The notes below the pieces were generated by a model, which was not told where the DNA came from, did no database searches, and was given only the letters and a program-made list of their open reading frames with translations. Shown here in pieces: positions 1 to 64,000 of a DNA stretch of 64,000 nucleotides. Position 1 is the first letter of the stretch, and every line of letters begins with the position of its first letter. The stretch is from assembly GCA_963806565.1 (NCBI GenBank), contig CAWDYE010000006.1, positions 17,618 to 81,617 of the forward strand. The letters run 5' to 3'. The position numbers were made by a program, and so were the translations under genes. Source of the stretch: an uncultured Acidobacteriaceae bacterium. Its GTDB lineage: Bacteria > Acidobacteriota > Terriglobia > Terriglobales > Acidobacteriaceae.

Positions 1-413
1 ACGTCTCGGCTGTAGTAGTCCACGACCTGCAACAGCAGCGCCCGGTCGTCCGCCTCCCGCGCAACCGGCGGCGGCAGCTTCGGCACCGTGCTCTGCTTCA
101 CCGGCTGGACCGGATCGGCGGCTAAGGGAAGATAGTCCGCTCTGAGCAGCTCGACCGCATGGCGGAAGCTGATGCCGTTGGCCTTCATTACCCAGTCGAT
201 CACCGTTCCGCCTTCATTGCACGCGCCCAGGCAGTGCCAGAGATTCTTCGCCGGAGTGATAACCAGCGACGGGTTCCGGTCGTCGTGGAACGGGCAGAGG
301 CCCAGCAAGTCGGCACCGTGCCGGTGCAACTTGATGCCCCGCGCCTCGGCCAACCGCTGCACGGAGACCTCCCGTTTCAGCCGTTCGACCTCGGATTCTG
401 GGATTCGCGCCAT
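1..413 (-). CDS. CHC2 zinc-finger/Toprim primase, N-terminal part (runs off the left edge)
   Basis: Reverse strand from ATG at 413 reads MARIPESEVERLKREVSVQRLAEARGIKLHRHGADLLGLCPFHDDRNPSL, nearly identical to 9299..12235. Confidence 0.9.
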   Translation of the reverse strand, partial: MARIPESEVERLKREVSVQRLAEARGIKLHRHGADLLGLCPFHDDRNPSLVITPAKNLWHCLGACNEGGTVIDWVMKANGISFRHAVELLRADYLPLAADPVQPVKQSTVPKLPPPVAREADDRALLLQVVDYYSRD

Positions 414-535
414 TTCGACCGCCTTCCTGAAAAACCTGTCAAGAGGAAAATGAACTTTTTAACGCCTGCAAAAATACTGTATCATAGCTTACGCGGTCAA
501 GCCGTATTCCCGGTAAGCAATAGACTGACATTGCC

Positions 536-925
536 ATGCCAAGAAAACCAACACGACAACTTCCCCCGCTCGACTACGGAAACGAAACCGTAGGCCAGCG
601 CCTTGCTCGGCTGCGCAAGGAACGCGGTTACACCCAAGTCGATCTCGCCAAAAAGATCGGGATCATTCAGACGCTCATCTCCGATTACGAACTGGACAAG
701 CTGCGCCTGTCGGCTGAGATGGCCGTGCGGTATTCCATGGCTCTGGACATCACCGTCGATGACTTGCTGGCCCCCAAGACGGCAGCTAATCGAAAAAATG
801 GCAAGCAGCCAAGCCTTAAGCTCGTGCGCCGCATGGAAGAGATTGAGAAGCTGCCGCCACGTCAACAGACACTCGTATTGAGCGCACTCGATTCCATGCT
901 GCGCGGGGCGGCGGTCGCGCGATGA
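536..925 (+). CDS. XRE-family HTH transcriptional regulator
   Basis: RLARLRKERGYTQVDLAKKIGIIQTLISDYE HTH pattern; divergent from the primase, as in the other units. Confidence 0.9.
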   Translation: MPRKPTRQLPPLDYGNETVGQRLARLRKERGYTQVDLAKKIGIIQTLISDYELDKLRLSAEMAVRYSMALDITVDDLLAPKTAANRKNGKQPSLKLVRRMEEIEKLPPRQQTLVLSALDSMLRGAAVAR

Positions 926-956
926 GTGGCCGGAGAGTGCAGGTTTCCGTGGAAAC

Positions 957-1103
957 ATGAAAAGAAGACATTCTTTTCATAGCTGAAAAACATCCGTAGC
1001 GGAGGCATCAGTCAAGGCCGCGAAGCGCCGCCGCAGCGGGCGGAGCGAAGCGGAGAGCCTTTACGGATGCCGGAGCGGAGGATATAGCCGCGTCAGCGGC
1101 TAA
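957..1103. other. Conserved structured non-coding element, copy 1
   Basis: ATGAAAAGAA-GACA-TTCTTTTCAT palindrome (957-980), CATCCGTA..TACGGATG inverted repeat, TAGCCGC-GTCA-GCGGCTA hairpin (1085-1102); homologous copies at 12780 and 24772. Confidence 0.75.
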
Positions 1104-3874
1104 AGACTGTATCCCTGATCGAACTCATGCGCGTGAGCGGGCACCGGCTCGATCTGCCGCACCGTGTCCGGCTGGGTAGGTATCTGCTGCTGCATCCCCT
1201 CTGGCTGGATGGCCGAGGTATGCGATACGTCCCGGCTCAACGCATGGCCCAGCGTCCCGGCGTCGTTGGTGTACATCTGCACATCGAACTGCGCCCGCGA
1301 TACCGACACATAAGCCATGCGGCTGTTGAGTAACTGGCTGTGCGCCTGCTCGGAGTCCACATGGACGAGCACACGGTCGGCGGTCTGGCCCTGGCTGCTG
1401 TGACTCGTCACCGCATAGCCGTAATCAAGATGCGGATGCTGCCTGACATTGAACTCGACCTCGCGGCCTGAGTCCATCTTCAGTTTCAGATTGCCGTCGC
1501 TGTCGATCTTTTCGACCGTCGCCAACTCGCGGCTGGCGAGTTTCTGCGCATGATACGGGGCCGTCAGTTGTACGCGGTCGCCCTCTGAGAAGCGATGCTC
1601 CGCCTCGCGGTAGACCGTCACGCCCTGCTGCCGCCGTGGATCGTAGCTCACTCGCTCGCCGCTCTTCCGCTCCACCGTGACCGTGTTTGCGGCCTGGTCC
1701 ACGTGCGCAACCCGCGCGTACTCTCCGGCCTCGAAGCCGTGCGCCTTGCTGCTCTTCGCATAACGCACGATGTCGCCCTGCTCGTAGTTCTGCGCCCATT
1801 GCCTATCTGCGCCGGTCAACTCCTGCCGCGCATTCAACACCCGCACCGTGTGCTCAACGCCCGCGACCCGGCCCGCGTCCTGCATCGCACGATGGATGTG
1901 CTGGTTGATCTCGCGGCGGGATTCATTGTCGGGCGAGACAACAAGCGTATTCTCCGGCTGGCGCACGTACTCGCGGGCTATCTCGCGGATGCGCTCGTTG
2001 CGGTTCACGATCTCATGCACCCGGCCCTGGCTGTCGAGATTGGCGATTGCTTCTTTGACTTCGCCGCGCGCAAGCTGCTCCACGGCTACTTTCAACGCCG
2101 GGTCTTTCTGCCGGATAATCTCGTCAAGCCGCGCCGTGCGCATCCCGGCCTCTTGCAACTGCGCATAAGGTCGGCCAGCTTCGACCGCCTCATGCTGCCG
2201 CACGTCGCCAACGAACAGCACACGATCATTTTCTTTTAGCCGCTCTACGAACGTGTGCATCTGCTTGGTGCTCGCCATGCTCGATTCATCGACCACATAG
2301 AGCCGCTTTTGTCCGTCGTCCGCGCGGTCGCCGCGCGTAAGATGCCGTTGCAGCGTCTCCGTCTCCATGCCCGACTCGCCCAGCTTTTTCGCCGCGCCGG
2401 ACGTGGGCGCAAGCCCCTTGACCTCATAGCCCGCGCTGACAGCGGCCTCCCGGATGGCGGCTAAAGAAGTAGTCTTTCCGCCTCCGGCCACGCCTTCAAG
2501 AGCCATCATCCGGTCGCGGTTTTCGAGCACGTCTTCGACCGCCCGCCGCTGGCTCACGCTCAGATGCGGATGGTTCGCCTCGACCTGCTGCCGGACCTGG
2601 TCATCGGCCAACACTTCGCGGTTGCCCTGGCCAGCGCGCATCCGCTCGATGATCTCGCGCTCGTAACCCTGCATCTCGCCCGTAGTGAACGCGCGGCCCG
2701 CAAGCCCCGGCCGGCGCTCAACCTCGATCAGCTCACGCGCGGCGACGCGCCGCTCGAACTCCGCCCGCACCTCCGGCAACCGCGCCGCGCCCATCGAGTG
2801 CTTCAACGCATCGCGCATCAGCGTCCGTTCATCGACCACGGCCTCGCGCTCCGTGCCGCGCTCCCGCGCATAACTCACAGCGGTCTGCGCCACGCGCTGC
2901 GACTCTTCTGGCTGAAGCTCAACGCCTGGTCGCCGCTGCGCTTCCTCGATCACGCGCTGCGGCTGATGGCCGTATTCTGCGGCCATTGCCCGATGCTGCG
3001 CTTGTACCTGCTCCGGCGTTAAATCGAGCTTCGCCTCGCGCGTCTTGTGCGCCGCGATCTGCGCCGCCTCCGGCCCGGAGCGGCCCTGCTCCGCCAAGTT
3101 TTCCGTGATTTGTTGACGCCGCGGACTCGACGCCTCCAAGTATTCCCGCGTGTAACCTTTGATCTCCGGCTGTCCATGCTCGCCGCGCTCGATCTCGTAA
3201 CCCAACTGCTGCAACCGCGCCGACAACTCCGAACGGTAAACCGCCGTTGCGTACTGCTGCGTCTTGTAAAGTTCCTGCGGTTGAAGTGCTCGCGTGGTCC
3301 CGTCGGCGGTCTCGGCGATATTGAAAATCACCGTGTGCGTGTGCAACTGCGGCGCGGCGTATCCATCGACCGGACGGCTGCTGTCGTGCTCGAACTTCGC
3401 CACCACCCACGCGCCCGTCGTCTCTGCCGGTGCGTTGCCGCCGATGCGCGCCTGCGCGTACTTCTCCATCTCATTGAGCGCAACGCGCACGCTCTCCCGA
3501 TGCGCTTCTTTCACGCGGTCGTCGCCGCCAACCAACGCCGTCAGCGATACAGATTTCGGCGCGCTGAACGTCGCATCCCACCCCGCCCGGTGCTCCATCG
3601 TGCGCATTGTCTGGCCCTGCTCGTTCACGTACTCCCGCGCCGTTTGATGCCTTACAAGCTGCTCGCCGGTTGCCGGATGCTGGCCCTCGCTCAAGCGCGC
3701 GAACTGCTCCTCATACACTTCGCCAGCAAGTCCGTAACGCTCGGCAAGCTGGCCTTGCCACTCGCCGCGCACATGGTCGCCCTCGGTGTAGTAGTTGTCC
3801 CGCGCGTTGGCGAACTCTTCTTTGTGGTACTCTCGCGCCTGGCTCGCGCTGATCGGTTTCGACATTGTGATCAT
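1100..3874 (-). CDS. MobF (TrwC-like) relaxase-helicase
   Basis: N-terminal NYY, DATFSAPKSVS, HDSSR..PQLHTH 3H motif; helicase Walker A GVAGGGKTT and VVDESS. Confidence 0.95.
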   Translation of the reverse strand: MITMSKPISASQAREYHKEEFANARDNYYTEGDHVRGEWQGQLAERYGLAGEVYEEQFARLSEGQHPATGEQLVRHQTAREYVNEQGQTMRTMEHRAGWDATFSAPKSVSLTALVGGDDRVKEAHRESVRVALNEMEKYAQARIGGNAPAETTGAWVVAKFEHDSSRPVDGYAAPQLHTHTVIFNIAETADGTTRALQPQELYKTQQYATAVYRSELSARLQQLGYEIERGEHGQPEIKGYTREYLEASSPRRQQITENLAEQGRSGPEAAQIAAHKTREAKLDLTPEQVQAQHRAMAAEYGHQPQRVIEEAQRRPGVELQPEESQRVAQTAVSYARERGTEREAVVDERTLMRDALKHSMGAARLPEVRAEFERRVAARELIEVERRPGLAGRAFTTGEMQGYEREIIERMRAGQGNREVLADDQVRQQVEANHPHLSVSQRRAVEDVLENRDRMMALEGVAGGGKTTSLAAIREAAVSAGYEVKGLAPTSGAAKKLGESGMETETLQRHLTRGDRADDGQKRLYVVDESSMASTKQMHTFVERLKENDRVLFVGDVRQHEAVEAGRPYAQLQEAGMRTARLDEIIRQKDPALKVAVEQLARGEVKEAIANLDSQGRVHEIVNRNERIREIAREYVRQPENTLVVSPDNESRREINQHIHRAMQDAGRVAGVEHTVRVLNARQELTGADRQWAQNYEQGDIVRYAKSSKAHGFEAGEYARVAHVDQAANTVTVERKSGERVSYDPRRQQGVTVYREAEHRFSEGDRVQLTAPYHAQKLASRELATVEKIDSDGNLKLKMDSGREVEFNVRQHPHLDYGYAVTSHSSQGQTADRVLVHVDSEQAHSQLLNSRMAYVSVSRAQFDVQMYTNDAGTLGHALSRDVSHTSAIQPEGMQQQIPTQPDTVRQIEPVPAHAHEFDQGYSL

Positions 3875-3880
3875 GGTTGT

Positions 3881-4573
3881 TTACTCGAAACGGGGACGCG
3901 GTTTTTTCGCCGCTGCGGGACGCGCCTCGGACGGTTTTGCCGCTACAACCGGCGGCGGAACTGGCGCCGGATTCGGCGGTTTTACAGCGGGCGCAGCGGC
4001 CTTTGCCTGAGCCGCCGCGCGCCTCCTGCGCTCGATAAAATCCATCAGCTTTTGACCCTGCTTTTCGTAGGAGAACTTCGGCCAACGGTCCTTCGGAACG
4101 GCCACCGGCAACAGCACAGCCAGCAGCGCCAACGCACAGAAAAACGGCTTCCGGGCCGACTCATAAAGATCGTCGTGGTAGATCCACTGGCGCATAAAAT
4201 CATGCAGCTTGCGGTCGTTGTACTGATGCGTCTGCCACTCCAGACGCACGAACCCCGCGCGGCTGCCCTCCGCCGTCAACTGGTACATCGGCTCGCCATT
4301 TGGCCCCGCCGCCGCCTCGATCTCATCGCCCGTAACCAACAGCGCCTTCTTCTTCGCCGTCACCCCTTCAAGCAGCCGATAGCTCGTAAGGGACTCCTCC
4401 GAGAGACTGCCCCACACTCCGCTCTCCAGATAAGCCCACAGGTCAACTCGCTCCGCCGCGTTCCACTCGTTCCGGTAGCTCTGAACATACAGCACACAGA
4501 AGAAAACGCCCGCCGCGATCAGCGTCCAGCGCGTCCACTTCCAGTACCGGCGCGGCCCATACCAGTCACTCAT
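3881..4573 (-). CDS. Membrane protein in the trwB position; resembles a coupling-protein N-terminus without the NTPase domain
   Basis: Two hydrophobic segments and a Pro/Ala-rich tail; lies between the RHH gene and the relaxase; no Walker A motif. Confidence 0.6.
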   Translation of the reverse strand: MSDWYGPRRYWKWTRWTLIAAGVFFCVLYVQSYRNEWNAAERVDLWAYLESGVWGSLSEESLTSYRLLEGVTAKKKALLVTGDEIEAAAGPNGEPMYQLTAEGSRAGFVRLEWQTHQYNDRKLHDFMRQWIYHDDLYESARKPFFCALALLAVLLPVAVPKDRWPKFSYEKQGQKLMDFIERRRRAAAQAKAAAPAVKPPNPAPVPPPVVAAKPSEARPAAAKKPRPRFE

Positions 4574-4941
4574 CGCGCCGCCTTTTTCTGCGCCGCCAAC
4601 CGCTCCCGCGCGCGCTGCATTTTGGTCGCATCCACCCGCGCGATCTCCGCCCGTACCTCTGCCTCGCCCGGAACAGCATGATCGGGAAGCGGGCGAAGAT
4701 TCAAAAACAACGCCCGCAACGCAAGAACCTCCGACAGCAACACTTCGCCCAAAAGATCGTCCGCCGTGTTGCTGACATCCGTGTCACTCCCGCCGCCTGG
4801 ACGGCCAGTCCCCAGCAACTTCGCCCGCATCCACTCCGAGAGCGTCAGATTCTCCGCCCGCGCCCGCGCCTCCAACGTCGCATACTCCGCGTCGCTGACC
4901 TTCGTGCCTACCGATTTTGTCCGCAGAGATGCCTTCACCAT
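4570..4941 (-). CDS. Ribbon-helix-helix relaxosome accessory protein (TrwA/MobC-like)
   Basis: RTKSVGTKVSDAEYATLEARA..LTLSEWMR RHH-like pattern; first gene of the mob module; overlaps the next start. Confidence 0.75.
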   Translation of the reverse strand: MVKASLRTKSVGTKVSDAEYATLEARARAENLTLSEWMRAKLLGTGRPGGGSDTDVSNTADDLLGEVLLSEVLALRALFLNLRPLPDHAVPGEAEVRAEIARVDATKMQRARERLAAQKKAAR

Positions 4942-4945
4942 GCCG

Positions 4946-5104
4946 TCACCTCTCCGCCTTGAACTGGTTCATCCCCGCAACCATCCGCGCGATGTACTCC
5001 TCGACAGCCTCCGATCGGTGCAAGCTCGGGCGCTCGCTGGCGACTGGCGGCGGCGCTTTGGTTGGCTCCGGCTGGCTCGCCGGGAACTGCTGCGGCTGAT
5101 TCAT
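4946..5104 (-). CDS. Small 52-aa protein upstream of the RHH gene
   Basis: MNQPQQF..EYIARMVAGMNQFKAER; same-length frame kept in unit B (16776..16934) despite substitutions. Confidence 0.5.
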   Translation of the reverse strand: MNQPQQFPASQPEPTKAPPPVASERPSLHRSEAVEEYIARMVAGMNQFKAER

Positions 5105-5328
5105 GGATTCCTCGCTTTCTATGGACGCGGCACGGCGGTTTTCAGCTAAGGGAAGGAAAATCATCACGTTACCCAACAGCAACCCGCGCCCAACTCTAGC
5201 TTAACGCCGACATAGTCATTTTTGTCTATTAGACGCTTGTTTTCTTGTGGTTCGCGCTCAGTAACCTGTAAACACCTTATTTTTAGAGAGTTTTTCTTTT
5301 AGCTGCTTGATTCCATTACTGTTCCTGC

Positions 5329-5384
5329 CGCAGTAACCGAAGGTTACTGCGCAGCATCCATTCTGGGGTAATGTGTCCCCCTAA
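5329..5384 (+). promoter_or_regulatory. Candidate oriT (inverted repeat plus nic-like site)
   Basis: CGCAGTAACC-GAA-GGTTACTGCG perfect hairpin (5329-5351), then GGGGTAATGTGT/CCCCCTAA, upstream of the mob genes. Confidence 0.5.
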
Positions 5385-5510
5385 AACCGATGCGTAGCAG
5401 CGCGGGCTTTTTGCTGGTTGCGCCGAGGCTTTGGACGGAGGCCACTGACGCAAGCAAGCCGCCCCGGAGGACGGCTGGCGGCTGGATGCAACGACGGCAT
5501 ACGGAAAGGC

Positions 5511-6128
5511 TCATTCGGAGTTTGCGACATGAATCCAGATGATCTTACCTTCGCTAAAACCTATCCGGGCGGATCGGCTATCGTCCTTGCAACCTTCCTT
5601 TTCATTGAGCAGACAACTGTACAAATAGCTCTGGTCTCCAACCGAAATCTGGCTTGTACCTGCCACCTTAATCCCCGCGATCACGCCTAGATCGTTCTTT
5701 TTGTCCAGTTTCTTGGTAAAAACAGGTTCACGATAGGCGCGGACGAGGGCTTCTTTGCTGCTACCGATGCCGATCCCTTCTGGCGTTTTCCAAATTTCTG
5801 GATCGATTGTTGTTGTCGTTGTCGGAAGCCCCTTACAGTTAGGGAAGGAACTGAGCAAAACATCCGCCACGCGACCAGATCGGTCATCCATAGGCCGCAC
5901 GTACAAGTACAGACCGTGTTTCGGATCAGAAAAGCAGTAGGTGTCTCTACCAGCAGGCTTCGCGCCAAAATGCTCCAGAAATGATTTCATGGACGTATCG
6001 CGGTCAAGGCTATAAAAGCCGAGTGAACGCGGTCCGGCATAATGCCCCCAAGGACTCGGATTCTGCGCCGCCAGTGTTGAACCCAGGACCAGGACCAGCA
6101 AAGCTCGAAATTTGATGATTTGTCTCAT
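5511..6128 (-). CDS. Putative exported immunity protein for the upstream Rhs tip
   Basis: Overlaps the toxin stop by 4 nt; signal peptide MRQIIKFRALLVLVLGSTLAAQ; identical copy at 17339..17956. Confidence 0.75.
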   Translation of the reverse strand: MRQIIKFRALLVLVLGSTLAAQNPSPWGHYAGPRSLGFYSLDRDTSMKSFLEHFGAKPAGRDTYCFSDPKHGLYLYVRPMDDRSGRVADVLLSSFPNCKGLPTTTTTIDPEIWKTPEGIGIGSSKEALVRAYREPVFTKKLDKKNDLGVIAGIKVAGTSQISVGDQSYLYSCLLNEKEGCKDDSRSARIGFSEGKIIWIHVANSE

Positions 6129-7102
6129 TCTGGGTTGTTATTCCTCGAGTATGGAATGATCCCGGATTCGGCAGGGTTATGCTGAGAATTCGTAATTGTT
6201 TGACCAAGAGAGATTACGTCAGCGTTCTGGCCTCGTGTGCAACCTGTGGTAGGCTTCCAACCTTGCTGGTCTGCCATTGGATCAGGTAAACCGGTCCCCC
6301 CACCATGAATTGCCCTTCCTCGCGAATCGCCGGTGTCGATAAATGCTCCTGCCGGACCATACGCATCTTGGCCTGCATGTCGATCACTCGTACCCTTGAT
6401 ATTCGGAGTCGAATACGGATTGTCGGCACCCGGCTCAGACTTCTTGTGATCAATATCGTTTTTGGTCTCAATTGTCTTTGTCGTGGTCTTCCCATAAACG
6501 TCCGTTGACTTGAATGTGGTCGTGTGCCCACTCATGTCGGTATGCAAGCTGGACGAGGGAACCTTTGGTGTGAAGTGCGTGTCCGGTGGTGGAGGCGGAA
6601 GCGGCGGCGGCGCTCCGAAGCAAACCGTGATACCGAGAACTGTGTGGCACCCGTGTCCATCTGGATCAATTCGCGTCATCGGGTTGTTCATGACGTAGGC
6701 GTAGAGATTCAAGCTCTGCGGATTGTCGAGCTTCGCGTATGGTACGGGTTCCTGTTTCGCCGACCAATCGGGCGACATAAACCGCCCCATTGAGCTTGCG
6801 TAGTACCTAGCCCCGAAGTAGTCGTTGCCTGATTCGGCATCTCGTTCTTTGCCGGTATAGCGTGATCTGATGCGCTCCAGATGCAACGCTGCTTGCAAGC
6901 CTAATGCAGTCGTGGAGTTGCAGACTTCATGCACCTGATGCAGTGCAGGATTTTTACTCGAAAACCCCAGACGCGGTTTTTCTCTTAGCTGCGGCATTGC
7001 GGCTAGTGGCGGTTGCGACAACACGGGGATGGAAGCAAGTTGCATCTGCATCCGATTGTACGACTTGAGGGGGCGAGTTGGGCAGCGGATTGTGCGCGGC
7101 AT
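6125..7102 (-). CDS. Orphan/mini Rhs protein: leader, Rhs core end and L,D-transpeptidase-like toxin tip (start uncertain)
   Basis: YTGKERDAESGNDYFGARYY..RFMSPD..NNP..IDPDG core motif; tip has IHGG-x16-TTGCTRGQNAD. Confidence 0.85.
   Translation of the reverse strand: MPRTIRCPTRPLKSYNRMQMQLASIPVLSQPPLAAMPQLREKPRLGFSSKNPALHQVHEVCNSTTALGLQAALHLERIRSRYTGKERDAESGNDYFGARYYASSMGRFMSPDWSAKQEPVPYAKLDNPQSLNLYAYVMNNPMTRIDPDGHGCHTVLGITVCFGAPPPLPPPPPDTHFTPKVPSSSLHTDMSGHTTTFKSTDVYGKTTTKTIETKNDIDHKKSEPGADNPYSTPNIKGTSDRHAGQDAYGPAGAFIDTGDSRGRAIHGGGTGLPDPMADQQGWKPTTGCTRGQNADVISLGQTITNSQHNPAESGIIPYSRNNNPE
6681..6856 (-). repeat. 176-bp Rhs core-end direct repeat, copy 1
   Basis: Encodes TGKERD..MNNP; copies at 18509-18684 and 26667-26842. 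Confidence 0.9.
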
Positions 7103-7246
7103 TGCGCACAGATTGCACGGCGGCAGTTCTGCGGACTGCGCGCGACATTACACACAGTTTGCGCGCGACATTGCGCGACAGAAGTGCACAGATTGTGCGC
7201 GTTTGCGGACTGCATTGCAGCACAGATCGGCGGACGATTGCGCGGT
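7080..7246. repeat. Degenerate short repeats (GCGCGACATT, GCACAGATT, GCGGACTGC each twice)
   Basis: Low-complexity tract read directly; equivalent position to 18953-19012. Confidence 0.55.
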
Positions 7247-7660
7247 CTATAGCTGGATGATCTGGAGGCCGGGGATCATCTGGAAGTGGCGGAGATTGAC
7301 AGTCGCTACGGCGTAGCCATGCTCCAGCGCAGTGACTCCGATCAGCAGGTCGGCGAAGGGGATGGTCACGCCCTGGGCGCGCTGTTCGCCGTCGATCTTC
7401 CCGGCCAGCATCGCCGTTGCTTTGGCGTAGGGAACCACGTCCATGTCGGCCAGAAGATCGCCGATAAAACGCTCGTGGTTCTGGCGCTGAACGGGGTTCG
7501 ACGCGCGATAGATTGAGTGCACAAGCTCGGTGAGTCCCACGGCGGAGAGCGCGACCCGTTGGTCGCCCGCCGTCGAGACGATGCGCCGGAGCAGTTGCGG
7601 CACGGTTTCGCGTTGGCGCTCGGCGGCGATTACTACGCTGGAGTCCAGTATCAGGCCCAT
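7247..7660 (-). CDS. vapC: VapC PIN-domain toxin
   Basis: LILDSSVVI..E, DLLIGVTAL, VATVNLRHF PIN motifs. Confidence 0.9.
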   Translation of the reverse strand: MGLILDSSVVIAAERQRETVPQLLRRIVSTAGDQRVALSAVGLTELVHSIYRASNPVQRQNHERFIGDLLADMDVVPYAKATAMLAGKIDGEQRAQGVTIPFADLLIGVTALEHGYAVATVNLRHFQMIPGLQIIQL

Positions 7661-7664
7661 TCGA

Positions 7665-7952
7665 TCAGTCCCATGCCGGAGGATTCAACGGCTCAGGATG
7701 GCTGTTGACGACCGCTTCCAAGTCGCGGGCGAAGCTGCCATCGAGCAGCGCCGAAGAACCGCGCGTTTCGGCGGCTGCGATGACTTCAGAGAGCAGACGA
7801 CCGGGGCCAGCGGGAACGGCGGGCCGCACGACGGCCACGGCGCGAGTTTCGAACTCGATGACGATCTCCGCGCCCAAGCGGACGTGCGCCATCAGTCCGG
7901 CGAAGTCGCGGGCGGCTTCAGCTTCCGAGATGTGGATGGTTGCCATACTCAT
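7665..7952 (-). CDS. Phd/YefM-like antitoxin
   Basis: ISEAEAARDFAGLMAHV..GAEIVI pattern; directly upstream of vapC. Confidence 0.8.
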   Translation of the reverse strand: MSMATIHISEAEAARDFAGLMAHVRLGAEIVIEFETRAVAVVRPAVPAGPGRLLSEVIAAAETRGSSALLDGSFARDLEAVVNSHPEPLNPPAWD

Positions 7953-8024
7953 GATGATACCTCGATTCCAGCTTTTTTCCTTTAGCAGCTAAAAGAAGCT
8001 ACTAAAAGAAGAACTGCGCGCGCG

Positions 8025-9084
8025 TTATTCGCGGTCTTCCTCGGCCTCCGCCGCAAGCATTTGGAGGAGTGCTTCGGCGTCGGGACTCGTGGCTTTTGTG
8101 GCCGGGTTCTCGCCCTTTTCGAGCATGGCTCCGGGATGAGTTGCGGCATGGACTTGTTGCAGGGTTCGGATGGCAACCTGCGTGTAAATCTGCGTGGTCT
8201 TGATGTCCTCGTGGCCGAGCATCTGCTGGATAAAGCGGATGTCCGCGCCGCCCTCGTGCATCAGCGTGGCCATCGTGTGGCGGAAGAGATGGCAGGAGCC
8301 GGTCTTGCCCAGCTGCGCCGCCTCGATGCGTTCCTTGACCGCGAAGCTCAGATGATCGCGGCTGAACGGCTCGCCCTGGGCCGTGAGGAAAACGGTCATG
8401 TCGTCCGGCTCGATGGCCAGTTGCGGACGGCCCTCCCGGATGTACTTCTGGAGCCATGCTATCGCCCGCTCTCCGATGGGAACGTAACGGTCCTTCTGGC
8501 CCTTGCCCTGGCGAACGAGGAGCAAGCCCCGGTCAAGCGAGAGGTCGTACAGTTTCAAGTGCGATCATCTCCATGCGGCGCAGGCCGGTTGAGTACAGCA
8601 CCTCCAAGATGGCGCGGTCGCGCAAGCCGATTGGCTCCTCGATCTCGCACAGTTGCATGATGCGCTCGACCTCCTGAACAGAGAAGATGTTCTTGGGCAG
8701 GGCGCGGCCCAGCCGGGGAAGCTCAAGCTCCGAAGCCGGATTATGCAGGATGTGATTCTGCCGCGTCATCCATCGGAACCAGACGCGCAACGGGACCAGG
8801 CAAGAGTGCTGCGAACGGAAGCTCAACGGCTCGCCGTTCTTCTTCCGATAGTGGAAGAGATGCCGCTGATACCGCTCCAGTACAGGCCGCGTAATCTCGA
8901 CCGGCTCGCTCAAGCCGCGCTCCTTGCACCACTGGAGGAAAAAGCCGATGTGGACCTGGCGATTGCGCACCGTATGCACGGAGTAGTTCTGCACGGCCAG
9001 GGTGCGCAGATGGTCCAGCATCAGCGATTCCAGCAGCGTCTCCGGGAGCGCCTGCGGTTTACGGGTTTTGGTTATGCGCGCCAT
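8025..9084 (-). pseudogene. XerC/D-like tyrosine recombinase split by an apparent 1-nt insertion near 8559
   Basis: ORFs 8533..9084 and 8025..8558 join as RRMEMIA/LKLYDL versus RRLELVRLKLYEL in 19282..20340; HLFRH, LGH and TQIY present; could be a sequencing error. Confidence 0.85.
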
Positions 9085-9298
9085 TCGTGCGCCTCCTTTC
9101 TGCTCTGAACATGGTTACGATGGAGCGGAGTTTCTTCTTGCCCCGTATAAGTGTTTTTCCGGCTTTCAACGCCGATGTGCCTGGAGTCCGCATGAACACT
9201 GGCTAAACCCGGCATAAAGTGAACCCGACACCCCGCCGACTTGGGGCCGACTTGGCCCCGACTTTTGGCCCTCCGGCCCCGACTTCTTTTCGTCGTAG

Positions 9299-12235
9299 TC
9301 ATTTCTTGCCCAGCTTTTCTACGTCGATCAGCCCGCCCAACACCGGCTTTCCGCCGTCGGCGGGCCGCGTAAAGACAAGCTCGTACACGATGCTCTGGCC
9401 ACGGCCGCCGCGATGAACCAACAGGTATTCCAGTTCCTCCAGCCGGTGCAGATGGATTTTCAACTGCGTATCGCCCCAGCTCGTCGCCTCGCGCACGTCG
9501 CGCCGGGAGAAGCGGTAATCGGAGCGTTCCATCTTCTGCCGCTTGCACTCGGCTGTAACCATCTCGTCCACGGTCAACAGCAAGCGCCTGGTCTGCGGCG
9601 GCAACTCGTCCAGCGAGCGGCCCAGCACTTCATGGGCGAGCCGGTTGGCGACGGCTATATCGTTCACCGTGACCTCGATGTACTCGACTGCGCGGCCATT
9701 GTGCTGGACTGTCTTCGGTGGCCGCTGATATTGATGCAACAGCGCCACGCTGCGGATGAGCGTCAGATACTTCATGTGGTCGCGCCTGGTCCGCGTCTGC
9801 GAGTCGTGGAAGGTCAGTTCCCGCGCGTAGGGATTGACCACGGGAACGGGCTTCAAGAGCCGCTGCGCGTTGCGATGCACGGCAAGCACCGCGTCGCGGT
9901 CCCGCCGCCGCAACAGCCCTTCGACCGTCTGCGCCTCGCGCTGCACACGATGGATAGCCTGGGTCTGCTCCCGGTCTTCATTGACGGAGAGGACAAGGCA
10001 GCGGTTCAGCATTTCCTCGTCAAGATCGATGGTCGTGGTTGTCAAGAAGATCATCACCGGGCCTTCGACGCGGTACTGATGCGTGAGCAAGCGCCCTGTC
10101 GCCGGGTCTTTGCCGGTGCTGGCGATAGTCAACACGCCTTCCGACTGCAACAGCTTCAACGCATAGGCCGCTGTGTGCGCGCCCTCTTCCTCCACGATGG
10201 CCAGTACCTTGTGCTTCAAGTCCTGCTCGCCCATGTAGAAGAGTGACTGCCCCGTCATGGCCGAGTATTGAACGCGCTGCTCTTCGGGCAGGAACGCGAG
10301 TACGGCTTCCATCAGCGAACTCTTGCCAGCGGCGGAACTCGACTGCACGATGATTGCAAGCGGCGCTTCCAAGTGCCGCGAGACCACGCCCAGATAGCCC
10401 ACGAGTTTGTTGGTCTCTTCGCCCACCACGCCGCACCGGGCGAAGTCCTCGACGATGCGCTCCAACAGGCGCGGATCGCGCAACAGCTTGAGCGCCTCGG
10501 CCTGGTCGTGGTCGGTCATTGCGACTGTCTCGTCCTTCGGCGCAAGCGCCTGCTTGATCTGCGCGTCCTGCATCTCCTCCAGCTTCATCAGCACTCGGCC
10601 CAGGTCGCGGCGCAACACTTCTTCCTTGATGCCAAGCTCCTCGGCGGCTTGCTTCGTAAAGCCGCTGCGCTGCCGCGCCGAGTAAAGGTCCAGCGTGTCC
10701 ACATGGAAGGCCGACTCGCCGCGCGTCGTCTTGCCGGATAGCAGGACATTGACCTTCATCAGTTCGTAACTCAGATTCTTGTGAAGGCCACGGATGCGGT
10801 AACGCCGCTCGCCCTGCTGCAAGAAGATGTCCTCGCCGCGCATCTCGACGGGAACATCGATAGTCGGCGCGGGCGCTGCTGGGCCTGGCTCCGGCTCGGT
10901 CGGCGCAACCGGCTCCGGCGAGGCGGCTAAGGAAAAAACCTGTTCTTCGATCTCGGCGGGGATGGATGCGGCGGGGGCTGGCTCTGGAGTAACTTCGATG
11001 ATTTTTTCTTTAGTTGCTGCTTTTGTCTCTGCTGGCAGTGGCTCGATGCTTGACTCTGGCTCCGCGCTTGGCTCCGGCTCGGCCTCGATCATTGGCTCCA
11101 GCGCGCGCGGCTCTGGCCGCTGCCCCTTGCCCAGCCACTCCGCCTTATTCAGCATCACGCCCAGACTCTTCGCCGCTGGCTGCACCTTCAAGGCGTAGGA
11201 GTTCGCGTCCATGTCCTTCGGGAAGAGCACACGGAAACACTCGATTCCCATTTGCATCAGATCCTCGGCCAGCTTCGCCGCTGCGCTGTTTCCGGCCTCG
11301 TCGCGGTCGTATGCGATGTACACCCGCTCGATGCCGTGCTGGGCGAAGGCCGCGCGATGATCAGCTGTGAAGCCATTCACGCCGTAACTGGCCGTGACAT
11401 TGCGGAAGCCCGCAACCCAAAAGGTCAAGGCGTCTATCAACGCCTCGCACAGGATGACTTCTTTCGATGCGGCCAGCGCCTCTTCGTTCCACACGCCCCG
11501 ATGCTCGCCCGGTAGATACAGGTGGCTCGGCGTTCCCTCGCGCAGGTTCGGCGTGACCTTGCGCCCGTACATCTCCATCACGTCACCCGCCGGATTGATG
11601 ACCGGGATAACCAGCGAGCCGTTGAAGTGCTCGTGCCCGCTCTCCCGCAAGATGCCCAGCTTTTGCAGCCGTCCGCGCATCTCCGCGCCGGCGGCGCGGT
11701 TCTTCGCCGGCAGGCGATAACCCAGCGTCCGGTTGGCGAAGCCAAGCCGGAAACGGTCGATGATCTCCGGCGATTTCAGGCCGCGCGACTCCAGATACCG
11801 CATTGCCTCCGGCGACTGTTTCAGCGTCTCGCTGTAGTAGCTCACGACCTGCAACAGCAACTCGCGGTCGTCCGCGTCCCGCGCCACGGGCGGCGGCAGC
11901 TTGCGCACCGTGCCGTGCTTCACCGGCTGGACCGGATCGGCGGCTAAGGGAAGATGGTCCTCTCTGAGAAGCTCGACGGCATGGCGGAAGCTGATGCCGT
12001 TGGCCTTCATTACCCAGTCGATCACCGTCCCGCCTTCATTGCACGCGCCCAGGCAGTGCCAGAGATTCTTCGCCGGAGTGATAACCAGCGACGGGTTGCG
12101 GTCGTCATGGAACGGGCAGAGGCCCAGCAAGTCGGCACCGTGCCGGTGCAACTTGATGCCCCGCGCCTCCGCCAACCGCTGCACCGATACCTCCCGTTTC
12201 AGCCGCTCGACCTCGTGCTCCGGGATTCTCGCCAT
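9299..12235 (-). CDS. CHC2/Toprim primase fused to a P-loop helicase-like domain; C-terminal tail appears frameshifted
   Basis: CPFHDD..HCLGAC, EALIDA/AYDRD Toprim, SSSAAGKSS Walker A; residues matching the paralog tail (KNT..LHRN) are in another frame at 9072-9300. Confidence 0.92.
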   Translation of the reverse strand: MARIPEHEVERLKREVSVQRLAEARGIKLHRHGADLLGLCPFHDDRNPSLVITPAKNLWHCLGACNEGGTVIDWVMKANGISFRHAVELLREDHLPLAADPVQPVKHGTVRKLPPPVARDADDRELLLQVVSYYSETLKQSPEAMRYLESRGLKSPEIIDRFRLGFANRTLGYRLPAKNRAAGAEMRGRLQKLGILRESGHEHFNGSLVIPVINPAGDVMEMYGRKVTPNLREGTPSHLYLPGEHRGVWNEEALAASKEVILCEALIDALTFWVAGFRNVTASYGVNGFTADHRAAFAQHGIERVYIAYDRDEAGNSAAAKLAEDLMQMGIECFRVLFPKDMDANSYALKVQPAAKSLGVMLNKAEWLGKGQRPEPRALEPMIEAEPEPSAEPESSIEPLPAETKAATKEKIIEVTPEPAPAASIPAEIEEQVFSLAASPEPVAPTEPEPGPAAPAPTIDVPVEMRGEDIFLQQGERRYRIRGLHKNLSYELMKVNVLLSGKTTRGESAFHVDTLDLYSARQRSGFTKQAAEELGIKEEVLRRDLGRVLMKLEEMQDAQIKQALAPKDETVAMTDHDQAEALKLLRDPRLLERIVEDFARCGVVGEETNKLVGYLGVVSRHLEAPLAIIVQSSSAAGKSSLMEAVLAFLPEEQRVQYSAMTGQSLFYMGEQDLKHKVLAIVEEEGAHTAAYALKLLQSEGVLTIASTGKDPATGRLLTHQYRVEGPVMIFLTTTTIDLDEEMLNRCLVLSVNEDREQTQAIHRVQREAQTVEGLLRRRDRDAVLAVHRNAQRLLKPVPVVNPYARELTFHDSQTRTRRDHMKYLTLIRSVALLHQYQRPPKTVQHNGRAVEYIEVTVNDIAVANRLAHEVLGRSLDELPPQTRRLLLTVDEMVTAECKRQKMERSDYRFSRRDVREATSWGDTQLKIHLHRLEELEYLLVHRGGRGQSIVYELVFTRPADGGKPVLGGLIDVEKLGKK

Positions 12236-12377
12236 TTCTTCCGCCCTCCGCTGAAAAACCTGTCAAGTGCTTTTTTCGCTCTTTGCAGTTTTTCTCGCCG
12301 TGCCTCAGTATATACATACAGTGTATATCCAGCCAGCGGTTTGGAGGAGTGCTTAAAAATGGACCATAAAATCCGTC

Positions 12378-12752
12378 TTGACGATGCCCGCGAAGAAAGA
12401 ACCACATTCCGCATTCGGCAAGCGCCTCTTCGCTCTCAGGAAGACGCGCGGCCTCACTCAGGTACAGCTTGCCGAAGCCCTGGGAACAACCCAGCGCGTA
12501 ATTTCCTACTACGAGACGGAAGCTGAACTGCCTCCCTCGACAGCCATCATTCCGCTGGCGCGCGTCCTGGAAGTTTCCACGGATGAGTTGTTGGGATTGA
12601 AGCCCGCTGAGCCGAACGGCAACAGCAGCATACAGAAGCAGCGGCTTTGGAAGAGATTTCAGAAGATGGACGTGCTGCCGACGAAGGATCAGAGAGCCGT
12701 GATTCGGCTGATTAACTCGCTGGCTGGAAGCTCTCCGGCGGAGGCCAGCTAG
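12378..12752 (+). CDS. XRE-family HTH regulator
   Basis: FGKRLFALRKTRGLTQVQLAEALGTTQRVISYYE. Confidence 0.9.
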   Translation: MTMPAKKEPHSAFGKRLFALRKTRGLTQVQLAEALGTTQRVISYYETEAELPPSTAIIPLARVLEVSTDELLGLKPAEPNGNSSIQKQRLWKRFQKMDVLPTKDQRAVIRLINSLAGSSPAEAS

Positions 12753-12779
12753 TCCGGCTTTTCATGTGTTTTTGGACAC

Positions 12780-12926
12780 ATGAGAAAAATACATTTTTCT
12801 CATAGCTGAAAAACATCCGTAGCGGAGGCATCAGTCAAGGCCGCGAAGCGCCGCCGCAGCGGGCGGAGCGAAGCGGAGAGCCTTTACGGATGCCGGAGCG
12901 GAGGATATAGCCGCGTGAGCGGCTAA
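12780..12926. other. Conserved structured non-coding element, copy 2
   Basis: ATGAGAAAAA-TACA-TTTTTCTCAT; rest nearly identical to copy 1; hairpin TAGCCGC-GTGA-GCGGCTA. Confidence 0.75.
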
Positions 12927-15697
12927 AGACTGTACCCCTGATCGAACTCATGCGCGTGAGCGGGAACCGGCTCGATCTGCCGCACAGTGTCCGGCTGGGT
13001 AGGTGTCTGCTGCTGCATCCCCTCTGGCTGGATGGCCGACGTATGCGATACGTCCTGGCTCAACGCATGGCCCAGCGTCCCGGCGTCGTTCGTGTACATC
13101 TGCACATCGAACTGCGCCCGCGACACAGAGACATAAGCCATGCGGCTATTGAGAAGCTGGCTGTGCGCCTGCTCGGAGTCCACATGGACAAGCACACGGT
13201 CGGCGGTCTGGCCCTGGCTGCTGTGGCTCGTTACCGCGTAACCATAGTCCAGATGCGGATGCTGCTTGACGTTGAACTCAACCTCACGGCCTGAGTCCAT
13301 CTTGAGTTTCAGGTCGCCGCTGCCGTCGATCTTTTCAACCGTCCCCAGCTCACGGTTGGCGAGTTTCTGCTCATGGTACGGCGCGGTCATCTGCACCCGG
13401 TCGCCCTGGGCGAAGCTGCGCTCGGTGTCACGGTAGACGGTCACGCCCTGCAAGCGGCGCGGGTCGTAGCTCAGTTCCTCGCCGGACTTGCGAGTGACGG
13501 TTACGGTGTTGCTCTCGCGGTCGGTGTGGGCCACACGCGCATACTCTCCGGCCTCGATTCCCAGCGGCTTCGACCCTTTCGAGTAGCGGATCACGTCGCC
13601 CTGTTCATAGTTCTGCGCGTGTTGCCGGTCGGCCCCTGTGATGTCCTGCCGTGCATACAGCAGCGCGACGCGATGCTCATCGGGTTTGACCTGGCCGGAC
13701 TCCTGCATCGCTCGATGGATGTGCTGGTTGATCTCGCGGCGGGATTCATTGTCGGGCGAGACGACAAGCGTATTCTCCGGCTGGCGCACATACTCGCGGG
13801 CTATCTCGCGGATGCGCTCGCTGCGGTCCTCGATCTCATGTACCCGGCCCTGGCCGTTGAGATTGGCGATGGCTTCTTTGACTTCGCCCCGCGCAAGCTG
13901 CTCCACGGCCTCTTTCAACGCCGGGTCTTTCTGCCGGATGATTTCGTCAAGCCTGGCCGTGCGCATCCCGGCCTCTTGCAACTGCGCATAAGGTCGGCCA
14001 GCTTCGACCGCTTCATGCTGCCGCACGTCGCCAACGAAGAGCACACGATCATTTTCTTTTAGCCGCTCTACGAACGTGTGCATCTGCTTGGTGCTGGCCA
14101 TGCTCGATTCATCGACCACATAGAGCCGCTTTTGTCCGTCGTCGGCACGGTCGCCGCGCGTAAGATGCCGCTGCAAGGTCTCCGTCTCCATGCCCGACTC
14201 GCCCAGCTTTTTCGCCGCGCCGGACGTGGGCGCAAGCCCCTTGACCTCATAGCCCGCACTGACAGCGGCCTCCCGGATGGCGGCTAAAGAAGTAGTCTTT
14301 CCGCCTCCGGCCACGCCCTCAAGAGCCATCATCCGGTCGCGGTTTTCGAGCACATCTTCGACCGCCCGCCGCTGGCTCATGCTCAGATGCGGATGGTTTA
14401 CCTCGACCTGCTGCCGGACCTGGCCATCGGCCAGCACTTCGCGGTTGCCCTGGCCCATGCGCATCCGCTCGACGATCTCGCGCTCGTAGCCCTGCATCTC
14501 GCCCGTCGTGAACGCGCGGCCCGCCAGCCCTGGCCTGCGCTGGACCTCGATCAGCTCACGCGCGGCGACGCGCCGCTCGAACTCGGCCCGCACCTCCGGC
14601 AACCGTGCCGCGCCCATGCTGTGCTTCAACGCATCGCGCATCAGCGTCCGCTCATCGACCACGGCCTCGCGCTCCGTGCCGCGCTCCCGCGCATAACTCA
14701 CGGCAGCCTGGGCGACACGCTGCGACTCTTCCGGCTGAAGCTCGACGCCTGGTCGCCGTTGCGCGTCCTCGATCACCCGTTGCGGCTGATGGCCGTATTC
14801 TGCGGCCATTGCCCGATGCTGCGCCTGGACCTGCTCCGGCGTTAAATCGAGCTTTGCCTCGCGCGTCTTGTGCGCCGCGATCTGCGCCGCCTCCGGCCCG
14901 GAGCGGCCCTGCTCTGCCAAGTTTTCGGTGATTTGTTGACGCCGCGGACTCGATGCCTCCAAGTATTCCCGCGTGTAACCTTTGATCTCCGGCTGCCCAT
15001 GCTCGCCGCGCTCGATCTCGTAACCCAACTGCTGCAACCGCGCCGACAACTCCGAACGGTAAACCGCCGTCGCGTACTGCTGCGTCTTGTAAAGTTCCTG
15101 CGGCTGCAACGCCCGCGTGGTCCCGTCGGCGGTCTCGGCGATATTGAAAATCACCGTGTGCGTGTGCAACTGCGGCGCGGCGTAGCCATCGACCGGACGG
15201 CTGCTGTCGTGCTCGAACTTGGCCACCACCCATGCGCCCGTCGTCTCTGCTGGAGCGTTGCCGCCGATGCGCGCCTGCGCGTACTTTTCCATCTCATTGA
15301 GCGCAACGCGAACGCTCTCCCGGTGCGCATCTTTCACGCGGTCGTCGCCGCCGACAAGCGCCGTCAACGATACCGACTTCGGCGCGGAGAACGTCGCATC
15401 CCAGCCCGCCCGGTGCTCCATCGTGCGCACCGTCTGGCCCTGCTCGTTCACATACTCCCGCGCCGTTTGATGCCGTACAAGTTGCTCGCCGGTTGCCGGA
15501 TGCTGGCCCTCACTCAACCGCGCGAACTGCTCTTCATTCACTTCGCCAGCAAGTCCGTAATGCTCAGCGAGCTTGCCTTGCCACTCGCCGCGCACATGGT
15601 CGCCCTCGGTGTAGTAGTTGTCCCGCGCGTTGGCGAACTCTTCTTTGTGGTACTCTCGCGCCTGGCTCGCGCTGATCGGTTTCGACATTGTAATCAT
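12923..15697 (-). CDS. MobF (TrwC-like) relaxase-helicase, paralog of 1100..3874
   Basis: Same motifs and length (924 aa). Confidence 0.95.
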   Translation of the reverse strand: MITMSKPISASQAREYHKEEFANARDNYYTEGDHVRGEWQGKLAEHYGLAGEVNEEQFARLSEGQHPATGEQLVRHQTAREYVNEQGQTVRTMEHRAGWDATFSAPKSVSLTALVGGDDRVKDAHRESVRVALNEMEKYAQARIGGNAPAETTGAWVVAKFEHDSSRPVDGYAAPQLHTHTVIFNIAETADGTTRALQPQELYKTQQYATAVYRSELSARLQQLGYEIERGEHGQPEIKGYTREYLEASSPRRQQITENLAEQGRSGPEAAQIAAHKTREAKLDLTPEQVQAQHRAMAAEYGHQPQRVIEDAQRRPGVELQPEESQRVAQAAVSYARERGTEREAVVDERTLMRDALKHSMGAARLPEVRAEFERRVAARELIEVQRRPGLAGRAFTTGEMQGYEREIVERMRMGQGNREVLADGQVRQQVEVNHPHLSMSQRRAVEDVLENRDRMMALEGVAGGGKTTSLAAIREAAVSAGYEVKGLAPTSGAAKKLGESGMETETLQRHLTRGDRADDGQKRLYVVDESSMASTKQMHTFVERLKENDRVLFVGDVRQHEAVEAGRPYAQLQEAGMRTARLDEIIRQKDPALKEAVEQLARGEVKEAIANLNGQGRVHEIEDRSERIREIAREYVRQPENTLVVSPDNESRREINQHIHRAMQESGQVKPDEHRVALLYARQDITGADRQHAQNYEQGDVIRYSKGSKPLGIEAGEYARVAHTDRESNTVTVTRKSGEELSYDPRRLQGVTVYRDTERSFAQGDRVQMTAPYHEQKLANRELGTVEKIDGSGDLKLKMDSGREVEFNVKQHPHLDYGYAVTSHSSQGQTADRVLVHVDSEQAHSQLLNSRMAYVSVSRAQFDVQMYTNDAGTLGHALSQDVSHTSAIQPEGMQQQTPTQPDTVRQIEPVPAHAHEFDQGYSL

Positions 15698-15703
15698 GGT
15701 TGT

Positions 15704-16397
15704 TTACTCGAATCGGGGACGTGGTTTCTTCGCCGCTGCGGGACGCGCCTCGGACGGTTTTGCCGCTACAACCGGCGGCGGAACTGGCGCCGCAATCGGC
15801 GGTTTTACAGGGTGCGCTGCGGCCTTTGCCTGAGCCGCCGCGCGCCGCCTGCGCTCGATAAAATCCATCAGCTTTTGCCACTGCTTTTCGTAGGAGAACT
15901 TCGGCCAACGATCCTTCGGAACGGCCACCGGCAACAGCAACGCCAGCAGCCCCAACGCCCAAAAAAACGGCCTCCGGGCCGACTCATAAATATCGTCGTG
16001 GTAGATCCACTGGCGCATAAAATCATGCAGCTTGCGGTCGTTGTACTGATGCGTCTGCCACTCCAGCCGCACGAACCCCGCGCGGCTGCCCTCCGCCGTC
16101 AGTTGGTACGTTGGTTCGCCATTCTGCACCCGCCGCCGCCTCCATCTCGTCGCCCGTAACCAACAGCGTTTGCTTCTTCGCCGTCACCCCTTCAAGCAGC
16201 CGATAGCGCGTTACAGACTGCTCCGAGAGACTGCCCCACACTCCGCTCTCCAGATAAACCCACAGGTCAAGATGCTCCGCCGCGCTCCACACGTTCCGGT
16301 AGACCTGAACATACAGCACGCAGAAGAAAACGCCCGCCGCTATCAGCGTCCAGCGCGTCCACTTCCAGTACCGGCGCGGCCCATACCAGTCACTCAT
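15704..16397 (-). pseudogene. Paralog of 3881..4573 with an apparent extra base near 16124
   Basis: MSDWYGPRRYWKW.. frame and ..NGEPTYQLTAEG.. frame join at GGT GCA G AAT. Confidence 0.75.
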
Positions 16398-16771
16398 CGC
16401 GCCGCCTCGCTCACCTTTTTCTGCGCCGCCAACCGCTCCCGCGCCCGCTGCATCTTGCTCGCATCCACCCGCGCGATCTCCGCCCGTACCTCCGCCTCGC
16501 CCGGAAGTGCATGATCGGGAAGCGGGCGAAGATTCAAGAACAACGCCCGCAACGCAAGAACCTCCGCCAGCAAAACTTCGCCCAAAAGATCGTCCGCCGC
16601 CTCGCTGCCTGGACGGCCACTCCCGCCGTCCGTGTCCGGCTCCAACAGCTTCGCCCGCATCCACTCCGAGAGCGTCAGATTCTCCGCCCGCGCCCGCGCC
16701 TCCAACGTCGCATACTCCGCGTCGCTGACCTTCGTGCCTACCGATTTTGTCCGCAGAGATGCCTTCACCAT
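16394..16771 (-). CDS. RHH relaxosome accessory protein (TrwA/MobC-like)
   Basis: Paralog of 4570..4941. Confidence 0.75.
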   Translation of the reverse strand: MVKASLRTKSVGTKVSDAEYATLEARARAENLTLSEWMRAKLLEPDTDGGSGRPGSEAADDLLGEVLLAEVLALRALFLNLRPLPDHALPGEAEVRAEIARVDASKMQRARERLAAQKKVSEAAR

Positions 16772-16775
16772 GCCG

Positions 16776-16934
16776 TCACCTCTCCGCCTTGAACTGGTTC
16801 ATCCCCGCAACCATCCGCGTGATGTACTCCCGCACAGCTTCCGATCGGCGCAAGATCGGGCGCTCGCTGGCGGCTGTCGCTGGCGCTTTGGTTGGCTCCG
16901 ATTGGCTGGCCGGGAACTGCTGCGGCTGATTCAT
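16776..16934 (-). CDS. Small 52-aa protein
   Basis: Paralog of 4946..5104. Confidence 0.5.
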   Translation of the reverse strand: MNQPQQFPASQSEPTKAPATAASERPILRRSEAVREYITRMVAGMNQFKAER

Positions 16935-17156
16935 GGATTCCTCGCTTTTATGGACGCTCGACGGCGGTTTTCAGCTAAGGGAAGGAAAATCATCACGTTA
17001 CCCAACAGCAACCGGCGCGTGTTTATAGAATAGCTCGGATGACTCAATTTTTACTTTTAGTCGCTTGTTTTCTTATGGTTCGCGCTCGGTAACCTGTAAA
17101 CGCCTTATTTTTAGAGATTTTTTCTTTTAGCTGCTTGATTCCACGATAGTTCCAGC

Positions 17157-17212
17157 CGCAGGAACCGAAGGTTACTGCGCAGCTTCCATTCTGGGGTGAT
17201 GTGTCCCCCTAA
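17157..17212 (+). promoter_or_regulatory. Candidate oriT, copy 2
   Basis: CGCAGGAACC-GAA-GGTTACTGCG, then GGGGTGATGTGT/CCCCCTAA. Confidence 0.5.
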
Positions 17213-17338
17213 AACCGATGCGTAGCAGCGCGGGCTTTTTGCTGGTTGCGCCGAGGCTTTGGACGGAGGCCACTGACGCAAGCAAGCCGCCCCGGAGGAC
17301 GGCTGGCGGCTGGATGCAACGACGGCATACGGAAAGGC

Positions 17339-17956
17339 TCATTCGGAGTTTGCGACATGAATCCAGATGATCTTACCTTCGCTAAAACCTATCCGGGCGG
17401 ATCGGCTATCGTCCTTGCAACCTTCCTTTTCATTGAGCAGACAACTGTACAAATAGCTCTGGTCTCCAACCGAAATCTGGCTTGTACCTGCCACCTTAAT
17501 CCCCGCGATCACGCCTAGATCGTTCTTTTTGTCCAGTTTCTTGGTAAAAACAGGTTCACGATAGGCGCGGACGAGGGCTTCTTTGCTGCTACCGATGCCG
17601 ATCCCTTCTGGCGTTTTCCAAATTTCTGGATCGATTGTTGTTGTCGTTGTCGGAAGCCCCTTACAGTTAGGGAAGGAACTGAGCAAAACATCCGCCACGC
17701 GACCAGATCGGTCATCCATAGGCCGCACGTACAAGTACAGACCGTGTTTCGGATCAGAAAAGCAGTAGGTGTCTCTACCAGCAGGCTTCGCGCCAAAATG
17801 CTCCAGAAATGATTTCATGGACGTATCGCGGTCAAGGCTATAAAAGCCGAGTGAACGCGGTCCGGCATAATGCCCCCAAGGACTCGGATTCTGCGCCGCC
17901 AGTGTTGAACCCAGGACCAGGACCAGCAAAGCTCGAAATTTGATGATTTGTCTCAT
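17339..17956 (-). CDS. Putative exported immunity protein
   Basis: Translation identical to 5511..6128. Confidence 0.75.
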   Translation of the reverse strand: MRQIIKFRALLVLVLGSTLAAQNPSPWGHYAGPRSLGFYSLDRDTSMKSFLEHFGAKPAGRDTYCFSDPKHGLYLYVRPMDDRSGRVADVLLSSFPNCKGLPTTTTTIDPEIWKTPEGIGIGSSKEALVRAYREPVFTKKLDKKNDLGVIAGIKVAGTSQISVGDQSYLYSCLLNEKEGCKDDSRSARIGFSEGKIIWIHVANSE

Positions 17957-18876
17957 TCTGGGTTGTTATTCCTCGAGTATGGAATGATCCCGGATTCGGC
18001 AGGGTTATGCTGAGAATTCGTAATTGTTTGACCAAGAGAGATTACGTCAGCGTTCTGGCCTCGTGTGCAACCTGTGGTAGGCTTCCAACCTTGCTGGTCT
18101 GCCATTGGATCAGGTAAACCGGTCCCCCCACCATGAATTGCCCTTCCTCGCGAATCGCCGGTGTCGATAAATGCTCCTGCCGGACCATACGCATCTTGGC
18201 CTGCATGTCGATCACTCGTACCCTTGATATTCGGAGTCGAATACGGATTGTCGGCACCCGGCTCAGACTTCTTGTGATCAATATCGTTTTTGGTCTCAAT
18301 TGTCTTTGTCGTGGTCTTCCCATAAACGTCCGTTGACTTGAATGTGGTCGTGTGCCCACTCATGTCGGTATGCAAGCTGGACGAGGGAACCTTTGGTGTG
18401 AAGTGCGTGTCCGGTGGTGGAGGCGGAAGCGGCGGCGGCGCTCCGAAGCAAACCGTGATACCGAGAACTGTGTGGCACCCGTGTCCATCTGGATCAATTC
18501 GCGTCATCGGGTTGTTCATCAGGTAGGCATATAGGTTTAAGCTCTGCGGATTGTCGAGCTTTGCGTATGGAACGGGTTCCTGTTTCGCCGACCAATCGGG
18601 CGACATAAACCGCCCCATTGAGCTTGCGTAGTACCTAGCCCCGAAGTAGTCGTTACCTGATTCGGCATCTCGTTCTTTGCCGGTACAACGTGACCCAGCA
18701 TCGCCGCCGTACAACGATCCGGATAAGCCCAGCGTGTTGCTGGAGATAACGAAGCCTGAAGCCCAGTGTATTGTGCTGGCAACAGTTGTGAAGCCCTGAC
18801 GCGAGTTTTCGGCTAACTGCGAGTTGGCAGCTAACGCAAAATGCTCTGGAAGAGCGGTCTGTAAGGCGGCGTTCAC
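17953..18876 (-). CDS. Orphan/mini Rhs protein with the same toxin tip as 6125..7102 but a different leader
   Basis: CTGKERDAESG..YAYLMNNP..DPDG core end; tip identical. Confidence 0.85.
   Translation of the reverse strand: MNAALQTALPEHFALAANSQLAENSRQGFTTVASTIHWASGFVISSNTLGLSGSLYGGDAGSRCTGKERDAESGNDYFGARYYASSMGRFMSPDWSAKQEPVPYAKLDNPQSLNLYAYLMNNPMTRIDPDGHGCHTVLGITVCFGAPPPLPPPPPDTHFTPKVPSSSLHTDMSGHTTTFKSTDVYGKTTTKTIETKNDIDHKKSEPGADNPYSTPNIKGTSDRHAGQDAYGPAGAFIDTGDSRGRAIHGGGTGLPDPMADQQGWKPTTGCTRGQNADVISLGQTITNSQHNPAESGIIPYSRNNNPE
18509..18684 (-). repeat. 176-bp Rhs core-end direct repeat, copy 2
   Basis: Aligns without gaps to copies 1 and 3. Confidence 0.9.
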
Positions 18877-18900
18877 TGGCTCCGATTGTACGTCTTCCGC

Positions 18901-18934
18901 CCCACAGACGAAGACCTGTCTGTGGGGACCCCGG
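18901..18934. repeat. Dispersed hairpin repeat, second copy at 57352-57379
   Basis: GACGAAGACCTGTC(T/C)GTGGGGACCCCGG 27/28 match; stem CCCACAGAC..GTCTGTGGG. Confidence 0.7.
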
Positions 18935-19281
18935 AGCTTGAGGGGCCGGGATGGGCAGCGGATTCGGCCCCGGATTGGACGGCGATTGGCGGGCCGATTG
19001 CGGGCCGGATAGGACAGCTAAAAGCAGCGGCTAAGGGAAAAACATCAGGGACGTTTCCGGCCAGAAACGGCCTCCGCTGAAAAACCTGTCAAGCATTTTC
19101 TTGAGGCCGGAGCGGATTTTTGGGTGTTCCGGTTGGTATACGCCGGACGTATATTTCCTCTCGATCCGGGCTTTTTCTAAAACCCTGTCAAGAGGATTCG
19201 AGAGGTTTTTTGTTGGTTGGAAAATACTACCCTATGTAGTATTGGCTGGGCCGTCCTGACAGCCCCAGAGTTGTTTTTCTC

Positions 19282-20340
19282 TTAGCTGCCCGGCTCTTCG
19301 TCGGCTTCGTCTTCAGCATGAAGAGCGGCCCGCAAGCCCGCTTGCTCCGCCGTCCGATGCGCCGTTTGCGGCGCGTCGTGCAACTCCGCCGGGTGCGTGG
19401 CGGCGTGGATCTGCTGCAACGTGCGGATGGCCACCTGGGTATAGATCTGCGTGGTCTTGATGTCCTCGTGGCCCAGCATCTGCTGGATATAGCGGATGTC
19501 GGCCCCGTTTTCGTGCATCAGCGTGGCCATCGTGTGCCGGAACAAGTGGCAGGAGCCGGTCTTGCCCAGCTGCGCCGCGTCGATCCGTTCCTTGACTGCG
19601 AAGCTCAGATGATCGCGGCTGAACGGCTCGCCCTGGGCCGTGAGGAACACCGTGAAGTCGTCCGGCTCAGAGACAAGCTGCGGGCGGGCCTCGCGGATGT
19701 ACTTCTCAAGCCACAGAACGGCCCGCTCGCCGATGGGAACGTAACGGTCCTTGTGGCCCTTGCCCTGGTTGATGAGGATCAGCCTACGGTCAAGCTGAAG
19801 CTCGTACAGCTTCAAGCGTACAAGCTCCAGACGGCGCATTCCTGTGCTGTAGAGGACTTCGAGCAGCGCACGGTCGCGCAAGCCGATAGGCTCCTCGATG
19901 TCGGGCTGCATCATCACCCGCTCGACCTCGGCGGCTGAGAAGATATTTTTGGGCAGAGCGCGGCCGAGTCGCGGCAACTCGATCTCGGACGCCGGGTTAT
20001 GCAGGATGTGATTCTGGCGAGTCATCCATCGGAACCACACACGCAGCGGCACAAGCCGCGCGTGTTGCGAACGGAAGCTCAACGGCTCGCCATTGGCCTT
20101 GCGGTAGTGGAACAAGTGCCGCTGATAGCGTTCGAGCACGGGCCGCGTGACTTCAACCGGCTCCGTGATGCTGCGCTCTTTCAGCCAGTTGATGAAGAAC
20201 TGGATATGACCGGCGCGGCCCCGTACCGTGAACTCGGAGTAGTTTTGCACCTGGAGAGCCTTCAAGTGTTCGCGCATCAGTGCTTCAAGCGGCGTCTGAA
20301 CGGGGGCCGGGGCTTTGCGCTTCTCTACACGAGCCATCAC
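19282..20340 (-). CDS. XerC/D-like tyrosine recombinase (intact)
   Basis: RDRALLEVLYSTGMR, GKGHKDR, HLFRH, LGH, TQIY; start overlaps the primase stop (ATGA). Confidence 0.95.
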   Translation of the reverse strand: MMARVEKRKAPAPVQTPLEALMREHLKALQVQNYSEFTVRGRAGHIQFFINWLKERSITEPVEVTRPVLERYQRHLFHYRKANGEPLSFRSQHARLVPLRVWFRWMTRQNHILHNPASEIELPRLGRALPKNIFSAAEVERVMMQPDIEEPIGLRDRALLEVLYSTGMRRLELVRLKLYELQLDRRLILINQGKGHKDRYVPIGERAVLWLEKYIREARPQLVSEPDDFTVFLTAQGEPFSRDHLSFAVKERIDAAQLGKTGSCHLFRHTMATLMHENGADIRYIQQMLGHEDIKTTQIYTQVAIRTLQQIHAATHPAELHDAPQTAHRTAEQAGLRAALHAEDEADEEPGS

Positions 20341-23300
20341 TGGCCCCCTTTCTTGTGGCCGTTGTTACGATGCAGCGCGGCTACGACGGCATTTTCTTCC
20401 GTCTCTTCCTCAACAGTGTTTTTTAGCTCGTTTTCGCAAAAATCGCCTTTTACCCCGATGGATACTGGCGATTCATCACCCCGCGATTCCCCCGCTACCC
20501 CGCCGTTTTGACCCCGTTTTGACCCCGCGTTCTCATCCTCCAGCCCCGCGAAGTTGAAATCGTAGCTATAGCCGCCCAGCTTCTCCACGTCGATCAGACC
20601 CGGCATCACCGGCCTGTTGCCGTCGCCCTCGATGGCGAAGGCAAGCTCGTAAACGAAGCTCTGGCCGCGCCCGCCGCGATGGGCCAGCAGATATTCCAAC
20701 TCCTCCAGCCGCCCCAGATGCAAGCGCAGCTGCGTGTCGCCCCAGCCGGTAACGGCCCGCACGTCGCGGCGCGAGAAGCGATAGTCGGCCCGCTCGATCT
20801 GCTGCCGCTTGCATTCCGCCGCGACCATTGCATCGACCAACAGCAACAGACGCCGCGTCTGCGGCGGCAACTCGTCGAGCGAGCGGCCCAGCACTTCGTG
20901 CGCAAGCCGGTTGGCAACCGCGATGTCATGGAGCGCAACTTCGATGTACTCGAACGGCTTGCCGTTGTGCTGGACCGTCTTCCGTGGCCGCTGATGCTGA
21001 TGCAACAGCGCGATGCTGCGGATGAGAGTCAGATACTTCATGTGATCGCGCCTGGTCCGCGTCTGGATGTCCAAAAAGGTCAGCCCCGGCGCGTATGGAT
21101 TGGTGACGAAGACGGGCTTCAAGAGCCGCTGCGCGTTGCGATGCAAGCGCAACAGGTCGTCGCGGTCCTTGCGGCGCAACAGGCCCTCGATGGTCTGCGC
21201 CTCGCGCTGCACGCGATGAATCGCCTGGGTCTGCGCACGGTCTTCATTCACCGTCAACACCAAGCAACGGTTCAACAGTTCCTCGTCGATGTCGATCGCC
21301 GTGGTAGTCAGGAAGATCATCACTGGACCTTTGACGCGGTACTGATGCGTGAGCAAGCGGCCCGTCGCCGGGTCTTTGCCGGTCGAGGCGATGGTCAACT
21401 CACCTTCGCTCTGCAACAGCTTCAACGCGTACGAGGCCCGCTGCGCTCCGGCCTCTTCCACGATGGCCAGCACCTTGTGCTGGAGATCGCTCTCGCCCAT
21501 ATAGAACAGAGATTGCCCCGTCATCGCGGAGTATTGAACGCGCTGCTCCTCCGGCACGAAGGCCAGCACCGCATCCATCAGCGAACTTTTGCCCGCCGCC
21601 GAACTCGATTGCACGATCACCGCAAGCGGCGCGTCCAGATGCCGCGAGACCACGCCCAGATAGCCGACGAGTTTGTTGGTCTCTTCGCCAACAACACCAC
21701 ACCGGACGAAGTCTTCCACGATGCGCTCCAGCAAGCGCGGATCGCGCAACAGCGCCAGCGCTTCGGCCCGCTCGTCGTCGGTTAGTTTGACCTCCGGCTC
21801 CTTCGGCGTGAGCGCATCGGCAAGCTGCGCGTCCCGCACCTCCTCCAGTTTCAACAGCACCTTGCCCACGTCGTGCCGGATGATTTCTTCCTTGATGCCA
21901 AGCTCCTCGGCGGCTTGCTTGATGAACGCCATGCGCTGACGTGATGCGTTCAACTCCAGTGTGTCCACGTGCAAGGCAACCTCGCCATGTGCGTTGACGC
22001 CCATCACGCGGAGATTCACGCGCAAAAGCTCCGCGCTCGTGTTCTTCTTCAGGCCCCGCGCCCGGTACTCCCGGTCGCCGAACTTCAACACCACGTCTTC
22101 GCCGCGCATCTCGACCGGGACATCGACATGGGGCGCGACTGGCACAGGTACGGCGGCTAAGGAAAAAACCTCTTCGGTCGGTGCGGCAACGGCGGGCGCT
22201 TCTGTCGGTATGGTCGCCACGATTGGCTCCGGCTCTGGCGCTTCTTCGATGATGATTTTTTCCTTAGCTGCTGTTTTTGCTTCTGCTGGCAGTGGCTCCA
22301 ACACTGGCTCCATGATTGGCTCCGGAACCATCACCGGCGCCGCTGCACGAACTGCTGGACGCTGGCCTTTTCCCAGCCATGCAGCACGGTTCAACAGCAC
22401 GCCCAGACTCTTCGCCGCTGGCGTTACCTTCCGCGCATATTCGTTCGTGTCTATGCCCTTCGGGAACTCCACGCGGAAGCATTCGACGCCCATTTCCATC
22501 AGCTGCTCGGCCAACTTCGCGGCGGCTTTGTTTCCGGCTTCGTCGTTGTCATAGGCGATGTAGACTCGCTCTGTGCCATGCCGCTCGAAGGCCGCGCGAT
22601 GGTCCGCCGTGAAGCCGTTCACGCCATAGCTCGCGGTTACATTGCGGAAGCCCGCCGCCCAGAACGTCAGTGCGTCGATCAGCGCTTCGCACAGGATGAT
22701 TTCTTTCGATGCGATGAGAGCTTCTTCATTCCACACCCCGCGGTGCTCGCCTTTCAGGTATAAGTGCAGCGGCGTTCCCTCGCGCAGCTTCGGCGTGATC
22801 TTGCGCCCGTACATCCCCAGCACGTCACCGGCTGGATTGATGACCGGGATAACCAGCGAGCCGTTGAAATGCTCGTGGCCCGTCTCCCGGTAGATGCCCA
22901 ACTCCTCCAGCCGCTTTCGTACCGCCGCGCCGCCGGCGCGGTTCTTCGCCTCCAGACGATACCCCAGCGTCCGGTTGGCGAAGCCAAGCCGGAACCGCTC
23001 GACCATCTCCGCAGACTTCAGACCCCGGCCCTCCAGATACCGTTGCGCCTCTGGCGATTGGTTGAACGTCTCGTGATAAAAGCCCACGATCTCCTGCAAC
23101 AGTTCGCCGTCTCCGGCCTCCGCCGTCACCGGCGCGGGCAGCTTGCGCACCGTGCCGTACTTGATTGGCTGGATTGGTTCGGCGGCTAAGGGAAGATGGT
23201 CTGCTCGCAACAACTCGACCGCATGGCGGAAGCTGATGCCATTGGCACGCATCACCCACTCGATCACATCTCCGCCCGCGTTGCAGGCTCCCAGGCAGTG

Positions 23301-23477
23301 CCAGAGATTCTTTGCCGGAGAGATAACCAGCGAGGGCGTCCGGTCGTCGTGGAACGGGCACTTGCCGATCAGGTCCGCACCCTGCCGCGTCAGCTTGATC
23401 CCCCGCGCCTCGGCCAACCGCTGCACTGAGATTTCCCGCTTCAACCGCTCCACTTCCGCCTCTGGGATTCTGGCCAT
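20337..23477 (-). CDS. CHC2/Toprim primase-helicase
   Basis: Same motifs as 9299..12235, with a complete tail. Confidence 0.93.
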   Translation of the reverse strand: MARIPEAEVERLKREISVQRLAEARGIKLTRQGADLIGKCPFHDDRTPSLVISPAKNLWHCLGACNAGGDVIEWVMRANGISFRHAVELLRADHLPLAAEPIQPIKYGTVRKLPAPVTAEAGDGELLQEIVGFYHETFNQSPEAQRYLEGRGLKSAEMVERFRLGFANRTLGYRLEAKNRAGGAAVRKRLEELGIYRETGHEHFNGSLVIPVINPAGDVLGMYGRKITPKLREGTPLHLYLKGEHRGVWNEEALIASKEIILCEALIDALTFWAAGFRNVTASYGVNGFTADHRAAFERHGTERVYIAYDNDEAGNKAAAKLAEQLMEMGVECFRVEFPKGIDTNEYARKVTPAAKSLGVLLNRAAWLGKGQRPAVRAAAPVMVPEPIMEPVLEPLPAEAKTAAKEKIIIEEAPEPEPIVATIPTEAPAVAAPTEEVFSLAAVPVPVAPHVDVPVEMRGEDVVLKFGDREYRARGLKKNTSAELLRVNLRVMGVNAHGEVALHVDTLELNASRQRMAFIKQAAEELGIKEEIIRHDVGKVLLKLEEVRDAQLADALTPKEPEVKLTDDERAEALALLRDPRLLERIVEDFVRCGVVGEETNKLVGYLGVVSRHLDAPLAVIVQSSSAAGKSSLMDAVLAFVPEEQRVQYSAMTGQSLFYMGESDLQHKVLAIVEEAGAQRASYALKLLQSEGELTIASTGKDPATGRLLTHQYRVKGPVMIFLTTTAIDIDEELLNRCLVLTVNEDRAQTQAIHRVQREAQTIEGLLRRKDRDDLLRLHRNAQRLLKPVFVTNPYAPGLTFLDIQTRTRRDHMKYLTLIRSIALLHQHQRPRKTVQHNGKPFEYIEVALHDIAVANRLAHEVLGRSLDELPPQTRRLLLLVDAMVAAECKRQQIERADYRFSRRDVRAVTGWGDTQLRLHLGRLEELEYLLAHRGGRGQSFVYELAFAIEGDGNRPVMPGLIDVEKLGGYSYDFNFAGLEDENAGSKRGQNGGVAGESRGDESPVSIGVKGDFCENELKNTVEEETEENAVVAALHRNNGHKKGGQ

Positions 23478-23594
23478 CCGCTCGCCCTCCGTTTTTCAGG
23501 TATTCTGTAGAAAAGCTGTCAAGTGACTACAGTGTCATAATACATGATGATATTGTAGTCACTACAAGGCGAGATATTTGGGGAGGGTTTTACG

Positions 23595-23984
23595 ATGAGC
23601 CAAGTTCAGATTTTTCCACCGGATTGGAACATGACGGATATTCATCAACGGCTCAGAGAACTCCGTACCGCCCGCAAGCTCACTCAGTCTCGCGTGGCCG
23701 AACTGCTGGGCATCAGCCCTCGCGTTTACACCCGATGGGAGAGCGGCGGCGCTACGCCGCTGTTTGGCACTGTTGTCAAGCTCGCAGACATCCTCGGTGT
23801 CAGTCTCGACGAACTGGCCGGACGCAAGGATGTTTCCAGCCAGGCCCTCATCCGCAACCCGGAACTGAACCGGCTCTGCGGCAAGGTCGATCAGCTTTCC
23901 GACGAAGATCAGAAGGCGCTTTTGGTCGTTCTCGACAGCCTGGTCAAGCGCTCCCGCGTCAGCCAGGTCATGGCCGAGGTTTAG
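23595..23984 (+). CDS. XRE-family HTH regulator (start may be 23631)
   Basis: QRLRELRTARKLTQSRVAELLGISPRVYTRWESG. Confidence 0.9.
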   Translation: MSQVQIFPPDWNMTDIHQRLRELRTARKLTQSRVAELLGISPRVYTRWESGGATPLFGTVVKLADILGVSLDELAGRKDVSSQALIRNPELNRLCGKVDQLSDEDQKALLVVLDSLVKRSRVSQVMAEV

Positions 23985-24001
23985 CAGCTAAGGGGAAAAA
24001 C

Positions 24002-24256
24002 ATGGAACTTGATTTCGCACAACAACGTCAACAGGCTCACCTGCTGATCGACGTGCTGCCGGAGGAAAAACTCTTCGCCGTGCACAGCCTTCTCGAAGTC
24101 CTGGTCGAGCCGCTCTCCCGCTCCCTGGCTATGGCTCCCGTCGAGGATGAAGACCTCACGCCGGAGACCGCTGCCGCGCTGGATCGCGCCCGCGCATCGC
24201 TCGCCCGTGGCGAAGGCGTCTCCCACGAAGAAGTCCTCCGAGAGTTCGGCCTGTGA
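24002..24256 (+). CDS. Putative antitoxin
   Basis: MELDFAQQRQQAHLLID..GEGVSHEEVLREFGL; GTGA overlap with the toxin start. Confidence 0.7.
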   Translation: MELDFAQQRQQAHLLIDVLPEEKLFAVHSLLEVLVEPLSRSLAMAPVEDEDLTPETAAALDRARASLARGEGVSHEEVLREFGL

Positions 24257-24525
24257 CCGAAGAGAAAGCCCCAGCACGCCTGTCCATCGTCTGGTCGCTC
24301 GATGCCCGCGCAGACCTCCGCGCCATCGACCGCGAGACCGCCCTCGACATTCTCCACTGCGTAGACCGATACCTCGCCACTCGCAACGGCGATGTGAAAA
24401 AGCTCAAGCCGCCACAGACTGGATTCCGGCTCCGCTGCGGCGACTATCGCATTTTCTTTGTCCAGCCCAGCGAGAACGTCCTCTCCGTCACCGGCGTCAG
24501 ACACCGCCGCGAAGCCTACCGCTGA
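24253..24525 (+). CDS. RelE/ParE-family toxin
   Basis: DVKKLK..FRLRCGDYRIFF..VRHRREAYR. Confidence 0.88.
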   Translation: MTEEKAPARLSIVWSLDARADLRAIDRETALDILHCVDRYLATRNGDVKKLKPPQTGFRLRCGDYRIFFVQPSENVLSVTGVRHRREAYR

Positions 24526-24556
24526 CGCTCGATCAGACCTCGAACCCATCACGAAC

Positions 24557-24579
24557 AAGGCCGGACAGCGTCCGGCCTT
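24557..24579 (+). terminator. GC-rich hairpin after the TA pair (no clear U-tract)
   Basis: AAGGCCGGAC-AGC-GTCCGGCCTT. Confidence 0.35.
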
Positions 24580-24771
24580 CGTTCGTTCCGCGTTCGATCT
24601 TCGGGCCGCTGTCGGCCTCGCTAAGCCGTCAGGCTTAGGGATGGTGTCTTGGCTCCAACACATCGCCATGAGCGCGACGGATGCCCGAGAGCACCCCGGC
24701 GCTGCACGCTTCGCTGCTGGACCTCACCGCGCCGCCGTGGGCCGGGAGTCGTCGCCCTGGTCATGTGGAAC

Positions 24772-24915
24772 ATGAGAAAAAGACTTTTTTCTCATTGCTG
24801 AAAAACACCCGCAGCGAGGATGGCAGTCAAGGGCGCGCGGTCTGTGCGCGTCGCGCTGGCGCGAGCGAAGCCCCTTGACGGCCACCGCAGCGGAGGGTAC
24901 GCGGCGTCAGCCGCG
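24772..24915. other. Conserved structured non-coding element, copy 3 (diverged)
   Basis: ATGAGAAAAA-GACT-TTTTTCTCAT; GTCAAGGG..CCCTTGAC; CGCGGC-GTCA-GCCGCG. Confidence 0.7.
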
Positions 24916-25150
24916 CCGGGAGGCCCTTTCAGCCTCGATCCTTTGATCTCAACACGTTAACGCCGCAGCAACCCAAGGTTACTCCCGCAGGAACCGCGAA
25001 CCGCCCATTTTCTCTTTAGCCGTTTTGTTTTCAACATGTTTACGCACGTAAACACGTAAACGCCTGTGTTTGCGCGGTCGCCGCGTGCATCGCATTGGCG
25101 CTGCTCACGTTAACGCACAGTTACCGCGCGGTATCCCTGCAGCAACCCGC

Positions 25151-25283
25151 TGGGGGTGACGTGTCCCCCTAATTCCGATGCCGTAGGCAGCGCGCCCTTC
25201 ACCGGATCGCGCCACTGCTGTCTACAGGCGTAAACACGGCAAGCCGCCCCCGAGGACGGCTTGCGGTTGGCTGCAAGGACGGC
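25151..25283. other. oriT-like motif plus post-immunity hairpin, copy 3
   Basis: GGGGTGACGTGTCCCCCTAATTCCGATGC and GCAAGCCG..CGGCTTGC..GACGGC abutting the immunity stop; homologous to 5365-5498. Confidence 0.65.
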
Positions 25284-26021
25284 TTACTGCTGCTTCGGCG
25301 GATCGGCGTGGCCAGACTCGTGAAGGAGCGTTTCAGCGGAGAGCCTGCTCATAACGTCCACTGTGGGCGGCTTGGTGATTTCAACCGCGCTTGAAAGGAC
25401 AACCGCCTGTATTTCGTATAGGGATTTCAGAGTTGATCCGACTTCGATTCGTTCCATGCCCGTGAACGCATCGTGCGGGATTTGCTTGCGCGCTACCAGT
25501 TCCATGAGTGAAGCGGATGCTGGCAGTACGCCAACGCGCACCTCGATCCGTTTGATTGACGTGGCCGGAACATCTCTTGTCCCAGGAGCACTGGAGAAGG
25601 GCGGCTCCGTGGTTCGGAGCGGCCAGGATAGCTGAACGACCTCAACGTGAGATGCGCCAGGTTCAAGCTGCACTAGGTGAACGCTCGTGCCATCGACGAA
25701 GGGATGGAACGGGTTCGGCGGGTACAACTGGAAGCTACATATCAGCGTTGATGCGTCGGTGCTGTCCGTGTCGATGTAAGGCCCTTTAGACCGATCAACT
25801 CGACGCGGATCAGTCGCCACATAAGCGGGAACGTCGCCGGAGTTCTTAACTAAAATCTCCAGCACCATCAGGCCTTCAGATTTGCTCTTCAGCTTCGCTT
25901 TGACTTCGACCATCGGAACCCTTCCCTGAGGCGTTTGCGCAGGGACAAGGCTCGCCGGTACGAGCGTGCAGACCACTGCGCTCATGATTGCTGCTAACAC
26001 GCTACAAGACTTGTTCATCAA
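25284..26021 (-). CDS. Putative exported immunity/partner protein of the main Rhs tip
   Basis: Directly downstream of the tip; N-terminal hydrophobic signal peptide. Confidence 0.7.
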   Translation of the reverse strand: MMNKSCSVLAAIMSAVVCTLVPASLVPAQTPQGRVPMVEVKAKLKSKSEGLMVLEILVKNSGDVPAYVATDPRRVDRSKGPYIDTDSTDASTLICSFQLYPPNPFHPFVDGTSVHLVQLEPGASHVEVVQLSWPLRTTEPPFSSAPGTRDVPATSIKRIEVRVGVLPASASLMELVARKQIPHDAFTGMERIEVGSTLKSLYEIQAVVLSSAVEITKPPTVDVMSRLSAETLLHESGHADPPKQQ

Positions 26022-26050
26022 GGCCTCCGGTTCCTTCCTGCATTGGGCAC

Positions 26051-29000
26051 TTAGTTTTGAGGAACTGGCACCCAGTTGTCCGGCCCGGTATACGTTGCTC
26101 TTACAGGCGCACCTAGCTGCCTCTCCAGTTGATTCTCGGTGATGTCGCCGTGCATCACGAACGGCGAGAAGCCGGTCGTTCTAAATTCCTCGCGGTTCAC
26201 CGTTTCACTGAACGTAGTGCCTCCATTGCTGAAGATGTGATCAGCTGGAGTCATGTCCTGGAGACCCCTGTTTTCGTGGTCCTGATGGATCAGTTCATGC
26301 CCTAGGACTGCCGTACCGCTGGCATGAGCCTCGGTAAGATTTCCATCGGCCCCGCGCGTCATGATGTTTGCCCCTGCGGGATCGTACTTCACGTCGCCAT
26401 GAAGTTGTGTCCCGCCATTCGGATTTCCGGGATCAGCCGTGATGGTAGTGAGATGAGAGTCGTTGACGATTCTCGATACCAACGATTGCCCAGCTCCGTT
26501 CCCGTCAAGATGATTCACGATCCTTTGCAGCAGCGATCCTTTGCTCACCGTTCCATCTGCGGCAACCTTGGTTCCGGGAGCCAACTTATTCAAATCTGCC
26601 GCGCATGTCGCCGCATTTGCCCCGGCACAGTTGGCAGTGTGACCATCTGCATCAACTCCGCCCAGTGGGTTGTTCATCAGGTAGGCATATAGGTTTAAGC
26701 TTTGCGGGTTCCCGAGCTTTGCATATGGAACAGGTACGATCTTCGCCGACCAATCGGGCGATAAGAAACGCCCCATTGAGCTTGCGTAGTACCTAGCCCC
26801 GAAGTAGTCGTTACCTGATTCGGTATCGCGTTCTTTGCCGGTGTAGTGGTGTTCGGTGGCGTCGAGGCGCACGAGGAATAGCCGGGCAGGGCAACGGTGG
26901 TCAGCCCGTCGCCGTAAGCCAGGCTGGTGTAGCCGGTGGCGCAGCCGATGCCGTTGCCGTTCGAGTTAGTCCCGACCTCGACGCGCTTCGTGCCCAGCCA
27001 GTCGCCCAGATAAAAGTAAGTGCCGGTGTCGTGATAAGTGGCTTGAATCTTGCCGCCGGAGAAGGCGTTGGTGTGCTGCCAGGTGCTGGCCGCTCCGCTG
27101 ACCGCGTACTCGGTGACCTGCTCGCCGCCGGGGCCGAGAACATAACTCGCCGTGGGCGTGAAGTGATTGTAGGCGCTGTCGGCGGGGTTGAAGTCGCAAG
27201 TAAAGTTCGTCAGCGAGCCTTTCGCGACACGGATTCCCGCCGCGTCGTAAACATACCCCGTATACGACGGCCCGGCGGTCATGGCCGCGCAGAGCCTTCC
27301 CTCGGCGTCGTAGAGATACGAGTTGAGTAAGTCTTGCGTCACATCACCCGCCGCGTCATAGTAGAGGCCCGCGCCGCCGTTCACGCTGGCCACCTGGTTC
27401 GTAGCCGCAGTATAACTCGCCGTGCTGGACGATGGCATGGGCGCCGCGACCGTGCCGCCGACAACCTCACTCTTGCGGTTGCCGAAGGGATCGTAGCTCC
27501 AGCTCATCTGCGCGCCCGCGTAGTAGCCCGCCGTCGATGTGCCGGTCAGCAGCCGGTTGAGGTTGTCGTAGGTGTAGCTCCACGTGCCGGTCACGGTATC
27601 CGCTACGCTGAGCAGGTTGCCGTTGGGCGCGTAGCCGCCCTGATCGGGGATGGCGTAGCTGTAGACCGCGTTGCCGATGGTCTCGCCGCCGGACATCGAG
27701 GTGGCGGTCGCGGTGAACGACAGGGGGCCCGAATAGTTGTTGGGTCCGCTCAAGGAGAAGTACTCCGGATTGGTGTCGGCTGCCGTCGCCGTCACCGACC
27801 AGTCAACCGCCGGGCCGCCGTTCAGGCTGGTCAGCGTGACCGTGCCGCCCGAGGCGCAGGCGCTGACGAAGCCGGTGGCCGTGGCGATCTGGGCGGCGGT
27901 AGGGCAACTGGAGCCGGGGATTCCCTCCAGGCCGTTGATGGAGGCAGCCAGGGTGGTGGCCAGGCTGGAGGGCGTGCTGCCCTGGACCCAGTTCACCTGC
28001 GCCGTCAGGTCGCTGACGGTGGCTGTGATGGCGCCCGTGTCGTAGTAGGTGCCCGCGTTCCAGCCGCCGGTGAATGTGCCGGCGCCGTAATAGGTGCCCG
28101 ACGCTATATAGCCGCCGGTAAATGTGCCGGAGGTGCTTATGACCACAAAATCCGGCAAGTATGAACTTGAAGTGGAGTAGGTGTAGTTGCTGCTCAGGCC
28201 TGTGGTTTTCGCGGTGATGGTCAAAGAGCTGCCGCTGGCGGTGGCTGTCACGGGAGAACGCGACACGTTGAAACCTGTCGCGAGGGCTGTGGCAAGTGTT
28301 GCACCGGTCGAGCCGCCTCCGTAATTTGCCGTTGCCGTGAAGCCCTGTACGGTTACTGACACCGCACCCGTAGCGGGGACTTGGGTGCAGGTGGTGATGG
28401 GAACATAGTACGTACACTGCGAGGGCGAGGGCTCGCAGGTGTTGACCGTAGTGCAGGAGTTAGTGAGTTGTTCGGAACCAGAGACCGTCAGAACCGCGCT
28501 GCCGGGGGTGTTGGTCTTGGTCACCGAGCCTTCGGTTCCGCTGATGGTGATGGAGCCGGTGCTGTCAGCGCCTGTGGTGATGATGTTGCCGGGGCCATCT
28601 TGTTCAAGGTCAATCCGGCCGCGGTTGTCGTAGGCGCGCTGTAGAGAGGCCGTGGTTGTTCCGGATTGAGAGTTTACGCCCAGCGATGCGTTTTGGAGAC
28701 CCATGGGGCCATATTCCGGCAGAGAGGGGTTGGCCGGGGGCGCGAAGAGCGTGGCCGGGTGTGTAGTGGAATCGGACCAACTGCTGCCCACGGTGACCAG
28801 CCGCTCGGCGTTGTCGTAATTGTAAGCGAAGGTGACCGGTCCGCCGGAAGACGCGCTGGATGTTGGCGCATTCGACGGGAAGGTCGCGGAGACCGGCTTG
28901 CCGCCCTGGTCGTAGGCGTAGGAGAGATTGTAAGTGGAGCTGCCGCAGTTGGCCGGGGTGCATTGCTGCTCGGCCAGGAGGCGGCCCATCGGATCGTAAG

Positions 29001-32000
29001 CGTAGGTGCTGGTGGTGGCCAGGGTCGTCGAGCCGGTTTGAACTGTCGCCTGCGTGAGTTCGCCGATGTCGTTCGCGCTTCCCGGAATGGACGAATTATC
29101 GTAGGTGAAAGATACCGGCGGGGTCGAGTCCGAATACGTCTTGCCCAGCAAGCGATTCAACTGGTCGTAAGAGTAGTTGATGGAAATGCCGCGATTGTCG
29201 GTCTTCCGGAGAAGGTTGCTGTTGTTGTCGTAGGCGTAGATGATGGTGCCGGTTTCCGGATTATAAGCCGCCAAAAGCCGCGACATAGCATCGTAGGTGA
29301 AGGATCTCACGTGATCGCCTGACGATGGGCATGCCCCACCGCATTGATCAACCCGCAGCAGATTGCCCAGCGTGTCATAGGCATAGTCGGTTTCCAGGGT
29401 TGGCGCTGCCCCGCTGTTCGTGGTTCCGGGCGGCTCCAGCACCTTCGTCAGCCAGCTTTCGGCATTGTAGGTTCGAGTCCACAGATTATAACTTTCGTCG
29501 TAAAAATTGACCACATTGCCGTTGAAGGTCCAGGATTGCGCCGAGCTGTCAGGATTTGTTTTGGTGGTCAGCCTGCCGATCGCATCGTATGCATACTGTG
29601 TCCACCCATCCGTCGCCTGGGAGGAGTTGCAGTGCGGATTGCTGACCGCGCTCACCCTGCTCAGCAGGTCGTAGGTTGTATTCACGGTGAGGGAGCCGCA
29701 GGCTGTGTCAATGGGAGTTGTCGCGGTGCTCACGCTGATTTTTCTGCCCAGACCGTCGAGATTGGTTGTCGTAACTTTATTGGGAGATGGACTTTCGACA
29801 ACCGTAGTGACGATCTGATTGGGAGATGGGTAAACGTTGGTTGTCGTGCCTCCATCCGGCCTTGTCGTAACCAGTGGTCGCATCAGAGGGTCGTATGTAT
29901 AGGAGGTCATATTGCCGGTTACTGAACCGTTGTAATCCTCCTGCCAGTTAAGCAGTCCGGTGTTCACATCGTAGTTGGTTGTAATCACATGGGCCACGCC
30001 GTTGCTGGTGGGTGGCATGGTTGTCGTCGCCAGGAATGCATTCTGCGCCCCATAAGCATATTTTGTCGAGTATCCTCTGCCATCGATCGTAGTGACTCTA
30101 TTTCCGAGATCGTTATAATAAGCAGATGTCGTAATCGGCGCTGAACTCGCGCCGGTATACTTGGTCACGCTGGTGGGCAAACCGCGTAGCATGTAAGATG
30201 CGTTGAAGTTCGTGTAATCGTGCTGCGTGGTCCCGGAGGTTGACGCGAGGCCAAACTGATCATAGGCTGTCGTGGTCTGCGCCACCAGCGCAGATGCGGC
30301 GTTGTAGACCGAGACCTGGCTCACACGGTCCGTGATATTGGCCGCCGCATAAGCGGGGTTCTGGTTGTGCAGATAGCTATACTGCGTGTTGCTCAACATC
30401 GCTCCATGCGCGCCGGAGCCAGCTGTGCCGTAGTCGTAAACAGTCTTCGAAACGACGTTCCCTCTTGACGTTGTTGAATCGGCGGATGTACCACAGCCGT
30501 TTGCACTTGTGAGCATGTTATCGTAGGCCGTGTCCGTCTCCGTGGTTACTCCGGAGGGGTTCCAAGTGAGGGTGTTACTGGTCGGAAGATAGGTTCCTGT
30601 TCCCATAAAACCACCCATGTATGTATAGCCGATTGCTTTGGTTGCAATGGGGCTGTTGGCGGATTGCGACCCGTTGTAACTGACCTCTTGAGTCACGACC
30701 GGACTCGGGCCATAACAACCTGAGTTAGCATTCCCGACGCCGCCAGAGAAGTCAAAGGTATAAACCGTGTCATTCAGGTACGGATCGGTCACAGTCCTAT
30801 TAACGCTGCTCGAATCACCGGCTGAGTTCGGATACTGATACTGCCAGGTGCTGGACTGCCCGTTCGCGGTCACAGTCCTCGACAGGACTCGCCGGCCAAC
30901 AATCCCGTCGTGGATTCCCTGCAACTCGCTCCACATGTAACTGATGACGCCGCCGGTTGGAAGCGTGATCTGGCTGATTTCTCCCAGAGTGCATCCCAAG
31001 CTATTCGCTAGAGGAGTGCATCCTGAGTCACCATCCGTTTTGTATTGAATCGTATAGGTGTCATTGTTTTGCAGCACGATCGAAGTCGGCAGATTGACTA
31101 CCACTAGCATGGCCGGTGTTCCAATCGCCGGGCCACATACGGGTGAATTTCCTCCGCAGAGTGATGGAAGATCCAGCGTATAAGGCGAGTAAATGATCGT
31201 GATGGTTTGTAATGTGTTGTTCTGGTCGAGATACTGGATCGTCTGCGGCTCGTTGGCGCCCATTTCCCCAACCAACATAGGTATACCGAATCCCGAACTG
31301 CCGGACTCCATGATTGTTCTGCCGGCAGTATCCGTAAAGCAGTATGCGCTTTGGCATTGCGTATACAGTTGACTGCCTGGCTGCGCTCCCGCGCTTATGA
31401 TGTTGCCATCGCTATCCTCGACTTTAATGACTTGCTGGTACGTCAATATAGCCGGACTATAGACCGGATTAGGTGGCAGTCCTGCGCTCCCGTTGTAGCC
31501 GATATAAGCTCCGATACTTCCACTGCCGCCTCCGGAGGTTAGCGTATACTGTCTGCCATGCTTGTCGGTAAGGCTCACCACATTGCTAGTGTTCGGAAAG
31601 ACTGTCAGGTTCGGATTGAGTATCAGGTTGTATCCAGTTGCATCCGCTGAGTACGAGTTGGCAAGATACAATGCATCTCCCGGGGTACACGTATCTTGCT
31701 GATACATCGAATCGATCTGATAGCCGTTTACTGGAAAACTGTGTCCTGTGCCGTCGGGATCTGTGAAGGCCATGTAGTCTATGTGGGTAAGAGTTCCACT
31801 CCACGATATAACAGGCCATTCGCCTGTCGGGATAGAATAAAGCCCACATACCCAATTCTCAGTGTGGTATCCAACCTTGAGAACGCCCTGCAATGGATCG
31901 CTGACTTGTGCGAAGCCGTTTCTGCCAATTGATATTTGCTGCCACTGCTGGAGCGCCCCCGAGGTGCCCCAATTAACCTGCGTCTCATTGAACAACTGGT

Positions 32001-32247
32001 TGTCGTAGACGAAGTGGATGTCCGTATCCATGCCAATGCCGGGCAGATGAAGCAGCGGAATGTCCACGTGCAAGTTTCCATTCTGCAACTGCACCGAATC
32101 GATGGAGCCGCCGCTGAAGACCCCGGTCGGCGGCAATCCGACATTATTGACATTGGGCGTGTAAGCCGTTTGCGCGGCCGACGGCCATGCAAAGCTGAGA
32201 ACCATCAACGCAACGCCTATTCCAGCAAGCAGACTCTTCGTCTTCAT
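26051..32247 (-). CDS. Large signal-peptide Rhs/YD-repeat toxin with an HExxH metallopeptidase tip; frameshifted near 26868
   Basis: MKTKSLLAGIGVALMVLSFAWPSAAQ signal with GGAG RBS; many YxYD..GRL repeats; core end DATEHHYTGKERD and tip GHELIH are in the frame of ORF 26051..26872. Confidence 0.85.
26667..26842 (-). repeat. 176-bp Rhs core-end direct repeat, copy 3
   Basis: Within the full-length rhs gene. Confidence 0.9.
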
Positions 32248-32471
32248 ACTCCGCTCCATTCGTTTTTGCGAACCGTTCTGAATCATTTCTTCTCTGGTCT
32301 TCGAGGCCTAATCACGACTGCTATAAACCGGCCAGCACTTCGATCACGCACGCGCTGTAGTGCAACGATGCTTTCCGACTGATCTTGCGAGGCCTCAACT
32401 GCCAGTCGCACTAATTCCGCTCAGCATGAGCCACGAGTAACGCTGTTGATGGGTACTATGATGTTCAGAAA

Positions 32472-32502
32472 AATGTAGCACAGGGTACAAATTATCTGTC
32501 AA
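32472..32502 (-). promoter_or_regulatory. Possible sigma70 promoter for the rhs gene
   Basis: Minus strand TTGACA-N19-TACATT with a TGn extension, in an AT-rich intergenic region. Confidence 0.4.
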
Positions 32503-32920
32503 GTTTAATTTTGGTAATTTCGTTGTGATTCAGGACACGTTTCGTGCGGGTCGTCGATGGATAATACTGTTAATTATTAGGAGAAAATTCCGTGGAATTC
32601 TGCATTCATTTGCGGGACCGCCCTGTCAGCAACCGGCATTGGCGGCTACCTAGATCGCTGCAATTTCAAGAGATCGGCTTCAATTGCAGCCAGAATGAAC
32701 CTTTGCCAGAGATGTGACTCGCTCAAACGCTCATAACGACAGCCGGAATAGGCAACAAGATATTTGCGATGCTTATGGGGGCTCCAACGCGCCTCAAGAC
32801 ATCAGTATGCTTCACGATGCCTAGCATGAGGCCAGTGGCCCGCAGTTTCGTTTTGGCTTGTCTCCTGAACGTCCTACGCAGTCGTGTTGCCGCCAGGACC
32901 GTGCGGAAGGGGTGGGGGGC

Positions 32921-33162
32921 CGGCTTGGGGAAGAGGTTTGCAACTCACCGAAGAGTTCAAGGCATGTAGTCAGAACCTGGGGCATGAGCAGGTGCTGACA
33001 ACCTTTCTGAACTATGGTTCCGTGGCGACTGACAGGCAGGGAGAGATTATCCGGGGAATCGGTGCAATGCAGCAATCAAAGCAGCCAGGTGCGGACGAAA
33101 TCGCGGAAGCTGTGGTCAGAAAATTACAGAGTGCGGGCGCTGGCATTCCGACGGCGCTGTAA
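32921..33162 (+). pseudogene. Tyrosine recombinase C-terminal remnant
   Basis: RLGEEVCNS/EEFKACSQNLGHEQVLTTFLNYG across one frameshift; LGH..TT..Y box II motif. Confidence 0.6.
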
Positions 33163-33172
33163 TGCGCTCTCA

Positions 33173-34390
33173 CTACGTCGCCGAACTGCGAAAGGGCAAC
33201 ACTTTACCGCCTCGTTGCGTGTGCTCCAGAAAGTCCGCCCAGTCCTGCATCATCCGTGTTCGCGGCTCAAGGTAGAGCGCGTGGTTGTAGGCCGCGCTGA
33301 CGGCGTTGCGCGGCGTATGGGCAAGCTGTAATTCGATGTGCTCATGGTCGTACCCCTGTTCATGCAAAATCGTGGAAGCCAGCCCCCTGAAACCGTGCCC
33401 TGTTTGGCGGCCCCGATACCCCATCCGCTCAAGGGCAAGCAGGATGGTGTTATTGCTCATTGGCTTTTTCGGGTCACGATCTCCGGGAAAGAGCAGTTCG
33501 CCACCGCCGGTGAGGGTCTGGAGTAGTTCCAGCACTTCGATTGCCTGTCGGGAAAGCGGGACAATGTGCGGGGTGTCCATCTTCATGCGTTCTGCTGGGA
33601 TGTTCCACCGGGCAGCATCGAAGTCAAATTCTGCCCACTCGGCTCCGATCAGTTCGCTGGTGCGCACAAACGTGAGCGCCAGCAGCTTCATCGCCAGGCG
33701 CGTCACCACCTTGCCCCGGTAGACCTCGACTGCACGTAACAGGTCTGGGAGTTCCTTGGCATCGACGCGGGCAAGGTTCACCTTTTTGGTGGGCCGCAAT
33801 ACGTCTGAAGGCTTGAATTCTGCGGCAGGATTCCTTACTGCAAAGCCGTGGGCAATGGCGAAGCGGAATATCTGCCCGGTTGTTTCCAAGGCGCGCTTCG
33901 CCAGGTCCCCCACGCCCCGCGCCTCAATCGTCTTGACCATTGTCACCAATTCAGGCGGTTCAATCTGGCTGATGGGCCGCGCCCCAAGAAGGGGGAACAC
34001 ATTGGCCTCAAGCCTTCTCTGCGTTGTGTCAGCGTGACGGGGACTCTTGTCTGCGCGCCAGTGCTCAAGCCAGAGGGAAGCAATTGCGCGAAAGGAATTG
34101 GCGCCTGCTTCCCGCTTGGCCGCCTTCTCCGTTTTGCGCGTAGCCATGGGATCGACCCCCGAGGCCAGAAGCCTCCGTGCCTCTGCGTGTCTATTCCGCA
34201 CTTCAGCCAGTGATATTTCCGGGTACTGCCCCAAGGCCATCAGCTTCTCTTTGCCCTCGAAGCGATATTTCCAACGCCAGAGCCTTCCCCCAGTCGGCGT
34301 GACAAGCAGGAAAAGGCCCCGGCCATCGGTCAGCCTGTATTGTTTGTCCCCTGGCCGTGAGCGCCTGATTTCCGTATCAGTGAGCGCCAT
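33173..34390 (-). CDS. P4-family integrase with N-terminal arm-binding domain
   Basis: LTDGRGLFLLVTPTGGRLWRWKYRFEGKEKLMALGQYPEISL; RTSEL, GHGFR, QLAH, AYN. Confidence 0.95.
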   Translation of the reverse strand: MALTDTEIRRSRPGDKQYRLTDGRGLFLLVTPTGGRLWRWKYRFEGKEKLMALGQYPEISLAEVRNRHAEARRLLASGVDPMATRKTEKAAKREAGANSFRAIASLWLEHWRADKSPRHADTTQRRLEANVFPLLGARPISQIEPPELVTMVKTIEARGVGDLAKRALETTGQIFRFAIAHGFAVRNPAAEFKPSDVLRPTKKVNLARVDAKELPDLLRAVEVYRGKVVTRLAMKLLALTFVRTSELIGAEWAEFDFDAARWNIPAERMKMDTPHIVPLSRQAIEVLELLQTLTGGGELLFPGDRDPKKPMSNNTILLALERMGYRGRQTGHGFRGLASTILHEQGYDHEHIELQLAHTPRNAVSAAYNHALYLEPRTRMMQDWADFLEHTQRGGKVLPFRSSAT

Positions 34391-34420
34391 AACCCCACCA
34401 GTGAGGGCATTTTCGATAAA

Positions 34421-34459
34421 ATACCCCCACGTCCTGGGGGTATCCCTAGATATACCCCC
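34421..34459. promoter_or_regulatory. Putative integrase arm-type sites
   Basis: ATACCCCC (34421), GGGGGTAT (34436), ATACCCCC (34452) between the integrase start and the tRNA. Confidence 0.55.
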
Positions 34460-34573
34460 ATAAGAACTTAGCTTCTATAGTACGCTCTTGGACGGGGAAA
34501 AACTACAAGTATTGTTTATTCAGTCTATTATATCTCACTATTGGATGTCATGGGGTGGCTTTGGAAGGGTCTA

Positions 34574-34665
34574 TGGCGGAGAGGGAGGGATTCGAACCCC
34601 CGATACCCTTACGAGTATGCCTGATTTCGAGTCAGGTGCATTCAACCGGGCTCTGCCACCTCTCC
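34574..34665 (-). tRNA. tRNA-Ser(CGA)
   Basis: GGAGAGG/CCTCTCC acceptor stem, CCA end, anticodon arm CCTGA-CTCGAAA-TCAGG, long variable arm, GGTTCGAATCC. Confidence 0.97.
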
Positions 34666-34708
34666 GCGAGTGTCATTTTCTTAAATTTAGCATAATCGGA
34701 CTTCGAGC

Positions 34709-35941
34709 TCACTTCGTCGGATCGGTGACGCGACCCATGAAAAGGATGCCGCCCGAGCGATTATCGCGGATCAGGAAGACGAAGGGATGGTCGGCGCGGA
34801 AAACACGAGGCGGCGGCAGCTGAAATCTCGGCGGTATCGCCGTGGGTCCCCGCATAACCACTGCCGTTGCGGCTGCGGCTTCGGTTCCCTTCTCATCGAC
34901 GCTGATATATGCCTTATGGATCACGGCGGAAATAAATAGTTCGCGCTTGCCGGTCATTCCCGAAAAATCGGCGGTGGTCGCATCAAACGCGCTCGGCATT
35001 CCCGTTGCGCTAAGCGTGCCCGCAAGTCCGAATTGCCGCGTCATTTGAAACTTGGGCAGCGTCAGGATTACCACGTCATTCCACTGCAACTGATTAAGCC
35101 ATTGCTTCACATTGGACGCTGTCAGCGACTTTTCCAAAGCAGGCAGACCGCCAATATCCCTGGGCAGGAAGACGATCATGGACAAGTCCCCGCTCTCATA
35201 GGGGATTGCCAGGGCCTGAAATGTTCCGCCGTCGAAATAGTTGAAGCCTTCCGTAAGGTGCATCAGGGGCGCTCGCACATTCCGCGCCGGGGATAGATGG
35301 AAGTCCTCATCCTCCGTGTCTTCCTTGGGGAATGGCGTCTGCCAGTCACCCTTGAAGTAGATGGCGTTGGTCAGCACCATCTTTGTCAGCGAGTCGAGCA
35401 CTCCCGGCTGCAGCAGGTCTTTAATCTTGTTGCTGGTTTTCTGCGCGATCCATTGGTTGATGGTCAACCGCGACGCCTCGGTTGCGCCCTTGAAATCCAC
35501 CTGATTAAATCCCGCGCCGTAATCGCTCTTGGTCAGCTTGAGAAAATCGTCGCTAAACGTATATCCTTGCTGCGCCCACAGAGCGTCGGCGACGCGAAGC
35601 TGGTATCCCTTGTGCGGCGCGTTGAGACCGGCGAGCAGCGCGCCCATCGCTGGATGCAGCCGCTCCGGCGGCAGCGTGAAATGCAGCGTCTTCGCCATCT
35701 CCGCAGCGGTGTCGCCGCGCGCCCCGGCATAGGTCATGGCCAGCGCGGTAGAAATGCTCTCGGGCGAGAAGAAGAGATTGCCGTTTTGCGAGCGCAACTG
35801 GCCATAGAGCGCAATGGCGAAGGCATTGTTGCCCTCGACGACCGCCGCTTGATCGGCCTTGTTGGATTGCGGCGCCTCCGCCGCCAGTCCTGCCAGCGGC
35901 AGAACAAGGCACGCGAGGAGCGATGCGAGAAGGCGCTTCAT
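34709..35941 (-). CDS. Secreted serpin
   Basis: Signal peptide; NLFFSPESI, LTNAIYFKGDW, EKGTEAAAATA hinge, FRADHPFVFLI. Confidence 0.95.
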   Translation of the reverse strand: MKRLLASLLACLVLPLAGLAAEAPQSNKADQAAVVEGNNAFAIALYGQLRSQNGNLFFSPESISTALAMTYAGARGDTAAEMAKTLHFTLPPERLHPAMGALLAGLNAPHKGYQLRVADALWAQQGYTFSDDFLKLTKSDYGAGFNQVDFKGATEASRLTINQWIAQKTSNKIKDLLQPGVLDSLTKMVLTNAIYFKGDWQTPFPKEDTEDEDFHLSPARNVRAPLMHLTEGFNYFDGGTFQALAIPYESGDLSMIVFLPRDIGGLPALEKSLTASNVKQWLNQLQWNDVVILTLPKFQMTRQFGLAGTLSATGMPSAFDATTADFSGMTGKRELFISAVIHKAYISVDEKGTEAAAATAVVMRGPTAIPPRFQLPPPRVFRADHPFVFLIRDNRSGGILFMGRVTDPTK

Positions 35942-36001
35942 GTTGCTCTCCTTTAAATCAGCCTAGGAACGCAACCGTTATTGTACATCTATATGGCGAA
36001 G

Positions 36002-36562
36002 TTACGCGCGGCTGAGGTAAGCGCCCTCGCTGGTGTCGACGCGGATTTTTTCGCCTTCGTTGATGAAGGCGGGAACCTGGACGACGAGGCCTGTCTCGGT
36101 TTTGGCGGGCTTGGTGACGCTGGAGGCGGTGGCCGACTTGAGGCCGGGCTCAGTCTCGACGACGGTCAGCTCGACGGCCGCGGGAAGGTCGATGCCCACG
36201 GCCTGGCCGTCGTGGTAGCTGACCTTGATTTGCAGGTTGGGTGTGAGGTACTCGATGGCGTCGCCCAGCGTGGAGCCCTTGAGTACGGTCTGCTCGTAGT
36301 CCACCGGATTCATGAAGTAGTAGTCGTCGCCGTCATTGTAAAGAAAATCCATGGAGATCGAGTCCACGACAACTTTTTCAATGGCGTCGGCGGAGCGGAA
36401 ACGGTGCTCGAACATGGCGCCGGTGCGCAGGTTGCGCAACTTGGCCTGGATGAAGGCGCGCAGGTTGCCGGGGGTGCGGTGCTCGACCTTGAAGACCAGG
36501 TGAAGCTGGTCATTGTGCTTGATGATCATGCCGGGACGCAGTTGCGTGGCGGGAATCGCCAT
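36002..36562 (-). CDS. efp: Elongation factor P
   Basis: KPAKTETGLVVQVPAFINEGEKIRVDT..YLSRA. Confidence 0.97.
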   Translation of the reverse strand: MAIPATQLRPGMIIKHNDQLHLVFKVEHRTPGNLRAFIQAKLRNLRTGAMFEHRFRSADAIEKVVVDSISMDFLYNDGDDYYFMNPVDYEQTVLKGSTLGDAIEYLTPNLQIKVSYHDGQAVGIDLPAAVELTVVETEPGLKSATASSVTKPAKTETGLVVQVPAFINEGEKIRVDTSEGAYLSRA

Positions 36563-36718
36563 AAGGGTAAAGCTCCTTGCTCTGGATGCGGAGGTTCCGC
36601 GTAGAAATTGGCTTTGGCCTGTCTTTATTGTAGCTTAGGGGCGGAAAAGCCATCCCAGTGATGCCGCGGGCGTGGTATTCTTTCGCCAGCAATTTTTCGA
36701 CTAAGGCAGGGCGCAGAG

Positions 36719-38770
36719 ATGAAGACCTGTCCCGTTTGCGATACCGATTATCCGGATCAGCACACTACGTGTCCCACGGATGGTGCGGTGCTGATCGTCT
36801 CTCACGAGCTGGCGGCCGGCTCTTTGGTGCGCGGCAAATACCGCATTGTTCGCAAGCTGGGTCAGGGCGGGATGGGGGTGGTCTACCTGGCGGAGCATAT
36901 ACTGCTGGGCGGCAATGTGGCGCTGAAGTTTCTGGCCGGCGACCTGGGCAAGGACCCCAAGTTCATCAAGCGCTTCCGCATGGAGGCGCGCGCCGCTCAC
37001 CAGTTGCGCCACCCCAACATCGTCGAAGTGACCGATCTGGACCAAAGCGAGGACGGCAGCCTGTTTATCGCCATGGAGTACGTGGCGGGAAAGAGCCTGC
37101 GCGGGGCGATGGATGAGGAGCGCAGCGGATTCGGCGTACAGCGGGCGCTGGAGATGGCGCGCGGCATCGTCAGCGGGCTGGCCGCGGCCCATGCGCACGG
37201 CACGGTTCACCGCGACGTCAAACCGGAAAACGTCCTGCTGGCGCGAGCCGCCGACGGTCGTGAGATACCCAAGGTTCTGGACTTCGGCATTGCAGCCATG
37301 GCCGAGAGCGCGACACAGACGAACATGACGCGCGGACTGCTGCTGACGCCCGATTACGCCGCTCCGGAGCAGTGGATGGAGATGCCCGCCGCCGAGATGG
37401 ATGGACGGACGGATCTTTATGCGATGGGCTGTGTCTTCTACGAGATGCTGACCGGACGCACGCCGTTTCACGCGCATAACATGGAGATATGCAGGCGGCA
37501 GCATATGGAGGAGACGCCCCAATTGCCGAGCACGTTGCGGCCGGACCTGGCTGATTGGATGGGGCTGGATGGGTTGGTGATGCGGATGCTGGCCAAGAAT
37601 CGCGACGACCGCCCGCAGGACGCGGAGGTGCTAAGCTTGCTCGACGGTGTGCAGTCTTCTCCCCGCGCCACGCAGAGTGTTCCCAGCCAGCAATGGCAGA
37701 AGACGGTTGCCGCAGAAGCCTGGCAGCGCCCGCAGACGATCAACGATGAGAGCCTGGGACGTTATGAGCCAGTTACGGCGCCGGTATCGCAGCCGGTTTG
37801 GCAGCCGGTGAATCAAGCACCGCCCGTGATTCAAGCGCAAAAGCCCGCATCAGGGAATATTCCCGTATGGGTGTGGGGAGTTGTTGCGGTTCCTGTGCTG
37901 GCTGCGGGCATCGCCGCGGCGTGGCTCATTGCGCCGAAGCCGCAGCAGCCGCAGACGCAACAGATGCAAGCGGAGGTGACACAGCCAGCCGTCACGACAC
38001 CGCATCTGGCCGATTCGAATGCCAATACACCCCTTACGTCTTCCTCCGCTTCACAAAAACCGTCGCCGGCATCGCCTGCGTCCAAGACGACTACAAGTTC
38101 AGTGATTGAAAAGCCCGCTGAGGCGGATAATTCCAAGCCGCCGATTGTTCAGCCGCCGGCTATTCAACCAGCAGTTGTCAATCCGCCGGCTCCGCAGCCG
38201 AGCAACGCAGAGATCATGCAGCAGGCTCTTTCGCTTTACAGCCAGAGGAACTTCTCGATGGCCGCTCCTCTTTTTGATAAAGCCTGCTCGGGCGGCGGTT
38301 GGGAAGCGTGCAAGGATCTCGGCATCATGTACCGTTATGGACAGGGTGTGATGGAGGACGATCAACGGGCGGCCGGTCTCTTCTCCAAAGCCTGCGATGC
38401 CGGCAACGCCCTTGGTTGCACCAATCTTGGCGCTCTATACGCAAACGGCGGCAATGGCGTGGCCAAAGATGAGTCCCGCGCGGCAACTCTTTATTACAAG
38501 GCCTGTAATGCTGGCGATGCCATGGGCTGCGCCAATCTCGGCAACAGCTACTGGTTCGGCCGCGGCGTTTCCCCGGATGATACGAGGGCAGCGTCCCTTT
38601 ACTCGCGGGCCTGCGACGCCGGGAATGGAGCCGGCTGCAGCAGCCTGGGGCTCTGCTACGGAACTGGCCGCGGCGCGGGAAAGAATCTCGACATGGCAAG
38701 GCAATTGTTCATCAAGGGCTGCAAAATGGGCAACTCGTGGGGCTGCGACCAGCTAAAATTGTTGAAATAG
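36719..38770 (+). CDS. Hanks-type Ser/Thr kinase with zinc ribbon, TM helix and C-terminal Sel1-like repeats
   Basis: CPVC..CP, LGQGGMGVVY, HRDVKPEN, DFG; KACDAGxxxGCxxLG repeats. Confidence 0.95.
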   Translation: MKTCPVCDTDYPDQHTTCPTDGAVLIVSHELAAGSLVRGKYRIVRKLGQGGMGVVYLAEHILLGGNVALKFLAGDLGKDPKFIKRFRMEARAAHQLRHPNIVEVTDLDQSEDGSLFIAMEYVAGKSLRGAMDEERSGFGVQRALEMARGIVSGLAAAHAHGTVHRDVKPENVLLARAADGREIPKVLDFGIAAMAESATQTNMTRGLLLTPDYAAPEQWMEMPAAEMDGRTDLYAMGCVFYEMLTGRTPFHAHNMEICRRQHMEETPQLPSTLRPDLADWMGLDGLVMRMLAKNRDDRPQDAEVLSLLDGVQSSPRATQSVPSQQWQKTVAAEAWQRPQTINDESLGRYEPVTAPVSQPVWQPVNQAPPVIQAQKPASGNIPVWVWGVVAVPVLAAGIAAAWLIAPKPQQPQTQQMQAEVTQPAVTTPHLADSNANTPLTSSSASQKPSPASPASKTTTSSVIEKPAEADNSKPPIVQPPAIQPAVVNPPAPQPSNAEIMQQALSLYSQRNFSMAAPLFDKACSGGGWEACKDLGIMYRYGQGVMEDDQRAAGLFSKACDAGNALGCTNLGALYANGGNGVAKDESRAATLYYKACNAGDAMGCANLGNSYWFGRGVSPDDTRAASLYSRACDAGNGAGCSSLGLCYGTGRGAGKNLDMARQLFIKGCKMGNSWGCDQLKLLK

Positions 38771-38794
38771 AGAGCAGGATCACGGGGATTCGCA

Positions 38795-39685
38795 ATGACC
38801 GCATGGAACAGGCGTGAATGGTTGTCGAAGGCGGGAATGGGAGCTGCGACTCTGGCTCTTGCTCCAGAGTGGCTGGCATCAGGGCTGTTGGCCGAAGAGC
38901 CGCATATTCACATCTCTCCACTGAACCTGTTGACCGATGAGGACGAGATTGCGTTGGGACATCAGTTCGCCGTGGAGTTTGAAAAAGAGGAGGCGGTGAT
39001 CAGCAACACGCTGACCGATCGCTACCTGGGCAAGATGGTGGCCACACTGGCCGCGCAAAGCCAGCGGCCCACCCTTCCCTACTCGATCAAGCTGATCAAC
39101 TCGCACGTACCCAATGCGCTTTCGCTGCCCGGCGGGTTTCTTTACGTGAACCGCGGTCTGATCGAGATGATTGCGAGCGAGGACGAGCTGGCAGCCGCGC
39201 TCTCCCACGAGATAGGACACGTAGTGGCGCGGCACGTGGTGAACAAGCTGCTGATGGCCTTCGCGGCACAGTCCGTGCTTAAGCCGGTGCTCGACAACTT
39301 GAATGAAAAGAACGGCGTGATCGAAAAGATCATTCTCAAATTCGGCGGAGCGGCGGCCATGCTGGCCAGCTTGCACTTCAGCCGCCGGGACGAGTCAGAG
39401 ACCGACCTGCTGGGCTTTTACGATATGCTGCGGGCCGGCTGGGATCCGAACGGGTTCCTCAAGCTGTTTGCGCAGTTGGATGCATTGGAGAAGTCGTCGA
39501 ACGGTACTCCAATTCCCTTCCTGTCCGATCATCCGCCGACGCCGGAGCGGGAGGAGGCCATCCGAAACGAATTGAAGCAGGCGAGCGTTCCTGCCGGCGC
39601 AGCCACGGATTCGGTGAAGTTCCAGGTATTTAAATCGGCGATGCAGCTTTTGCCCCAGCCGCCCAAGCCAGCAAAAAACGTTTAG
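38795..39685 (+). CDS. M48-family metalloprotease with Tat-like signal
   Basis: NRREWL, HEIGH, FSRRDESETD, FLSDHP. Confidence 0.9.
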   Translation: MTAWNRREWLSKAGMGAATLALAPEWLASGLLAEEPHIHISPLNLLTDEDEIALGHQFAVEFEKEEAVISNTLTDRYLGKMVATLAAQSQRPTLPYSIKLINSHVPNALSLPGGFLYVNRGLIEMIASEDELAAALSHEIGHVVARHVVNKLLMAFAAQSVLKPVLDNLNEKNGVIEKIILKFGGAAAMLASLHFSRRDESETDLLGFYDMLRAGWDPNGFLKLFAQLDALEKSSNGTPIPFLSDHPPTPEREEAIRNELKQASVPAGAATDSVKFQVFKSAMQLLPQPPKPAKNV

Positions 39686-39731
39686 TCATAAAGCCCGCAA
39701 TCAGAAGAAGCCATCAAAGAGGAGATAAAAG

Positions 39732-40754
39732 ATGCGGAAGCAGTTTGCAGGGATAGCGGTTTTGCTGTTGGTAAGCGGTTTGATGGGAATAGGCTGGACC
39801 CAGGACACGGCGCTCTACGGCGCTCACGGGATCAGCCCACAGGCAGTTCGCCAGGGCCAGCTGGGCAGTTGCTTCTTTCATGCGACCATTGCGGCGCTGG
39901 CCAAAACTGCGCCTAATACTCTGCGCAGCGCCATACGCCGGGATCCTAACGGAGGCTACCGAGTTCACTTTTACAGCGGGCCGGATGAGGCCGTCTTCCC
40001 CAGCGATGTGGAGTATGGCCGCGAACATGGCTACGACCGTTCGGATGGCACATGGGTTGCGGTGCTGATGCGGGCTTATGCGCAGCGCACCCTGCGGCAG
40101 AGCCTGGTTGAGGCTATTCAGAAATCGGATGTGATTCCGGCATTTGTCCAGCCCATGGCGATTTCATGGCTGAATGGATCGGACATGCTGCTGGTGGCTT
40201 ATGACCGGGCCGTCCGTTCGGTGGTAAGCCAGGATGGATCGATGGACCAATATGCGCTTAAGCAAAGTCTGGCCGCGGAGCTTCATACAGAAGGCATTCC
40301 CTCGACCGAAGCGCAGGCGCTGGTGGGATTTCTCGACGAAAAAGGATTTTTCGCCGCGCTGGCGCAGACCGTGCAGGAAAACGGCGAGGTCTTCGGAGCC
40401 TACAAGAGCCTGGGGCAGGGAGGGATTCCGCTGCGTGTGATGGAGGCGTTCCTGGGCAAAGCCTATGCGGGCTATACGGATGACCGCCAGCAAACATTAG
40501 AACAACTGCGGCGTTTCCGCGCGGGTAATGTGGCGATGGTGGCCGGAACCAGAGACATCGCGCCCAATGGGCAAATCGCCAACGCGAATTGGTGGGTAGC
40601 CGCGCACTGTTACACGCTGATCAGTTACGACGAAGCCGCGCAGACTGTAACCCTGCGCAATCCATGGGGGTCGCACCCCGGTCCGGATGGGACTTTTACG
40701 CTTCCGCTATCGATCTATCTTGATGGGTATGAGTCCTACACCTACACCCCATAG
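39732..40754 (+). CDS. Secreted calpain-like (C2) cysteine protease
   Basis: Signal peptide; QGQLGSCFF, AHCY, LRNPWG catalytic motifs. Confidence 0.8.
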   Translation: MRKQFAGIAVLLLVSGLMGIGWTQDTALYGAHGISPQAVRQGQLGSCFFHATIAALAKTAPNTLRSAIRRDPNGGYRVHFYSGPDEAVFPSDVEYGREHGYDRSDGTWVAVLMRAYAQRTLRQSLVEAIQKSDVIPAFVQPMAISWLNGSDMLLVAYDRAVRSVVSQDGSMDQYALKQSLAAELHTEGIPSTEAQALVGFLDEKGFFAALAQTVQENGEVFGAYKSLGQGGIPLRVMEAFLGKAYAGYTDDRQQTLEQLRRFRAGNVAMVAGTRDIAPNGQIANANWWVAAHCYTLISYDEAAQTVTLRNPWGSHPGPDGTFTLPLSIYLDGYESYTYTP

Positions 40755-40848
40755 AGCGAAGCCGAAGTCTATGTGCCCGCGCCCCAGCCTTTCGCATGAA
40801 ATACAGCGAAAGGATGGGGCGACCGGTTTCCAATCTGAGTAAAGATGC

Positions 40849-41760
40849 TCAGCGCTTTAGCTCCGCCATCTTGTTGGCGATGTACTTGTCCAGCATGGCG
40901 GGAATCGCCGTGTTCATGCGGTCAACCATGCGGTCCTCTTCGTGCTTGGTCTGGGCATCCATGGTTTTGACCATGCGGTCCTGGGCATCGGCAATCTTTG
41001 CATCCATGCCGTCGAGGCGATCATCAAGAGCTCTCAGCCTGACATCCAGCGCCGGCGTGAACTGGCCGACAGCGTTCTGCGCCTGCGCGTGCAACTGCTG
41101 CAACTCATCCCTGGTCTGGTAAAGCTCCCAACTCTGCCAGATGTTGCATCCCAGCAGTACGAGGATTATCAACAGAGTTGCCACCAGAATGCTTTGCAGC
41201 GTTTTTACCTTGCCTTCAAGATTGTTCATGTCTTCACCTTCTGCCGCGCTTGCCGCGGGTTGCTGTACTGGTGTCCGGGGAGCGGCGGAAACTCCGCGGA
41301 CGGCTTCGGCTGTATAGCCCTGTCTTCCCACTGCCGCTGGCGCGACGGGCGGCGGAGGAGAATAGGCCGCGGCTACCGGGCCAGAGATGATGCGGGTGGG
41401 TTCATGATTCAGCGCGCGCGTGGGCTCATGCTGCGCGGACGGCACATAGGTTTCCCGCTCCAGCAGGCGAATGCGGAGCTCCGGCCCTCCGGCGCCTAAA
41501 CGAAGGATATCGCCGGAGCGAATTGCGGCGCCGGCTACGGCAGGATGGCCATTCAGGAAGGTTTCACCACCCGGAGGCATTCCCCCGGCCAGGCTGACCG
41601 CGCCGTTCACCGTCTCCAGCACCAGATGCTCGCCGGCTACCGCGGGATATCTTCCCGGCGGTATGTTGACCTCACAATTCGGGTCCACTCCGATGCGGAT
41701 GCGGGGAAGATTCAAAATCCACTTGCCTGACTCCCCGATAATAATGATCTCAATGTCCAT
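40849..41760 (-). CDS. FHA-like domain, TM helix and coiled-coil protein
   Basis: TFLNG..IRSGDILRLG FHA-type pattern; hydrophobic helix; helical C-terminus. Confidence 0.7.
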   Translation of the reverse strand: MDIEIIIIGESGKWILNLPRIRIGVDPNCEVNIPPGRYPAVAGEHLVLETVNGAVSLAGGMPPGGETFLNGHPAVAGAAIRSGDILRLGAGGPELRIRLLERETYVPSAQHEPTRALNHEPTRIISGPVAAAYSPPPPVAPAAVGRQGYTAEAVRGVSAAPRTPVQQPAASAAEGEDMNNLEGKVKTLQSILVATLLIILVLLGCNIWQSWELYQTRDELQQLHAQAQNAVGQFTPALDVRLRALDDRLDGMDAKIADAQDRMVKTMDAQTKHEEDRMVDRMNTAIPAMLDKYIANKMAELKR

Positions 41761-41932
41761 AACTTACCCCAAGGCTCACAATCGTTGCAGCGTCAGCCGG
41801 CAGCGCAGGCCAGGATGCGCGCTCTTCGGAAGGCGCGCCAGACCAGCGCAGCAGCCGCCATGAATCACGCTCGATGGAGCGCAATCCACGTAAGCAGAGT
41901 ACCACCGCGCATGTTGTTTTCGAGAATGTTCT

Positions 41933-43936
41933 TTGTTGAAGCAGGCAGAGAACGATAAAATAGGGATGAATGCCAGGAGGAATCGCCGGTTGCGACACAT
42001 TTCAAACTCTGGAGGACTCTCGTTGCTGCCTGTTCGCAGATTGTATTTTGGCGCCTTCATCGCCACTCTTTTGATGCATGGTATGGCCTGGGTTACATTG
42101 GCTGCACAGCCTGGGCAGCAGGAGGGGATGCAACAATCCCAAGGCGGTATGGCCAACGCCGGTCCCCAGAAGGCGGAGTTCGATAGTCAACACCGTCCGA
42201 TCACTGCCGGCGGCTTTGTAAAAAAAGGCCCGATTATCTTCCAGGATGTTGCCGAGGCCGCCGGGCTTACGCGCTGGCATCACACGGCGGGCACTCCCGA
42301 AAAGCGCCTCATTCTGGAGGCCAAAGGCCCGGGTGTATGTCTTTTGGACTATGACAATGACGGCTGGCTGGACATTTATCTGGTGAACGGCTCGACCTAC
42401 GATGCGCTTGACGGCAAGGCCGCTCCGCCGCACGCGGCTCTGTTTCACAACAATCACGATGGAACCTTCACCGACGTGACGGAGAAGGCCGGCGTGGCCA
42501 ACGACCGGTGGGGATACGGGTGCGCGGTGGGCGATTACGACAACGACGGCTGGCCCGACCTGTACGTAACCAATTATGGGATGAACCGCCTGTACCACAA
42601 TAACCACGATGGAACCTTTACGGATGTCGCGGAAAAAGCCGGTGTCACTGTTGGCACGGCACAGCATCCAGTATGGTCTACAGGCGCAACCTTCGGCGAC
42701 TACGACGGCGACGGGCGGCTGGACCTTTTCGTGGCCGGCTACGCTCAAATCGACTTGTCCAATCCACCGGTCTCCGGGTCGAAGGCGGTGGGCTTTGCCT
42801 TCTGCCAGTATCGCGGGGTGCAGGTGATGTGCGGTCCGCGCGGCCTGAAGGGCGAACACGACCACCTCTTTCATAACGATGGCGACGGGAAGTTTACGGA
42901 TGTCAGCAAGAAGCTGGGGGTAGACGATCCCAGCGGTTACTACGGCCTGGGAGCTCTGTTTGCGGACGTAAACGGGGATGGCAAGCCGGACCTGCTGGTG
43001 GCCAACGATTCCACGCCTAACTACCTATATATAAACAAAGGAGACGGAACCTTCGAAGATCAGAGTTACGAAAGTGGATACGCGCTCAACGAGAGTGGCC
43101 GCGAGGTCTCCAACATGGGTATCGCTGTGGGAGACTACGAGAACAACGGCCACCTTTCAGTAGTGAATACCGACTTTTCCGACGACTACAACGTCCTTTT
43201 CCAGAACGACGGAAAAGGTTTTTTTACGGATGTCAGTTCTCAGGCCGGCATAGCAGAGTCCTCCATCCCGTTTGTCAGTTTCGGCGACGGATTTCTCGAT
43301 TACGACAATGACGGGTGGAAGGATTTGCTCATCGTGAATGGCCACGTCTATCCCGAGGTTGACAAGCACCCGGAGTGGGGAACCAGCTATGCCGAGCGCC
43401 CGCTGCTCTACCACAATCTGAAGAATGGCAAGTTTGAGCTGGTTCCGGCAGTCGAGGGAACGGGGCTTGCGGTGGTCAGCGTGGGCCGCGGCGCCGCATT
43501 TGGAGACATCTTCAACGACGGCAAGATCAGCGTGGTCATCAATAATATGGATGGCGTTCCGGTGCTGCTTCGCAACGTGAATCCTGACCATCACCATTGG
43601 GTTGAACTCAAGCTGATTGGCGGGCCCAAGAGTCCGCGCGATGCGGTTGGATCGACTGTCTATCTTACTGCGGACGGCATGCGCCAGCGCGGGGACGTGC
43701 TGAGCGGCGGAAGCTATCTTTCCTCCAACGACATGCGCGTTCACTTTGGGCTGGGCGACGCGACCGATGCCGGGAACGCCGAGATTCACTGGCCCTCCGG
43801 CGCCAAAGAGAGCGTGAAGCTGCCCGCGGTAGACCGGATTTATACCGTCACCGAGGGCCAGGGCATCACCGGCGCTCTGTGCGACGGCAAGCCGTGCGCG
43901 GTGGAGGCTCCGGCGGCAAAGGCGGGCAAACCCTGA
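41933..43936 (+). CDS. CRTAC1-family FG-GAP/ASPIC-UnbV protein (start uncertain)
   Basis: DYDNDGWxD repeats; GGSYLSSNDMRVHFGLG, IHWPSG. Confidence 0.92.
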   Translation: MLKQAENDKIGMNARRNRRLRHISNSGGLSLLPVRRLYFGAFIATLLMHGMAWVTLAAQPGQQEGMQQSQGGMANAGPQKAEFDSQHRPITAGGFVKKGPIIFQDVAEAAGLTRWHHTAGTPEKRLILEAKGPGVCLLDYDNDGWLDIYLVNGSTYDALDGKAAPPHAALFHNNHDGTFTDVTEKAGVANDRWGYGCAVGDYDNDGWPDLYVTNYGMNRLYHNNHDGTFTDVAEKAGVTVGTAQHPVWSTGATFGDYDGDGRLDLFVAGYAQIDLSNPPVSGSKAVGFAFCQYRGVQVMCGPRGLKGEHDHLFHNDGDGKFTDVSKKLGVDDPSGYYGLGALFADVNGDGKPDLLVANDSTPNYLYINKGDGTFEDQSYESGYALNESGREVSNMGIAVGDYENNGHLSVVNTDFSDDYNVLFQNDGKGFFTDVSSQAGIAESSIPFVSFGDGFLDYDNDGWKDLLIVNGHVYPEVDKHPEWGTSYAERPLLYHNLKNGKFELVPAVEGTGLAVVSVGRGAAFGDIFNDGKISVVINNMDGVPVLLRNVNPDHHHWVELKLIGGPKSPRDAVGSTVYLTADGMRQRGDVLSGGSYLSSNDMRVHFGLGDATDAGNAEIHWPSGAKESVKLPAVDRIYTVTEGQGITGALCDGKPCAVEAPAAKAGKP

Positions 43937-44103
43937 AACTGGCCCCTATAAAAGAATCCGGCAGCTACCCATGAGAAGGCCGCCACCGGAAAGTTAATCT
44001 TTGAAGGTCAGTTTTGAAGACAAGCTCTGTTGACTTGTTCAGAGTATCGGCAGATGCGGGCCATGTCTTGGGCCAAACGAGTGAGTCTGGACTCCATCTA
44101 TAG

Positions 44104-47100
44104 GTGGAGACAGGCATCGGCATTTCTAGCGATAGCCCGCATTTTCCCTGTGCAATCCCGCGCCTGTCCAATTACTGTGGAGTTGCGCAGTCTGACATTT
44201 GCATGAGGTTACTTCCACCCATTCCCGTGGCCCATAATCACGCCAACCCGATGGATGCAGCAGGAGAGGCCGCCCGGCGTTTGTCCTTGTCAGGCGGAAC
44301 TCCTGGCGCGACCGCATTGCGCGGCTTTCTGGCAGCATGGCTGCTGAGCTGCGGACTCCACGGCCTGGCGCTGGAGCCTATCACGCCGCTGGCCAACTAC
44401 GGACGCCAGTCGTGGGGGATGGAGAACGGCCTGCCGCAGAATACCGTGCAGGCACTGGTGCAAACCCGCGATGGCTTTGTGTGGCTGGGAACCGAGGCGG
44501 GACTGGTCCGCTTTGACGGCAACAGCTTTGCGGTTTTCGATAAGAATTCGACGCCGGCGCTGCCGGGGAACGATGTACGATGCCTGCTGGAAACTCACGA
44601 TGGGGCGTTGTGGATTGGAACCAGTGAGGGGCTGGCGCGGTGGAAGGACGGGATAGTGACGGACTTCACAACCAGAGATGGGCTGCCGGGGAACGGGATT
44701 CTTGAATTTTGGGAAACGCGGGACGGCGTCCTCATGATGTGGACAGATCTGGGCATTGCGCAGCAGACAGGTGAGCGGTTTGTGAAAGCGAGGAATGTTG
44801 ATGCGTGGCCTCACACAGCGTTACCTTCACCGGGAGAGCCGCCGGGGCAGGTGGAGTTTGAGGAGGGCTTGCCTAACGATGTATTTATGATGGGCGACAG
44901 AAGCACTTTGACGCTCGTCAAGGGACCTAAACCGCCAGGAATAGTGACTCATCTGACCGTCGGTAAGGAACTTCCCGGAAGCCGAATCCAAGTCGTCTTC
45001 GCCGACCGCGAGGGCAGTCTCTGGATTGGAACCAATGGCGGGCTGGCGCGGTGGGTTGCAGGCAAGGTGCAACGGCTGCCGGTCACCGATCCGCTAGCTA
45101 CGGCGTCGATACTCTCGCTGATGGAGGACCACGAGGGCAATCTGTGGGTGGGGACCGAGACCGGCGGGTTGCATATTCTGCGCGATCAGCGATTTCGCAC
45201 CGTTGGCGCGCGGGAAGGGTTGAGTTCCGATGCAACGACCACGGTGGTGGAAGACTGGACCGGAACGCTCTGGGTGGGAACCAGCGGAAGCGGGCTGAAC
45301 GCCCTTCGCCGGAGTGTAAATGGGAGCAGCGCAGTTCGCTCATACACGGTGCGCAACGGCCTGATGAGCGATGTGATTCTGTCTTTGGCCGCCGCCCCCA
45401 ATGGCGATCTGTGGGTGGGCACGCCGGACGGACTGAACCGGATTCGCGGCGGCAAGATCGATGCCTTTACATCGGCGGACGGGCTGCCGGATGACTTTAT
45501 CCGTTCGCTGCTGGCCGATGCCGATGGCTCTCTGTGGATTGGCACGCGGCGCGGGCTGACGCATTGGATGGGATTGAAAGCCAGAGCAACTTCCAGCGCG
45601 CAGATGGAGACCTTCACGCAGGCCAACGGCCTGGGCAGCGATCTGGTGGGCGCAATGGCCCGCGACTCCCGCGGCGAACTGTGGGTAGCCACGTTAGCCG
45701 GGTTATCGCGATTGCACAGCGGTAAAATCGACAATTTTACGACCGCCAACGGGCTTTCCAGCAACGTAGTCACGGCGCTGCTGCCGTACGGAAACGGGAT
45801 GCTGCTGATCGGCACACAGGAGCACGGATGGAACCTGTGGGATGGGCAGCACTTTACCATGGAGACGAACGGCGGCCTGAATCAGACCACCATCCACGCG
45901 ATTCTCGACGACGGCAGCGGCCATCTGTGGTTTGCAACTGGCAACGGGATTGCGCGCTGCGATTTCGCCGTACCTGCAACGGGAAAGGGAGCAGGCTGCT
46001 CGCAATGGATCGAGTTCGGCACTGCTGACGGGTTGCGCAGCCGGGAGATGGCCACCAACAGCCATCCATCGGCCTGGCGCTGCCGCGATGGGCGTCTTTG
46101 GTTTGCCACGCCCAAAGGCCTGGTGGAGATTGACCCGGCGCACTTCCCGGTAAACGCCGTCCCGCCGCCGGTCGCGCTGGAGCGATTTGCCGTGGATGAT
46201 GTACCCCAGGCACTCCATTCGGGAAGCTCTTCCTTGCGCGTTGAGGCAGGACACGTACACTTCCAATTTGATTACGCGGGATTGAGCTTTATCGCGCCAC
46301 AGAAGGTGCGCTACCGCTTTATGCTGGAGGGTTTAGACCACGGATGGACCGAGGCCGGCACGCGGCGCTCCGCATATTACACGAACATCAAGCCGGGGCG
46401 CTATACCTTCCGCGTGCAGGCGGCCAACAACGACGGGCTTTGGAATACTGAGGGCGCCGCTCTTACTTTTGAACTGCGACCGCACTATTATCAAACCGCC
46501 TGGTTTTATGCCTTGTTGCTGGCGGCTGTAGCGGGCCTGGTGTTGCTATTTCTTCGCTTGCGGCTGCGCCGGGCAGAAGGCGAGTTTCGCGCCGTGCTGG
46601 GCGAGCGCAACCGCATCGCGCGCGAGATTCACGACACGCTGGCCCAGGGCTATGTGGGCATCTCAGTGCAGTTGGAAGTGCTCTCCGAGTTGCTGCGCAG
46701 GAACGAGGCACAGGCCGCGGCGAAGCATCTGGACCTGATTCGAGGCTACGTGCGCGAGGGCCTGGACGACGCGCGGCAGTCGATCTGGGCGCTGCGTTCG
46801 CAGGACTCAGATGAAACCACGCTGCCGGTCCGGCTGCGCCGCATGGTCGAGGCCGAAGGCGGGAAGGGATTGAAGGCCGGCTTCAGCCTCTTCGGCGCTT
46901 ACCGGCCCATGCCTGCGGAGACAGAGCGCGAATTCCTGCGCGTTGCCCAGGAAGCCCTTCATAATGTAAAGAAGCACGCCGGAGCGCGGCATATATTTGT
47001 TCAGTTGGAGTATGAGCCGGAGGAGATTGCGCTGGAGGTGCGGGACGACGGGCAGGGCTTTGTGATCGATTGGAAGCAGGAATCTGCCTCAGGCCATTAT

Positions 47101-47226
47101 GGACTGACGGGAATGAAAGAGCGAGCGGCGGCCATTGGCGGGACGTTGGAGATTCACAGCGAACCGGGGGTGGGAACGACAATCCGGCTGCGCGCGGCGA
47201 CGCCAAGAGAGACGAGGAGCAGTTGA
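44104..47226 (+). CDS. Sensor histidine kinase with propeller and Y_Y_Y domains (true start probably downstream)
   Basis: GxLWxGT repeats, YTNIKPGRYTFRV, RIAREIHDTLAQG, DDGQGF, GLTGMKERA. Confidence 0.92.
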   Translation: METGIGISSDSPHFPCAIPRLSNYCGVAQSDICMRLLPPIPVAHNHANPMDAAGEAARRLSLSGGTPGATALRGFLAAWLLSCGLHGLALEPITPLANYGRQSWGMENGLPQNTVQALVQTRDGFVWLGTEAGLVRFDGNSFAVFDKNSTPALPGNDVRCLLETHDGALWIGTSEGLARWKDGIVTDFTTRDGLPGNGILEFWETRDGVLMMWTDLGIAQQTGERFVKARNVDAWPHTALPSPGEPPGQVEFEEGLPNDVFMMGDRSTLTLVKGPKPPGIVTHLTVGKELPGSRIQVVFADREGSLWIGTNGGLARWVAGKVQRLPVTDPLATASILSLMEDHEGNLWVGTETGGLHILRDQRFRTVGAREGLSSDATTTVVEDWTGTLWVGTSGSGLNALRRSVNGSSAVRSYTVRNGLMSDVILSLAAAPNGDLWVGTPDGLNRIRGGKIDAFTSADGLPDDFIRSLLADADGSLWIGTRRGLTHWMGLKARATSSAQMETFTQANGLGSDLVGAMARDSRGELWVATLAGLSRLHSGKIDNFTTANGLSSNVVTALLPYGNGMLLIGTQEHGWNLWDGQHFTMETNGGLNQTTIHAILDDGSGHLWFATGNGIARCDFAVPATGKGAGCSQWIEFGTADGLRSREMATNSHPSAWRCRDGRLWFATPKGLVEIDPAHFPVNAVPPPVALERFAVDDVPQALHSGSSSLRVEAGHVHFQFDYAGLSFIAPQKVRYRFMLEGLDHGWTEAGTRRSAYYTNIKPGRYTFRVQAANNDGLWNTEGAALTFELRPHYYQTAWFYALLLAAVAGLVLLFLRLRLRRAEGEFRAVLGERNRIAREIHDTLAQGYVGISVQLEVLSELLRRNEAQAAAKHLDLIRGYVREGLDDARQSIWALRSQDSDETTLPVRLRRMVEAEGGKGLKAGFSLFGAYRPMPAETEREFLRVAQEALHNVKKHAGARHIFVQLEYEPEEIALEVRDDGQGFVIDWKQESASGHYGLTGMKERAAAIGGTLEIHSEPGVGTTIRLRAATPRETRSS

Positions 47227-47300
47227 GGTTTGTGGTTTTACGGTCTAAGGAACGAGACCTGGGGTAGCCGGAATTTGCGGTAGATACAGAAGGAGCAGGG

Positions 47301-47951
47301 GTGACCAAGAAATCGATTCGCGTGCTGGTTGTGGAAGATCACCACGTGGTGCGCCAGGGGCTGGTGGCGCTGTTGAACGTGGCAGAAGGCCTGGAAGTGG
47401 TGGGCGAGGCCGCGGACGGCGTGGAGGCCATCGCGGAGTTTCGCAAGCACCAGCCGGATGTCGCGCTCATCGATCTGCGGCTGCCGCGGCTCACCGGCGT
47501 CGAGGTCATCGAGCGCATTCGCATGGAGACGCCGCAGGCGCGCTTCATTGTGCTTACCACCTACGACGGCGACGAGGACATCTATCGCGCATTGCAGGCC
47601 GGCGCACGCGCCTACCTGCTCAAGGGCATGACCTCAGAAGAGTTGATCGCGACCATCCGCACGGTTCACGAGGGAAAATCGCACATTCCGCCGGCGATTG
47701 CGCAGAGGCTGGCCGAGCGCATGAGCACCGAGGAGCTGACGCCTCGCGAGTTCGACGTGCTGGAGCAGATTGTGCACGGCAAGAGCAACAAAGAGATTGC
47801 GACCGAACTGGAGATTTCAGAAGCTACAGTGAAGACCCACATCAACAACCTGCTCAGCAAACTGGGCGTAACAGACCGGACGCAGGCTGCTACGGCCGCC
47901 ATCCAACGCGGCATTGTTCCGCTCGAATCCTTAAGAAAGCCGAAGCCATGA
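47301..47951 (+). CDS. NarL/LuxR-family response regulator
   Basis: Receiver domain plus LTPREFDVL..GKSNKEIA..TVKTH. Confidence 0.95.
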   Translation: MTKKSIRVLVVEDHHVVRQGLVALLNVAEGLEVVGEAADGVEAIAEFRKHQPDVALIDLRLPRLTGVEVIERIRMETPQARFIVLTTYDGDEDIYRALQAGARAYLLKGMTSEELIATIRTVHEGKSHIPPAIAQRLAERMSTEELTPREFDVLEQIVHGKSNKEIATELEISEATVKTHINNLLSKLGVTDRTQAATAAIQRGIVPLESLRKPKP

Positions 47952-48466
47952 AGAAAATCATTCTATTCGCGGTTGTTTTCCTGTTGATTTGTCCGCTTTC
48001 AAGAGCGCAGAAAACAGCGTGGCGGCAAGCCTCGGATGCGGAGCTTGCGTCGCTGCTGCCGGCGCGGGCGCAGGTGGAGAAGGAACACATTGAAACCGAA
48101 ATGCGCACGGCGTCAGGCATTGTGAATGGCCGGGGCCGCTTCATCGCAGGAGTGGTGCTGCTGACGGCCGGGTACTCCGCGGAGGGAAAGTATTCGCACT
48201 ATATGATTGTGCAGACTCCGATCCGCGTCGGCGGGGTTGCTCTCAAGCCCGGGGAATATGTTTTTGGCTGGACGCGGTCGCAGTCAGGGGATAGTTTGCG
48301 GGTGCATTTCTACGTAGCCGCAACGGGCACACCAGTGGGCACTACGGACGCGCGCCGCGTTGCGGGGACGAGCCGCGTGGAGAGTCTGCACATCTGGCCT
48401 CCTGCCGACAAGGCATTGATTCAAATTGGACGCTTTGGCATTCCCTACGAGTTAATGGAAAAGTAG
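47948..48466 (+). CDS. Secreted hypothetical protein
   Basis: Signal peptide; ATGA overlap with the regulator stop. Confidence 0.75.
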   Translation: MKKIILFAVVFLLICPLSRAQKTAWRQASDAELASLLPARAQVEKEHIETEMRTASGIVNGRGRFIAGVVLLTAGYSAEGKYSHYMIVQTPIRVGGVALKPGEYVFGWTRSQSGDSLRVHFYVAATGTPVGTTDARRVAGTSRVESLHIWPPADKALIQIGRFGIPYELMEK

Positions 48467-48505
48467 ATTCCCATGGTTTCAGCGCGGAGAGTCTCACGAA
48501 GCATT

Positions 48506-49885
48506 TCAAGGCTCCACGGTGATAGCTACGAGCATCGGCGAGGAAACCGTGAGGGATGAGACAAAGTCAATGGAAGTGATTTTTTCTTCCGGCAGCGGGT
48601 TCTTCCACGTGAATTTGATGAGCTGGGTCTTCATTCCGGCTCTGCGGGTTGCGGGATTGGAACCAAACCAAACTTGATCGGCCTTGGTGACGCGCCCTTC
48701 CGCTGGGTGTGCCCACCAGTCAAGTTCGTTCTCTCCATAAATCAGATCCGCGGTTCTCGTCTCACCGTTTTCGTAATGCATGACGTATTCGCCGATCTTC
48801 AATCCCGTCTCCGCGCCTACAAAGGCCGCAGCCTGAAGGAAATGCACCGCTTTCCCTTTGCGGCCTACCGGAATACCCATCACCGCCTCAGGCAAAGCCA
48901 GTCCGCTCACTTCAAGCGACTTGGTTCCTGCCAGTACAATCAAGCCGCGCACGTCGAACAGCACGCCTCCAAAGCTCTGCAATCCCTCAGGAATATCCTG
49001 CAGGTCATGTCCTGGATGGTTGAACCAGTCGTCATTGAGCGAGGCGCCATAAAATCTGGAAAGGTCCACCTGATCGGGAGTGGCTGAAGGATCTCTCGGC
49101 GGAATCGGATTCCAGGCTTTGATGGAATCGAACCACTCGTAGGTCCGATGCGCTTGATCCGGCTCAATTGTCATGGCGATCAGGAAGGGCGCGGCTTGCG
49201 TCTTGTTCGACACAAAATCCATCGTCTTGATCTCCACGCCGGGCAGAGGATTGTTCGCCGTGTATTTGAATATCTGTGTGGCTTTATCCGACCAAGCCGT
49301 CACAGCATCGGTCAAAACCGGTTCGGCGTTTCCGCTAAACGAATTCTTTATATTGCGGCCATAGATCAGCGGAATATTCTTCGTTTCTCCACCGGCATAA
49401 TGCAGAACATAATTGCCGATGACAGTGTCTACTTGGGCGTAGCCGACTGCGCCTTGAAGAAAATCAAGTTTTTCGCCCTTGTAATTGATGACAATGCCAT
49501 TCACGGCGTTGGGATGGACCGTGGCTTGAGAGCCTGCCAACTGAATCATTCCGCGAATATCGAATGCGGCTCTGGAAAAAGCATACACTCCCTGCGGCAA
49601 GGAACCGAGATGCCCGTCTTTCAGCGAAGACGTGTAATACGAGGTGAAATCCATTAAATCCGGGATGGCCTGCTTGCTCCTGATCGGGATTTGCAATGAG
49701 CTCGACGCAGAAATGGAATTGGATTTCGGGAGTTGGGGACTCGCATTTTGCGCATAGAGATGCATAGCGCTATCCAATGTAGCCGGCTCATGTTTTTTAT
49801 TTCTGCTCTGTTGCGCATGCGCTGTGATGGATGAAAAGAGTAGAGAGCAAAGGGAAAACAGAAAAACATATCTGGGTTTCATCAT
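48506..49885 (-). CDS. Secreted protein with an internally duplicated domain
   Basis: Signal peptide; FDxRGxIxLAG..FLQ.A..IGxYVxHY..GET..LIYG..PLP..I..DFVS occurs twice. Confidence 0.75.
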   Translation of the reverse strand: MMKPRYVFLFSLCSLLFSSITAHAQQSRNKKHEPATLDSAMHLYAQNASPQLPKSNSISASSSLQIPIRSKQAIPDLMDFTSYYTSSLKDGHLGSLPQGVYAFSRAAFDIRGMIQLAGSQATVHPNAVNGIVINYKGEKLDFLQGAVGYAQVDTVIGNYVLHYAGGETKNIPLIYGRNIKNSFSGNAEPVLTDAVTAWSDKATQIFKYTANNPLPGVEIKTMDFVSNKTQAAPFLIAMTIEPDQAHRTYEWFDSIKAWNPIPPRDPSATPDQVDLSRFYGASLNDDWFNHPGHDLQDIPEGLQSFGGVLFDVRGLIVLAGTKSLEVSGLALPEAVMGIPVGRKGKAVHFLQAAAFVGAETGLKIGEYVMHYENGETRTADLIYGENELDWWAHPAEGRVTKADQVWFGSNPATRRAGMKTQLIKFTWKNPLPEEKITSIDFVSSLTVSSPMLVAITVEP

Positions 49886-49987
49886 TCCTCCTGAATTGCG
49901 GCTCAGAGAAACCTTATGGGTCTCAAATGAATTTAGGCCTCTGTCATGCTATAAGAGACGCGGTAACAACGAAGGCGTCCAAGATGC

Positions 49988-52018
49988 CTACGGCCGGCGC
50001 GGCTCGCCGGTTTGCAGGAAGGCGACTCCCGCAACCGTCTCCCCCGAAGCCAGCACGTTCCTCAGCCGCTCGGGATTGGCGCCGCTGCGGGCAGAGGCCG
50101 CTTTGAGCAGGCGCAACGCCGATGCTGGAGTGGTTCCTGGCGGCAAACGGAAGATCCACGGAATGTTGGCTGAGGTCAGTGTTTTGTCGCTGCTCAGCGC
50201 GACCACCGGAACAAAGGCCTTGAGCGCCAGTTGCTCGGCCAGGTGCGCGGCGTCGCGATCCAACGCGATGATGGCAAGCGCATGCTCGTCCATCAGCGCG
50301 TGAACCAACTGAGTTGAAGCCGCGCCCCAATTCTGATCGCTCTCCACGGTCTCGAGCTTCCACTCGCGGCCCCTCGTCGCGGCGGCCGCCAACTCTGCCT
50401 GCACCTCCGGCGACTGCGCAATCTCGGCTGCATGAGGCCCAAAGAGAACCACACGCACCGGGCCAGCCGGAACATCTGCGCGCTGCGGGCCGGCATAGTC
50501 CACGCCATCCTCGCCCACGCGCGCATAAGGTTGCGCGAGGGACGCAGAAGATTCCTGCCGCGCAAGCGGCGTCTGCCCCACCGCAGGTGGTTTCTCCATC
50601 GATGCAACGCGATACGTGAGCGCCCCGTTATGCACCGTGCCCAGGTACATGGGTGCGACATTTTTCTGGTTGGGGTCGAAGATCATGTGCCCGGTTACGC
50701 CGTCGTATTCTTCAATATCGGCCAGCGCATCGTGAATCCGCGCGCGATTCAATCCCGCCTTGCAGATCGAATCCAGCAGCATATTCATCGCGTCATAGGC
50801 CAGCGAGGCAAACTGCTCCGGTTTCTCGTGGAAGCGCGCTTCAAATCTCTTGTTGAAGTCGATCCACTTCGGATCGTTGCGCGAGGGATCGTAGGGGAAG
50901 ACGGCCTCAAAGCCTTCGGCGGCAGGCCCGGCTTCGGCCAGCAGCTCCGGCCCCAGCGTGCGATAAGAGCCGAAGACGCGCTGCTTCATACCCAGCGCCC
51001 GCATCTCTTTGAGAATCTCGGCTGTCTCCGCTTCGTCGGCCCAAAGAACAATCGCGTCCACACGCGAATCGCGTATCACCTTGAGCTGGCGCGTGAAATT
51101 CGTATCTCCGGGCAGGTACTTCTGCTCGATGACCACCGGGTGGCCCAGCCGAACCGAGGCCTGGCGAAACTTGACCACCCCCATGCGGCCGTAACGGTTG
51201 TTCACGCGCAGAATTCCCGCGCGCTTGAGGCCCAGATCAGAATAGATGTTGCGCGCCAAGGTGAAGCACTGCACGCGGTCGTCCTGCAGATCGGTGAAAT
51301 ACCAGGGAATAGATGTTTCTGGAATGGTGGGATCGGTGGAGGCGGAGTTGACGATGGGAATCTCGGCTTTCAGAGCAAGGCGCAGAATAATGTGCGTGGA
51401 CTCGGAGCTAATCGAGCCGAAGATCGCCCAGTCATGATCGTCGTAGATCATCTTTACGCCCACGTCGCCGGCGGAGCCCCAGATTGCCGCGTTGGTGGGC
51501 CGCTGCGTGCCGTAGACCGCGTTGGCCTGCCAGTTATTGTAGTCGTTGTGCAGCATCAGCTTGAAGGGCTTGCCGCCGTAGCCTCCGCGGGCGTTGGCCT
51601 CTTCCACAGCCAATTCGGCGCCGTGGAGCATGCGCTGGCCGAATAGCTGGCCGGGCGTGTCTTCAAGCGGCGCGAAGAAGCCGATGCGCACTTCCTTCAC
51701 GTTCTTCGGATCGGGAATCTCGCGGCTCGGTCCGGTGTAGATAGTGGGGCGGGTGTAGTAGAGATAGTAGGGCGTAACGAACTTCTCGTAGGGACTCAAA
51801 TCCTTGGGCTCGCCCGCATAAGGCTCAACCAGGCGATCCTTCGGCGGCCCCGGCGGATGCGCGCCGCACTCGCACGTGCCCTTGCCCGTGACCTTGACCG
51901 GACTCGCGTCCCGATCCGTGACCTGGCTGGAATACGGCGCGCCGCTCTGCCCGGCCGCGGGAAGCGCGCAGAGCGCGGCGATCGCGCATACCACTGCCAA
52001 CAACCATCCCTTGCGCAT
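49988..52018 (-). CDS. Type-1 periplasmic ligand-binding protein (LivJ-like) with a second partial domain
   Basis: Signal peptide; GAELAVEEANARGG, FASLAYDA, YDGVTGHMIFD. Confidence 0.8.
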   Translation of the reverse strand: MRKGWLLAVVCAIAALCALPAAGQSGAPYSSQVTDRDASPVKVTGKGTCECGAHPPGPPKDRLVEPYAGEPKDLSPYEKFVTPYYLYYTRPTIYTGPSREIPDPKNVKEVRIGFFAPLEDTPGQLFGQRMLHGAELAVEEANARGGYGGKPFKLMLHNDYNNWQANAVYGTQRPTNAAIWGSAGDVGVKMIYDDHDWAIFGSISSESTHIILRLALKAEIPIVNSASTDPTIPETSIPWYFTDLQDDRVQCFTLARNIYSDLGLKRAGILRVNNRYGRMGVVKFRQASVRLGHPVVIEQKYLPGDTNFTRQLKVIRDSRVDAIVLWADEAETAEILKEMRALGMKQRVFGSYRTLGPELLAEAGPAAEGFEAVFPYDPSRNDPKWIDFNKRFEARFHEKPEQFASLAYDAMNMLLDSICKAGLNRARIHDALADIEEYDGVTGHMIFDPNQKNVAPMYLGTVHNGALTYRVASMEKPPAVGQTPLARQESSASLAQPYARVGEDGVDYAGPQRADVPAGPVRVVLFGPHAAEIAQSPEVQAELAAAATRGREWKLETVESDQNWGAASTQLVHALMDEHALAIIALDRDAAHLAEQLALKAFVPVVALSSDKTLTSANIPWIFRLPPGTTPASALRLLKAASARSGANPERLRNVLASGETVAGVAFLQTGEPRRP

Positions 52019-52023
52019 GAGAA

Positions 52024-52524
52024 CTACTCCTTGTCTGCCGCTGCCCGATCCGTGCGGAACATGGCGATGGCCTCGATTTCGACAAGCAGCTCAGGCCGGC
52101 AGAGATGCGCTTGGATTCCGGTCGAGGCGGGAAGCGGATCCAGTCCCTGCTCCTTGAAGAATGCCGTGCGCCCGGCATTGAAGACATCATAGTCGCGATC
52201 GATGTCCCGCAGGTAGCAAGTGGTGCGCACGATATCGTGCCAGGTGGCGCCTTCGCTCTTCAGCAGGCCGGTGATGTTGTCGAAGGTCCGGCGCAACTGA
52301 GCCGGAAAGTCGCCGATGTGGACGCTCCGGCCGTGCTCGTCGATGGAAGCCGTGCCCGAGATCAGCAGGATAGTGACGTCGCCGATGTCGATCCTCGTGC
52401 CGCGCGAAAATGAGCTTGGCTTGGCGTATGCGTATGCTTCGTTGAGTACGCCGTGATTGGTGATGGCGCGCTTTTGGATGGGCGCGTGCGCGATGGCTTC
52501 CAGAATATCCGCAAATGCATTCAT
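52024..52524 (-). CDS. Rid/YjgF-family protein resembling the chorismatase C-terminal domain
   Basis: SFSRG, ISGTASI, LCRPELLVEIEA. Confidence 0.85.
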   Translation of the reverse strand: MNAFADILEAIAHAPIQKRAITNHGVLNEAYAYAKPSSFSRGTRIDIGDVTILLISGTASIDEHGRSVHIGDFPAQLRRTFDNITGLLKSEGATWHDIVRTTCYLRDIDRDYDVFNAGRTAFFKEQGLDPLPASTGIQAHLCRPELLVEIEAIAMFRTDRAAADKE

Positions 52525-52544
52525 GATTGCTGCTCCTTATGGAC

Positions 52545-53678
52545 TTATTGTTTTTGTCGAATCCCGTGGCTCAAACCCTTGGCGGTGGCGACCCAGATGT
52601 CGTCGCCTTGAAAGTCAATGCCGAGAATATAGTTGTGGGCCGGCGCGGTGGCGACCTCGACCGGCGTGATTTTGCCTTTTGCGTCCCGCACCCACATCTC
52701 CGGCTTGCCCGTCGTGAGCGAGGGCGTGTAGACGGCCCAGTTGACGCCGTCGTAGTAGGCCAGCCCCTTGTCGGTGCAGAACCAGGCGCGATTGGCGTCC
52801 ACGCCCTTTACGTAATTGATAAAGTTCGAGGGCAGGCCGCTGTCCTTGGTAAGAAAGTTGTGCCAGTAGCGGTGGTCGTAATGGCTGGCGCCGAAGTACG
52901 TGGCCACCCACAAAACCTTGTCCACGTAACTGACCGAGCTGACAATCTGGTGAATCAAGCCCTGATTCTTGTAGAGAACGATCTCGGTTTCGTCGTCGGG
53001 ATCTTCGTACTTGTCCCAGGTGCCGGTCGCCTGATTGTATTCGAGAACTCCTCCGCCCCAGATCGCGTAGTACACCATGCTGGGCGTGGCGGAAACGCCG
53101 TAGGCCCATATCTCGATCATGGGCGTGTTGCGCTCGTTGTAAAGCGACCACTCGCCGGTATCGAGGTTCAGGCGGCAGGCTCCGGCGGCTGTGGCTACCC
53201 AAACGTTATCGCCCTCCACGCTGACGCCGTAGACCACATCGTTGCTCAGCCCGGAGTTCAACTGCGTGAAGCTGTCGATGCGCCCGCCGGAGATGCGGCT
53301 CAAGCCCCCCATGGTGCCGGCCCACACGTCGCCGGTGCGCTTGTCCAGCGCCAGCGAGAGCACGGCACGATGCGCCAGGCCGTCTCTGGTGGTGAAGGTC
53401 TTCCACTTGCCGTTTTCGTAGAGCCCCAGCCCATTGTCCGTGCCCGCCCAGATGCGGTCGCCATCCACCAGCACCGAGTACACATGGTCGTCGGGCAGGC
53501 CGTTGGCGGTGGTGAAATTCTCAAAACGAAAGCGCGGCATCCGCGGTGGGGCAGACGGCGCTTGCGCGCCATGAGATTTTTGCGCTCCAGATGCTGGTGC
53601 TTGCGTTGCGAAAAGGACAGGCGCTACAGCCGCCAGCGCAGCGCCAATGATGAGCGTTTTCCATGCCAGTTTCTTCAT
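52545..53678 (-). CDS. Secreted beta-propeller protein (two-component-regulator propeller repeats)
   Basis: Signal peptide; xWxGTxxGL repeats; NSGLSND/DSGLPSN. Confidence 0.85.
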   Translation of the reverse strand: MKKLAWKTLIIGAALAAVAPVLFATQAPASGAQKSHGAQAPSAPPRMPRFRFENFTTANGLPDDHVYSVLVDGDRIWAGTDNGLGLYENGKWKTFTTRDGLAHRAVLSLALDKRTGDVWAGTMGGLSRISGGRIDSFTQLNSGLSNDVVYGVSVEGDNVWVATAAGACRLNLDTGEWSLYNERNTPMIEIWAYGVSATPSMVYYAIWGGGVLEYNQATGTWDKYEDPDDETEIVLYKNQGLIHQIVSSVSYVDKVLWVATYFGASHYDHRYWHNFLTKDSGLPSNFINYVKGVDANRAWFCTDKGLAYYDGVNWAVYTPSLTTGKPEMWVRDAKGKITPVEVATAPAHNYILGIDFQGDDIWVATAKGLSHGIRQKQ

Positions 53679-55585
53679 CGCGTCCTCAAGTACTCAATCA
53701 GATCGTTGAGTTCGTCCTTGGTCAGGTCGTTGGTGCGACCGTGCTTGTCATCGGGGTTATAGATCGTCCAGATCTCTTCCAGCGTGTGCGCCGAGCCGTC
53801 GTGCAGATAGGGCGCGGTGAGTGCGATGTTGGTCAGCGGCGCGGACTTGAATCGCCCCCCTGTGTCCGTGGCTTTGCGCGTTCCCACATCGAAGATCTTA
53901 TGATTGGTACCCTTGGGGCCGCTGTGGCAATAGGAGCAGCGGTTGCTCTCCGGAATCGGCTTGCCAAACTTGTCCACCGAGCGCTCGAATATCTCCTCGC
54001 CGCGCTCCTGCGCGGGCGTAAGCTCGCCGCCCGGCAGCTGCCAGCGGTTGGGCCGCGGCTCCAAACTGCGAATGTACGTCACCAGGTCGGCGAGCGTACG
54101 GTCGTCATACTGCTCCGAGCGCCAGAAGTATTTTTCCGTCCTCGGGCCGCACTCCGTAGGCAGGTTAGGATTCCCCCCATTCCACTTGTAAGGCTCGGTG
54201 TCCTTAACGCCCTCCAGCATCTTGTTATCCACAATGTCGAGGCCAAATCCGTCCGGCTCCAGATCCCAGGTGAGCCCGTCGAAGGTAGAGTCGATGTGGC
54301 AACTGGAGCAACTTATCTGTCCCTGGAAGGAGTAGCGCGCGGTGTAGAAGGCCCGTTCGCCGCGGCGCATCGTGGAATTCGTCTTCGGCCCGGCCAGCTT
54401 GACGGTCGAGGCCACGCGATCGGTGCGCGTGTCGATTACGCTGATCGTGTCCTCGAGGCGGTTGGCTACGAAGAGCTTGCTGCCGTCGAGGTTGAGCGCG
54501 AGGCCGCGAGGATTGTGCCCCACGGGGATGCGGGCAATTACGTAATTGGCGCTGGCGGCAAGGTCATAGGCAAAGGAGCCTGATTCCGGGCGCGGGCGCG
54601 AGTGGATGAAGCGCAACAGGCGCGGCAGGTCGATAACCATGACGCACTCCGAGCCGCCGATGGTGACGTAAAGGCGCGACTTGTTTGGCGCTATAGCCAC
54701 GCCGAATGGCTGTGAGGCATAGCGCTCGAGTTCGTCGAGCGGCACTTCGACGGGCTTGCCCACATCCGCGCCAAAGAGCGTGAGCGTGTAAGCGAATGCG
54801 CCGCCGTGCTCCAGATGCGCCAGCGGCACGAGATTCTTGGGGTGATATTCGGCCACCACACCCAGCCGTCCATCGGATGAGAACGCCAGATGAAAAACGC
54901 CCGCGATGCTGTGCAGTGGAATGCGATCCACCACCTCGGCCCGTGCCGTTTCGATCACCGTAATCTCCGACTCCGGCGCGATTCGATTATCGTGATCGGT
55001 CGGCACACGCGGTGAATTAGGATAAATGTGCGTCGCGTAAACCCGGCCACCATCCGGAGAAATCGTCAGATAGCTTGCGCCGCGCCCGGCCACCAGCCGT
55101 TTTTCTACCTCGCCAGTATGGGCATTCAGGACGGCCACATCGTCGGAGATGCGATTGGCCACGTACAGGCGCTTGCCGGCGCGATCCTCCACCACGCCAG
55201 ACGGCTCCGCGCCAACGCGCCAGGTGGCTACCACGGAAAGCGATTGCGTATCAATGACCGAGAGGGTGTCATCCCGGGAGTTGGTAACGTACAGGCGATC
55301 GCCTGAGGGCGAGAGCGAGATGCCGCGCGGTACGCGGCCCACGGCGATATTCTTAATCACCGCGTAGCTCGTCGCATCCAGCACTCTCACCTCTTCGCTC
55401 TGCTGGCATAGCACGTAGAGGCGCGATCCATCGGGCGAGAGCAGAATCTCGAGTGGCGAAGCGTAGTCCACAGCATCGGCCTCGCTCGCGCGCACCGGGC
55501 GATCCGCCCAGAGCGCAGCCACCAGCAGCGCCACGGCCAGCGCCGTCAGCCCCGTGCCCATCGCGGTTTGTATGCGCCGGTTCAC
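53675..55585 (-). CDS. YVTN beta-propeller fused to a di-haem cytochrome c peroxidase-like domain
   Basis: RLYVxNxxxDxxxVID repeats; CSSCH and CSYCH; TAPYLHDGS..TLEE. Confidence 0.88.
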   Translation of the reverse strand: MNRRIQTAMGTGLTALAVALLVAALWADRPVRASEADAVDYASPLEILLSPDGSRLYVLCQQSEEVRVLDATSYAVIKNIAVGRVPRGISLSPSGDRLYVTNSRDDTLSVIDTQSLSVVATWRVGAEPSGVVEDRAGKRLYVANRISDDVAVLNAHTGEVEKRLVAGRGASYLTISPDGGRVYATHIYPNSPRVPTDHDNRIAPESEITVIETARAEVVDRIPLHSIAGVFHLAFSSDGRLGVVAEYHPKNLVPLAHLEHGGAFAYTLTLFGADVGKPVEVPLDELERYASQPFGVAIAPNKSRLYVTIGGSECVMVIDLPRLLRFIHSRPRPESGSFAYDLAASANYVIARIPVGHNPRGLALNLDGSKLFVANRLEDTISVIDTRTDRVASTVKLAGPKTNSTMRRGERAFYTARYSFQGQISCSSCHIDSTFDGLTWDLEPDGFGLDIVDNKMLEGVKDTEPYKWNGGNPNLPTECGPRTEKYFWRSEQYDDRTLADLVTYIRSLEPRPNRWQLPGGELTPAQERGEEIFERSVDKFGKPIPESNRCSYCHSGPKGTNHKIFDVGTRKATDTGGRFKSAPLTNIALTAPYLHDGSAHTLEEIWTIYNPDDKHGRTNDLTKDELNDLIEYLRTR

Positions 55586-57321
55586 TTCGGTTTCCTTTCT
55601 CCCGGCTCCTGCACGGTGATTACACGGTCAACACTCAGCTTCTCCAGCGTCTGCTCGATTCCACTGGGCCAGTGAATGATCAGCTTGTCGATGGTGGTTG
55701 CTGCACCAAGTCCGAAGTGCAGGCGTTCATCGTTCTGCGAGAGATAGCCGGAGCCGGCCACACGTTCCGCTGTTTGGCGCTTGCCCGCGGCAAAAACTTC
55801 AACGCGCGCGCCAATGCCGTCGCGATTGCTTTTGGCATTCGGGCCGGAAGCAGAGTTATGATCGCCAGGCCGCATCGCGCCGATGAGCTTGATGTCGATC
55901 CAGTGGCCGGTGTTGGTGGAGACGTTGCGCAGCAGCGTTCCTCGTGCGCCGAGATTCACTACAAAGGCACCCACCTTGCCGTTGTTTTCGTAGTCGGCAA
56001 AACACGCGCCGCGCGAGGTGGTGCGCGTGTTGATCACCTGCCCTGCGGTCTCCGAGACATCCGCGAACTTCCCGTTGCCCAGTCCGCGAAAGAGCGTGTG
56101 CTCCTCGGGAATAAGATGAATCAACCCGCCGTGAAAGATGAGAATGTCGAGCAGGCCGTCGTTATCGAAGTCGTAAACGCCCGAGCCCCAGCTCACATAC
56201 TGCGCGTTGGTCTGAGAGACGCCGTTCGATGCGCCCATGTCCTCAAAGCCCTGCTTGCCTATATTGCGCAGCAGCCGGTTATAGTGGCCATCGGAGACCC
56301 ACAGGTCCAGCATTCCGCGGCCCTCGAAGTCGGCAAAGACCGGGCCCATCGATGAAGTCGATTCGCCATTCTGCCCGTAGGCCGTGCCCGTATCGTTGGC
56401 TACATCTTCGAAGGTTCCATCGTGCTTGTTGTGGAAAAGAAAGTTTTCCGTGCGGTCGTTGGAAACGTAGATATCGTCCCAGCCGTCGTTGTCGAAGTCC
56501 GCCGCGGTCACGCCCATGGTGCGGCCCACGTAGGCGCCGATGCCCGACTTGTCGCTCACATCCGTAAAGGTTCCATCGCAGTTGTTGTGATACAACTTGT
56601 TGGTCTCGCCCTCGTAGTCCAGCGGCCCCGGATAGTTGTCGGCGGCATAATACGCGCGGTATTTGGGATCGAACTTGACGTAGCGGCCCACGAACAGGTC
56701 CACGCATCCGTCCCTGTCGTAGTCCAGCCAGGTTGAGCTGATCGACCAGCCGTCCACATTGATGCCGGCCTTCTTCGTGACGTCGGTGAAGGTGCCGTTG
56801 CCGTTGTTGTGATAAAGAATCACTTTGCCATAGCCGGTCACCAGCAGATCGACATATCCGTCGTTGTCATAATCGGCCGCCGTCACGGCCATTCCATATA
56901 AATCCGGATCAAGGCCGGATTTCTCCGTCACGTCGGTAAAGGTGCCGTTGCCGTTGTTGCGATAGAGGTGATTATGCGGCAGCGGATCGGGCTTCACTTT
57001 GAGCGGATAGGGATGCATCGAGTCGTCCAGCGGCCGTCCGTTGATCACGTAGAGAGACTCCAGGCCGGAGTTGTTGTAATCGAACCAGATGCAGCCCGCT
57101 CCGGTGCCTTCGAGCAGCGAACCCAGTTGCCGCGAGCCAAAGCTGTGCGTAAAGTGGATGTCAGCCTTGTCGCTGGCATCTTCAAAGCGAATCACCGGCG
57201 CCACCTGCGGTGGGGCAGACGCCGCTTGCACGCCATGAATGGATTGTGCAGGTAGCAGCGGAGCAGGCGGCGCCGCGGCCAGGGAAGCAACTCCAAATAA
57301 AAGAAGAAAGCGATAATTCAT
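55582..57321 (-). CDS. CRTAC1-family FG-GAP/ASPIC-UnbV protein
   Basis: Signal peptide MNYRFLLLF; DYDNDG repeats; GSGYLSQNDERLHFGLG. Confidence 0.92.
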   Translation of the reverse strand: MNYRFLLLFGVASLAAAPPAPLLPAQSIHGVQAASAPPQVAPVIRFEDASDKADIHFTHSFGSRQLGSLLEGTGAGCIWFDYNNSGLESLYVINGRPLDDSMHPYPLKVKPDPLPHNHLYRNNGNGTFTDVTEKSGLDPDLYGMAVTAADYDNDGYVDLLVTGYGKVILYHNNGNGTFTDVTKKAGINVDGWSISSTWLDYDRDGCVDLFVGRYVKFDPKYRAYYAADNYPGPLDYEGETNKLYHNNCDGTFTDVSDKSGIGAYVGRTMGVTAADFDNDGWDDIYVSNDRTENFLFHNKHDGTFEDVANDTGTAYGQNGESTSSMGPVFADFEGRGMLDLWVSDGHYNRLLRNIGKQGFEDMGASNGVSQTNAQYVSWGSGVYDFDNDGLLDILIFHGGLIHLIPEEHTLFRGLGNGKFADVSETAGQVINTRTTSRGACFADYENNGKVGAFVVNLGARGTLLRNVSTNTGHWIDIKLIGAMRPGDHNSASGPNAKSNRDGIGARVEVFAAGKRQTAERVAGSGYLSQNDERLHFGLGAATTIDKLIIHWPSGIEQTLEKLSVDRVITVQEPGERKPK

Positions 57322-57322
57322 C

Positions 57323-58777
57323 TCAGTTGCCTCCCGGCTTACCACCCCCCGGACGAAGACCTGTCCGTGGGGACCCCGGCTTGCCTTGCTGCGCCGCGCT
57401 TGTAAACTTCGCGCCGGTCAGATCGGCCGGCGTGGTCGAGCGCAACAGCACTGCCGGCACGCGATTCTCCGATGCGCGCTCCGGTCCCGTGTGGCATCCA
57501 ACGCAGATGCGCTGCTCGCCACTGCGAATCCAGAACCATCCGTGCTCCTGGCGCACCACCGCGCCCTTTTTATCCAACAGCGCAAAGCGAATAGGCTTGT
57601 CGGCAGGAACCTTGACGAAAAAAGATCCGTCTATCTCGACTGGCGCAGTGCCCATAATGATTGTCCGGCCGTTGGCTGTCATCGTCTCCAACCGCACCGA
57701 TGCGGGAGTCTTCTTCAAATCTCCTTCGCGCGACAGGCGTACATCGAGCGCAAGCAAGTTGGCATAATCCCATGGGTGCAGCCCTGAGGGATGACGCTTA
57801 GGCGAGATGCGCGGCGCAACCAGAACCGGCTCGACAAGATTTTCGCCAGCTAAAGTTAAAACGGTATGCAATGCAGGCGAGCCGGGCTTCCACATTCTGA
57901 GCGCGTAATGCGTTCCGGATCCGGCGCGCGCGCTCACCAGCCACGCGCCCGAGGCCAACTCGGCAATCGCGCCGGCGTACTCAACATGCGGAGCAATGAC
58001 GGGCTGCTCGTGCGCCAGCGGCGAAGTGAAGCGCGCCAGCGAAGCTCCATGGGTGAATACCACGTCGCCCGAAGCCAACTGCCTTCCGCCCCAACGCCCC
58101 CGGCCGTGATCGCAACGGTACGACTCGACTCCCGAGCCATCGGCGTAGACCAGATAAAGTTCAGGCGTCGCGCCAATGCCGAGGGGAAAGCCGGCTTCAA
58201 AGAGAATGCGCCCATCGGCGAGCACATCATCGGGGAAGGCGCTGGCCTGCACATAGGTAAGCGGCAACACTCCCGGTCCGGCCGTCGGATTCAGGAACGT
58301 GTATCCCCGCAGATGACCGTCTTCGGCGGACTTCAGTTGAAATCCCCACGGCGCGCGCTGTGCCCAGAGCATCCGCCCGCCTGGCAGATAGAACGGGCGC
58401 ACGGCATCGGTTGTGGTTGCGATTAACTTGCGCAGGGAGTGATCGGCCAGCGTCAATTCCCAAATCTGCCAGGGATCACCCGCCTCTTTCTTGCCCGCGA
58501 ACAGCACTGTCTTGCCGTCGAAGGAGACATTTGCGTCAGCAGTAGCGGCAAAGCCCGTCACCAGAGGCTCCGCCTTGCCGTTATGAACCAGCAAGAGCTG
58601 CGCTCCTTTGGGAAAACGCTCTCCTCCGCGCAAGGCAGCCAGGGGCTCGTAAACGGGAGCGGCAGTGACGATGATGTCTGTGGATGGAGCCTGCGCCGCG
58701 TCCGGTAAAAATCCGCAAACCGGAAGCAGCAGGCCAATCGACGCGGCAGCCGCCAGGAATCTGGCCGGGAATCTCAT
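57323..58777 (-). CDS. Hydrazine-synthase-alpha-like haem c protein
   Basis: Signal peptide; TolB-like propeller start; [32 protein letters not shown] middle-domain-like pattern; ATGA coupling to the upstream gene. Confidence 0.7.
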
Positions 58778-59676
58778 CCGACAGCCTCCATGGAACAAGA
58801 CTCTACGGTCTCGCGCCACGGCTGTACCCGCTCGCGCTGCGTCGTCCCTCGAAGAGCCAGATACGGGGCAATATCGGCCATCATGCTGTCGAATGCGGCG
58901 AAATCCAGCGATTGTTCACCATCGCTCCATGCCTTGTCCGGATGGGGATGCACCTCGACCAGCAGGCCATCCGCGCCGGCGGCCACCGCAATGCGCGCCA
59001 GCGGGGGAACCAGGTCGCGACGGCCAGCGGCGTGGCTGGGGTCGGCAATCACCGGAAGATGCGAGACCTGCTTGAGCAACACAATGGCGGCCGCGTCGAA
59101 AGTGTTTCGCATCGACGTTTCAAATGTGCGAATGCCGCGCTCGCAGAGAATGACCTGCGGGTTGCCGTGGTCCAGAATGCACTGTGCAGAGCGCAACAAA
59201 TCGGCCACCGTGGCCACCATGCCGCGCTTCAACAGCACGGGCCGCCCGGAGTGCGCTGCCGCTTCAAGCAGCGCGTAGTTTTCCATGTTGCGTGAGCCGA
59301 TCTGCAGAATGTCGGCGTATTCCGCCACCGTTGGCACGTCCTCTTCCGACATGACTTCGGTCACGATAGCCAGGCCGCTTTCCTCCCGCGCATGGGCCAG
59401 CATCTTGAGGCCTTCCAAACCAAGCCCTTGAAATGCGTAAGGGGAACTGCGCGGCTTGAAAGCGCCTCCACGCAGAATGCGCGCGCCCGCGCGGCGAACA
59501 TGATCAGCCGTTGCCAGCAGCTGGGATTCTGTCTCCACCGAGCAAGGCCCAGCCATGGTGACAAATTCATCGCCACCGATCTCAAAGTCCATCACCTGCA
59601 CGATGGTTTGCTGAAGCCGGGCGCTCTTCAGCACATCGGGAGTTTCGGCAAATCGGTCGCGCCAATCTTCACACAC
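58774..59676 (-). CDS. aroF: DAHP synthase type I-beta without a regulatory domain
   Basis: [41 protein letters not shown]. Confidence 0.9.
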
Positions 59677-59841
59677 GCGGCAGGCTCCGTTTCTGGGGAA
59701 GCGGAAGCCTCAGAGTATCGCGACCAAGTCAGGCACGCCTCAACCTAAAGGTGGAGATTGGGCGTAAAAAACGGCCTTTTTCTTCCTTGGATGCTCTGGC
59801 TGCACACAAATGAGAGGGCTCTTTGCGGGGGTGAACAGGCC

Positions 59842-61266
59842 CTATAGTGCCATCGGCGGCGGACGGTAGCCGAAGGCTGCATCCACAATGGCCGCGACGC
59901 CCAGCGCGGTTTCATCGTGAAAAGGTCGAGCAACGATCTGCACGCCAATCGGCAATCCTGACCCACCACCGTCATCTGTCCGTCCGACGGGAACCACCGC
60001 GGCCGGCGCGGCCAGCGTGTTGAACCACTGCGTGTGCCGCACGGCATCCAAATACTCTACGGTCCGGTCTTCAACGGTCCACGCGCGCTCCCCATGGCGG
60101 AAGGCGGGAATGCTGGCCACCGGGCACAGGAGCACCGGATACCCGCTCATCTCCGCGAGCGTCTTCGAGCGCAGCAAGTCCAGTTCAGCCCAGGCATTGA
60201 GCAGTTCGACGGCCTTTAGCGGCGGCACGGCAGCGGAGAAGCCGAGAAACTCGCTGAAGATGGGGCTCAGTTGATGCTCCCGGCCGCGAATCTCCGGCTC
60301 ATAGAACATGGCCCCGCACTGCACAAAAAACTTCCACCACAACTTCCGCAGCAGCTCCAGCGTGCGCGGACGGAAGGGCTCTACGCGAAAACCAGCGTCG
60401 CGCAGCGCTGCCGCCGCGGCCTGCACCGCGGCCCGCGTCTCCGGCGTGACGGGCACCAGGCCATCATCCTCAAAAAATCCAATGGTGTTGGCGCGCAATT
60501 CATCGATACTCGGCTCGCGCAGCACAATGGGAGGACTCGCCGGATCGCGCGGGTCCTGGCCGTTGAGCGCGCGAAAAAGCAGCGCAACGTCGGCCATGGT
60601 GCGCGCCATCGGGCCAATGGCGCCGAGCGTCGAAAACGGACCCACGCAAGGCGGCAAGTGTCCGCGTCCCGGAATCCGCCCCGGCGTGGGCTTGAGCGAG
60701 CAGATGCCGGTAAAGTGCGCGGGCACGCGCACCGAGCCGCCGCTGTCGCTGCCCAGGCCCGCTGAAGAAAGCCCCGCCGCAATGGCTGCCGACTCGCCGC
60801 CGCTCGATCCACCCGGAGTTCGATCAACGTCCCATGGGTTGTTCGTACGCCCATGCAACAGGTTTGCTGTCTCGTAGGCCATCAGGAACTCCGGGCAGTT
60901 GGTAGTGCCCAGAATCAACGCTCCGGCGGCGCGGAGACGCGCAACGACGACAGCGTCTTCCGTGGGAATTTCGCCCTGGTGCAGCAGGCTGCCAATCTCG
61001 CACTTGAATCCTCGTGTTGAGATCGACGATTTCACGGTCACCGGCAATCCGAACAACGGCCTGCGGGACCGCGTTCCTCGCCACGCATCGTGCTTCCGCG
61101 CCCTCTCCCGCACACGCTCAGCATCGAAGTCGGCGAATACATTTAATTGCGGATTCAGCCGCTCGATCTGCCGGATGTGCGCCTCGGTCAACTCCGTCAC
61201 GGAGAGTTTGCCCGCGCGCAAAAGCTCCAGTTGCCGTGTGGCCGGCTCAATCGTTATGCCGTTCAT
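59842..61266 (-). CDS. Amidase-signature family enzyme
   Basis: PVTVKS, PGGSSGGESAA, GSDSGGSVR; start at MNGITIE. Confidence 0.93.
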   Translation of the reverse strand: MNGITIEPATRQLELLRAGKLSVTELTEAHIRQIERLNPQLNVFADFDAERVRERARKHDAWRGTRSRRPLFGLPVTVKSSISTRGFKCEIGSLLHQGEIPTEDAVVVARLRAAGALILGTTNCPEFLMAYETANLLHGRTNNPWDVDRTPGGSSGGESAAIAAGLSSAGLGSDSGGSVRVPAHFTGICSLKPTPGRIPGRGHLPPCVGPFSTLGAIGPMARTMADVALLFRALNGQDPRDPASPPIVLREPSIDELRANTIGFFEDDGLVPVTPETRAAVQAAAAALRDAGFRVEPFRPRTLELLRKLWWKFFVQCGAMFYEPEIRGREHQLSPIFSEFLGFSAAVPPLKAVELLNAWAELDLLRSKTLAEMSGYPVLLCPVASIPAFRHGERAWTVEDRTVEYLDAVRHTQWFNTLAAPAAVVPVGRTDDGGGSGLPIGVQIVARPFHDETALGVAAIVDAAFGYRPPPMAL

Positions 61267-61624
61267 GGCTCCAGCTCTCCGAATCTCGTTCCGCGATGGG
61301 GTTATAGCGCGGATTGAATTGCTTCTTCTCATCTTCGGCGCGCTTCTGCTTCTTCTTCGTTTTGGCATGGAAGATGGGCAAGACCGTATGCACCAGAAAG
61401 TACAGGCAACCAATCGCCCCGGATGAGATACCTAGCCTCCGCGCAATCTCCTTTTGGAAATGACCATTCAGCCAGTGGACAACCCCCAGCAGCCAATCGC
61501 GCGCCAGCCAAAGAATGACCAGAATGCACGCAACGTTGAGAATCAGCCGAAGATAGCCGCTTCCACGAGCCGCGCCAATCTCCCGCGGACTTTCAGCCAG
61601 TTCTTGAATCTCCGATTCGTCCAT
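61247..61624 (-). CDS. Small membrane protein
   Basis: Two hydrophobic segments; fits between neighbouring genes. Confidence 0.6.
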   Translation of the reverse strand: MDESEIQELAESPREIGAARGSGYLRLILNVACILVILWLARDWLLGVVHWLNGHFQKEIARRLGISSGAIGCLYFLVHTVLPIFHAKTKKKQKRAEDEKKQFNPRYNPIAERDSESWSHERHND

Positions 61625-61629
61625 CGGGC

Positions 61630-64000
61630 TTATGGCCTCGTATCCTCGGCCGGTGTCGCGTGCCGGTCGCGGTAATCAAAACGATACACGCGGTTAGGCT
61701 CGCCCGAGTCGAAGCGATCATTCCAATTCAACTGGTACTCCAGGGACTGCGCGTCCTGCGGATATTCCTCAGAGTCAGGATACGGATAGGCGCTCATTTT
61801 ATGAAAGGGCAACTGCGCCACGGTGAAGGGCGATGCATCCCACCAGTCCATGTCCTTGACGAATCCATTGGCGTAAAAGAAGTAATCGCGCTTCCAATGC
61901 GCGGGCATCGCGGGCAGCTTGGTCGCGTCGAACTCGGCGGCAATCTCCTCGCCGCTGCCGAAGATCACAAAGCGGTCGTCAATGCTCTTCAGCAACGGCG
62001 TCACGTCGCCCATGCGCGTGTAGCTGCCGCGCTCATGCTGAAACGGCCCGGTCAAGCTAACGCGGTCATAATCGTAGTCGAGATCGCCGGGGCTTGCGCC
62101 TTCAATCTGCTTCGGATAGCCGCGGAAGTGCAGTGTGGCCAGCGATAGCGGGACTTCCGCGGTACGCGCTTCACCCTCGACGTTGTTATCGATCAGAACT
62201 TGATCCCAATAAATTTCGAGATTGGTGACGAGCCGGATGCGCCGCGCGCCTGCGGGCAGCTTGCCGCTGAGGTCCACCACAATGGTGCGCTCCAGGCCCG
62301 CAGGGAATCCCACATCATCGGCAATGCGCTTCCATTCACCATTCGGCATCTGCGCCTCAACATAGGGCGAGATGGGCTTCACTCCCGCCTTCCACGCGGC
62401 ATAGAGCGAAGTCGCGCTGAAGTAGTTCACATAGCCGGTCATCAGCAGCCGAAGCTGAGCGCTTTGCTGTATTTCTCCCAAATCAAGCGTGAGCGCATGA
62501 ATATTCGCAAAACCATCGTAAGGCAGCGGCGTAAATCCGCTGGCGAATTTGTGATCGCGCTTGCTCAACAGGTCCAACACATCGCGCCCTTCGCCGTCCC
62601 ACGCGCCCACCGGCAGCCGCGCTCCCTCTGTAGCCACTACGCGCCCCGAGGCAAACGGCGGATCGTCGAGGAAGCGTTCGTCGGGATTGACCTCGACACT
62701 CTCGGGATGATCGACCGCAACCAGCCGCAACTGGTCGATGTAGTTGACCTCCTCCATCGGCTCCATGAAGCGCAAGCTCAGCTTGCCCTTTACCGGCGCA
62801 AGCGCGTCGCCATCAACTTTGATCCATTCGCCGGGGTTGGGCGTGTTGCGCCGCGTGGGCGTGAACCAGTGGCCCACCACCGCCGCGCCGATTACGTCCG
62901 TGACCAGCTTGTATTTGTGCCCGTTCCACGCAAACAGCACCGGGCAGGAACTTCCGCGACGGTCAACCTCCTTCATGGCAATCACCGGCTGATGCGGCAA
63001 GTCGATCTCATCCTGCAAAACACCGGTCGGCCACAAGATACGCAGCAGGTCAATGTGGTTCGCATCTCCCAGACCCACAAGAATCTGCGGAGGCCCCTGC
63101 GTCTGATAGCCCGAGGCTCCGGCCAGCTCCCACTTCTGCCAGTGGCCGCTGGCGAAGATCTCCACCTTCACGCCCAGCGCCGTCTTGTTATCCGCAAAGC
63201 CGATCAGGTCCAGGTGGACGGAGTGATTCTTGTTTCCGCCCACGTTGCGCAGCAGTACCGGCGGCGCGTTCAACTGCGTCACAATCAAATCAGCGGCGCC
63301 GTTGTCATCGACGGCAATTAGTCCGCGCGGCGCAATCAATTTCACGCGGTCCAGGCCCAGCGCACGGCTCACATCTTCAAAAGTCCCATCGCCGCGATTG
63401 CGGAAGACGCGCACTTGCGGCCCTGCCTTGGTCTCCAAAACCGCCGCCAGATCTATCCAGCCGTCGTTGTCAATGTCGACAGCCGTTACGCCCCAACCGC
63501 GCGTCGCATCGTGTAGCGGCAACTCCACGCGCTCAAATCGTCGGCCAATATGATTCGGCCCCTCGACATTGCGCCACAGCGTAAGCCCTGGCGCGCCGGC
63601 GTGCGTGACGGCAATGTCCATCCAGCCGTCCTTGTTGTAGTCCAGCACCGCAATGCCCACGGTAGCCGGCAGCTTCACCACATTCCTGCCAGACAATGTG
63701 GCGACTTCCAGAGCCGGCGTCTCTTTGAATTGCTCACCTCCCGAGTAGAGAGCCTGCGTCGGATACTTGCCCTCGCGCGGATTCACATAGATGAGCGGCG
63801 CAGGTCCGTCACCGGTCACGGCAATGTCCACTGCGCGGTCGTTGTTGAAGTCGGTGAGAATCGCAGCGTTCGTCTTGCCGCTCCCGCCCAATCCTGTTGG
63901 ATCCGTCCACTCAGTAAATGTCTTGTTGCCGTTGTTACGCCATAAAACATTCGGTGATCCGCCCGCCGTCAGCGGCGCTCCCGTCAGGAAGAGATCCAGG
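61630..64000 (-). CDS. CRTAC1-like FG-GAP/ASPIC-UnbV protein with C-terminal extension (5' end outside the window)
   Basis: Frame open to the window edge; DFNND/DYNKD/DIDND repeats; GASGYQTQ..GLG, WPTG. Confidence 0.88.
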   Translation of the reverse strand, partial: LDLFLTGAPLTAGGSPNVLWRNNGNKTFTEWTDPTGLGGSGKTNAAILTDFNNDRAVDIAVTGDGPAPLIYVNPREGKYPTQALYSGGEQFKETPALEVATLSGRNVVKLPATVGIAVLDYNKDGWMDIAVTHAGAPGLTLWRNVEGPNHIGRRFERVELPLHDATRGWGVTAVDIDNDGWIDLAAVLETKAGPQVRVFRNRGDGTFEDVSRALGLDRVKLIAPRGLIAVDDNGAADLIVTQLNAPPVLLRNVGGNKNHSVHLDLIGFADNKTALGVKVEIFASGHWQKWELAGASGYQTQGPPQILVGLGDANHIDLLRILWPTGVLQDEIDLPHQPVIAMKEVDRRGSSCPVLFAWNGHKYKLVTDVIGAAVVGHWFTPTRRNTPNPGEWIKVDGDALAPVKGKLSLRFMEPMEEVNYIDQLRLVAVDHPESVEVNPDERFLDDPPFASGRVVATEGARLPVGAWDGEGRDVLDLLSKRDHKFASGFTPLPYDGFANIHALTLDLGEIQQSAQLRLLMTGYVNYFSATSLYAAWKAGVKPISPYVEAQMPNGEWKRIADDVGFPAGLERTIVVDLSGKLPAGARRIRLVTNLEIYWDQVLIDNNVEGEARTAEVPLSLATLHFRGYPKQIEGASPGDLDYDYDRVSLTGPFQHERGSYTRMGDVTPLLKSIDDRFVIFGSGEEIAAEFDATKLPAMPAHWKRDYFFYANGFVKDMDWWDASPFTVAQLPFHKMSAYPYPDSEEYPQDAQSLEYQLNWNDRFDSGEPNRVYRFDYRDRHATPAEDTRP

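What the first reader, a model, noticed from the sequence alone, without database searches (positions are those of the whole stretch)
1..32247. Tandem array of primase-recombinase elements bounded by Rhs core-end repeats: candidate mobile toxin-tip swapping system
Seen: on the minus strand a full-length rhs gene is followed by tip-A/Im-A, origin-like elements, XRE, primase and recombinase, then leader+core end+tip-B/Im-B and so on, for at least three units. Units are bounded by gap-free 176-bp direct repeats encoding TGKERD..MNNP (6681, 18509, 26667), giving units of 11,828 and 8,158 bp. Known: Rhs tips are exchanged by recombination with orphan tip-immunity modules. Inference: each unit is an excisable, replicating element whose attachment site is the rhs core end, so integration gives the chromosomal Rhs a new tip and pushes the old tip downstream. 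I know of no formal description of such an element class, but could not search.
Basis: partly seen in the sequence, partly recalled or inferred. Interest (0 to 1): 0.92.

Follow-up and report, generated by a model that had tools for sequence, protein, structure and literature searches.

The report
Mobile elements that swap Rhs toxin tips
Three small plasmid-like mobile elements sit head to tail inside the conserved end of an Rhs toxin gene of a soil Acidobacterium. Each brought its own toxin tip and immunity gene and pushed the older tip downstream, which gives a concrete vehicle for a long-proposed but unexplained way that these bacterial weapons diversify.

Summary
On the minus strand a 1,863-aa rhs gene is followed by three units joined by gap-free core-end repeats, spaced 11,828 and 8,158 bp.

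Units 2 and 3 carry a TrwC relaxase and a NikA-like gene, so they look like integrative mobilizable elements. Unit 3 ends outside the window at a different type of Rhs core end. The rhs gene and several unit 2 and 3 genes are frameshifted. The locus lies beside tRNA-Ser and a P4-type integrase.

Comparative evidence supports the interpretation and sharpens it:
- The XRE, primase-helicase, XerC-like recombinase and leader backbone recurs in many Acidobacteriaceae, and in Xenorhabdus and Lonsdalea, next to toxin ends.
- Four independent comparisons place the exchange point within or just after ACCGGCAAAGAACG (TGKER codons), at the 5' edge of the repeat. One of them narrows it to ACCGGCAAAGA. This fits site-specific rather than homologous recombination.
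- Recombinase lineages track the junction type.
- A closed 7.7-kb circular metagenome contig and two small circular plasmids carry the predicted free form.

No reads could be examined, so excision in this genome is unproven. I found no published description in the library searched. [quoted passage not shown] 2009.

The parts
34574..34665 (-). tRNA-Ser (cga), flanking the locus
   Evidence: ARAGORN
33173..34390 (-). P4-type tyrosine integrase next to the tRNA. The rhs locus may lie within a tRNA-Ser island.
   Evidence: Arm-DNA-bind_3, Phage_int_M and Phage_integrase. No second copy of the tRNA end was found.
26695..32286 (-). Full-length rhs shell (1,863-aa ORF). The frame breaks about 20 nt upstream of the core-end repeat and continues in ORF 26051-26872.
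   Evidence: RHS_repeat; translations
26829..26842 (-). att core copy 1 (attL): ACCGGCAAAGAACG at the shell to core-end boundary
26639..26842 (-). Core-end repeat copy 1 (TGKERD..DADGH), assigned to unit 1
   Evidence: (87% to the reference copy)
26051..26668 (-). Tip A, a Peptidase_M91-like toxin domain
   Evidence: 33 bits against a cut-off of 25
25284..26021 (-). Candidate immunity gene A (245 aa). Assigned by position only.
   Evidence: no family match
24990..25300 (-). Conserved non-coding block downstream of the immunity gene (oriT-like). Present in unit 1 although it has no relaxase.
   Evidence: alignment of the three units
24755..24925 (-). Conserved non-coding block with the palindrome ATGAGAAAAA-n4-TTTTTCTCAT. 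Candidate operator or origin.
   Evidence: the palindrome stays perfect in unit 3 through paired changes
24037..24669 (-). 210-aa ORF of unknown function. It recurs in related elements.
23595..23984 (+). XRE-family HTH regulator, divergent from the primase (unit 1)
   Evidence: HTH_3, E 4e-17
20337..23477 (-). Unit 1 replicase: DnaG-type primase (zinc ribbon and Toprim) fused to a P-loop, MCM-like helicase domain. Intact.
   Evidence: model and Foldseek
19282..20340 (-). Unit 1 XerC-like tyrosine recombinase (352 aa). Intact.
   Evidence: Phage_integrase, E 7e-39; NF002331, 446 bits against a cut-off of 371
18685..18876 (-). Unit 1 leader: conserved element end that supplies a start codon in frame with the displaced core end
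18671..18684 (-). att core copy 2 (junction of unit 1 and unit 2)
17953..18684 (-). Core end and tip B (weak YkuD-like match)
   Evidence: tip C, identical in protein, gives TIGR03696 and YkuD E 0.01, below cut-off
17339..17956 (-). Candidate immunity gene B (205 aa)
   Evidence: assigned by position
16394..16771 (-). Unit 2 NikA-like relaxase accessory protein
   Evidence: PF21983
15704..16664 (-). Unit 2 homologue of the 230-aa ORF, frameshifted
12923..15697 (-). Unit 2 TrwC (MOBF) relaxase-helicase, 924 aa, intact
   Evidence: 93% identical to the unit 3 copy, which matches TrwC at E 3e-89
12378..12752 (+). Unit 2 XRE-family regulator
9299..12235 (-). Unit 2 primase-helicase (978 aa), intact
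8002..9084 (-). Unit 2 recombinase, split by one frameshift
7247..7952 (-). Unit 2 antitoxin (95 aa) and PIN toxin (137 aa)
   Evidence: PIN, E 1e-10. The same pair is in related elements.
6857..7102 (-). Unit 2 leader
6843..6856 (-). att core copy 3 (junction of unit 2 and unit 3)
6125..6856 (-). Core end and tip C (same protein as tip B)
5511..6128 (-). Candidate immunity gene C, identical to B
1100..4941 (-). Unit 3 mobilization module: NikA-like gene (4570-4941), 230-aa ORF (3881-4573), TrwC relaxase (1100-3874)
3..958 (-). Unit 3 153-aa ORF (497-958) and the start of its primase (3-413). The primase runs off the window and is broken in several places further on.

Best explanation
The array was built by successive site-specific integrations of small plasmid-like elements into the conserved end of an rhs gene.

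Free form. Each element is a circle that carries these parts:
- an XRE regulator;
- a replicase, which is a DnaG-type primase fused to an MCM-like helicase;
- a XerC-like tyrosine recombinase;
- often a toxin-antitoxin pair;
- in units 2 and 3, a MOBF relaxase with a NikA-like protein and an oriT-like site;
- an attP made of a conserved leader arm, a short core (ACCGGCAAAGA, the T-G-K-E codons), the element's own copy of the Rhs core end, a toxin tip and an immunity gene.

Integration. The recombinase exchanges strands within that core between attP and the identical sequence in the chromosomal rhs gene. The rhs shell then reads in frame into the element's core end and tip, followed by the matching immunity gene. 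The previous core end, tip and immunity gene end up behind the element, fused to the leader's start codon.

Array growth. Repeated integration stacks elements, with the newest next to rhs: unit 1 is intact, unit 2 is partly broken, unit 3 is the most broken. Relaxase-bearing units can be mobilized by a helper conjugation system. Unit 1 keeps the oriT-like block and may be mobilized in trans.

What is shown by sequence comparison:
- the anatomy;
- the recurring association of this backbone with toxin ends;
- breakpoints confined to the core;
- recombinase lineages that track junction type;
- a circular contig of a related element in the predicted free form, and small circular plasmids of distant relatives that carry the backbone with Rhs core-end, tip and immunity cargo.

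What is inferred:
- that the recombinase is the enzyme doing the exchange;
- that the replicase supports autonomous replication;
- that transfer happens;
- that any unit in this genome is still active.
For: Anatomy.

Association with toxin ends. The recombinase has many homologues at about 72-98% identity in Acidobacteriaceae metagenomes. In public contigs the module XRE, primase, recombinase (with or without antitoxin and PIN), leader, core end, tip and small ORF recurs, often in tandem. Of 79 recombinase copies with at least 1.5 kb of downstream sequence, 47 have an Rhs core end on the same strand within 1.8 kb. Most of the others show the same leader fused to another conserved toxin end.

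Crossover mapping:
- Unit 1's leader is 100% identical over about 220 nt to that of a relative in another MAG, up to ...ACCGGCAAAGAACG. Identity then drops to about 65% because the resident core ends differ.
- In L004 and L006 the same rhs shell carries different tips. The sequences are identical up to CTTCACCGGCAAAGA. The tip attached to rhs in L006 is the displaced orphan in L004, starting from the same point.
- In L008 against L011 and L012, and in L011 against L012, differences begin 0-14 nt after the 14-mer.
- attP shows a dif-like dyad, TCACGTWGTA-CCGGCA-AAGAACGNGA.

Specificity. Junction classes cluster on the recombinase tree: 22 changes against a shuffled mean of 49.8, with 0 of 200 shuffles as low. 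Unit 3's recombinase groups with the class that shares its odd junction, at support 99.

Free forms:
- L072 is a k127 contig whose 127-nt terminal overlap lies in backbone sequence. It closes to a 7,738-bp circle holding XRE, primase, recombinase, antitoxin, PIN, a leader-core-end-tip ORF and a lipoprotein-like immunity candidate.
- L027 has a terminal overlap at the att region and is 99.96% identical to a copy integrated in L026, where a 28-bp repeat flanks it.
- The 11,289-bp Lonsdalea plasmid and the 8,758-bp Shigella plasmid carry XerC, the primase and Rhs core-end, tip and immunity cargo.

Replicase. There is a Walker A motif. The model of the C-terminal half (pLDDT 63) best matches MCM helicases at E 4e-9.

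Decay gradient across the three units.
Against: - There is no direct evidence of excision, circles or alternative junctions in this genome.
- The rhs frame is broken just upstream of the core. The unit 2 and unit 3 recombinases are each split by a frameshift, so at most unit 1 is autonomous. Assembly error cannot be excluded.
- Unit 3 is not bounded on its far side by the same repeat. Explaining it needs a chimeric history.
- The shell-side arm of the chromosomal site does not resemble the leader arm.
- The 200-bp repeats would also allow RecA-dependent recombination.
- No empty site was found.
- One related contig (L103) shows an element next to an oppositely oriented rhs.
- In an even sample of the phylum the recombinase family is rare: 1 of 300 other genomes at E 1e-100 or better.
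- Circular contigs can also arise from perfect tandem copies.
Confidence: 0.7

Rival explanations
1. Integration happens by homologous recombination. The elements are small plasmids that happen to carry an Rhs core-end fragment. They enter rhs by a RecA-dependent single crossover anywhere in the roughly 200-bp homology, as in the Jackson 2009 model. The XerC-like recombinase only resolves plasmid multimers.
For: - The repeats are 176-204 bp at 87-96% identity, long enough for RecA.
- Xer-like recombinases commonly resolve plasmid dimers (general knowledge).
- Mosaic patches inside the core ends, and a 100% identical cassette between units 2 and 3, show that homologous exchange or conversion does occur here.
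Against: - All four informative comparisons place the breakpoint within or at most about 14 nt after the 14-mer at the extreme 5' edge of the homology. There is no homology on the other side of that edge to support strand exchange.
- Some subfamilies share only about 28-50 nt with their targets.
- Recombinase clades track the junction class.
Confidence: 0.15
2. The array is a local rearrangement inside a tRNA-Ser genomic island. It arose by tandem duplication and unequal crossing-over of one resident segment, and the units were never independently mobile in this lineage.
For: - tRNA-Ser and a P4-type integrase lie directly upstream of rhs.
- Units 2 and 3 are about 93% identical over about 5.9 kb and share an identical cassette.
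- Several backbone genes are broken.
Against: - The three backbones differ strongly. Primases are 75-82% identical at the DNA level, and the unit 3 recombinase belongs to another clade.
- A relative whose recombinase is 100% identical in protein to unit 1's sits in front of a different tip in another MAG.
- Two further copies lie in a second array on contig C5.
Confidence: 0.1
3. The array is an assembly artefact. Reads from several related free plasmids and from the chromosomal rhs were joined through the shared core-end repeat into a tandem array that does not exist.
For: - The genome is a metagenome-assembled genome in six contigs.
- Contigs C5 and C6 both end inside these repeats or elements.
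- Frameshifts cluster in the repeated parts.
Against: - Each junction has its own leader and its own core-end variant.
- Equivalent tandem arrays occur in many independent short-read and long-read assemblies.
- The repeats are shorter than typical long reads.
Confidence: 0.05

Closest known systems
Rhs C-terminal displacement and orphan tip-immunity arrays (Jackson et al. 2009, PMC2935791; applied to bee-gut Snodgrassella by Steele et al. 2017, PMC5727410)
   Same: - A full-length rhs is followed by core-fragment, tip and immunity modules.
- New tips displace old ones downstream.
- A circular intermediate carrying a core fragment and a tip was postulated.
   Different: - That model invokes homologous recombination and left the origin of the circle open. 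[quoted passage not shown]
- Here the circle is a defined element with its own recombinase, replicase and, in some units, relaxase. The exchange point is a short fixed core.
- Steele et al. only noted integrase-like genes near Rhs loci.
Integrative mobilizable elements (tyrosine recombinase plus relaxase and oriT, no mating apparatus) and their tandem accretion at one att site
   Same: - Units 2 and 3 have a recombinase, a MOBF relaxase, a NikA-like accessory gene and an oriT-like block.
- They have no type IV secretion genes.
- They are flanked by direct repeats.
- Several elements are stacked at one site.
   Different: - The target is not a tRNA or housekeeping gene end that is merely restored. 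It is the pre-toxin end of a polymorphic toxin gene.
- Integration replaces the gene's functional C-terminus with cargo from the element.
- The elements also carry a primase and MCM-like replicase, as plasmids or satellites do.
rAID-1, the recombinase-associated acquired interbacterial defence clusters of Bacteroidales (Ross et al. 2019, bioRxiv 10.1101/471110), and polyimmunity loci next to XerC/D genes (Zhang et al. 2012, PMC3482391)
   Same: A Xer-like tyrosine recombinase is associated with accumulating arrays of toxin-related cassettes, and repeats hint at active capture.
   Different: - rAID-1 has one recombinase and an array of orphan immunity genes with integron-like intergenic repeats. 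No replicase, relaxase or in-frame fusion to a delivery gene is described.
- Here each unit has its own backbone and arms the toxin gene as well as adding immunity.
Integrons (IntI, attI, attC cassettes)
   Same: - A tyrosine recombinase adds cassettes at a fixed site next to an expression platform, so the newest cassette is the one expressed.
- A 1,271-bp backbone-less tip and immunity insertion between two att cores in L004 looks cassette-like.
   Different: - The recombinase scores far below the integron-integrase models: 106 bits against a cut-off of 265.
- The sites are coding sequence, not attC hairpins.
- Most units carry a full mobile backbone.
- Expression is by in-frame protein fusion, not from a promoter.
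Shufflons (Rci recombinase swapping PilV C-termini)
   Same: A tyrosine recombinase changes the C-terminal segment of a surface or delivery protein by acting at short conserved sites inside coding sequence.
   Different: Shufflons invert resident segments within one plasmid. Here new segments arrive on a mobile, transferable element by integration.
Xer-exploiting integrative elements (IMEX)
   Same: Xer-family chemistry, and a dif-like layout of the proposed core (two roughly 10-bp arms around a 6-bp centre).
   Different: The elements encode their own recombinase, and the target is an rhs codon block, not the chromosomal dif site.

Membership tests
Integrative mobilizable element (IME) | Encodes a site-specific recombinase for integration and excision | tested here: met
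   Phage_integrase at E 7e-39, and the XerC subfamily model at 446 bits against a cut-off of 371. The gene is intact in unit 1 and split by one frameshift each in units 2 and 3.
Integrative mobilizable element (IME) | Own relaxase and/or oriT but no mating-pair apparatus | tested here: met
   Units 2 and 3 have TrwC (E 3e-89) and a NikA-like gene. A conserved oriT-like block is present in all three units. No type IV secretion genes are in the units. Unit 1 has no relaxase.
Integrative mobilizable element (IME) | Bounded by direct repeats that derive from attP x attB recombination | tested here: met
   Three core-end repeats share the 14-mer core. Breakpoints map to it in related loci. Unit 3's far end uses another junction class.
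Integrative mobilizable element (IME) | Demonstrated excision to a circle and transfer | not testable with these tools
Indirect support only: a closed circular contig, L072, and small circular plasmids of relatives.
Rhs orphan-tip array formed by C-terminal displacement (Jackson 2009) | A full-length rhs followed by core-fragment, tip and immunity modules of the same core clade | tested here: met
   However, the orphans beyond unit 3 belong to a second core-end type.
Rhs orphan-tip array formed by C-terminal displacement (Jackson 2009) | Exchange by homologous recombination within the shared core sequence | tested here: not met
   In four comparisons the breakpoints lie in, or within about 14 nt after, the 14-mer at the edge of the homology. 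The sample is small, so this is an indication rather than proof.
Integron | IntI-type integrase | tested here: not met
   TIGR02249 gives 106.5 bits against a cut-off of 265. NF011946 gives 64.8 bits against 435.
Integron | Promoterless cassettes with attC hairpin sites, captured at attI | tested here: not met
   The junctions are coding sequence with a linear 14-mer core, and most units carry full backbones. One backbone-less cassette was seen in L004.
rAID-1 (Ross 2019) | A XerD-like recombinase more than 44% identical to the B. fragilis prototype, followed by low-GC orphan immunity genes | not tested
   The prototype sequence was not fetched. The architecture differs: here there is a replicase, a relaxase and toxin tips fused to rhs (for the definition).
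Plasmid or satellite primase-helicase replicon | Replicase with a DnaG-type primase and a replicative-type helicase domain | tested here: inconclusive
   The primase domains are clear. The C-terminal half has a Walker A motif, a weak DUF5906 match, and a moderate-confidence model (pLDDT 63) that best matches MCM helicases at E 4e-9 and TM about 0.48. A PDB sequence search gave nothing.

The most novel reading that the evidence does not exclude
A class of small plasmid-like integrative elements, found in more than one phylum, uses as its attachment site the conserved pre-toxin end of polymorphic toxin genes.

- Backbone: an XRE regulator, a DnaG-primase and MCM-like helicase, a XerC-like recombinase, and often a toxin-antitoxin pair or a relaxase.
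- Targets: several positions in the Rhs core end, the end of the PT-HINT domain, and at least one unidentified scaffold.
- Integration replaces the toxin tip in frame.

These elements would be the missing 'circular intermediate' of Rhs C-terminal displacement. Their recombinases may also move backbone-less tip and immunity cassettes in trans, in an integron-like way.
Probability: 0.5. Interest if true: 0.9.

Novelty: new variant of a known kind. Interest (0 to 1): 0.8.

Why it matters
Rhs and other polymorphic toxins are major weapons in bacterial competition. How new toxin tips arrive and displace old ones has been explained only by a hypothetical circular intermediate and homologous recombination (Jackson 2009).

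A dedicated, transferable element would change that picture in three ways:
- It gives that intermediate a physical identity, because its attachment site is the toxin gene's conserved end.
- It explains why arrays are ordered and why displaced tips keep a start codon and their immunity gene.
- It makes the process testable with simple recombination assays.

It would also be an unusual case of a mobile element that rewrites the C-terminus of a host protein as part of its own spread. The toxin-immunity pair could favour cells that carry the element.

Tried and rejected
- Empty-site search. A pattern joining the two flanks of the L008 element found nothing in the metagenome contigs.
- Orthologous rhs in 60 relatives. 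None was close enough to compare occupied and empty sites.
- Second copy of the tRNA-Ser end, to delimit an island. None was found.
- L008-L010 as an integration into a non-Rhs secondary site. I first read the 34-bp direct repeat this way. I downgraded it after seeing that the left flank keeps a leader-type arm and follows an older orphan tip. It still fits a crossover in that segment but is not independent proof.
- PDB sequence search with the replicase C-terminal half. It returned only chance hits.
- Leader as a conserved protein. Coding constraint is weak: 557 synonymous against 1,011 non-synonymous single-base codon differences, and nearly equal variability at all codon positions. Its conservation may be partly at the DNA level.
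- Simple duplication of unit 2 into unit 3. I rejected this because identity ranges from 100% in the cassette to 57-78% in the recombinase, and the recombinases fall in different clades.

Full report
**Setting.** The window is C6:17618-81617 of a 3.33-Mb assembly in six contigs with 59% G+C. Close homologues and the record titles of related loci place it among uncultured Acidobacteriaceae from soil and peat metagenomes.

**Check of the observation.** The repeat finder returns three gap-free copies of a 204-nt repeat at 6653-6856, 18481-18684 and 26639-26842. Identity to the middle copy is 96% and 87%, and the spacing is 11,828 and 8,158 bp. Translations show that the copies encode the Rhs core end, TGKERD...MNNP...DPDGH. 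The ORF at 6125-7102 matches the Rhs-associated core model TIGR03696.

**Gene content of the three units** (minus strand).
- Upstream: tRNA-Ser, a P4-type integrase and rhs (1,863 aa).
- Unit 1: tip A (Peptidase_M91), a 245-aa ORF, a conserved non-coding region, a 210-aa ORF, XRE on the opposite strand, a 1,046-aa primase, a 352-aa XerC-like recombinase and the leader.
- Unit 2: core end, tip B, a 205-aa ORF, a NikA-like gene, a 230-aa ORF (frameshifted), a TrwC relaxase, XRE, a primase, a recombinase (frameshifted), an antitoxin and PIN pair, and the leader.
- Unit 3: core end, tip C, a 205-aa ORF, a NikA-like gene, a 230-aa ORF, a TrwC relaxase, a 153-aa ORF and a primase that runs off the window.

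They make units 2 and 3 look like integrative mobilizable elements.

**Beyond the left edge.** The whole contig shows that unit 3 continues for 4.4 kb, with a primase broken in several places and a recombinase with one frameshift. It does not end at a fourth copy of the repeat. Its leader is fused to a second type of Rhs core end (…VVENGVR|KTYRARYYNPQTGRF), and about eight orphan tips of that second type follow. A second array on contig C5 holds two more elements and three orphans with longer shell fragments.

**The backbone is a recurrent element.** The best 120 database homologues of the recombinase listed are about 72-98% identical, mostly from soil and peat metagenomes. In contigs that encode them, the module recurs, often several times in tandem. 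The module is XRE, a primase of about 1,050-1,080 aa, a recombinase of about 352 aa, sometimes an antitoxin and PIN pair, then an ORF of about 300-340 aa and a small ORF.

That ORF starts with a conserved leader (for example MEQASSAFSTGVPVLAAIPQLAGNSRQGF…SSNTLGLS…DAGSRS). It continues in frame into TGKERD…, an Rhs core end and a variable tip.

Across 75 loci from named genomes, I counted 79 recombinase copies with at least 1.5 kb of downstream sequence. Of these, 47 have an Rhs core end on the same strand within 1.8 kb. Some loci are redundant.

Most of the remaining copies show the same leader fused to a different conserved segment:
- CSGEQYD… or …ARYYNP… in the second core-end type;
- YD-repeat shell sequence;
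- …MGRF…;
- the end of a HINT domain (DQNHDYFVGETGFLVHN);
- an unidentified motif, WSGKTASGPAVAANNG or SGTVVAPNN.

Homologues at 45-50% identity in Xenorhabdus form tandem units too. In the one unit examined (L085), a short Rhs-type end (…VHNPVNFVDPFGL) with a tip and an immunity gene follows the recombinase.

**Where the exchange happens.** Homology among the three window repeats begins exactly at ACCGGCAAAGAACG. This 14-mer occurs three times in the window against 0.01 expected. Four comparisons locate breakpoints.
1. L014 is from another MAG. It carries an element whose recombinase is 100% identical in protein to unit 1's and whose DNA is 93.5% identical overall. The two leaders are 100% identical over about 220 nt up to …TGTACCGGCAAAGAACG. 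Identity then falls to about 65%, because different resident core ends follow.
2. L004 and L006 contain the same rhs shell. The sequences are identical up to CTTCACCGGCAAAGA and then carry different core ends and tips. The tip attached to rhs in L006 is the displaced orphan in L004, identical from the same point onward.
3. L008 compared with L011 and L012 has identical leaders, and divergence starts 0-14 nt after the 14-mer.
4. L011 and L012 are identical on both sides and differ at only three positions, all within 9 nt after the 14-mer.

Taken together, the crossover lies in ACCGGCAAAGA. On the element side the sequence forms a dif-like dyad, TCACGTWGTA-CCGGCA-AAGAACGNGA. The chromosomal shell side (…GAACACCACTTCA-CCGGCA…) shares only the right arm.

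Breakpoints at the very edge of the homology, with unrelated sequence on the other side, are what site-specific recombination predicts. RecA-dependent exchange spread over 200 bp does not predict them. The sample is small.

**Recombinase lineage follows junction type.** On a tree of 92 recombinase sequences, junction classes need 22 changes against a shuffled mean of 49.8, and none of 200 shuffles was as low. Near-identical copies inflate this clustering. Unit 3's recombinase groups, at support 99, with L072, L073 and L066. L072 and L073 share its KTYR/QTDR|ARYYNP junction. Unit 3's nikA is 98% identical to that of L073, whose cassette has the second core-end type.

So unit 3 is best read as a chimera. 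It has a recombinase and leader specific for the second core-end type. Its mobilization module is unit 2-like, and its cassette carries the first core-end type.

**Free forms.**
- L072 is a 7,865-bp k127 contig whose first and last 127 nt are identical. The overlap lies in backbone sequence, not at the att site. It closes to a 7,738-bp circle with XRE, primase-helicase, recombinase, antitoxin, PIN, a 266-aa leader, core-end and tip ORF, and a lipoprotein-like small ORF. This is the predicted attP form. A perfect tandem array could give the same contig, but a graph branch at the att site would then be expected.
- L027 is 11,005 bp with a 119-nt overlap that spans the HINT end and the start of the tip. 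It is 99.96% identical to a copy integrated in the 44-kb contig L026, where a 28-bp direct repeat flanks it.
- The 11,289-bp circular plasmid of Lonsdalea populi N-5-1 carries XerC, the primase, XRE, SymE and RelE/DinJ. It also carries two Rhs core-end fragments with nuclease tips and immunity genes.
- The 8,758-bp circular plasmid of a Shigella flexneri wastewater isolate carries the same backbone and two Rhs core-end fragments.

**Replicase.** The N-terminal third is a DnaG-type primase. The C-terminal half has a Walker A motif (SSSAAGKSS) and a weak DUF5906 match. A model built from 18 homologues (pLDDT 63, pTM 0.61) best matches the ATPase and winged-helix parts of MCM helicases, at E 4e-9 and TM about 0.45-0.49. 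A replicative role is plausible but not shown.

**Conserved non-coding blocks.** All three units share two such blocks.
- One lies just after the immunity gene. It has a hairpin and TTAGGGGGACAC, and is oriT-like. It is kept in unit 1, which lacks a relaxase.
- The other has a 10-bp-arm palindrome that stays perfect through paired changes.

**Order and decay.** Unit 1 is intact. Unit 2 has frameshifts in the recombinase and the 230-aa gene. Unit 3 has a frameshifted recombinase and a primase in at least five pieces. This fits the newest element lying next to rhs. The rhs frame itself breaks about 20 nt upstream of the core. Without reads I cannot tell real mutations from assembly errors.

**Literature.** Jackson et al. 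2009 proposed C-terminal displacement through a circular intermediate and homologous recombination. [quoted passage not shown] Steele et al. 2017 noted integrase-like genes near Rhs loci in bee-gut bacteria. Zhang et al. 2012 noted XerC/D genes beside polyimmunity loci. Ross et al. 2019 described recombinase-associated orphan-immunity arrays. Six full-text searches found no description of an element with this backbone and this target. The library lacks most subscription journals, so a prior description cannot be excluded.

**Earlier notes of this scan.** Other agents reported similar elements in other genomes. I treated these as leads only. One of them was later given low odds for its boldest reading, so I keep the cross-phylum claim at 0.5.

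**Verdict.** Activity in this genome is untested.

Noticed in passing
window 5371-6680 and 17199-18508: The tip and immunity cassettes of units 2 and 3 are 100% identical over about 1.3 kb, while the flanks are 85-96% identical. One boundary is at the MNNP codons at the 3' end of the core-end repeat. The other is inside the conserved oriT-like block (…GGGGGACACAT). Eight of the nine differences in the core end cluster in the 53 nt just before the identical tract. Possible causes are nick-initiated gene conversion or relaxase-mediated exchange. Neither was tested.
   Followed up: partly
L004:2902-4173, compared with L006:1436: A 1,271-bp insertion sits between two att cores. It holds only a core end, a tip, an immunity gene and about 15 nt of a leader-type arm. 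It has no backbone. It looks like a non-autonomous cassette moved in trans, or like a precise backbone deletion.
   Followed up: partly
L034, L046-L053, L057-L059, L069, L076 (leader junctions): One subfamily of the element has its leader fused to WSGKTASGPAVAANNG or FGWSEIVSGTVVAPNN, followed by variable domains. The full-length toxin scaffold that ends in this motif was not found in the loci held.
   Followed up: no
L026:916-11775 and L027: A relaxase-bearing relative targets the C-terminal end of a HINT (intein-like) pre-toxin domain instead of Rhs. Its relaxase is 92% and its 153-aa ORF 98% identical to the window's. The integrated copy has a 51-nt in-frame deletion at its left junction relative to the circular-looking contig.
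   Followed up: partly
C6:1-13254 (left of the window) against window 26695-32286: The orphan tips beyond unit 3 have a second type of core end (RGEQ[FY]D…RARYYNPQTGRF). The full-length rhs has the first type. How an array of the second type came to lie behind an rhs of the first type is unexplained. Recombination between related element backbones from two loci is one possibility.
   Followed up: partly
window about 26860-26866: The rhs reading frame shifts about 20 nt upstream of the att core. Compared with the C5 orphan shells there are 5 nt (GCCTC) where they have 3 (TCC). If real, the shell is not fused to tip A at present.
   Followed up: partly
contig C5:1-19000 (L002): A second array in the same genome holds two more primase-recombinase elements and three orphans that carry 560-690 bp of shell sequence. 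One of the two elements starts at the contig edge. Contigs C5 and C6 both break inside these repeats.
   Followed up: partly
window 34709-35941: A 410-aa serpin gene (Pfam Serpin, E 7e-120) lies just beyond the tRNA-Ser. Serpins are uncommon in bacteria.
   Followed up: no
plasmid records: Homologues of the primase and recombinase pair, at 40-59% identity, occur on Ralstonia megaplasmids, on Caballeronia, Janthinobacterium, Paraburkholderia, Pseudomonas, Enterobacter and Providencia plasmids, and on many Leptospira plasmids. A truncated recombinase homologue is on about 138 large Salmonella plasmids. Their cargo was not examined.
   Followed up: no
L103:1704-6849: In one metagenome contig the element lies next to an rhs gene on the opposite strand, with only about 1 kb between them. 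This does not fit the usual layout.
   Followed up: no

Follow-up and report, generated by a model that had tools for sequence, protein, structure and literature searches.

The window analysed here is a 64,000-nt stretch of the genome of an uncultured Acidobacteriaceae bacterium (GCA_963806565.1, contig CAWDYE010000006.1, positions 17,618-81,617 of the forward strand), which is shown to hold three tandem integrative mobilizable elements (E1, E2 and E3) at the 14-bp sequence ACCGGCAAAGAACG. The elements and their genes lie on the reverse strand, as does a full-length rhs gene (1863-aa ORF, 26695-32286). In each element its own Rhs core-end, toxin tip and immunity gene are followed by a stem-loop and a MOBF-type oriT, with the backbone then running through nikA, X and trwC (in E2 and E3) to a primase, an Xer-like integrase and a "leader". 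Two of the three elements encode a MOBF TrwC relaxase, while an Xer-like integrase and a primase are found in each. E3 (1-6856, extending upstream of the window to about C6:13360), termed unit C in the first-pass annotation, comprises core-end C, tip, immunity gene, oriT and the mob genes nikA (4570-4941), X (3881-4573) and trwC (1100-3874), with its primase and integrase genes fragmented, the latter frameshifted. E2 (6857-18684; 11,828 bp), the former unit B, carries core-end B, tip, immunity gene, oriT and leader C, together with nikA (16394-16771), a frameshifted X, trwC (12923-15697), a primase (9299-12235), a split integrase (8002-9084) and an antitoxin-PIN pair (7247-7952). E1 (18685-26842; 8,158 bp) has core-end M, leader B and an oriT-like site without mob genes, in addition to a peptidase-M91-like tip (26051-26872), an immunity gene (25284-26018), a primase (20337-23477) and an intact Xer-like integrase (19282-20340). 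The integrase matches Phage_integrase (Pfam, 133.7 bits) and the XerC-subfamily model NF002331 (445.6 bits against a cut-off of 371). Some 25 nt before the att core the reading frame of rhs is interrupted, such that core-end and tip are read in another frame.

The 14-mer encodes TGKER at the start (5′ edge) of the Rhs core-end and is found at the E2/E3 junction (6843-6856, reverse strand), the E1/E2 junction (18671-18684) and the junction of the rhs core with E1 (26829-26842), with identical copies bordering both E1 and E2. In a contig from another sample (L172), leader B (214/214 identical) runs through the 14-mer into an E1-type core-end and tipA; for E1 this is the predicted attP or tandem junction, and the exchange falls inside the 14-mer. 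Past the 14-mer, the first diagnostic bases change in the way that attL, attR and attP sites predict, and in L166, L167 and L171 the change of partner or the divergence also falls exactly at the 14-mer. The arrangement in L172 shows that the "main-rhs-type" core-end is part of the inserted E1 and not of the rhs gene. The targeting of rhs parallels that of tRNA genes by integrative elements, yet alters the gene product.

The cargo of E2 and E3 is read from two orphan ORFs on the reverse strand. Orphan C (6125-7102) consists of a leader, an Rhs core-end (TIGR03696, 69.7 bits against a cut-off of 32.5, residues 78-150) and a YkuD-like tip, while orphan B (17953-18876) joins another leader and a mosaic core-end to the same tip. 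The core-end region of orphan C reads ...LNLYAYVMNNPMTRIDPDGH..., an Rhs core with the DPxG cleavage motif ahead of a variable tip, and the three-way core-end DNA homology ends at the MNNP codons. Tlde1-type antibacterial effectors are L,D-transpeptidases of the YkuD fold, and the tip resembles these in a catalytic-type motif noticed by eye (H-x19-TGCTR), with the signal-peptide-like N-terminus of its partner fitting a periplasmic target. The match to Pfam YkuD is weak (E=0.01; 16.8 bits, below the 23.4-bit cut-off), and a PDB sequence search with the tip gave no match. The putative cognate immunity gene (205 aa; 5511-6128, second copy 17339-17956, reverse strand) overlaps the tip stop by ATGA and has a signal-peptide-like N-terminus. 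The exact immunity protein is also present in two ENA and four Logan contigs, and a homologue of 31-32% identity lies behind a 45% related tip on contig C5. Among 300 genomes of the family no relative of the immunity gene closer than 36% identity was found, and the copies in E2 and E3 are therefore taken to be each other's source. The cassette ends in the stem-loop GCAAGCCG-CCCCGGAGGA-CGGCT(G/T)GC (5454-5479, forward strand), with further copies in the window at 17282 and 25239. Only five copies exist in the genome, each 3′ of an Rhs cassette, and the stem-loop recurs at 20 loci in other Acidobacteriaceae. An integron- or rAID-like cassette array was considered and rejected, since every unit has an integrase of its own and it is the core-end 14-mer, and not the stem-loop, that marks the junctions.

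Beyond the stem-loop, the oriT core of E3 (5331-5381, forward strand) comprises a hairpin with 9-bp arms, GCAGTAACC-GAA-GGTTACTGC, followed by GGGGTAATGTGT|CCCCC, with a putative nick at 5376/5377. The E2 copy lies at 17159-17209, and in the E1 copy, which has no mob genes, the putative nick is at 25164/25165. The hairpin, whose arms covary, and an invariant GGGG(G)NGACGTGTCC are found upstream of nikA-trwC at a minimum of 12 loci, and other Acidobacteriaceae share this oriT beside the two genes. The exact nick position, GTGT|CC, is putative, being inferred by analogy with MOBF sites, and GGGGTGAYGTGTCC is likewise a candidate TrwC cleavage sequence. Both TrwC copies are intact (924 aa) and match Pfam TrwC (300 and 298 bits), AAA_30 (189 bits) and the NCBIfam MobF model (233 bits against a cut-off of 100), with an HUH-type motif FEHDSSRPVDGYAAPQLHTH, an N-terminal Y16 and Y28-Y29 and, at residue 461, a Walker A motif. 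The architecture is that of a MOBF relaxase, with an N-terminal TrwC-type domain and a C-terminal SF1 helicase. No match to VirB4 (PF03135) or VirD4/TraG (PF02534) was found in the whole genome, so that conjugative transfer from this cell would require an absent helper, and the elements are at most mobilizable in trans.

Ungapped comparison at an offset of 11,828 shows that 5371-6691 in E3 and 17199-18519 in E2 (both on the reverse strand) are identical at all 1321 positions. Mismatches stop on the left at 5370/17198 (A/G) and resume on the right at 6692/18520 (G/C), while the flanks directly outside differ at 17/155 positions on the left and 11/169 on the right. In a gapped whole-unit alignment this is the longest exact run, the second longest being 171 nt, and the mob backbones (950-5370) differ at 379 of 4416 aligned columns (8.6%), a divergence at which the log10 probability of 1321 nt without a mismatch is -51. 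The first-pass annotation, which had proposed this exact match, its sharp breakpoints with diverged flanks, identical tip and immunity proteins in both units and different Rhs leaders, was borne out on each count. The tract begins with ATGTGTCCCCC (5371-5381). Its contents, from the nick-distal half of the oriT through stem-loop, immunity gene and toxin tip to the final 11 nt of the core-end, make up most of the cargo arm that extends from the relaxase nick site to the att core.

This arm, designated T1 (the YkuD-like tip with its exported immunity protein), recurs in independent assemblies, two from ENA and three from Logan runs, each time in the context of E3. The context seen in E2 is confined, among the assemblies searched, to this one, with three Logan contigs passing 6692 unbroken as C-type. 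Both observations could indicate an assembly artefact, in which arm contexts from different strains, or a free 11,828-bp circle, were threaded together or polishing homogenised the repeat; the genome is a metagenome-type assembly of six contigs, and the repeat would allow 5371-17198 to close as a circle. However, long reads easily span a 1.3-kb repeat, polishing cannot remove some 110 expected differences while leaving edges at two functional sites, and the independent assemblies confirm the arm base for base. We regard an artefact as highly improbable, and even as a chimera or a circle one arm would be present on two diverged backbones, leaving the biological inference intact.

The left end of the tract lies 7 nt from the putative nick GTGT|CC. 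This agrees with the nic-like left break described earlier, and the site falls within a conserved oriT beside nikA-trwC that behaves as a recurrent recombination junction. Homology between E2 and E3 continues for 4.4 kb at 91% to the left of the nick, and as such the break was not forced by the end of homology. When 17 Rhs-linked oriTs were compared, the relationships of the left and right halves were incongruent; unit A, for example, is 89% identical to L034 on the left and 61% on the right, with the corresponding values for L035 being 57% and 88%. In three family triplets the parental switch falls between -17/-8/-6 and +4/+7, while the E2/E3 exchange point lies to the right of -7 and those of strain pairs between -21 and +10, the resolution being limited by informative sites. 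Taken together the alignments indicate that the putative nick is a recurrent junction at which the left and right oriT halves reassort. The nick block is the sole strongly conserved island between diverged oriT types, such that some of the family-level junctions could be homology-guided. Nick-anchoring is not universal, however: E1 lacks a relaxase gene, and the stretches it shares identically with L171 and L172 continue past its oriT-like site for 2.2 kb and 0.45 kb, respectively.

In the four copies of T1 compared (E2, E3, L166 and L167) the arm is the same save for two adjacent bases at +9/+10, while the backbones differ by 1-9%, beginning within 30 nt of the nick. The tracts of identity extend over 5371-6691 for E3 and E2, 5387-6838 for E3 and L167, 5357-6838 for L166 and L167 and 5387-6841 for E3 and L166, the last pair having just two further differences to 7971. 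Thus all left ends fall close to the nick, whereas the right ends differ among pairs.

The same observations could be explained by ordinary RecA-dependent gene conversion between tandem homologous units, with the ends set by chance, mismatch density or the end of homology and the relaxase uninvolved. Recombination works well on tandem repeats that are 91-95% identical, the tract adjoins on its right six mismatches in 19 nt that would block strand exchange, and the units are mosaic elsewhere (1587-1787, for example, is only 69% identical). The identity tracts of E1 with other strains, ignoring as they do its oriT-like site, are in keeping with such conversion, and Rhs tips are known to move via core-end homologous recombination (PMC3967940). 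It does not readily account for a left end 7 nt from an independently defined recurrent junction in spite of 4.4 kb of further homology, for which the uniform expectation is about 15/4500 (roughly 0.3%), nor for the fact that, in three or more backbones, the junction with this arm falls within 30 nt of the nick site. Gene conversion of this kind is considered less likely than a nick-anchored swap, though far from negligible.

At the right end, the sequence CAGGTAGGCATATAGGTTTAAGC is present in E2 (18520-18542) and in the main copy (26678-26700) and absent from E3, as had been stated for the bases past the right break. It includes an E1/main-type patch in core-end B (18520-18538, reverse strand), in which six consecutive sites match the main copy and differ from E3, setting the right end of the identity. 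In a three-way comparison from 6692 to 6856, up to the att core, all nine of the differences between E2 and E3 carry the E1/main base and none is unique to E2, whereas left of the nick E2 does show unique bases. Past the MNNP codons E2 is C-type at 19 of 28 variable sites, with four separate M-type segments. With 9/9 differences of main type and no unique base, the MNNP break looks like a later patch conversion, and the natural right limit of the module, judged from these alignments, is the 14-bp att core (6843-6856/18671-18684) and not the MNNP codons. As such the recent cassette replacement proposed in the first-pass annotation holds for a real and recent toxin-immunity exchange with a nic-like left break, but not for MNNP as the module limit.

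In its full form that proposal envisaged a single replacement bounded by the oriT nick and MNNP, with the tip formerly on a main-rhs-type core-end, in keeping with perfect identity stopping at MNNP and the next 23 nt of E2 being those of the main copy. Against it, E2 is still largely C-type past MNNP with no unique base and M-type segments that resemble patch repair, in L166, L167 and three Logan contigs the core-end joined to T1 is C-type, MNNP has no evident recombinase site and the supposed main-type core-end is that of E1. This scenario is thus very unlikely. The suggestion that the tip was once joined to a main-rhs-type core is nonetheless right, on other grounds, as the att analysis implies that core-end B and the T1 tip were attached to the main rhs core prior to the insertion of E1. 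The occurrence of the T1 tip on a C-type core-end in two other strains makes E3, by parsimony, the donor context.

On balance we lean towards a nick-anchored swap, which would have put the T1 arm onto a second backbone. T1 would be a young module recently set on several older, diverged backbones, with the left junction at the oriT nick each time and one such event giving E2 and E3 the same arm. This may have come about through nic-to-nic processing of the tandem array by TrwC, packaging one arm with the backbone of its neighbour and re-integrating the package at the rhs att, or through nick-initiated, one-directional gene conversion. At first the two arms probably matched as far as the att core, with later short conversion patches from the adjacent E1 core-end altering nine sites in core-end B and trimming the identity to MNNP. 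Catalysis of the exchange by TrwC is plausible. More tentatively, and with rather less confidence than the swap itself, these may be vehicle elements for Rhs tips in the Acidobacteriaceae, combining in-frame att insertion, reshuffling of arms by att-att and nic-nic exchange and toxin sweeps. The Xer-like integrase would insert in frame at the TGKER core, replacing the resident toxin and pushing it downstream; with the toxin-immunity arm lying right next to the MOBF nick site, tandem arrays processed alternately by att-att and nic-nic events would exchange arms among backbones, and a new toxin-immunity pair could sweep the population on many backbones.

The diversity of Rhs and other polymorphic toxins is usually put down to homologous recombination with silent orphan cassettes. 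In the present case the tips are carried by site-specific mobile elements aimed at the toxin gene, with a conjugation nick marking one edge of the module, and the alignments suggest that toxin modules are reshuffled between element backbones at the nick site. If confirmed, this would tie conjugative DNA processing to interbacterial toxin diversification, which are usually studied apart, and would explain in concrete terms how gene-specific sweeps of toxin-immunity pairs could arise among soil bacteria, with the 14-bp att core and the candidate MOBF nick sequence as defined sites.

Integrative and mobilizable or conjugative elements can accrete in tandem at one att site, as in streptococcal elements. 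The present elements resemble these in having a tyrosine recombinase, a relaxase and an oriT but no mating-pair apparatus, with several in tandem at one att and some decayed. They differ in inserting within a protein-coding toxin gene, whose 3′ end is rebuilt by the element so as to encode another toxin. Displacement of Rhs C-termini and orphan rhs-CT/immunity modules have been described, for example, in Salmonella Typhimurium (PMC3967940). Shared with that system are a conserved core-end, a variable tip and an immunity gene, displaced tips that remain downstream as orphans and core-end exchange. The differences are that tips here arrive on 8-12-kb elements with their own integrase, primase and (in two of the three) relaxase, and that they are joined at a fixed 14-bp core on the 5′ core-end edge, not by a variable homologous crossover.

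In the rAID-1 arrays of Bacteroidales, immunity genes are associated with a recombinase (bioRxiv 10.1101/471110). Both systems link an Xer-family tyrosine recombinase to orphan toxin-immunity arrays and have a repeated structured intergenic element reminiscent of integron attC. Whereas rAID-1 has one recombinase and a long immunity array, each unit here has its own recombinase, primase and oriT and carries a toxin tip with a core-end, inserted in the rhs gene. TrwC of R388 carries out oriT-specific recombination and integration (PMC3264647 and earlier work cited there). The parallel with R388 lies in a MOBF relaxase and two directly repeated oriT copies, with the exchange junction coinciding with the nick region. 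It differs in that the elements here are chromosomal and in tandem in Acidobacteriaceae, with a putative nick, GACGTGT|CC, of another sequence than that of R388, and in that the product would be toxin-arm reassortment instead of cointegrate resolution.

The genes of interest in the array all lie on the minus strand, with a full-length rhs gene (32286-26695) at the head whose core-end and peptidase-M91-like tip (26872-26051) are read in another frame. Downstream of this gene are three repeat units, E1, E2 and E3 (units A, B and C). Each opens with an Rhs core-end (TIGR03696); a toxin tip and an immunity gene come next, with a conserved stem-loop and then an oriT-like site after them. Two of the three go on to encode a NikA-like protein, a membrane protein of 230 aa (X) and a 924-aa TrwC relaxase-helicase (233 bits with the MobF model, cut-off 100), and all three have a primase of the DnaG type (about 1000 aa) together with a tyrosine recombinase, the XerC-subfamily model being passed at 445.6 bits (cut-off 371), before ending in a leader that runs into the next core-end. 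E1 is without nikA and trwC yet retains the hairpin and a GGGGTGACGTGTCC oriT-like site (25100-25290). In E2 the integrase (8002-9084) is divided between two ORFs and X has a 1-nt insertion (16128), and in E3 the primase and integrase are spread over several frames (C6:13969-17700, in coordinates of the contig that contains the window). An antitoxin-PIN toxin pair (7247-7952) lies between the E2 integrase and leader C, with a ParE-antitoxin-HTH block in its place in two relatives of E1 (L171 and L172). The full-length rhs gene goes out of frame some 25 nt upstream of the att core (26860-26880), with a 2-nt length difference (GCGCCTCGAC vs GCATTGAC), outside any homopolymer, from L171 and in-frame copies on contigs C5 and C2, such that shell and tip are not a single ORF as assembled.

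Comparison of units B and C at an offset of 11,828 revealed no mismatch over 1321 nt (5371-6691 in E3, 17199-18519 in E2), with bounding mismatches at 5370/17198 (A/G) on the left and 6692/18520 on the right. The exact identity claimed in the first-pass annotation therefore holds, as does its reading of ATGTGTCCCCC at 5371. Outside this tract the per-200-nt identity of the two units is 69-97% in a gapped alignment of the whole units and the second-longest exact run is 171 nt. Across the mob backbone (950-5370) 8.6% of sites differ, against none inside the tract, and at that divergence 1321 successive matches have a probability of about 1e-51. Purifying selection was rejected as the cause because intergenic and synonymous positions are identical as well.

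In both E2 and E3 the tract makes up the greater part of the cargo arm, running from the 11 nt that close the core-end (MNNP) to the first bases right of the putative nick. The tip shows an H-x19-TGCTR motif and matches YkuD weakly (E=0.01); a PDB sequence search with it returned nothing at E<=10 and a 52-nt exact tip pattern had no match in JGI metagenomes. The putative immunity ORF (205 aa) has a signal-peptide-like start and is coupled to the tip by an ATGA overlap; no close relative was found in the related-locus search of genome contigs, with the best relative across 300 family genomes reaching 36% identity. The cassette-end stem-loop, GCAAGCCG-CCCCGGAGGA-CGGCTKGC, with an 8-bp stem, loop CCCCGGAGGA and invariant sequence, has only five copies in the genome (5454-5479, 17282-17307, 25239-25264, C5:4597 and C2:512317), each 3′ of an Rhs cassette, and occurs at 20 loci in other Acidobacteriaceae; at two loci (L021 and L025) it directly abuts the Rhs fragment of the next orphan. 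An Rfam scan of 4900-5560 matched neither the stem-loop nor the oriT region to a known RNA family.

The ends of the units are marked by a 14-mer, ACCGGCAAAGAACG, coding for TGKER where the core-end begins. Each of its nine genome copies lies at a core-end start, preceded by an Rhs core in five cases and by a leader in four. The copies at 26829-26842, 18671-18684 and 6843-6856 bound E1 (18685-26842; 8,158 bp) and E2 (6857-18684; 11,828 bp) and start E3, which runs leftwards from 6856 to an end beyond the window. In L172, from another sample, leader B (214/214 identical) is followed by the 14-mer, an E1-type core-end, tip A and immunity A (99.7% identity), and an exact-protein look-up of immunity A with its ATG start also obtained a match; L172 has the arrangement predicted for E1 at an attP or tandem junction. 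Past the 14-mer, the nearest diagnostic bases are E1-type at the rhs-proximal junction, B-type behind leader B and E1-type in L172, indicating an exchange inside the 14-mer as expected of a site-specific recombinase. Campbell-type integration, by homologous crossover anywhere in the core-end, was rejected for E1, the exchange in L172 lying within the first 14 nt, and insertion at the stem-loop was rejected as the oriT region and leader share only one 9-mer.

Partner or divergence also changes at the 14-mer in three further contigs. In L166 (ENA ERZ25039501 contig_51192, 4150-4165) the rhs core ends ...CACCACTAC, exactly at the att position, and is joined straight to sequence like that at 7971 comprising antitoxin, PIN, leader C, core-end C and the same tip, such that E1 and most of E2 are absent in that strain. 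L167 has another cassette upstream and then core-end C, and in L171 identity to the window falls at the 14-mer, mismatches being only scattered on the element side but dense, and accompanied by indels, on the Rhs-core side. From these junctions it was concluded that the units are probably integrative mobilizable elements inserting in frame at the TGKER codons of an rhs gene, where the incoming element would supply a replacement core-end, tip and immunity gene, displacing the old tip downstream behind its own leader.

Other loci show related arrangements. The leader of the orphan after E3 (C6:12849-13598) is 90% identical to leader C, with homology ending 107 nt short of the att position and a different core-end type (…TYRARYYNPQTGRF…) lacking the 14-mer following, such that E3 may be trapped. 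In a second rhs array (C5:1-19500) there are five core-ends, a further two primase-integrase-leader units, a tip of 45% identity with an immunity homologue of 31-32%, and half an oriT, the right half being 87-91% identical to units B and C and the left half unrelated from about -5 relative to the nick. A complete genome of the same genus (G007:C1:3.58 Mb) also has this stem-loop and oriT, along with rhs, an orphan cassette and nikA-X-trwC; after these comes a different integrase, of 409 aa and encoded on the opposite strand, beside housekeeping genes, and the whole rhs locus there may be on one island.

The putative TrwC target is a hairpin followed by GGGGTGAYGTGTCCCCC, with a candidate nick after GTGT. 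In at least 12 loci of other genomes, eight of them without an Rhs cassette, nikA-trwC has upstream of it a hairpin with covarying arms and then invariant GGGG(G)NGACGTGTCC, which in comparative terms argues for a real oriT. A scan with the 14-base nick-block pattern gave mostly chance matches in unrelated phyla, with eight true TrwC-linked oriTs. Among 17 Rhs-linked oriT copies, relationships left and right of GTGT|CC are incongruent. The left and right halves of the unit A oriT are 89% and 61% identical to L034 but 57% and 88% identical to L035, its left half matching L028/L034 at 87-89% and its right half L031/L035 at 88-89%; likewise L029, L032 and L035 have 89% in common on the left and just 57-66% on the right. 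In three oriT triplets the parent switch maps between -17/-8/-6 and +4/+7, and halves have thus been reassorted at the nick block across the family. The B/C tract starts at -6, with the closing mismatch at -7. Left of this point B/C homology continues for 4.4 kb at about 91%, such that the break cannot be put down to homology running out there.

Two ENA assemblies (L166 and L167) and Logan assemblies from three runs also encode exactly this immunity protein. Between B, C, L166 and L167 the arm varies only at the adjacent positions +9/+10, where B and C have AA and the other two have TT, while the four backbones are 1-9% divergent beginning within 30 nt of the nick. Identity tracts run over 5371-6691 for C/B, 5387-6838 for C/L167, 5387-6841 for C/L166 (just two further differences up to 7971) and 5357-6838 for L166/L167, such that the left ends are clustered around the nick while the right ends are variable, a pattern expected of nick-started DNA processing in one direction. 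It is not expected of a cassette exchanged between two fixed ends, the oriT and the core-end, as the first-pass annotation had proposed, a reading which the exact B/C tract fits and the variable right ends make very improbable. Ordinary gene conversion starting at random would not give the left clustering, yet it is a possible, if distinctly weaker, explanation, given that the identity tracts of E1, which has the oriT-like site and no relaxase gene, with L171 and L172 overrun the site by 2.2 kb and 0.45 kb and that the invariant nick block is the sole well conserved island between diverged oriT types.

The derived AA common to B and C makes them mutually closest relatives, and the C-type core-end in L166, L167 and three Logan contigs indicates that the C context is older for this arm. 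An exact-protein look-up of orphan B gave no match, so that the B-type context of the arm is known from the source assembly alone and its junction is without independent confirmation, in keeping with an assembly artefact. Such an artefact is very improbable. Were the tandem order a threading error, the same arm would still occupy two diverged backbones.

At the right break the first-pass annotation had noted CAGGTAGGCATATAGGTTTAAGC at 18520 and 26678, absent from unit C, and suggested that the tip was once joined to a core of the main rhs type. The observation was correct, and the att analysis implies that core-end B and tip were fused to the rhs core prior to E1 insertion; the 'main-type' sequence is that of E1 rather than of the rhs gene. 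Among 28 sites varying between the three core-end copies from 6692 to the att core, B equals C at 19 and E1 at nine, with no B-specific bases, compared to many B-unique bases left of the nick. The nine E1-type sites form four separate segments, the biggest comprising six sites in 19 nt (6692-6710), where further core-end copies of the source and other genomes resemble C. The neighbouring E1 core-end is a direct repeat 8,158 bp from core-end B. The simplest reading of these patterns is that the two arms were once alike up to the att core and that short conversion patches from the E1 core-end later changed B.

Taken together, a nick-anchored swap of the arm is favoured, with somewhat better than even confidence, the left junction plausibly having been made by TrwC. 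Nic-to-nic processing and nick-initiated conversion both fit the data and are not separable. In the former, TrwC would start at one oriT of the tandem array and end at the next, giving a one-period circle (exactly 5377-17204) with the arm of one element and the backbone of its neighbour, and integration of this circle at the rhs att beside an element with the same arm would yield two identical arms on diverged backbones. In the latter, a relaxase nick in one unit would start one-directional gene conversion from the other. No homologue of VirB4 (PF03135) or VirD4/TraG (PF02534) was found in the whole source genome, despite two intact TrwC and three oriT-like sites, such that a helper would be needed for transfer out of the cell, though not for oriT-specific recombination by a relaxase.

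MOBF relaxases and tandem integrative mobilizable elements are known components. Literature searches found no account of elements targeting rhs core-end codons with their own tip, nor of a toxin module with a nick site as its boundary. Rhs tip displacement (PMC3967940), oriT-specific recombination by TrwC (PMC3264647) and recombinase-linked immunity arrays (10.1101/471110) have each been described.

Follow-up and report, generated by a model that had tools for sequence, protein, structure and literature searches.

Haem proteins resembling the subunits of the anammox enzyme hydrazine synthase (HZS) are encoded in a 64,000-nt stretch of DNA (hereafter the window) from a soil Acidobacterium, a Terracidiphilus-like member of the Acidobacteriaceae and, as the original prediction held, a non-anammox host. 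What is such a cluster doing there, and which of its neighbors belong to it?

Layout of the operon

Seven co-oriented open reading frames occupy positions 49988-59676 of the minus strand, with two further co-oriented genes upstream. In the direction of transcription, the genes are:

61630..64000, minus strand, open at the window end: second, larger FG-GAP/ASPIC (CRTAC1-like) protein (FG-GAP_3 72 bits, UnbV_ASPIC 42 bits)
59842..61266, minus strand: amidase-signature enzyme, cytoplasmic, without hydrophobic leader (Pfam Amidase 337.7 bits)
58774..59676, minus strand: DAHP synthase (DAHPS), type I-beta, apparently without regulatory domain (DAHP_synth_1 244.8 bits; NF006421; TIGR01361)
57323..58777, minus strand: HZS-alpha-like protein, predicted exported, one c-type haem (HZS_alpha PF18582)
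55582..57321, minus strand: FG-GAP/ASPIC (CRTAC1-like) propeller protein, predicted exported (FG-GAP_3 149.9 bits, UnbV_ASPIC 84.7 bits)
53675..55585, minus strand: HZS beta-gamma-like fusion of a YVTN propeller and a di-haem domain (hydrazine_BC, beta and gamma matches)
52545..53678, minus strand: single Reg_prop beta-propeller, predicted exported (Reg_prop 41.6 bits)
52024..52524, minus strand: Rid/YjgF-fold protein, cytoplasmic (Ribonuc_L-PSP 64 bits)
49988..52018, minus strand: type-I solute-binding protein, predicted exported (Peripla_BP_6 167.7 bits, two stretches)

The reading frames, their overlaps and their gaps of 1-20 nt can be read directly from the sequence, bearing out the coupled seven-gene operon originally proposed. 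The DAHPS stop codon overlaps the alpha start as ATGA, with the alpha-like protein beginning at the ATG at 58777 (MRFPARF...), and a single nucleotide separates the alpha stop from the ASPIC start (TGA-g-ATG). The ASPIC/beta-gamma junction is a GTGA overlap and the beta-gamma/propeller junction again ATGA, while the junctions from propeller to Rid (gap of 20 nt) and from Rid to binding protein (5 nt) each contain an AAGGAG site.

Five products begin with a hydrophobic leader, in line with the five signal peptides first claimed. Among 12-residue segments of the first 46 residues, the highest hydrophobicity was 2.4-3.0 in the alpha-like, ASPIC, beta-gamma, propeller and binding proteins, as against 0.8 in DAHPS and 1.2 in Rid; as leaders were called from these values and visual inspection, export is predicted. 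Haem motifs are present in the alpha-like protein (CVGCH at 425) and the fusion (CSSCH at 426 and CSYCH at 550), with none in the remaining products of the seven-gene operon.

The operon probably continues upstream, given that the amidase and the larger ASPIC gene are co-oriented with it and retain this synteny in almost every one of 80 related loci. The larger FG-GAP/ASPIC gene, found upstream in 77 of the 80, is a probable member of the unit; in Bacteroidota loci L082-L085 and in L096, too, the module has a large paralogue of this kind at its side. The amidase is syntenic in Acidobacteriaceae loci and missing from the module of other phyla, a lineage-specific addition.

The haem subunits

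The alpha-like protein combines a beta-propeller with an HZS_alpha middle domain that carries its one c-type haem. A profile search, called for by the original prediction, found this domain above the Pfam threshold (PF18582, 66.3 bits; cut-off 26.6), and the sole NCBIfam match was hydrazine_alpha, at 53.7 versus a cut-off of 800. PDB sequence comparison returned HZS alpha (5c2v_A) at 46 bits over two matched stretches. This was also the best PDB match of an AlphaFold2 model (pLDDT 77.7) in Foldseek (E 1.6e-20, TM 0.70 as TMq), ten orders of magnitude ahead of the runner-up matches to TolB (E about 3e-10, TM 0.43). CxGCH is invariant across the alpha family alignments. The C-terminus lies ~55 residues past this only haem motif, so that the second haem domain is absent—as had been stated before. 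The 5c2v_A comparison likewise revealed no Tyr591-type haem ligand.

In the fusion, a YVTN beta-propeller is followed by a di-haem domain of the cytochrome c peroxidase (CCP)/MauG type. Its alignment to 5c2v_B spans the full HZS beta subunit (E 2.4e-41), and HZS gamma (5c2v_C) was matched with an E of 1.4e-21. The top two NCBIfam matches were hydrazine models; hydrazine_beta, gamma and BC were among the matches, the last at 189.8 bits (cut-off 1250). The C-terminal haem domain additionally matched CCP_MauG, MbnH (6e1c) and several CCP structures. The family alignment shows no variation in either CxxCH motif, and the position of gamma-His144 is held by a nearly invariant Trp, as in CCP/MauG. 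Only the Terracidiphilus lineage has a Cys that aligns with the gamma-Cys165 haem link, suggesting that haem chemistry may differ between clades. With the domain and model matches of the alpha-like protein and the alignment of the fusion to both HZS beta and gamma, the proposed HZS-like architecture stands; the two proteins are genuinely, if distantly, homologous to HZS alpha, beta and gamma.

Spread of the module and its partner proteins

Where contig extent allows, all 80 close loci are syntenic. A further 16 distant loci—from Bacteroidota, Bryobacterales, other Acidobacteriota, Latescibacterota, Acidimicrobiia, Gemmatimonadota, KSB1 and an unclassified bacterium—retain the gene set in shuffled order. 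This synteny survey, suggested along with the original prediction, revealed the genes to be co-conserved across phyla: FG-GAP/ASPIC protein, alpha, beta-gamma, Reg_prop propeller, binding proteins, Rid and unregulated DAHPS are kept together in six or more phyla, as well as in two unplaced lineages. Within Acidobacteriota, the module occurs in 24 of 401 genomes and 20 of 227 genera. It is an accessory, horizontally spread gene unit, and its flanks contain no recurring nitrogen-cycle genes.

Rid is the best-conserved part of the module (57-69% identity across phyla; the exception, at 39%, is a single domain of the multi-domain L095 protein). Where RidA has its catalytic Arg (the Arg of 'fpaRs'), the module protein has Ser, as seen on alignment to E. 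coli YjgF, and a conserved N-terminal extension matched no solved structure. Similarity to the chorismatase model TIGR04444 is weak (34.9 bits; cut-off 325), while multi-domain Rid forms of other modules align along most of that model. The Rid subfamily was found in 23 of 24 alpha-positive versus 11 of 377 alpha-negative Acidobacteriota genomes (Fisher p = 4e-28, a statistic that ignores relatedness), and in alpha-negative genomes it still adjoins DAHPS in three independent contexts.

The operon DAHPS scores above the cut-offs of NF006421 (403.9 bits; 335) and TIGR01361 (365; 267.75) and is one of five DAHP_synth_1 genes in the genome. N-terminal extensions on two other I-beta copies read as putative regulatory domains that the operon enzyme would lack, marking it as a likely extra, unregulated copy alongside regulated ones. 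Of ten other module genomes searched, nine contained further DAHPS-family copies. The module-linked enzymes of nine distant loci group in a single clade, outside of which the Terracidiphilus DAHPS falls. As a pair, Rid and DAHPS accompany the module in at least five phyla as well as two unplaced lineages, in varying position and on either strand; neither gene was found within the fetched flanks of two Gemmatimonadota loci (L097, L098) and one Bacteroidales locus (L083).

As for the remaining predicted exported proteins, the smaller FG-GAP/ASPIC protein (41-50% identity across phyla) has cartilage acidic protein 1 (9etn) as its only PDB sequence match. The Reg_prop propeller, found in every complete module (42-50% identity), best matches periplasmic domains of Bacteroides hybrid two-component sensors (4a2l, E 1e-23). 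The binding protein comprises a complete Peripla_BP_6 domain fused to part of a second; in other modules, the two are encoded by separate genes. No transporter genes lie nearby. The binding protein's closest relatives of solved structure are of the Leu/Ile/Val amino-acid type (4gnr, 3hut, 3td9); they bind amino acids rather than aromatic acids and, in this respect, speak against an aromatic co-substrate.

Possible function and known systems

Taken together, we lean towards a haem enzyme with two sites that resides in the periplasm and uses a compound derived from chorismate. Judging from co-conservation and the HZS precedent, the exported proteins would form one periplasmic enzyme with two haem sites as in HZS, one a di-haem unit of the CCP/MauG type and the other a lone c-haem with a His ligand; the two may act sequentially on a small molecule brought by the binding proteins. 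Since the di-haem unit retains the peroxidase/MauG Trp, a peroxide- or electron-driven oxidation would be a likelier first step than NO reduction, although peroxidase-type chemistry as such is a tentative assignment. DAHPS would raise chorismate flux, and the Rid-fold enzyme might turn chorismate or a neighboring intermediate into an aromatic compound serving as co-substrate, mediator or cofactor. The co-conservation pattern makes a functional coupling of both proteins to the haem complex probable; that the compound is an aromatic co-substrate is a speculative element.

Common ancestry and a shared two-site architecture with HZS would also fit a nitrogen-oxide or hydroxylamine enzyme, whose di-haem site would, like HZS gamma, act as a reductase of NO, nitrite or hydroxylamine, leaving the alpha haem to process the product without forming hydrazine, in detoxification or respiration. 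The Terracidiphilus Cys aligned with gamma-Cys165—the residue that forms the third covalent bond to the NO-reducing haem—and the co-oriented, ammonia-releasing amidase upstream in Acidobacteriaceae point the same way. However, that Cys is missing outside Terracidiphilus, the CCP/MauG Trp replaces gamma-His144 family-wide, the alpha Tyr ligand is absent, nitrogen-cycle genes do not recur in the flanks, and the conserved DAHPS, Rid, binding proteins and propellers would be left unexplained, rendering this reading rather unlikely. Somewhat less likely still is MauG-like maturation, whereby the di-haem domain would oxidize residues of a partner protein to a protein-derived quinone or cross-link cofactor and the mature complex would be a periplasmic dehydrogenase or oxidase. 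MauG and MbnH do act on partner proteins, several non-haem partners are strictly co-conserved here, and the domain, which matches the models of both families, has retained the inter-haem Trp; yet these scores are low, a candidate target residue was not identified and DAHPS would be left without a role.

Could DAHPS and Rid instead be unrelated housekeeping neighbors of a purely periplasmic unit, retained by descent? Synteny within Acidobacteriaceae could be inherited, and some distant modules lack the pair nearby, but its linkage across phyla in different positions and orientations, the extra, unregulated nature of the DAHPS and the genome-by-genome tracking of alpha by Rid render this improbable. 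By far the least probable reading is that of a true, if divergent, hydrazine synthase or some other enzyme forming N-N bonds, which would amount to cryptic anammox-type chemistry in Acidobacteria, even though HZS is the only characterized relative of both haem subunits. On sequence grounds the module enzyme very likely does not make hydrazine: scores fall far below the NCBIfam cut-offs, the alpha-II domain and Tyr ligand are missing, gamma-His144 is replaced by Trp, and the host is Terracidiphilus-like. As the residues that define hydrazine synthesis are absent, the N-N chemistry entertained in the original prediction is unlikely. For non-anammox clusters of HZS homologues, including a clade II, Hagglund et al. 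(2025, Genome Biol Evol; PMC12758564) likewise concluded that they are not hydrazine synthases.

By gene order and haem content, the present cluster fits clade II, and we are highly confident of that identity. Shared features are an alpha gene upstream of fused beta-gamma with an FG-GAP (CRTAC1-family) gene between, an alpha lacking haem alpha-II and the last ~100 residues, just two canonical haem motifs in beta-gamma, Trp at the gamma-His144 position and substrate-binding protein genes downstream. Here, however, two binding proteins are fused in one gene, the upstream side additionally carries an amidase gene and another FG-GAP gene, and the gamma-Cys165-aligned Cys, reported for clade I, is present. 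The arrangement itself is thus already published, on which the original prediction is to be corrected, and Terracidiphilus beta-gamma homologues appear in the hit tables of that paper. What that paper leaves out is the recurrence of the gene set across phyla, including DAHPS, Rid and the Reg_prop propeller, none of which a term search of PMC12758564 found mentioned.

With Kuenenia stuttgartiensis HzsA/B/C (5C2V), the cluster shares the alpha fold with its propeller and haem middle domain, the beta-type YVTN propeller including the blade-6 insertion, and the gamma-type di-haem domain; beta and gamma are fused as in Scalindua. Unlike anammox HZS, it lacks the alpha-II haem domain, has a canonical CxxCH His ligand rather than the Tyr591/Zn arrangement and Trp rather than gamma-His144, reverses the gene order, resides in an Acidobacteria host and adds FG-GAP, Reg_prop, binding proteins, DAHPS and Rid. 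The di-haem CCP/MauG/MbnH enzymes likewise have two c-type haems and a conserved Trp that lies between the two; the fusion differs from them by its seven-bladed YVTN propeller, its pairing with an HZS-alpha-like haem protein and its 26-57 bits versus curated MauG/MbnH cut-offs of 363-444.

Secondary-metabolite clusters pair pathway-specific, feedback-insensitive DAHP synthases with chorismate-using enzymes such as the FkbO/Hyg5/XanB2 chorismatases, which are built from Rid-like domains. In the module, too, an extra DAHPS seemingly without regulatory domain adjoins a YjgF/Rid-fold protein, and sister modules encode multi-domain Rid proteins; in contrast to those clusters, the window's Rid is single-domain and far below the chorismatase cut-off, polyketide, NRPS and pigment genes are absent, and the partners are periplasmic haem proteins.

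A seven-gene haem operon with homology to hydrazine synthase

Direct reading of the gene junctions bore out the seven tightly packed genes that the original prediction had placed at 49988-59676, all on the minus strand: a DAHP synthase (DAHPS), an alpha-like haem protein, an FG-GAP/ASPIC (CRTAC1-like) protein, a beta-gamma fusion, a Reg_prop propeller, a Rid protein and a binding protein.

Gene junctions of the operon
DAHPS / alpha-like, minus strand: ATGA overlap; alpha starts from the ATG at 58777
Alpha-like / FG-GAP, minus strand: TGA-g-ATG
FG-GAP / beta-gamma, minus strand: GTGA overlap
Beta-gamma / Reg_prop propeller, minus strand: ATGA overlap
Propeller / Rid, minus strand: 20 nt gap with AAGGAG inside
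Rid / binding protein, minus strand: 5 nt gap with AAGGAG before it

Profile searches (Pfam, NCBIfam) returned the same gene families that had been named from the sequence. The haem motifs were likewise where they had been seen, one in the alpha-like protein (CVGCH) and two in the fusion (CSSCH, CSYCH); no other operon product has one. Consistent with the five proposed exported products, strongly hydrophobic N-termini were found in five proteins and in neither DAHPS nor Rid, judging by hydrophobicity only. The operon is real and well conserved.

The homology of its haem proteins to anammox hydrazine synthase (HZS), an enzyme that to our knowledge was long believed to have no relatives, is real as well. 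In agreement with the predicted HZS-like architecture, the alpha-like protein matched Pfam HZS_alpha (PF18582) at 66.3 bits against a cut-off of 26.6, and its sole match among PDB sequences was chain A of the Kuenenia stuttgartiensis enzyme (5c2v), in two stretches covering the N-terminal propeller and the surroundings of the haem motif. An AlphaFold2 model built from a 27-sequence alignment (pLDDT 77.7, pTM 0.76) returned 5c2v_A as the top Foldseek hit in the PDB (E 1.6e-20, TM 0.70 over the query), followed by TolB propellers (E ~3e-10, TM 0.43). PF18582 and Foldseek thus both recover the alpha fold, an N-terminal propeller plus a haem-binding middle domain. The fusion aligned with 5c2v_B over its full length (HZS beta; E 2.4e-41), the helical insertion of blade six included, and with 5c2v_C (HZS gamma; E 1.4e-21). 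A single-sequence AlphaFold2 model of beta-gamma (pLDDT 50.3) was set aside in favour of aligning the sequence with chains B and C of 5C2V.

The operon product is not a hydrazine synthase. On the NCBIfam equivalog hydrazine_alpha, the alpha-like protein scored 53.7 against a cut-off of 800; the fusion fell short of hydrazine_BC (exception model; 189.8 vs 1250) and of the equivalogs hydrazine_beta (166.6 vs 560) and hydrazine_gamma (85.2 vs 625). In HZS, the C-terminal domain of alpha carries the bis-His haem alpha-II. The alpha-like protein has only one haem motif (CxxCH, residue 425 of 484) and ends soon after it in a disordered tail; the alpha-II domain is therefore missing, as had been noted at the outset for the second haem domain. 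Haem alpha-I of HZS is ligated by Tyr591, and the His of its motif is bound to Zn. Opposite HZS CSGCHYGSYRG, the 11-residue motif segment of the alpha-like protein has no Tyr at the equivalent position in the alignment to 5c2v_A; the Tyr591 ligand is therefore absent.

In the gamma part, the alignment of YKWNG in the fusion with FRHEG in HZS implies that gamma-His144, near haem gamma-I, is replaced by Trp, a residue that is nearly invariant at this position across the beta-gamma family and is the mark of cytochrome c peroxidases and MauG. Both CxxCH motifs and the inter-haem Trp expected of a di-haem CCP/MauG protein are present, and Pfam CCP_MauG scored 33.1 against 25.6 over the whole protein, yet no single stretch passes alone. 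One HZS-like detail is kept in the alignment: gamma-Cys165, which provides a third covalent haem link in HZS (DRVCG), is matched by a Cys in the fusion (PTECG), a candidate for the same bond. This Cys is confined to the Terracidiphilus group, other homologues having D, E or A.

Beyond either end of the operon lie four further features.

Genes flanking the operon
59842-61266, co-oriented with the operon: amidase, cytoplasmic; synteny kept in nearly every close relative
61630 to beyond the window end, co-oriented: second, larger FG-GAP/ASPIC gene; syntenic in nearly all close relatives
48506-49885, minus strand: predicted exported protein of 459 aa with two similar halves; no Pfam or NCBIfam match
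44104-47951, plus strand, convergent to the operon: Reg_prop/Y_Y_Y histidine kinase (1040 aa) and LuxR-type response regulator

The unit probably starts further upstream than DAHPS. The amidase was ruled out as a core member because its linkage is confined to Acidobacteriaceae. At the other end, none of the 80 related loci has the gene for the 459-aa protein, and its surroundings are low in GC (0.54 vs ~0.61); it is therefore an insertion between the operon and the downstream genes, and was dismissed as an operon member. A homologue (525 bits) occurs near the module in another Acidobacteriota MAG, at locus L091. The operon propeller is 37-40% identical to part of the kinase's sensor domain. 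The kinase and the LuxR regulator were rejected as dedicated regulators because only ~24 of the 80 close relatives, and none of the distant loci, have them adjacent to the operon.

A recurring module in several phyla

The claim of a non-anammox host held. The best 80 loci encoding an alpha-like protein, 68-85% identical to that of the window, belong nearly all to Terracidiphilus or Acidobacteriaceae MAGs from peat, fen, palsa and forest soil; with these as the closest loci (at most 85% identity), the host does not belong to the anammox lineage (Brocadiia). The window's genome (3.33 Mb, six contigs) is rated 100% complete. Its contig C2 also encodes multihaem cytochromes (1541535-1545746, 753514-759464 and 1057441-1060356) with 11, 11, 10, 5 and 5 CxxCH motifs, one 11-haem protein being fused to a membrane domain.

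Clustered at 50% identity, the alpha-like family has 2843 clusters when E may reach 1e-3; a limit of 1e-30 leaves 208. A direct homologue search with the window's alpha returned only relatives at least 73% identical. Distant loci were obtained by a genome scan seeded with a 29%-identical alpha member from the cluster-representative search, and all ORFs of the returned loci were scored against the window's proteins. This synteny survey upheld the anticipated co-conservation: the same gene set—FG-GAP/ASPIC, alpha, beta-gamma, Reg_prop propeller and one or two binding proteins—was found together in sixteen distant loci, usually, not always, with Rid and DAHPS. The hosts comprise Flavobacteriaceae, Bacteroidales, Bryobacterales, other Acidobacteriota, Latescibacterota, Acidimicrobiia, Gemmatimonadota, KSB1 and an unclassified bacterium. 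Gene order varies, with FG-GAP before or after alpha, and Rid/DAHPS inside the module, after it, or upstream on the other strand.

Identity of module proteins to those of the window across phyla
Rid: 57-69% (39% for one domain of the multi-domain form at L095)
DAHPS: 46-56%
Reg_prop propeller: 42-50%
FG-GAP: 41-50%
Binding protein: 33-43%
Beta-gamma: 34-41%
Alpha, full-length matches: 25-30%

Haem content also varies. Alpha variants at three loci (L092, L096 and L159) have the second haem domain, and some beta-gamma proteins carry an extra N-terminal haem motif.

Haem-related additions at module loci (coordinates local to each locus)
L089:11563-14118, L091:11513-14083 and L093:11574-14111: beta-gamma with a C-terminal c554-type multihaem extension
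L095:3603-4823: separate c554-type multihaem gene
L096:11212-13724: cytochrome maturation genes CcmE/A/B/C inserted in the cluster

Besides the cytochrome c maturation genes, the c554-type gene and assorted regulators, no further flanking gene recurred, and no transporter gene was found beside the module except CcmABC (cytochrome c maturation) in one locus. In Planctomycetota and Bacteroidales, many long proteins with an HZS_alpha domain lie wholly outside the module context. The module itself occurs commonly in Acidobacteria of peat and soil and in anaerobic Bacteroidota, Latescibacterota, Gemmatimonadota and others. Given this spread, it may conceal a periplasmic redox activity that matters environmentally. 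Such non-anammox clusters also offer the only known view of the evolutionary source of HZS.

The cytoplasmic pair of DAHP synthase and Rid

The operon DAHPS is of type I-beta (NF006421, 403.9 vs 335; TIGR01361, 365 vs 267.75), with GPCSVE, KPRSSPY and DPSH motifs readable in its translation. It is one of five DAHP_synth_1 genes in the genome, the others being an AroG-type enzyme, a KDO8P synthase and two I-beta copies with N-terminal extensions; we read these extensions as regulatory domains, and the operon enzyme has none. A search of ten other genomes with the module found further DAHPS copies in nine. In a maximum-likelihood tree, nine module-linked DAHPS from distant loci in at least five phyla formed one clade (support 88/76). 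The Terracidiphilus pair branched outside it, reflecting either a second recruitment or limited tree resolution.

At the position of the catalytic Arg (Arg105 of E. coli RidA), the operon Rid has Ser (DPLPASTGIQA), a residue conserved in nine of ten aligned module Rid sequences, the exception being the multi-domain form at L095. This Arg is essential for imine hydrolysis by RidA, and ~10% of RidA-type proteins have Ser instead (Niehaus et al., PMC4433059). The protein, a single domain of 166 aa, stayed far under the cut-offs of all RidA, RutC and chorismatase models, scoring 45.8 against 106 on TIGR00004 (RidA), and 34.9 bits against 325 on TIGR04444 (FkbO/Hyg5-type chorismatase). Searching the PDB with its N-terminal extension alone for a chorismatase link returned no match.

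The Rid subfamily tracks the alpha-like gene closely. The alpha profile hit 24 of 401 Acidobacteriota genomes (20 of 227 genera), and the Rid profile was found in 23 of these 24 as compared to 11 of the 377 alpha-negative genomes (Fisher p = 4e-28, uncorrected for relatedness). In three alpha-negative Acidobacteriota genomes, Rid sits directly beside DAHPS in otherwise unrelated surroundings. In several other genomes, Rid is a multi-domain protein of 410-510 aa.

Rid arrangements in other genomes (coordinates local to each locus)
L192:9816-11396, L193:9051-10597 and L199:9907-12088: two-gene unit of Rid and DAHPS, no alpha-like gene detected
L095:7341-8609, L199:9907-11253 and L197:8823-10355: Rid of 420-510 aa with two or three tandem domains, in HZS-like modules or beside DAHPS

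Neighbours of the alpha-free units include an MFS transporter, TonB-dependent receptors and a Ser/Thr kinase. The tandem-domain Rid proteins are reminiscent of chorismatases in architecture. Multi-domain forms of 410-450 aa from sister modules reached 40 bits on the chorismatase model and covered most of its length, a weak match in the case of the form at L095, a Latescibacterota module. As a lead only, we note a genome of the window's own genus without the module (L194:7940-11199), in which a close Rid orthologue has a 2OG-Fe(II) oxygenase as its neighbour and a UbiA-family prenyltransferase ~1 kb away.

Taken together, these observations indicate that Rid and DAHPS are functional partners linked to the shikimate route, and that the two have repeatedly been attached to the haem module. 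This linkage gives a concrete experimental handle on the module.

Possible activities and comparison with published clusters

The exported proteins probably form a periplasmic complex built like HZS, in which the YVTN propeller carries a CCP/MauG-type di-haem unit and the alpha-like subunit a second haem, ligated by His. A small molecule would be brought to the complex by the orphan binding proteins, the CRTAC1-like and Reg_prop propellers presumably acting as structural or substrate-handling subunits. The first step might be a peroxide-driven or electron-driven oxidation, favoured over NO reduction because the peroxidase/MauG Trp is kept; we put this forward tentatively. Equally doubtful is the supply route, in which more chorismate would come from the unregulated DAHPS, and Rid would turn a shikimate-pathway intermediate into an aromatic compound for use by the complex. 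These two are the weakest steps of the proposal.

Four rival readings seem less likely. True hydrazine synthesis would draw on the homology to all three HZS subunits; the possible N-N chemistry of the original prediction is unlikely given the absence of the HZS-defining alpha-II domain, the Tyr591 ligand and gamma-His144. Processing of nitrogen oxides or hydroxylamine, with no hydrazine made, would draw on the shared HZS ancestry and on the Cys aligned with gamma-Cys165; the Trp in place of gamma-His144 and the missing Tyr ligand speak against it. The same Trp would suit a MauG-like maturation of a partner protein, as would the two haems of the fusion. That DAHPS and Rid are unrelated neighbours might explain their absence from some distant modules, and is opposed by their linkage to the module at changing positions in several phyla and by the co-occurrence of Rid with alpha.

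The proposal in its widest form treats the eight-gene set—HZS-alpha-like, CRTAC1-like, beta-gamma, Reg_prop, two orphan binding proteins, unregulated DAHPS and Ser-variant Rid—as an unrecognised, widespread periplasmic haem enzyme system needing a chorismate-derived molecule from its own two-gene cytoplasmic unit. Rid would then be a new shikimate-pathway enzyme and the system a kind of HZS ancestor, with peroxide-driven or nitrogen-related chemistry outside assigned enzyme families. That all of this holds jointly seems unlikely to us, more so than either weak step by itself.

A literature search for HZS homologues in Acidobacteria returned nothing besides Hagglund et al. 2025 (Genome Biol Evol, PMC12758564), who searched GTDB and RefSeq and described four clades outside anammox bacteria in which alpha genes co-localise with fused beta-gamma ones; their hit tables include beta-gamma homologues from Terracidiphilus, and the cultivable carriers Paludibaculum fermentans and Opitutus terrae are named in the paper. 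According to this study, clades I and II have an FG-GAP (CRTAC1-family) gene between alpha and beta-gamma, haem alpha-II and ~100 C-terminal residues are missing in clades II and III, clade II beta-gamma proteins have no extra haems, and two ABC substrate-binding protein genes follow the cluster (PMC12758564). The Tyr591 region is deleted, with a two-residue gap in all clade I-III homologues, gamma-His144 is Trp, and the authors conclude that these proteins do not make hydrazine (PMC12758564). A term search of the paper found no mention of DAHP synthase, Rid or the Reg_prop propeller.

The window operon shares with clade II the gene order alpha, FG-GAP/CRTAC1, fused beta-gamma, an alpha without alpha-II, and a beta-gamma with two canonical haem motifs only. 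It fits the clade II description on every feature compared, and the core finding is therefore a further member of a published cluster type, to which our analysis adds that the module is robustly linked, across phyla, with a DAHP synthase of its own and a distinctive Rid protein.
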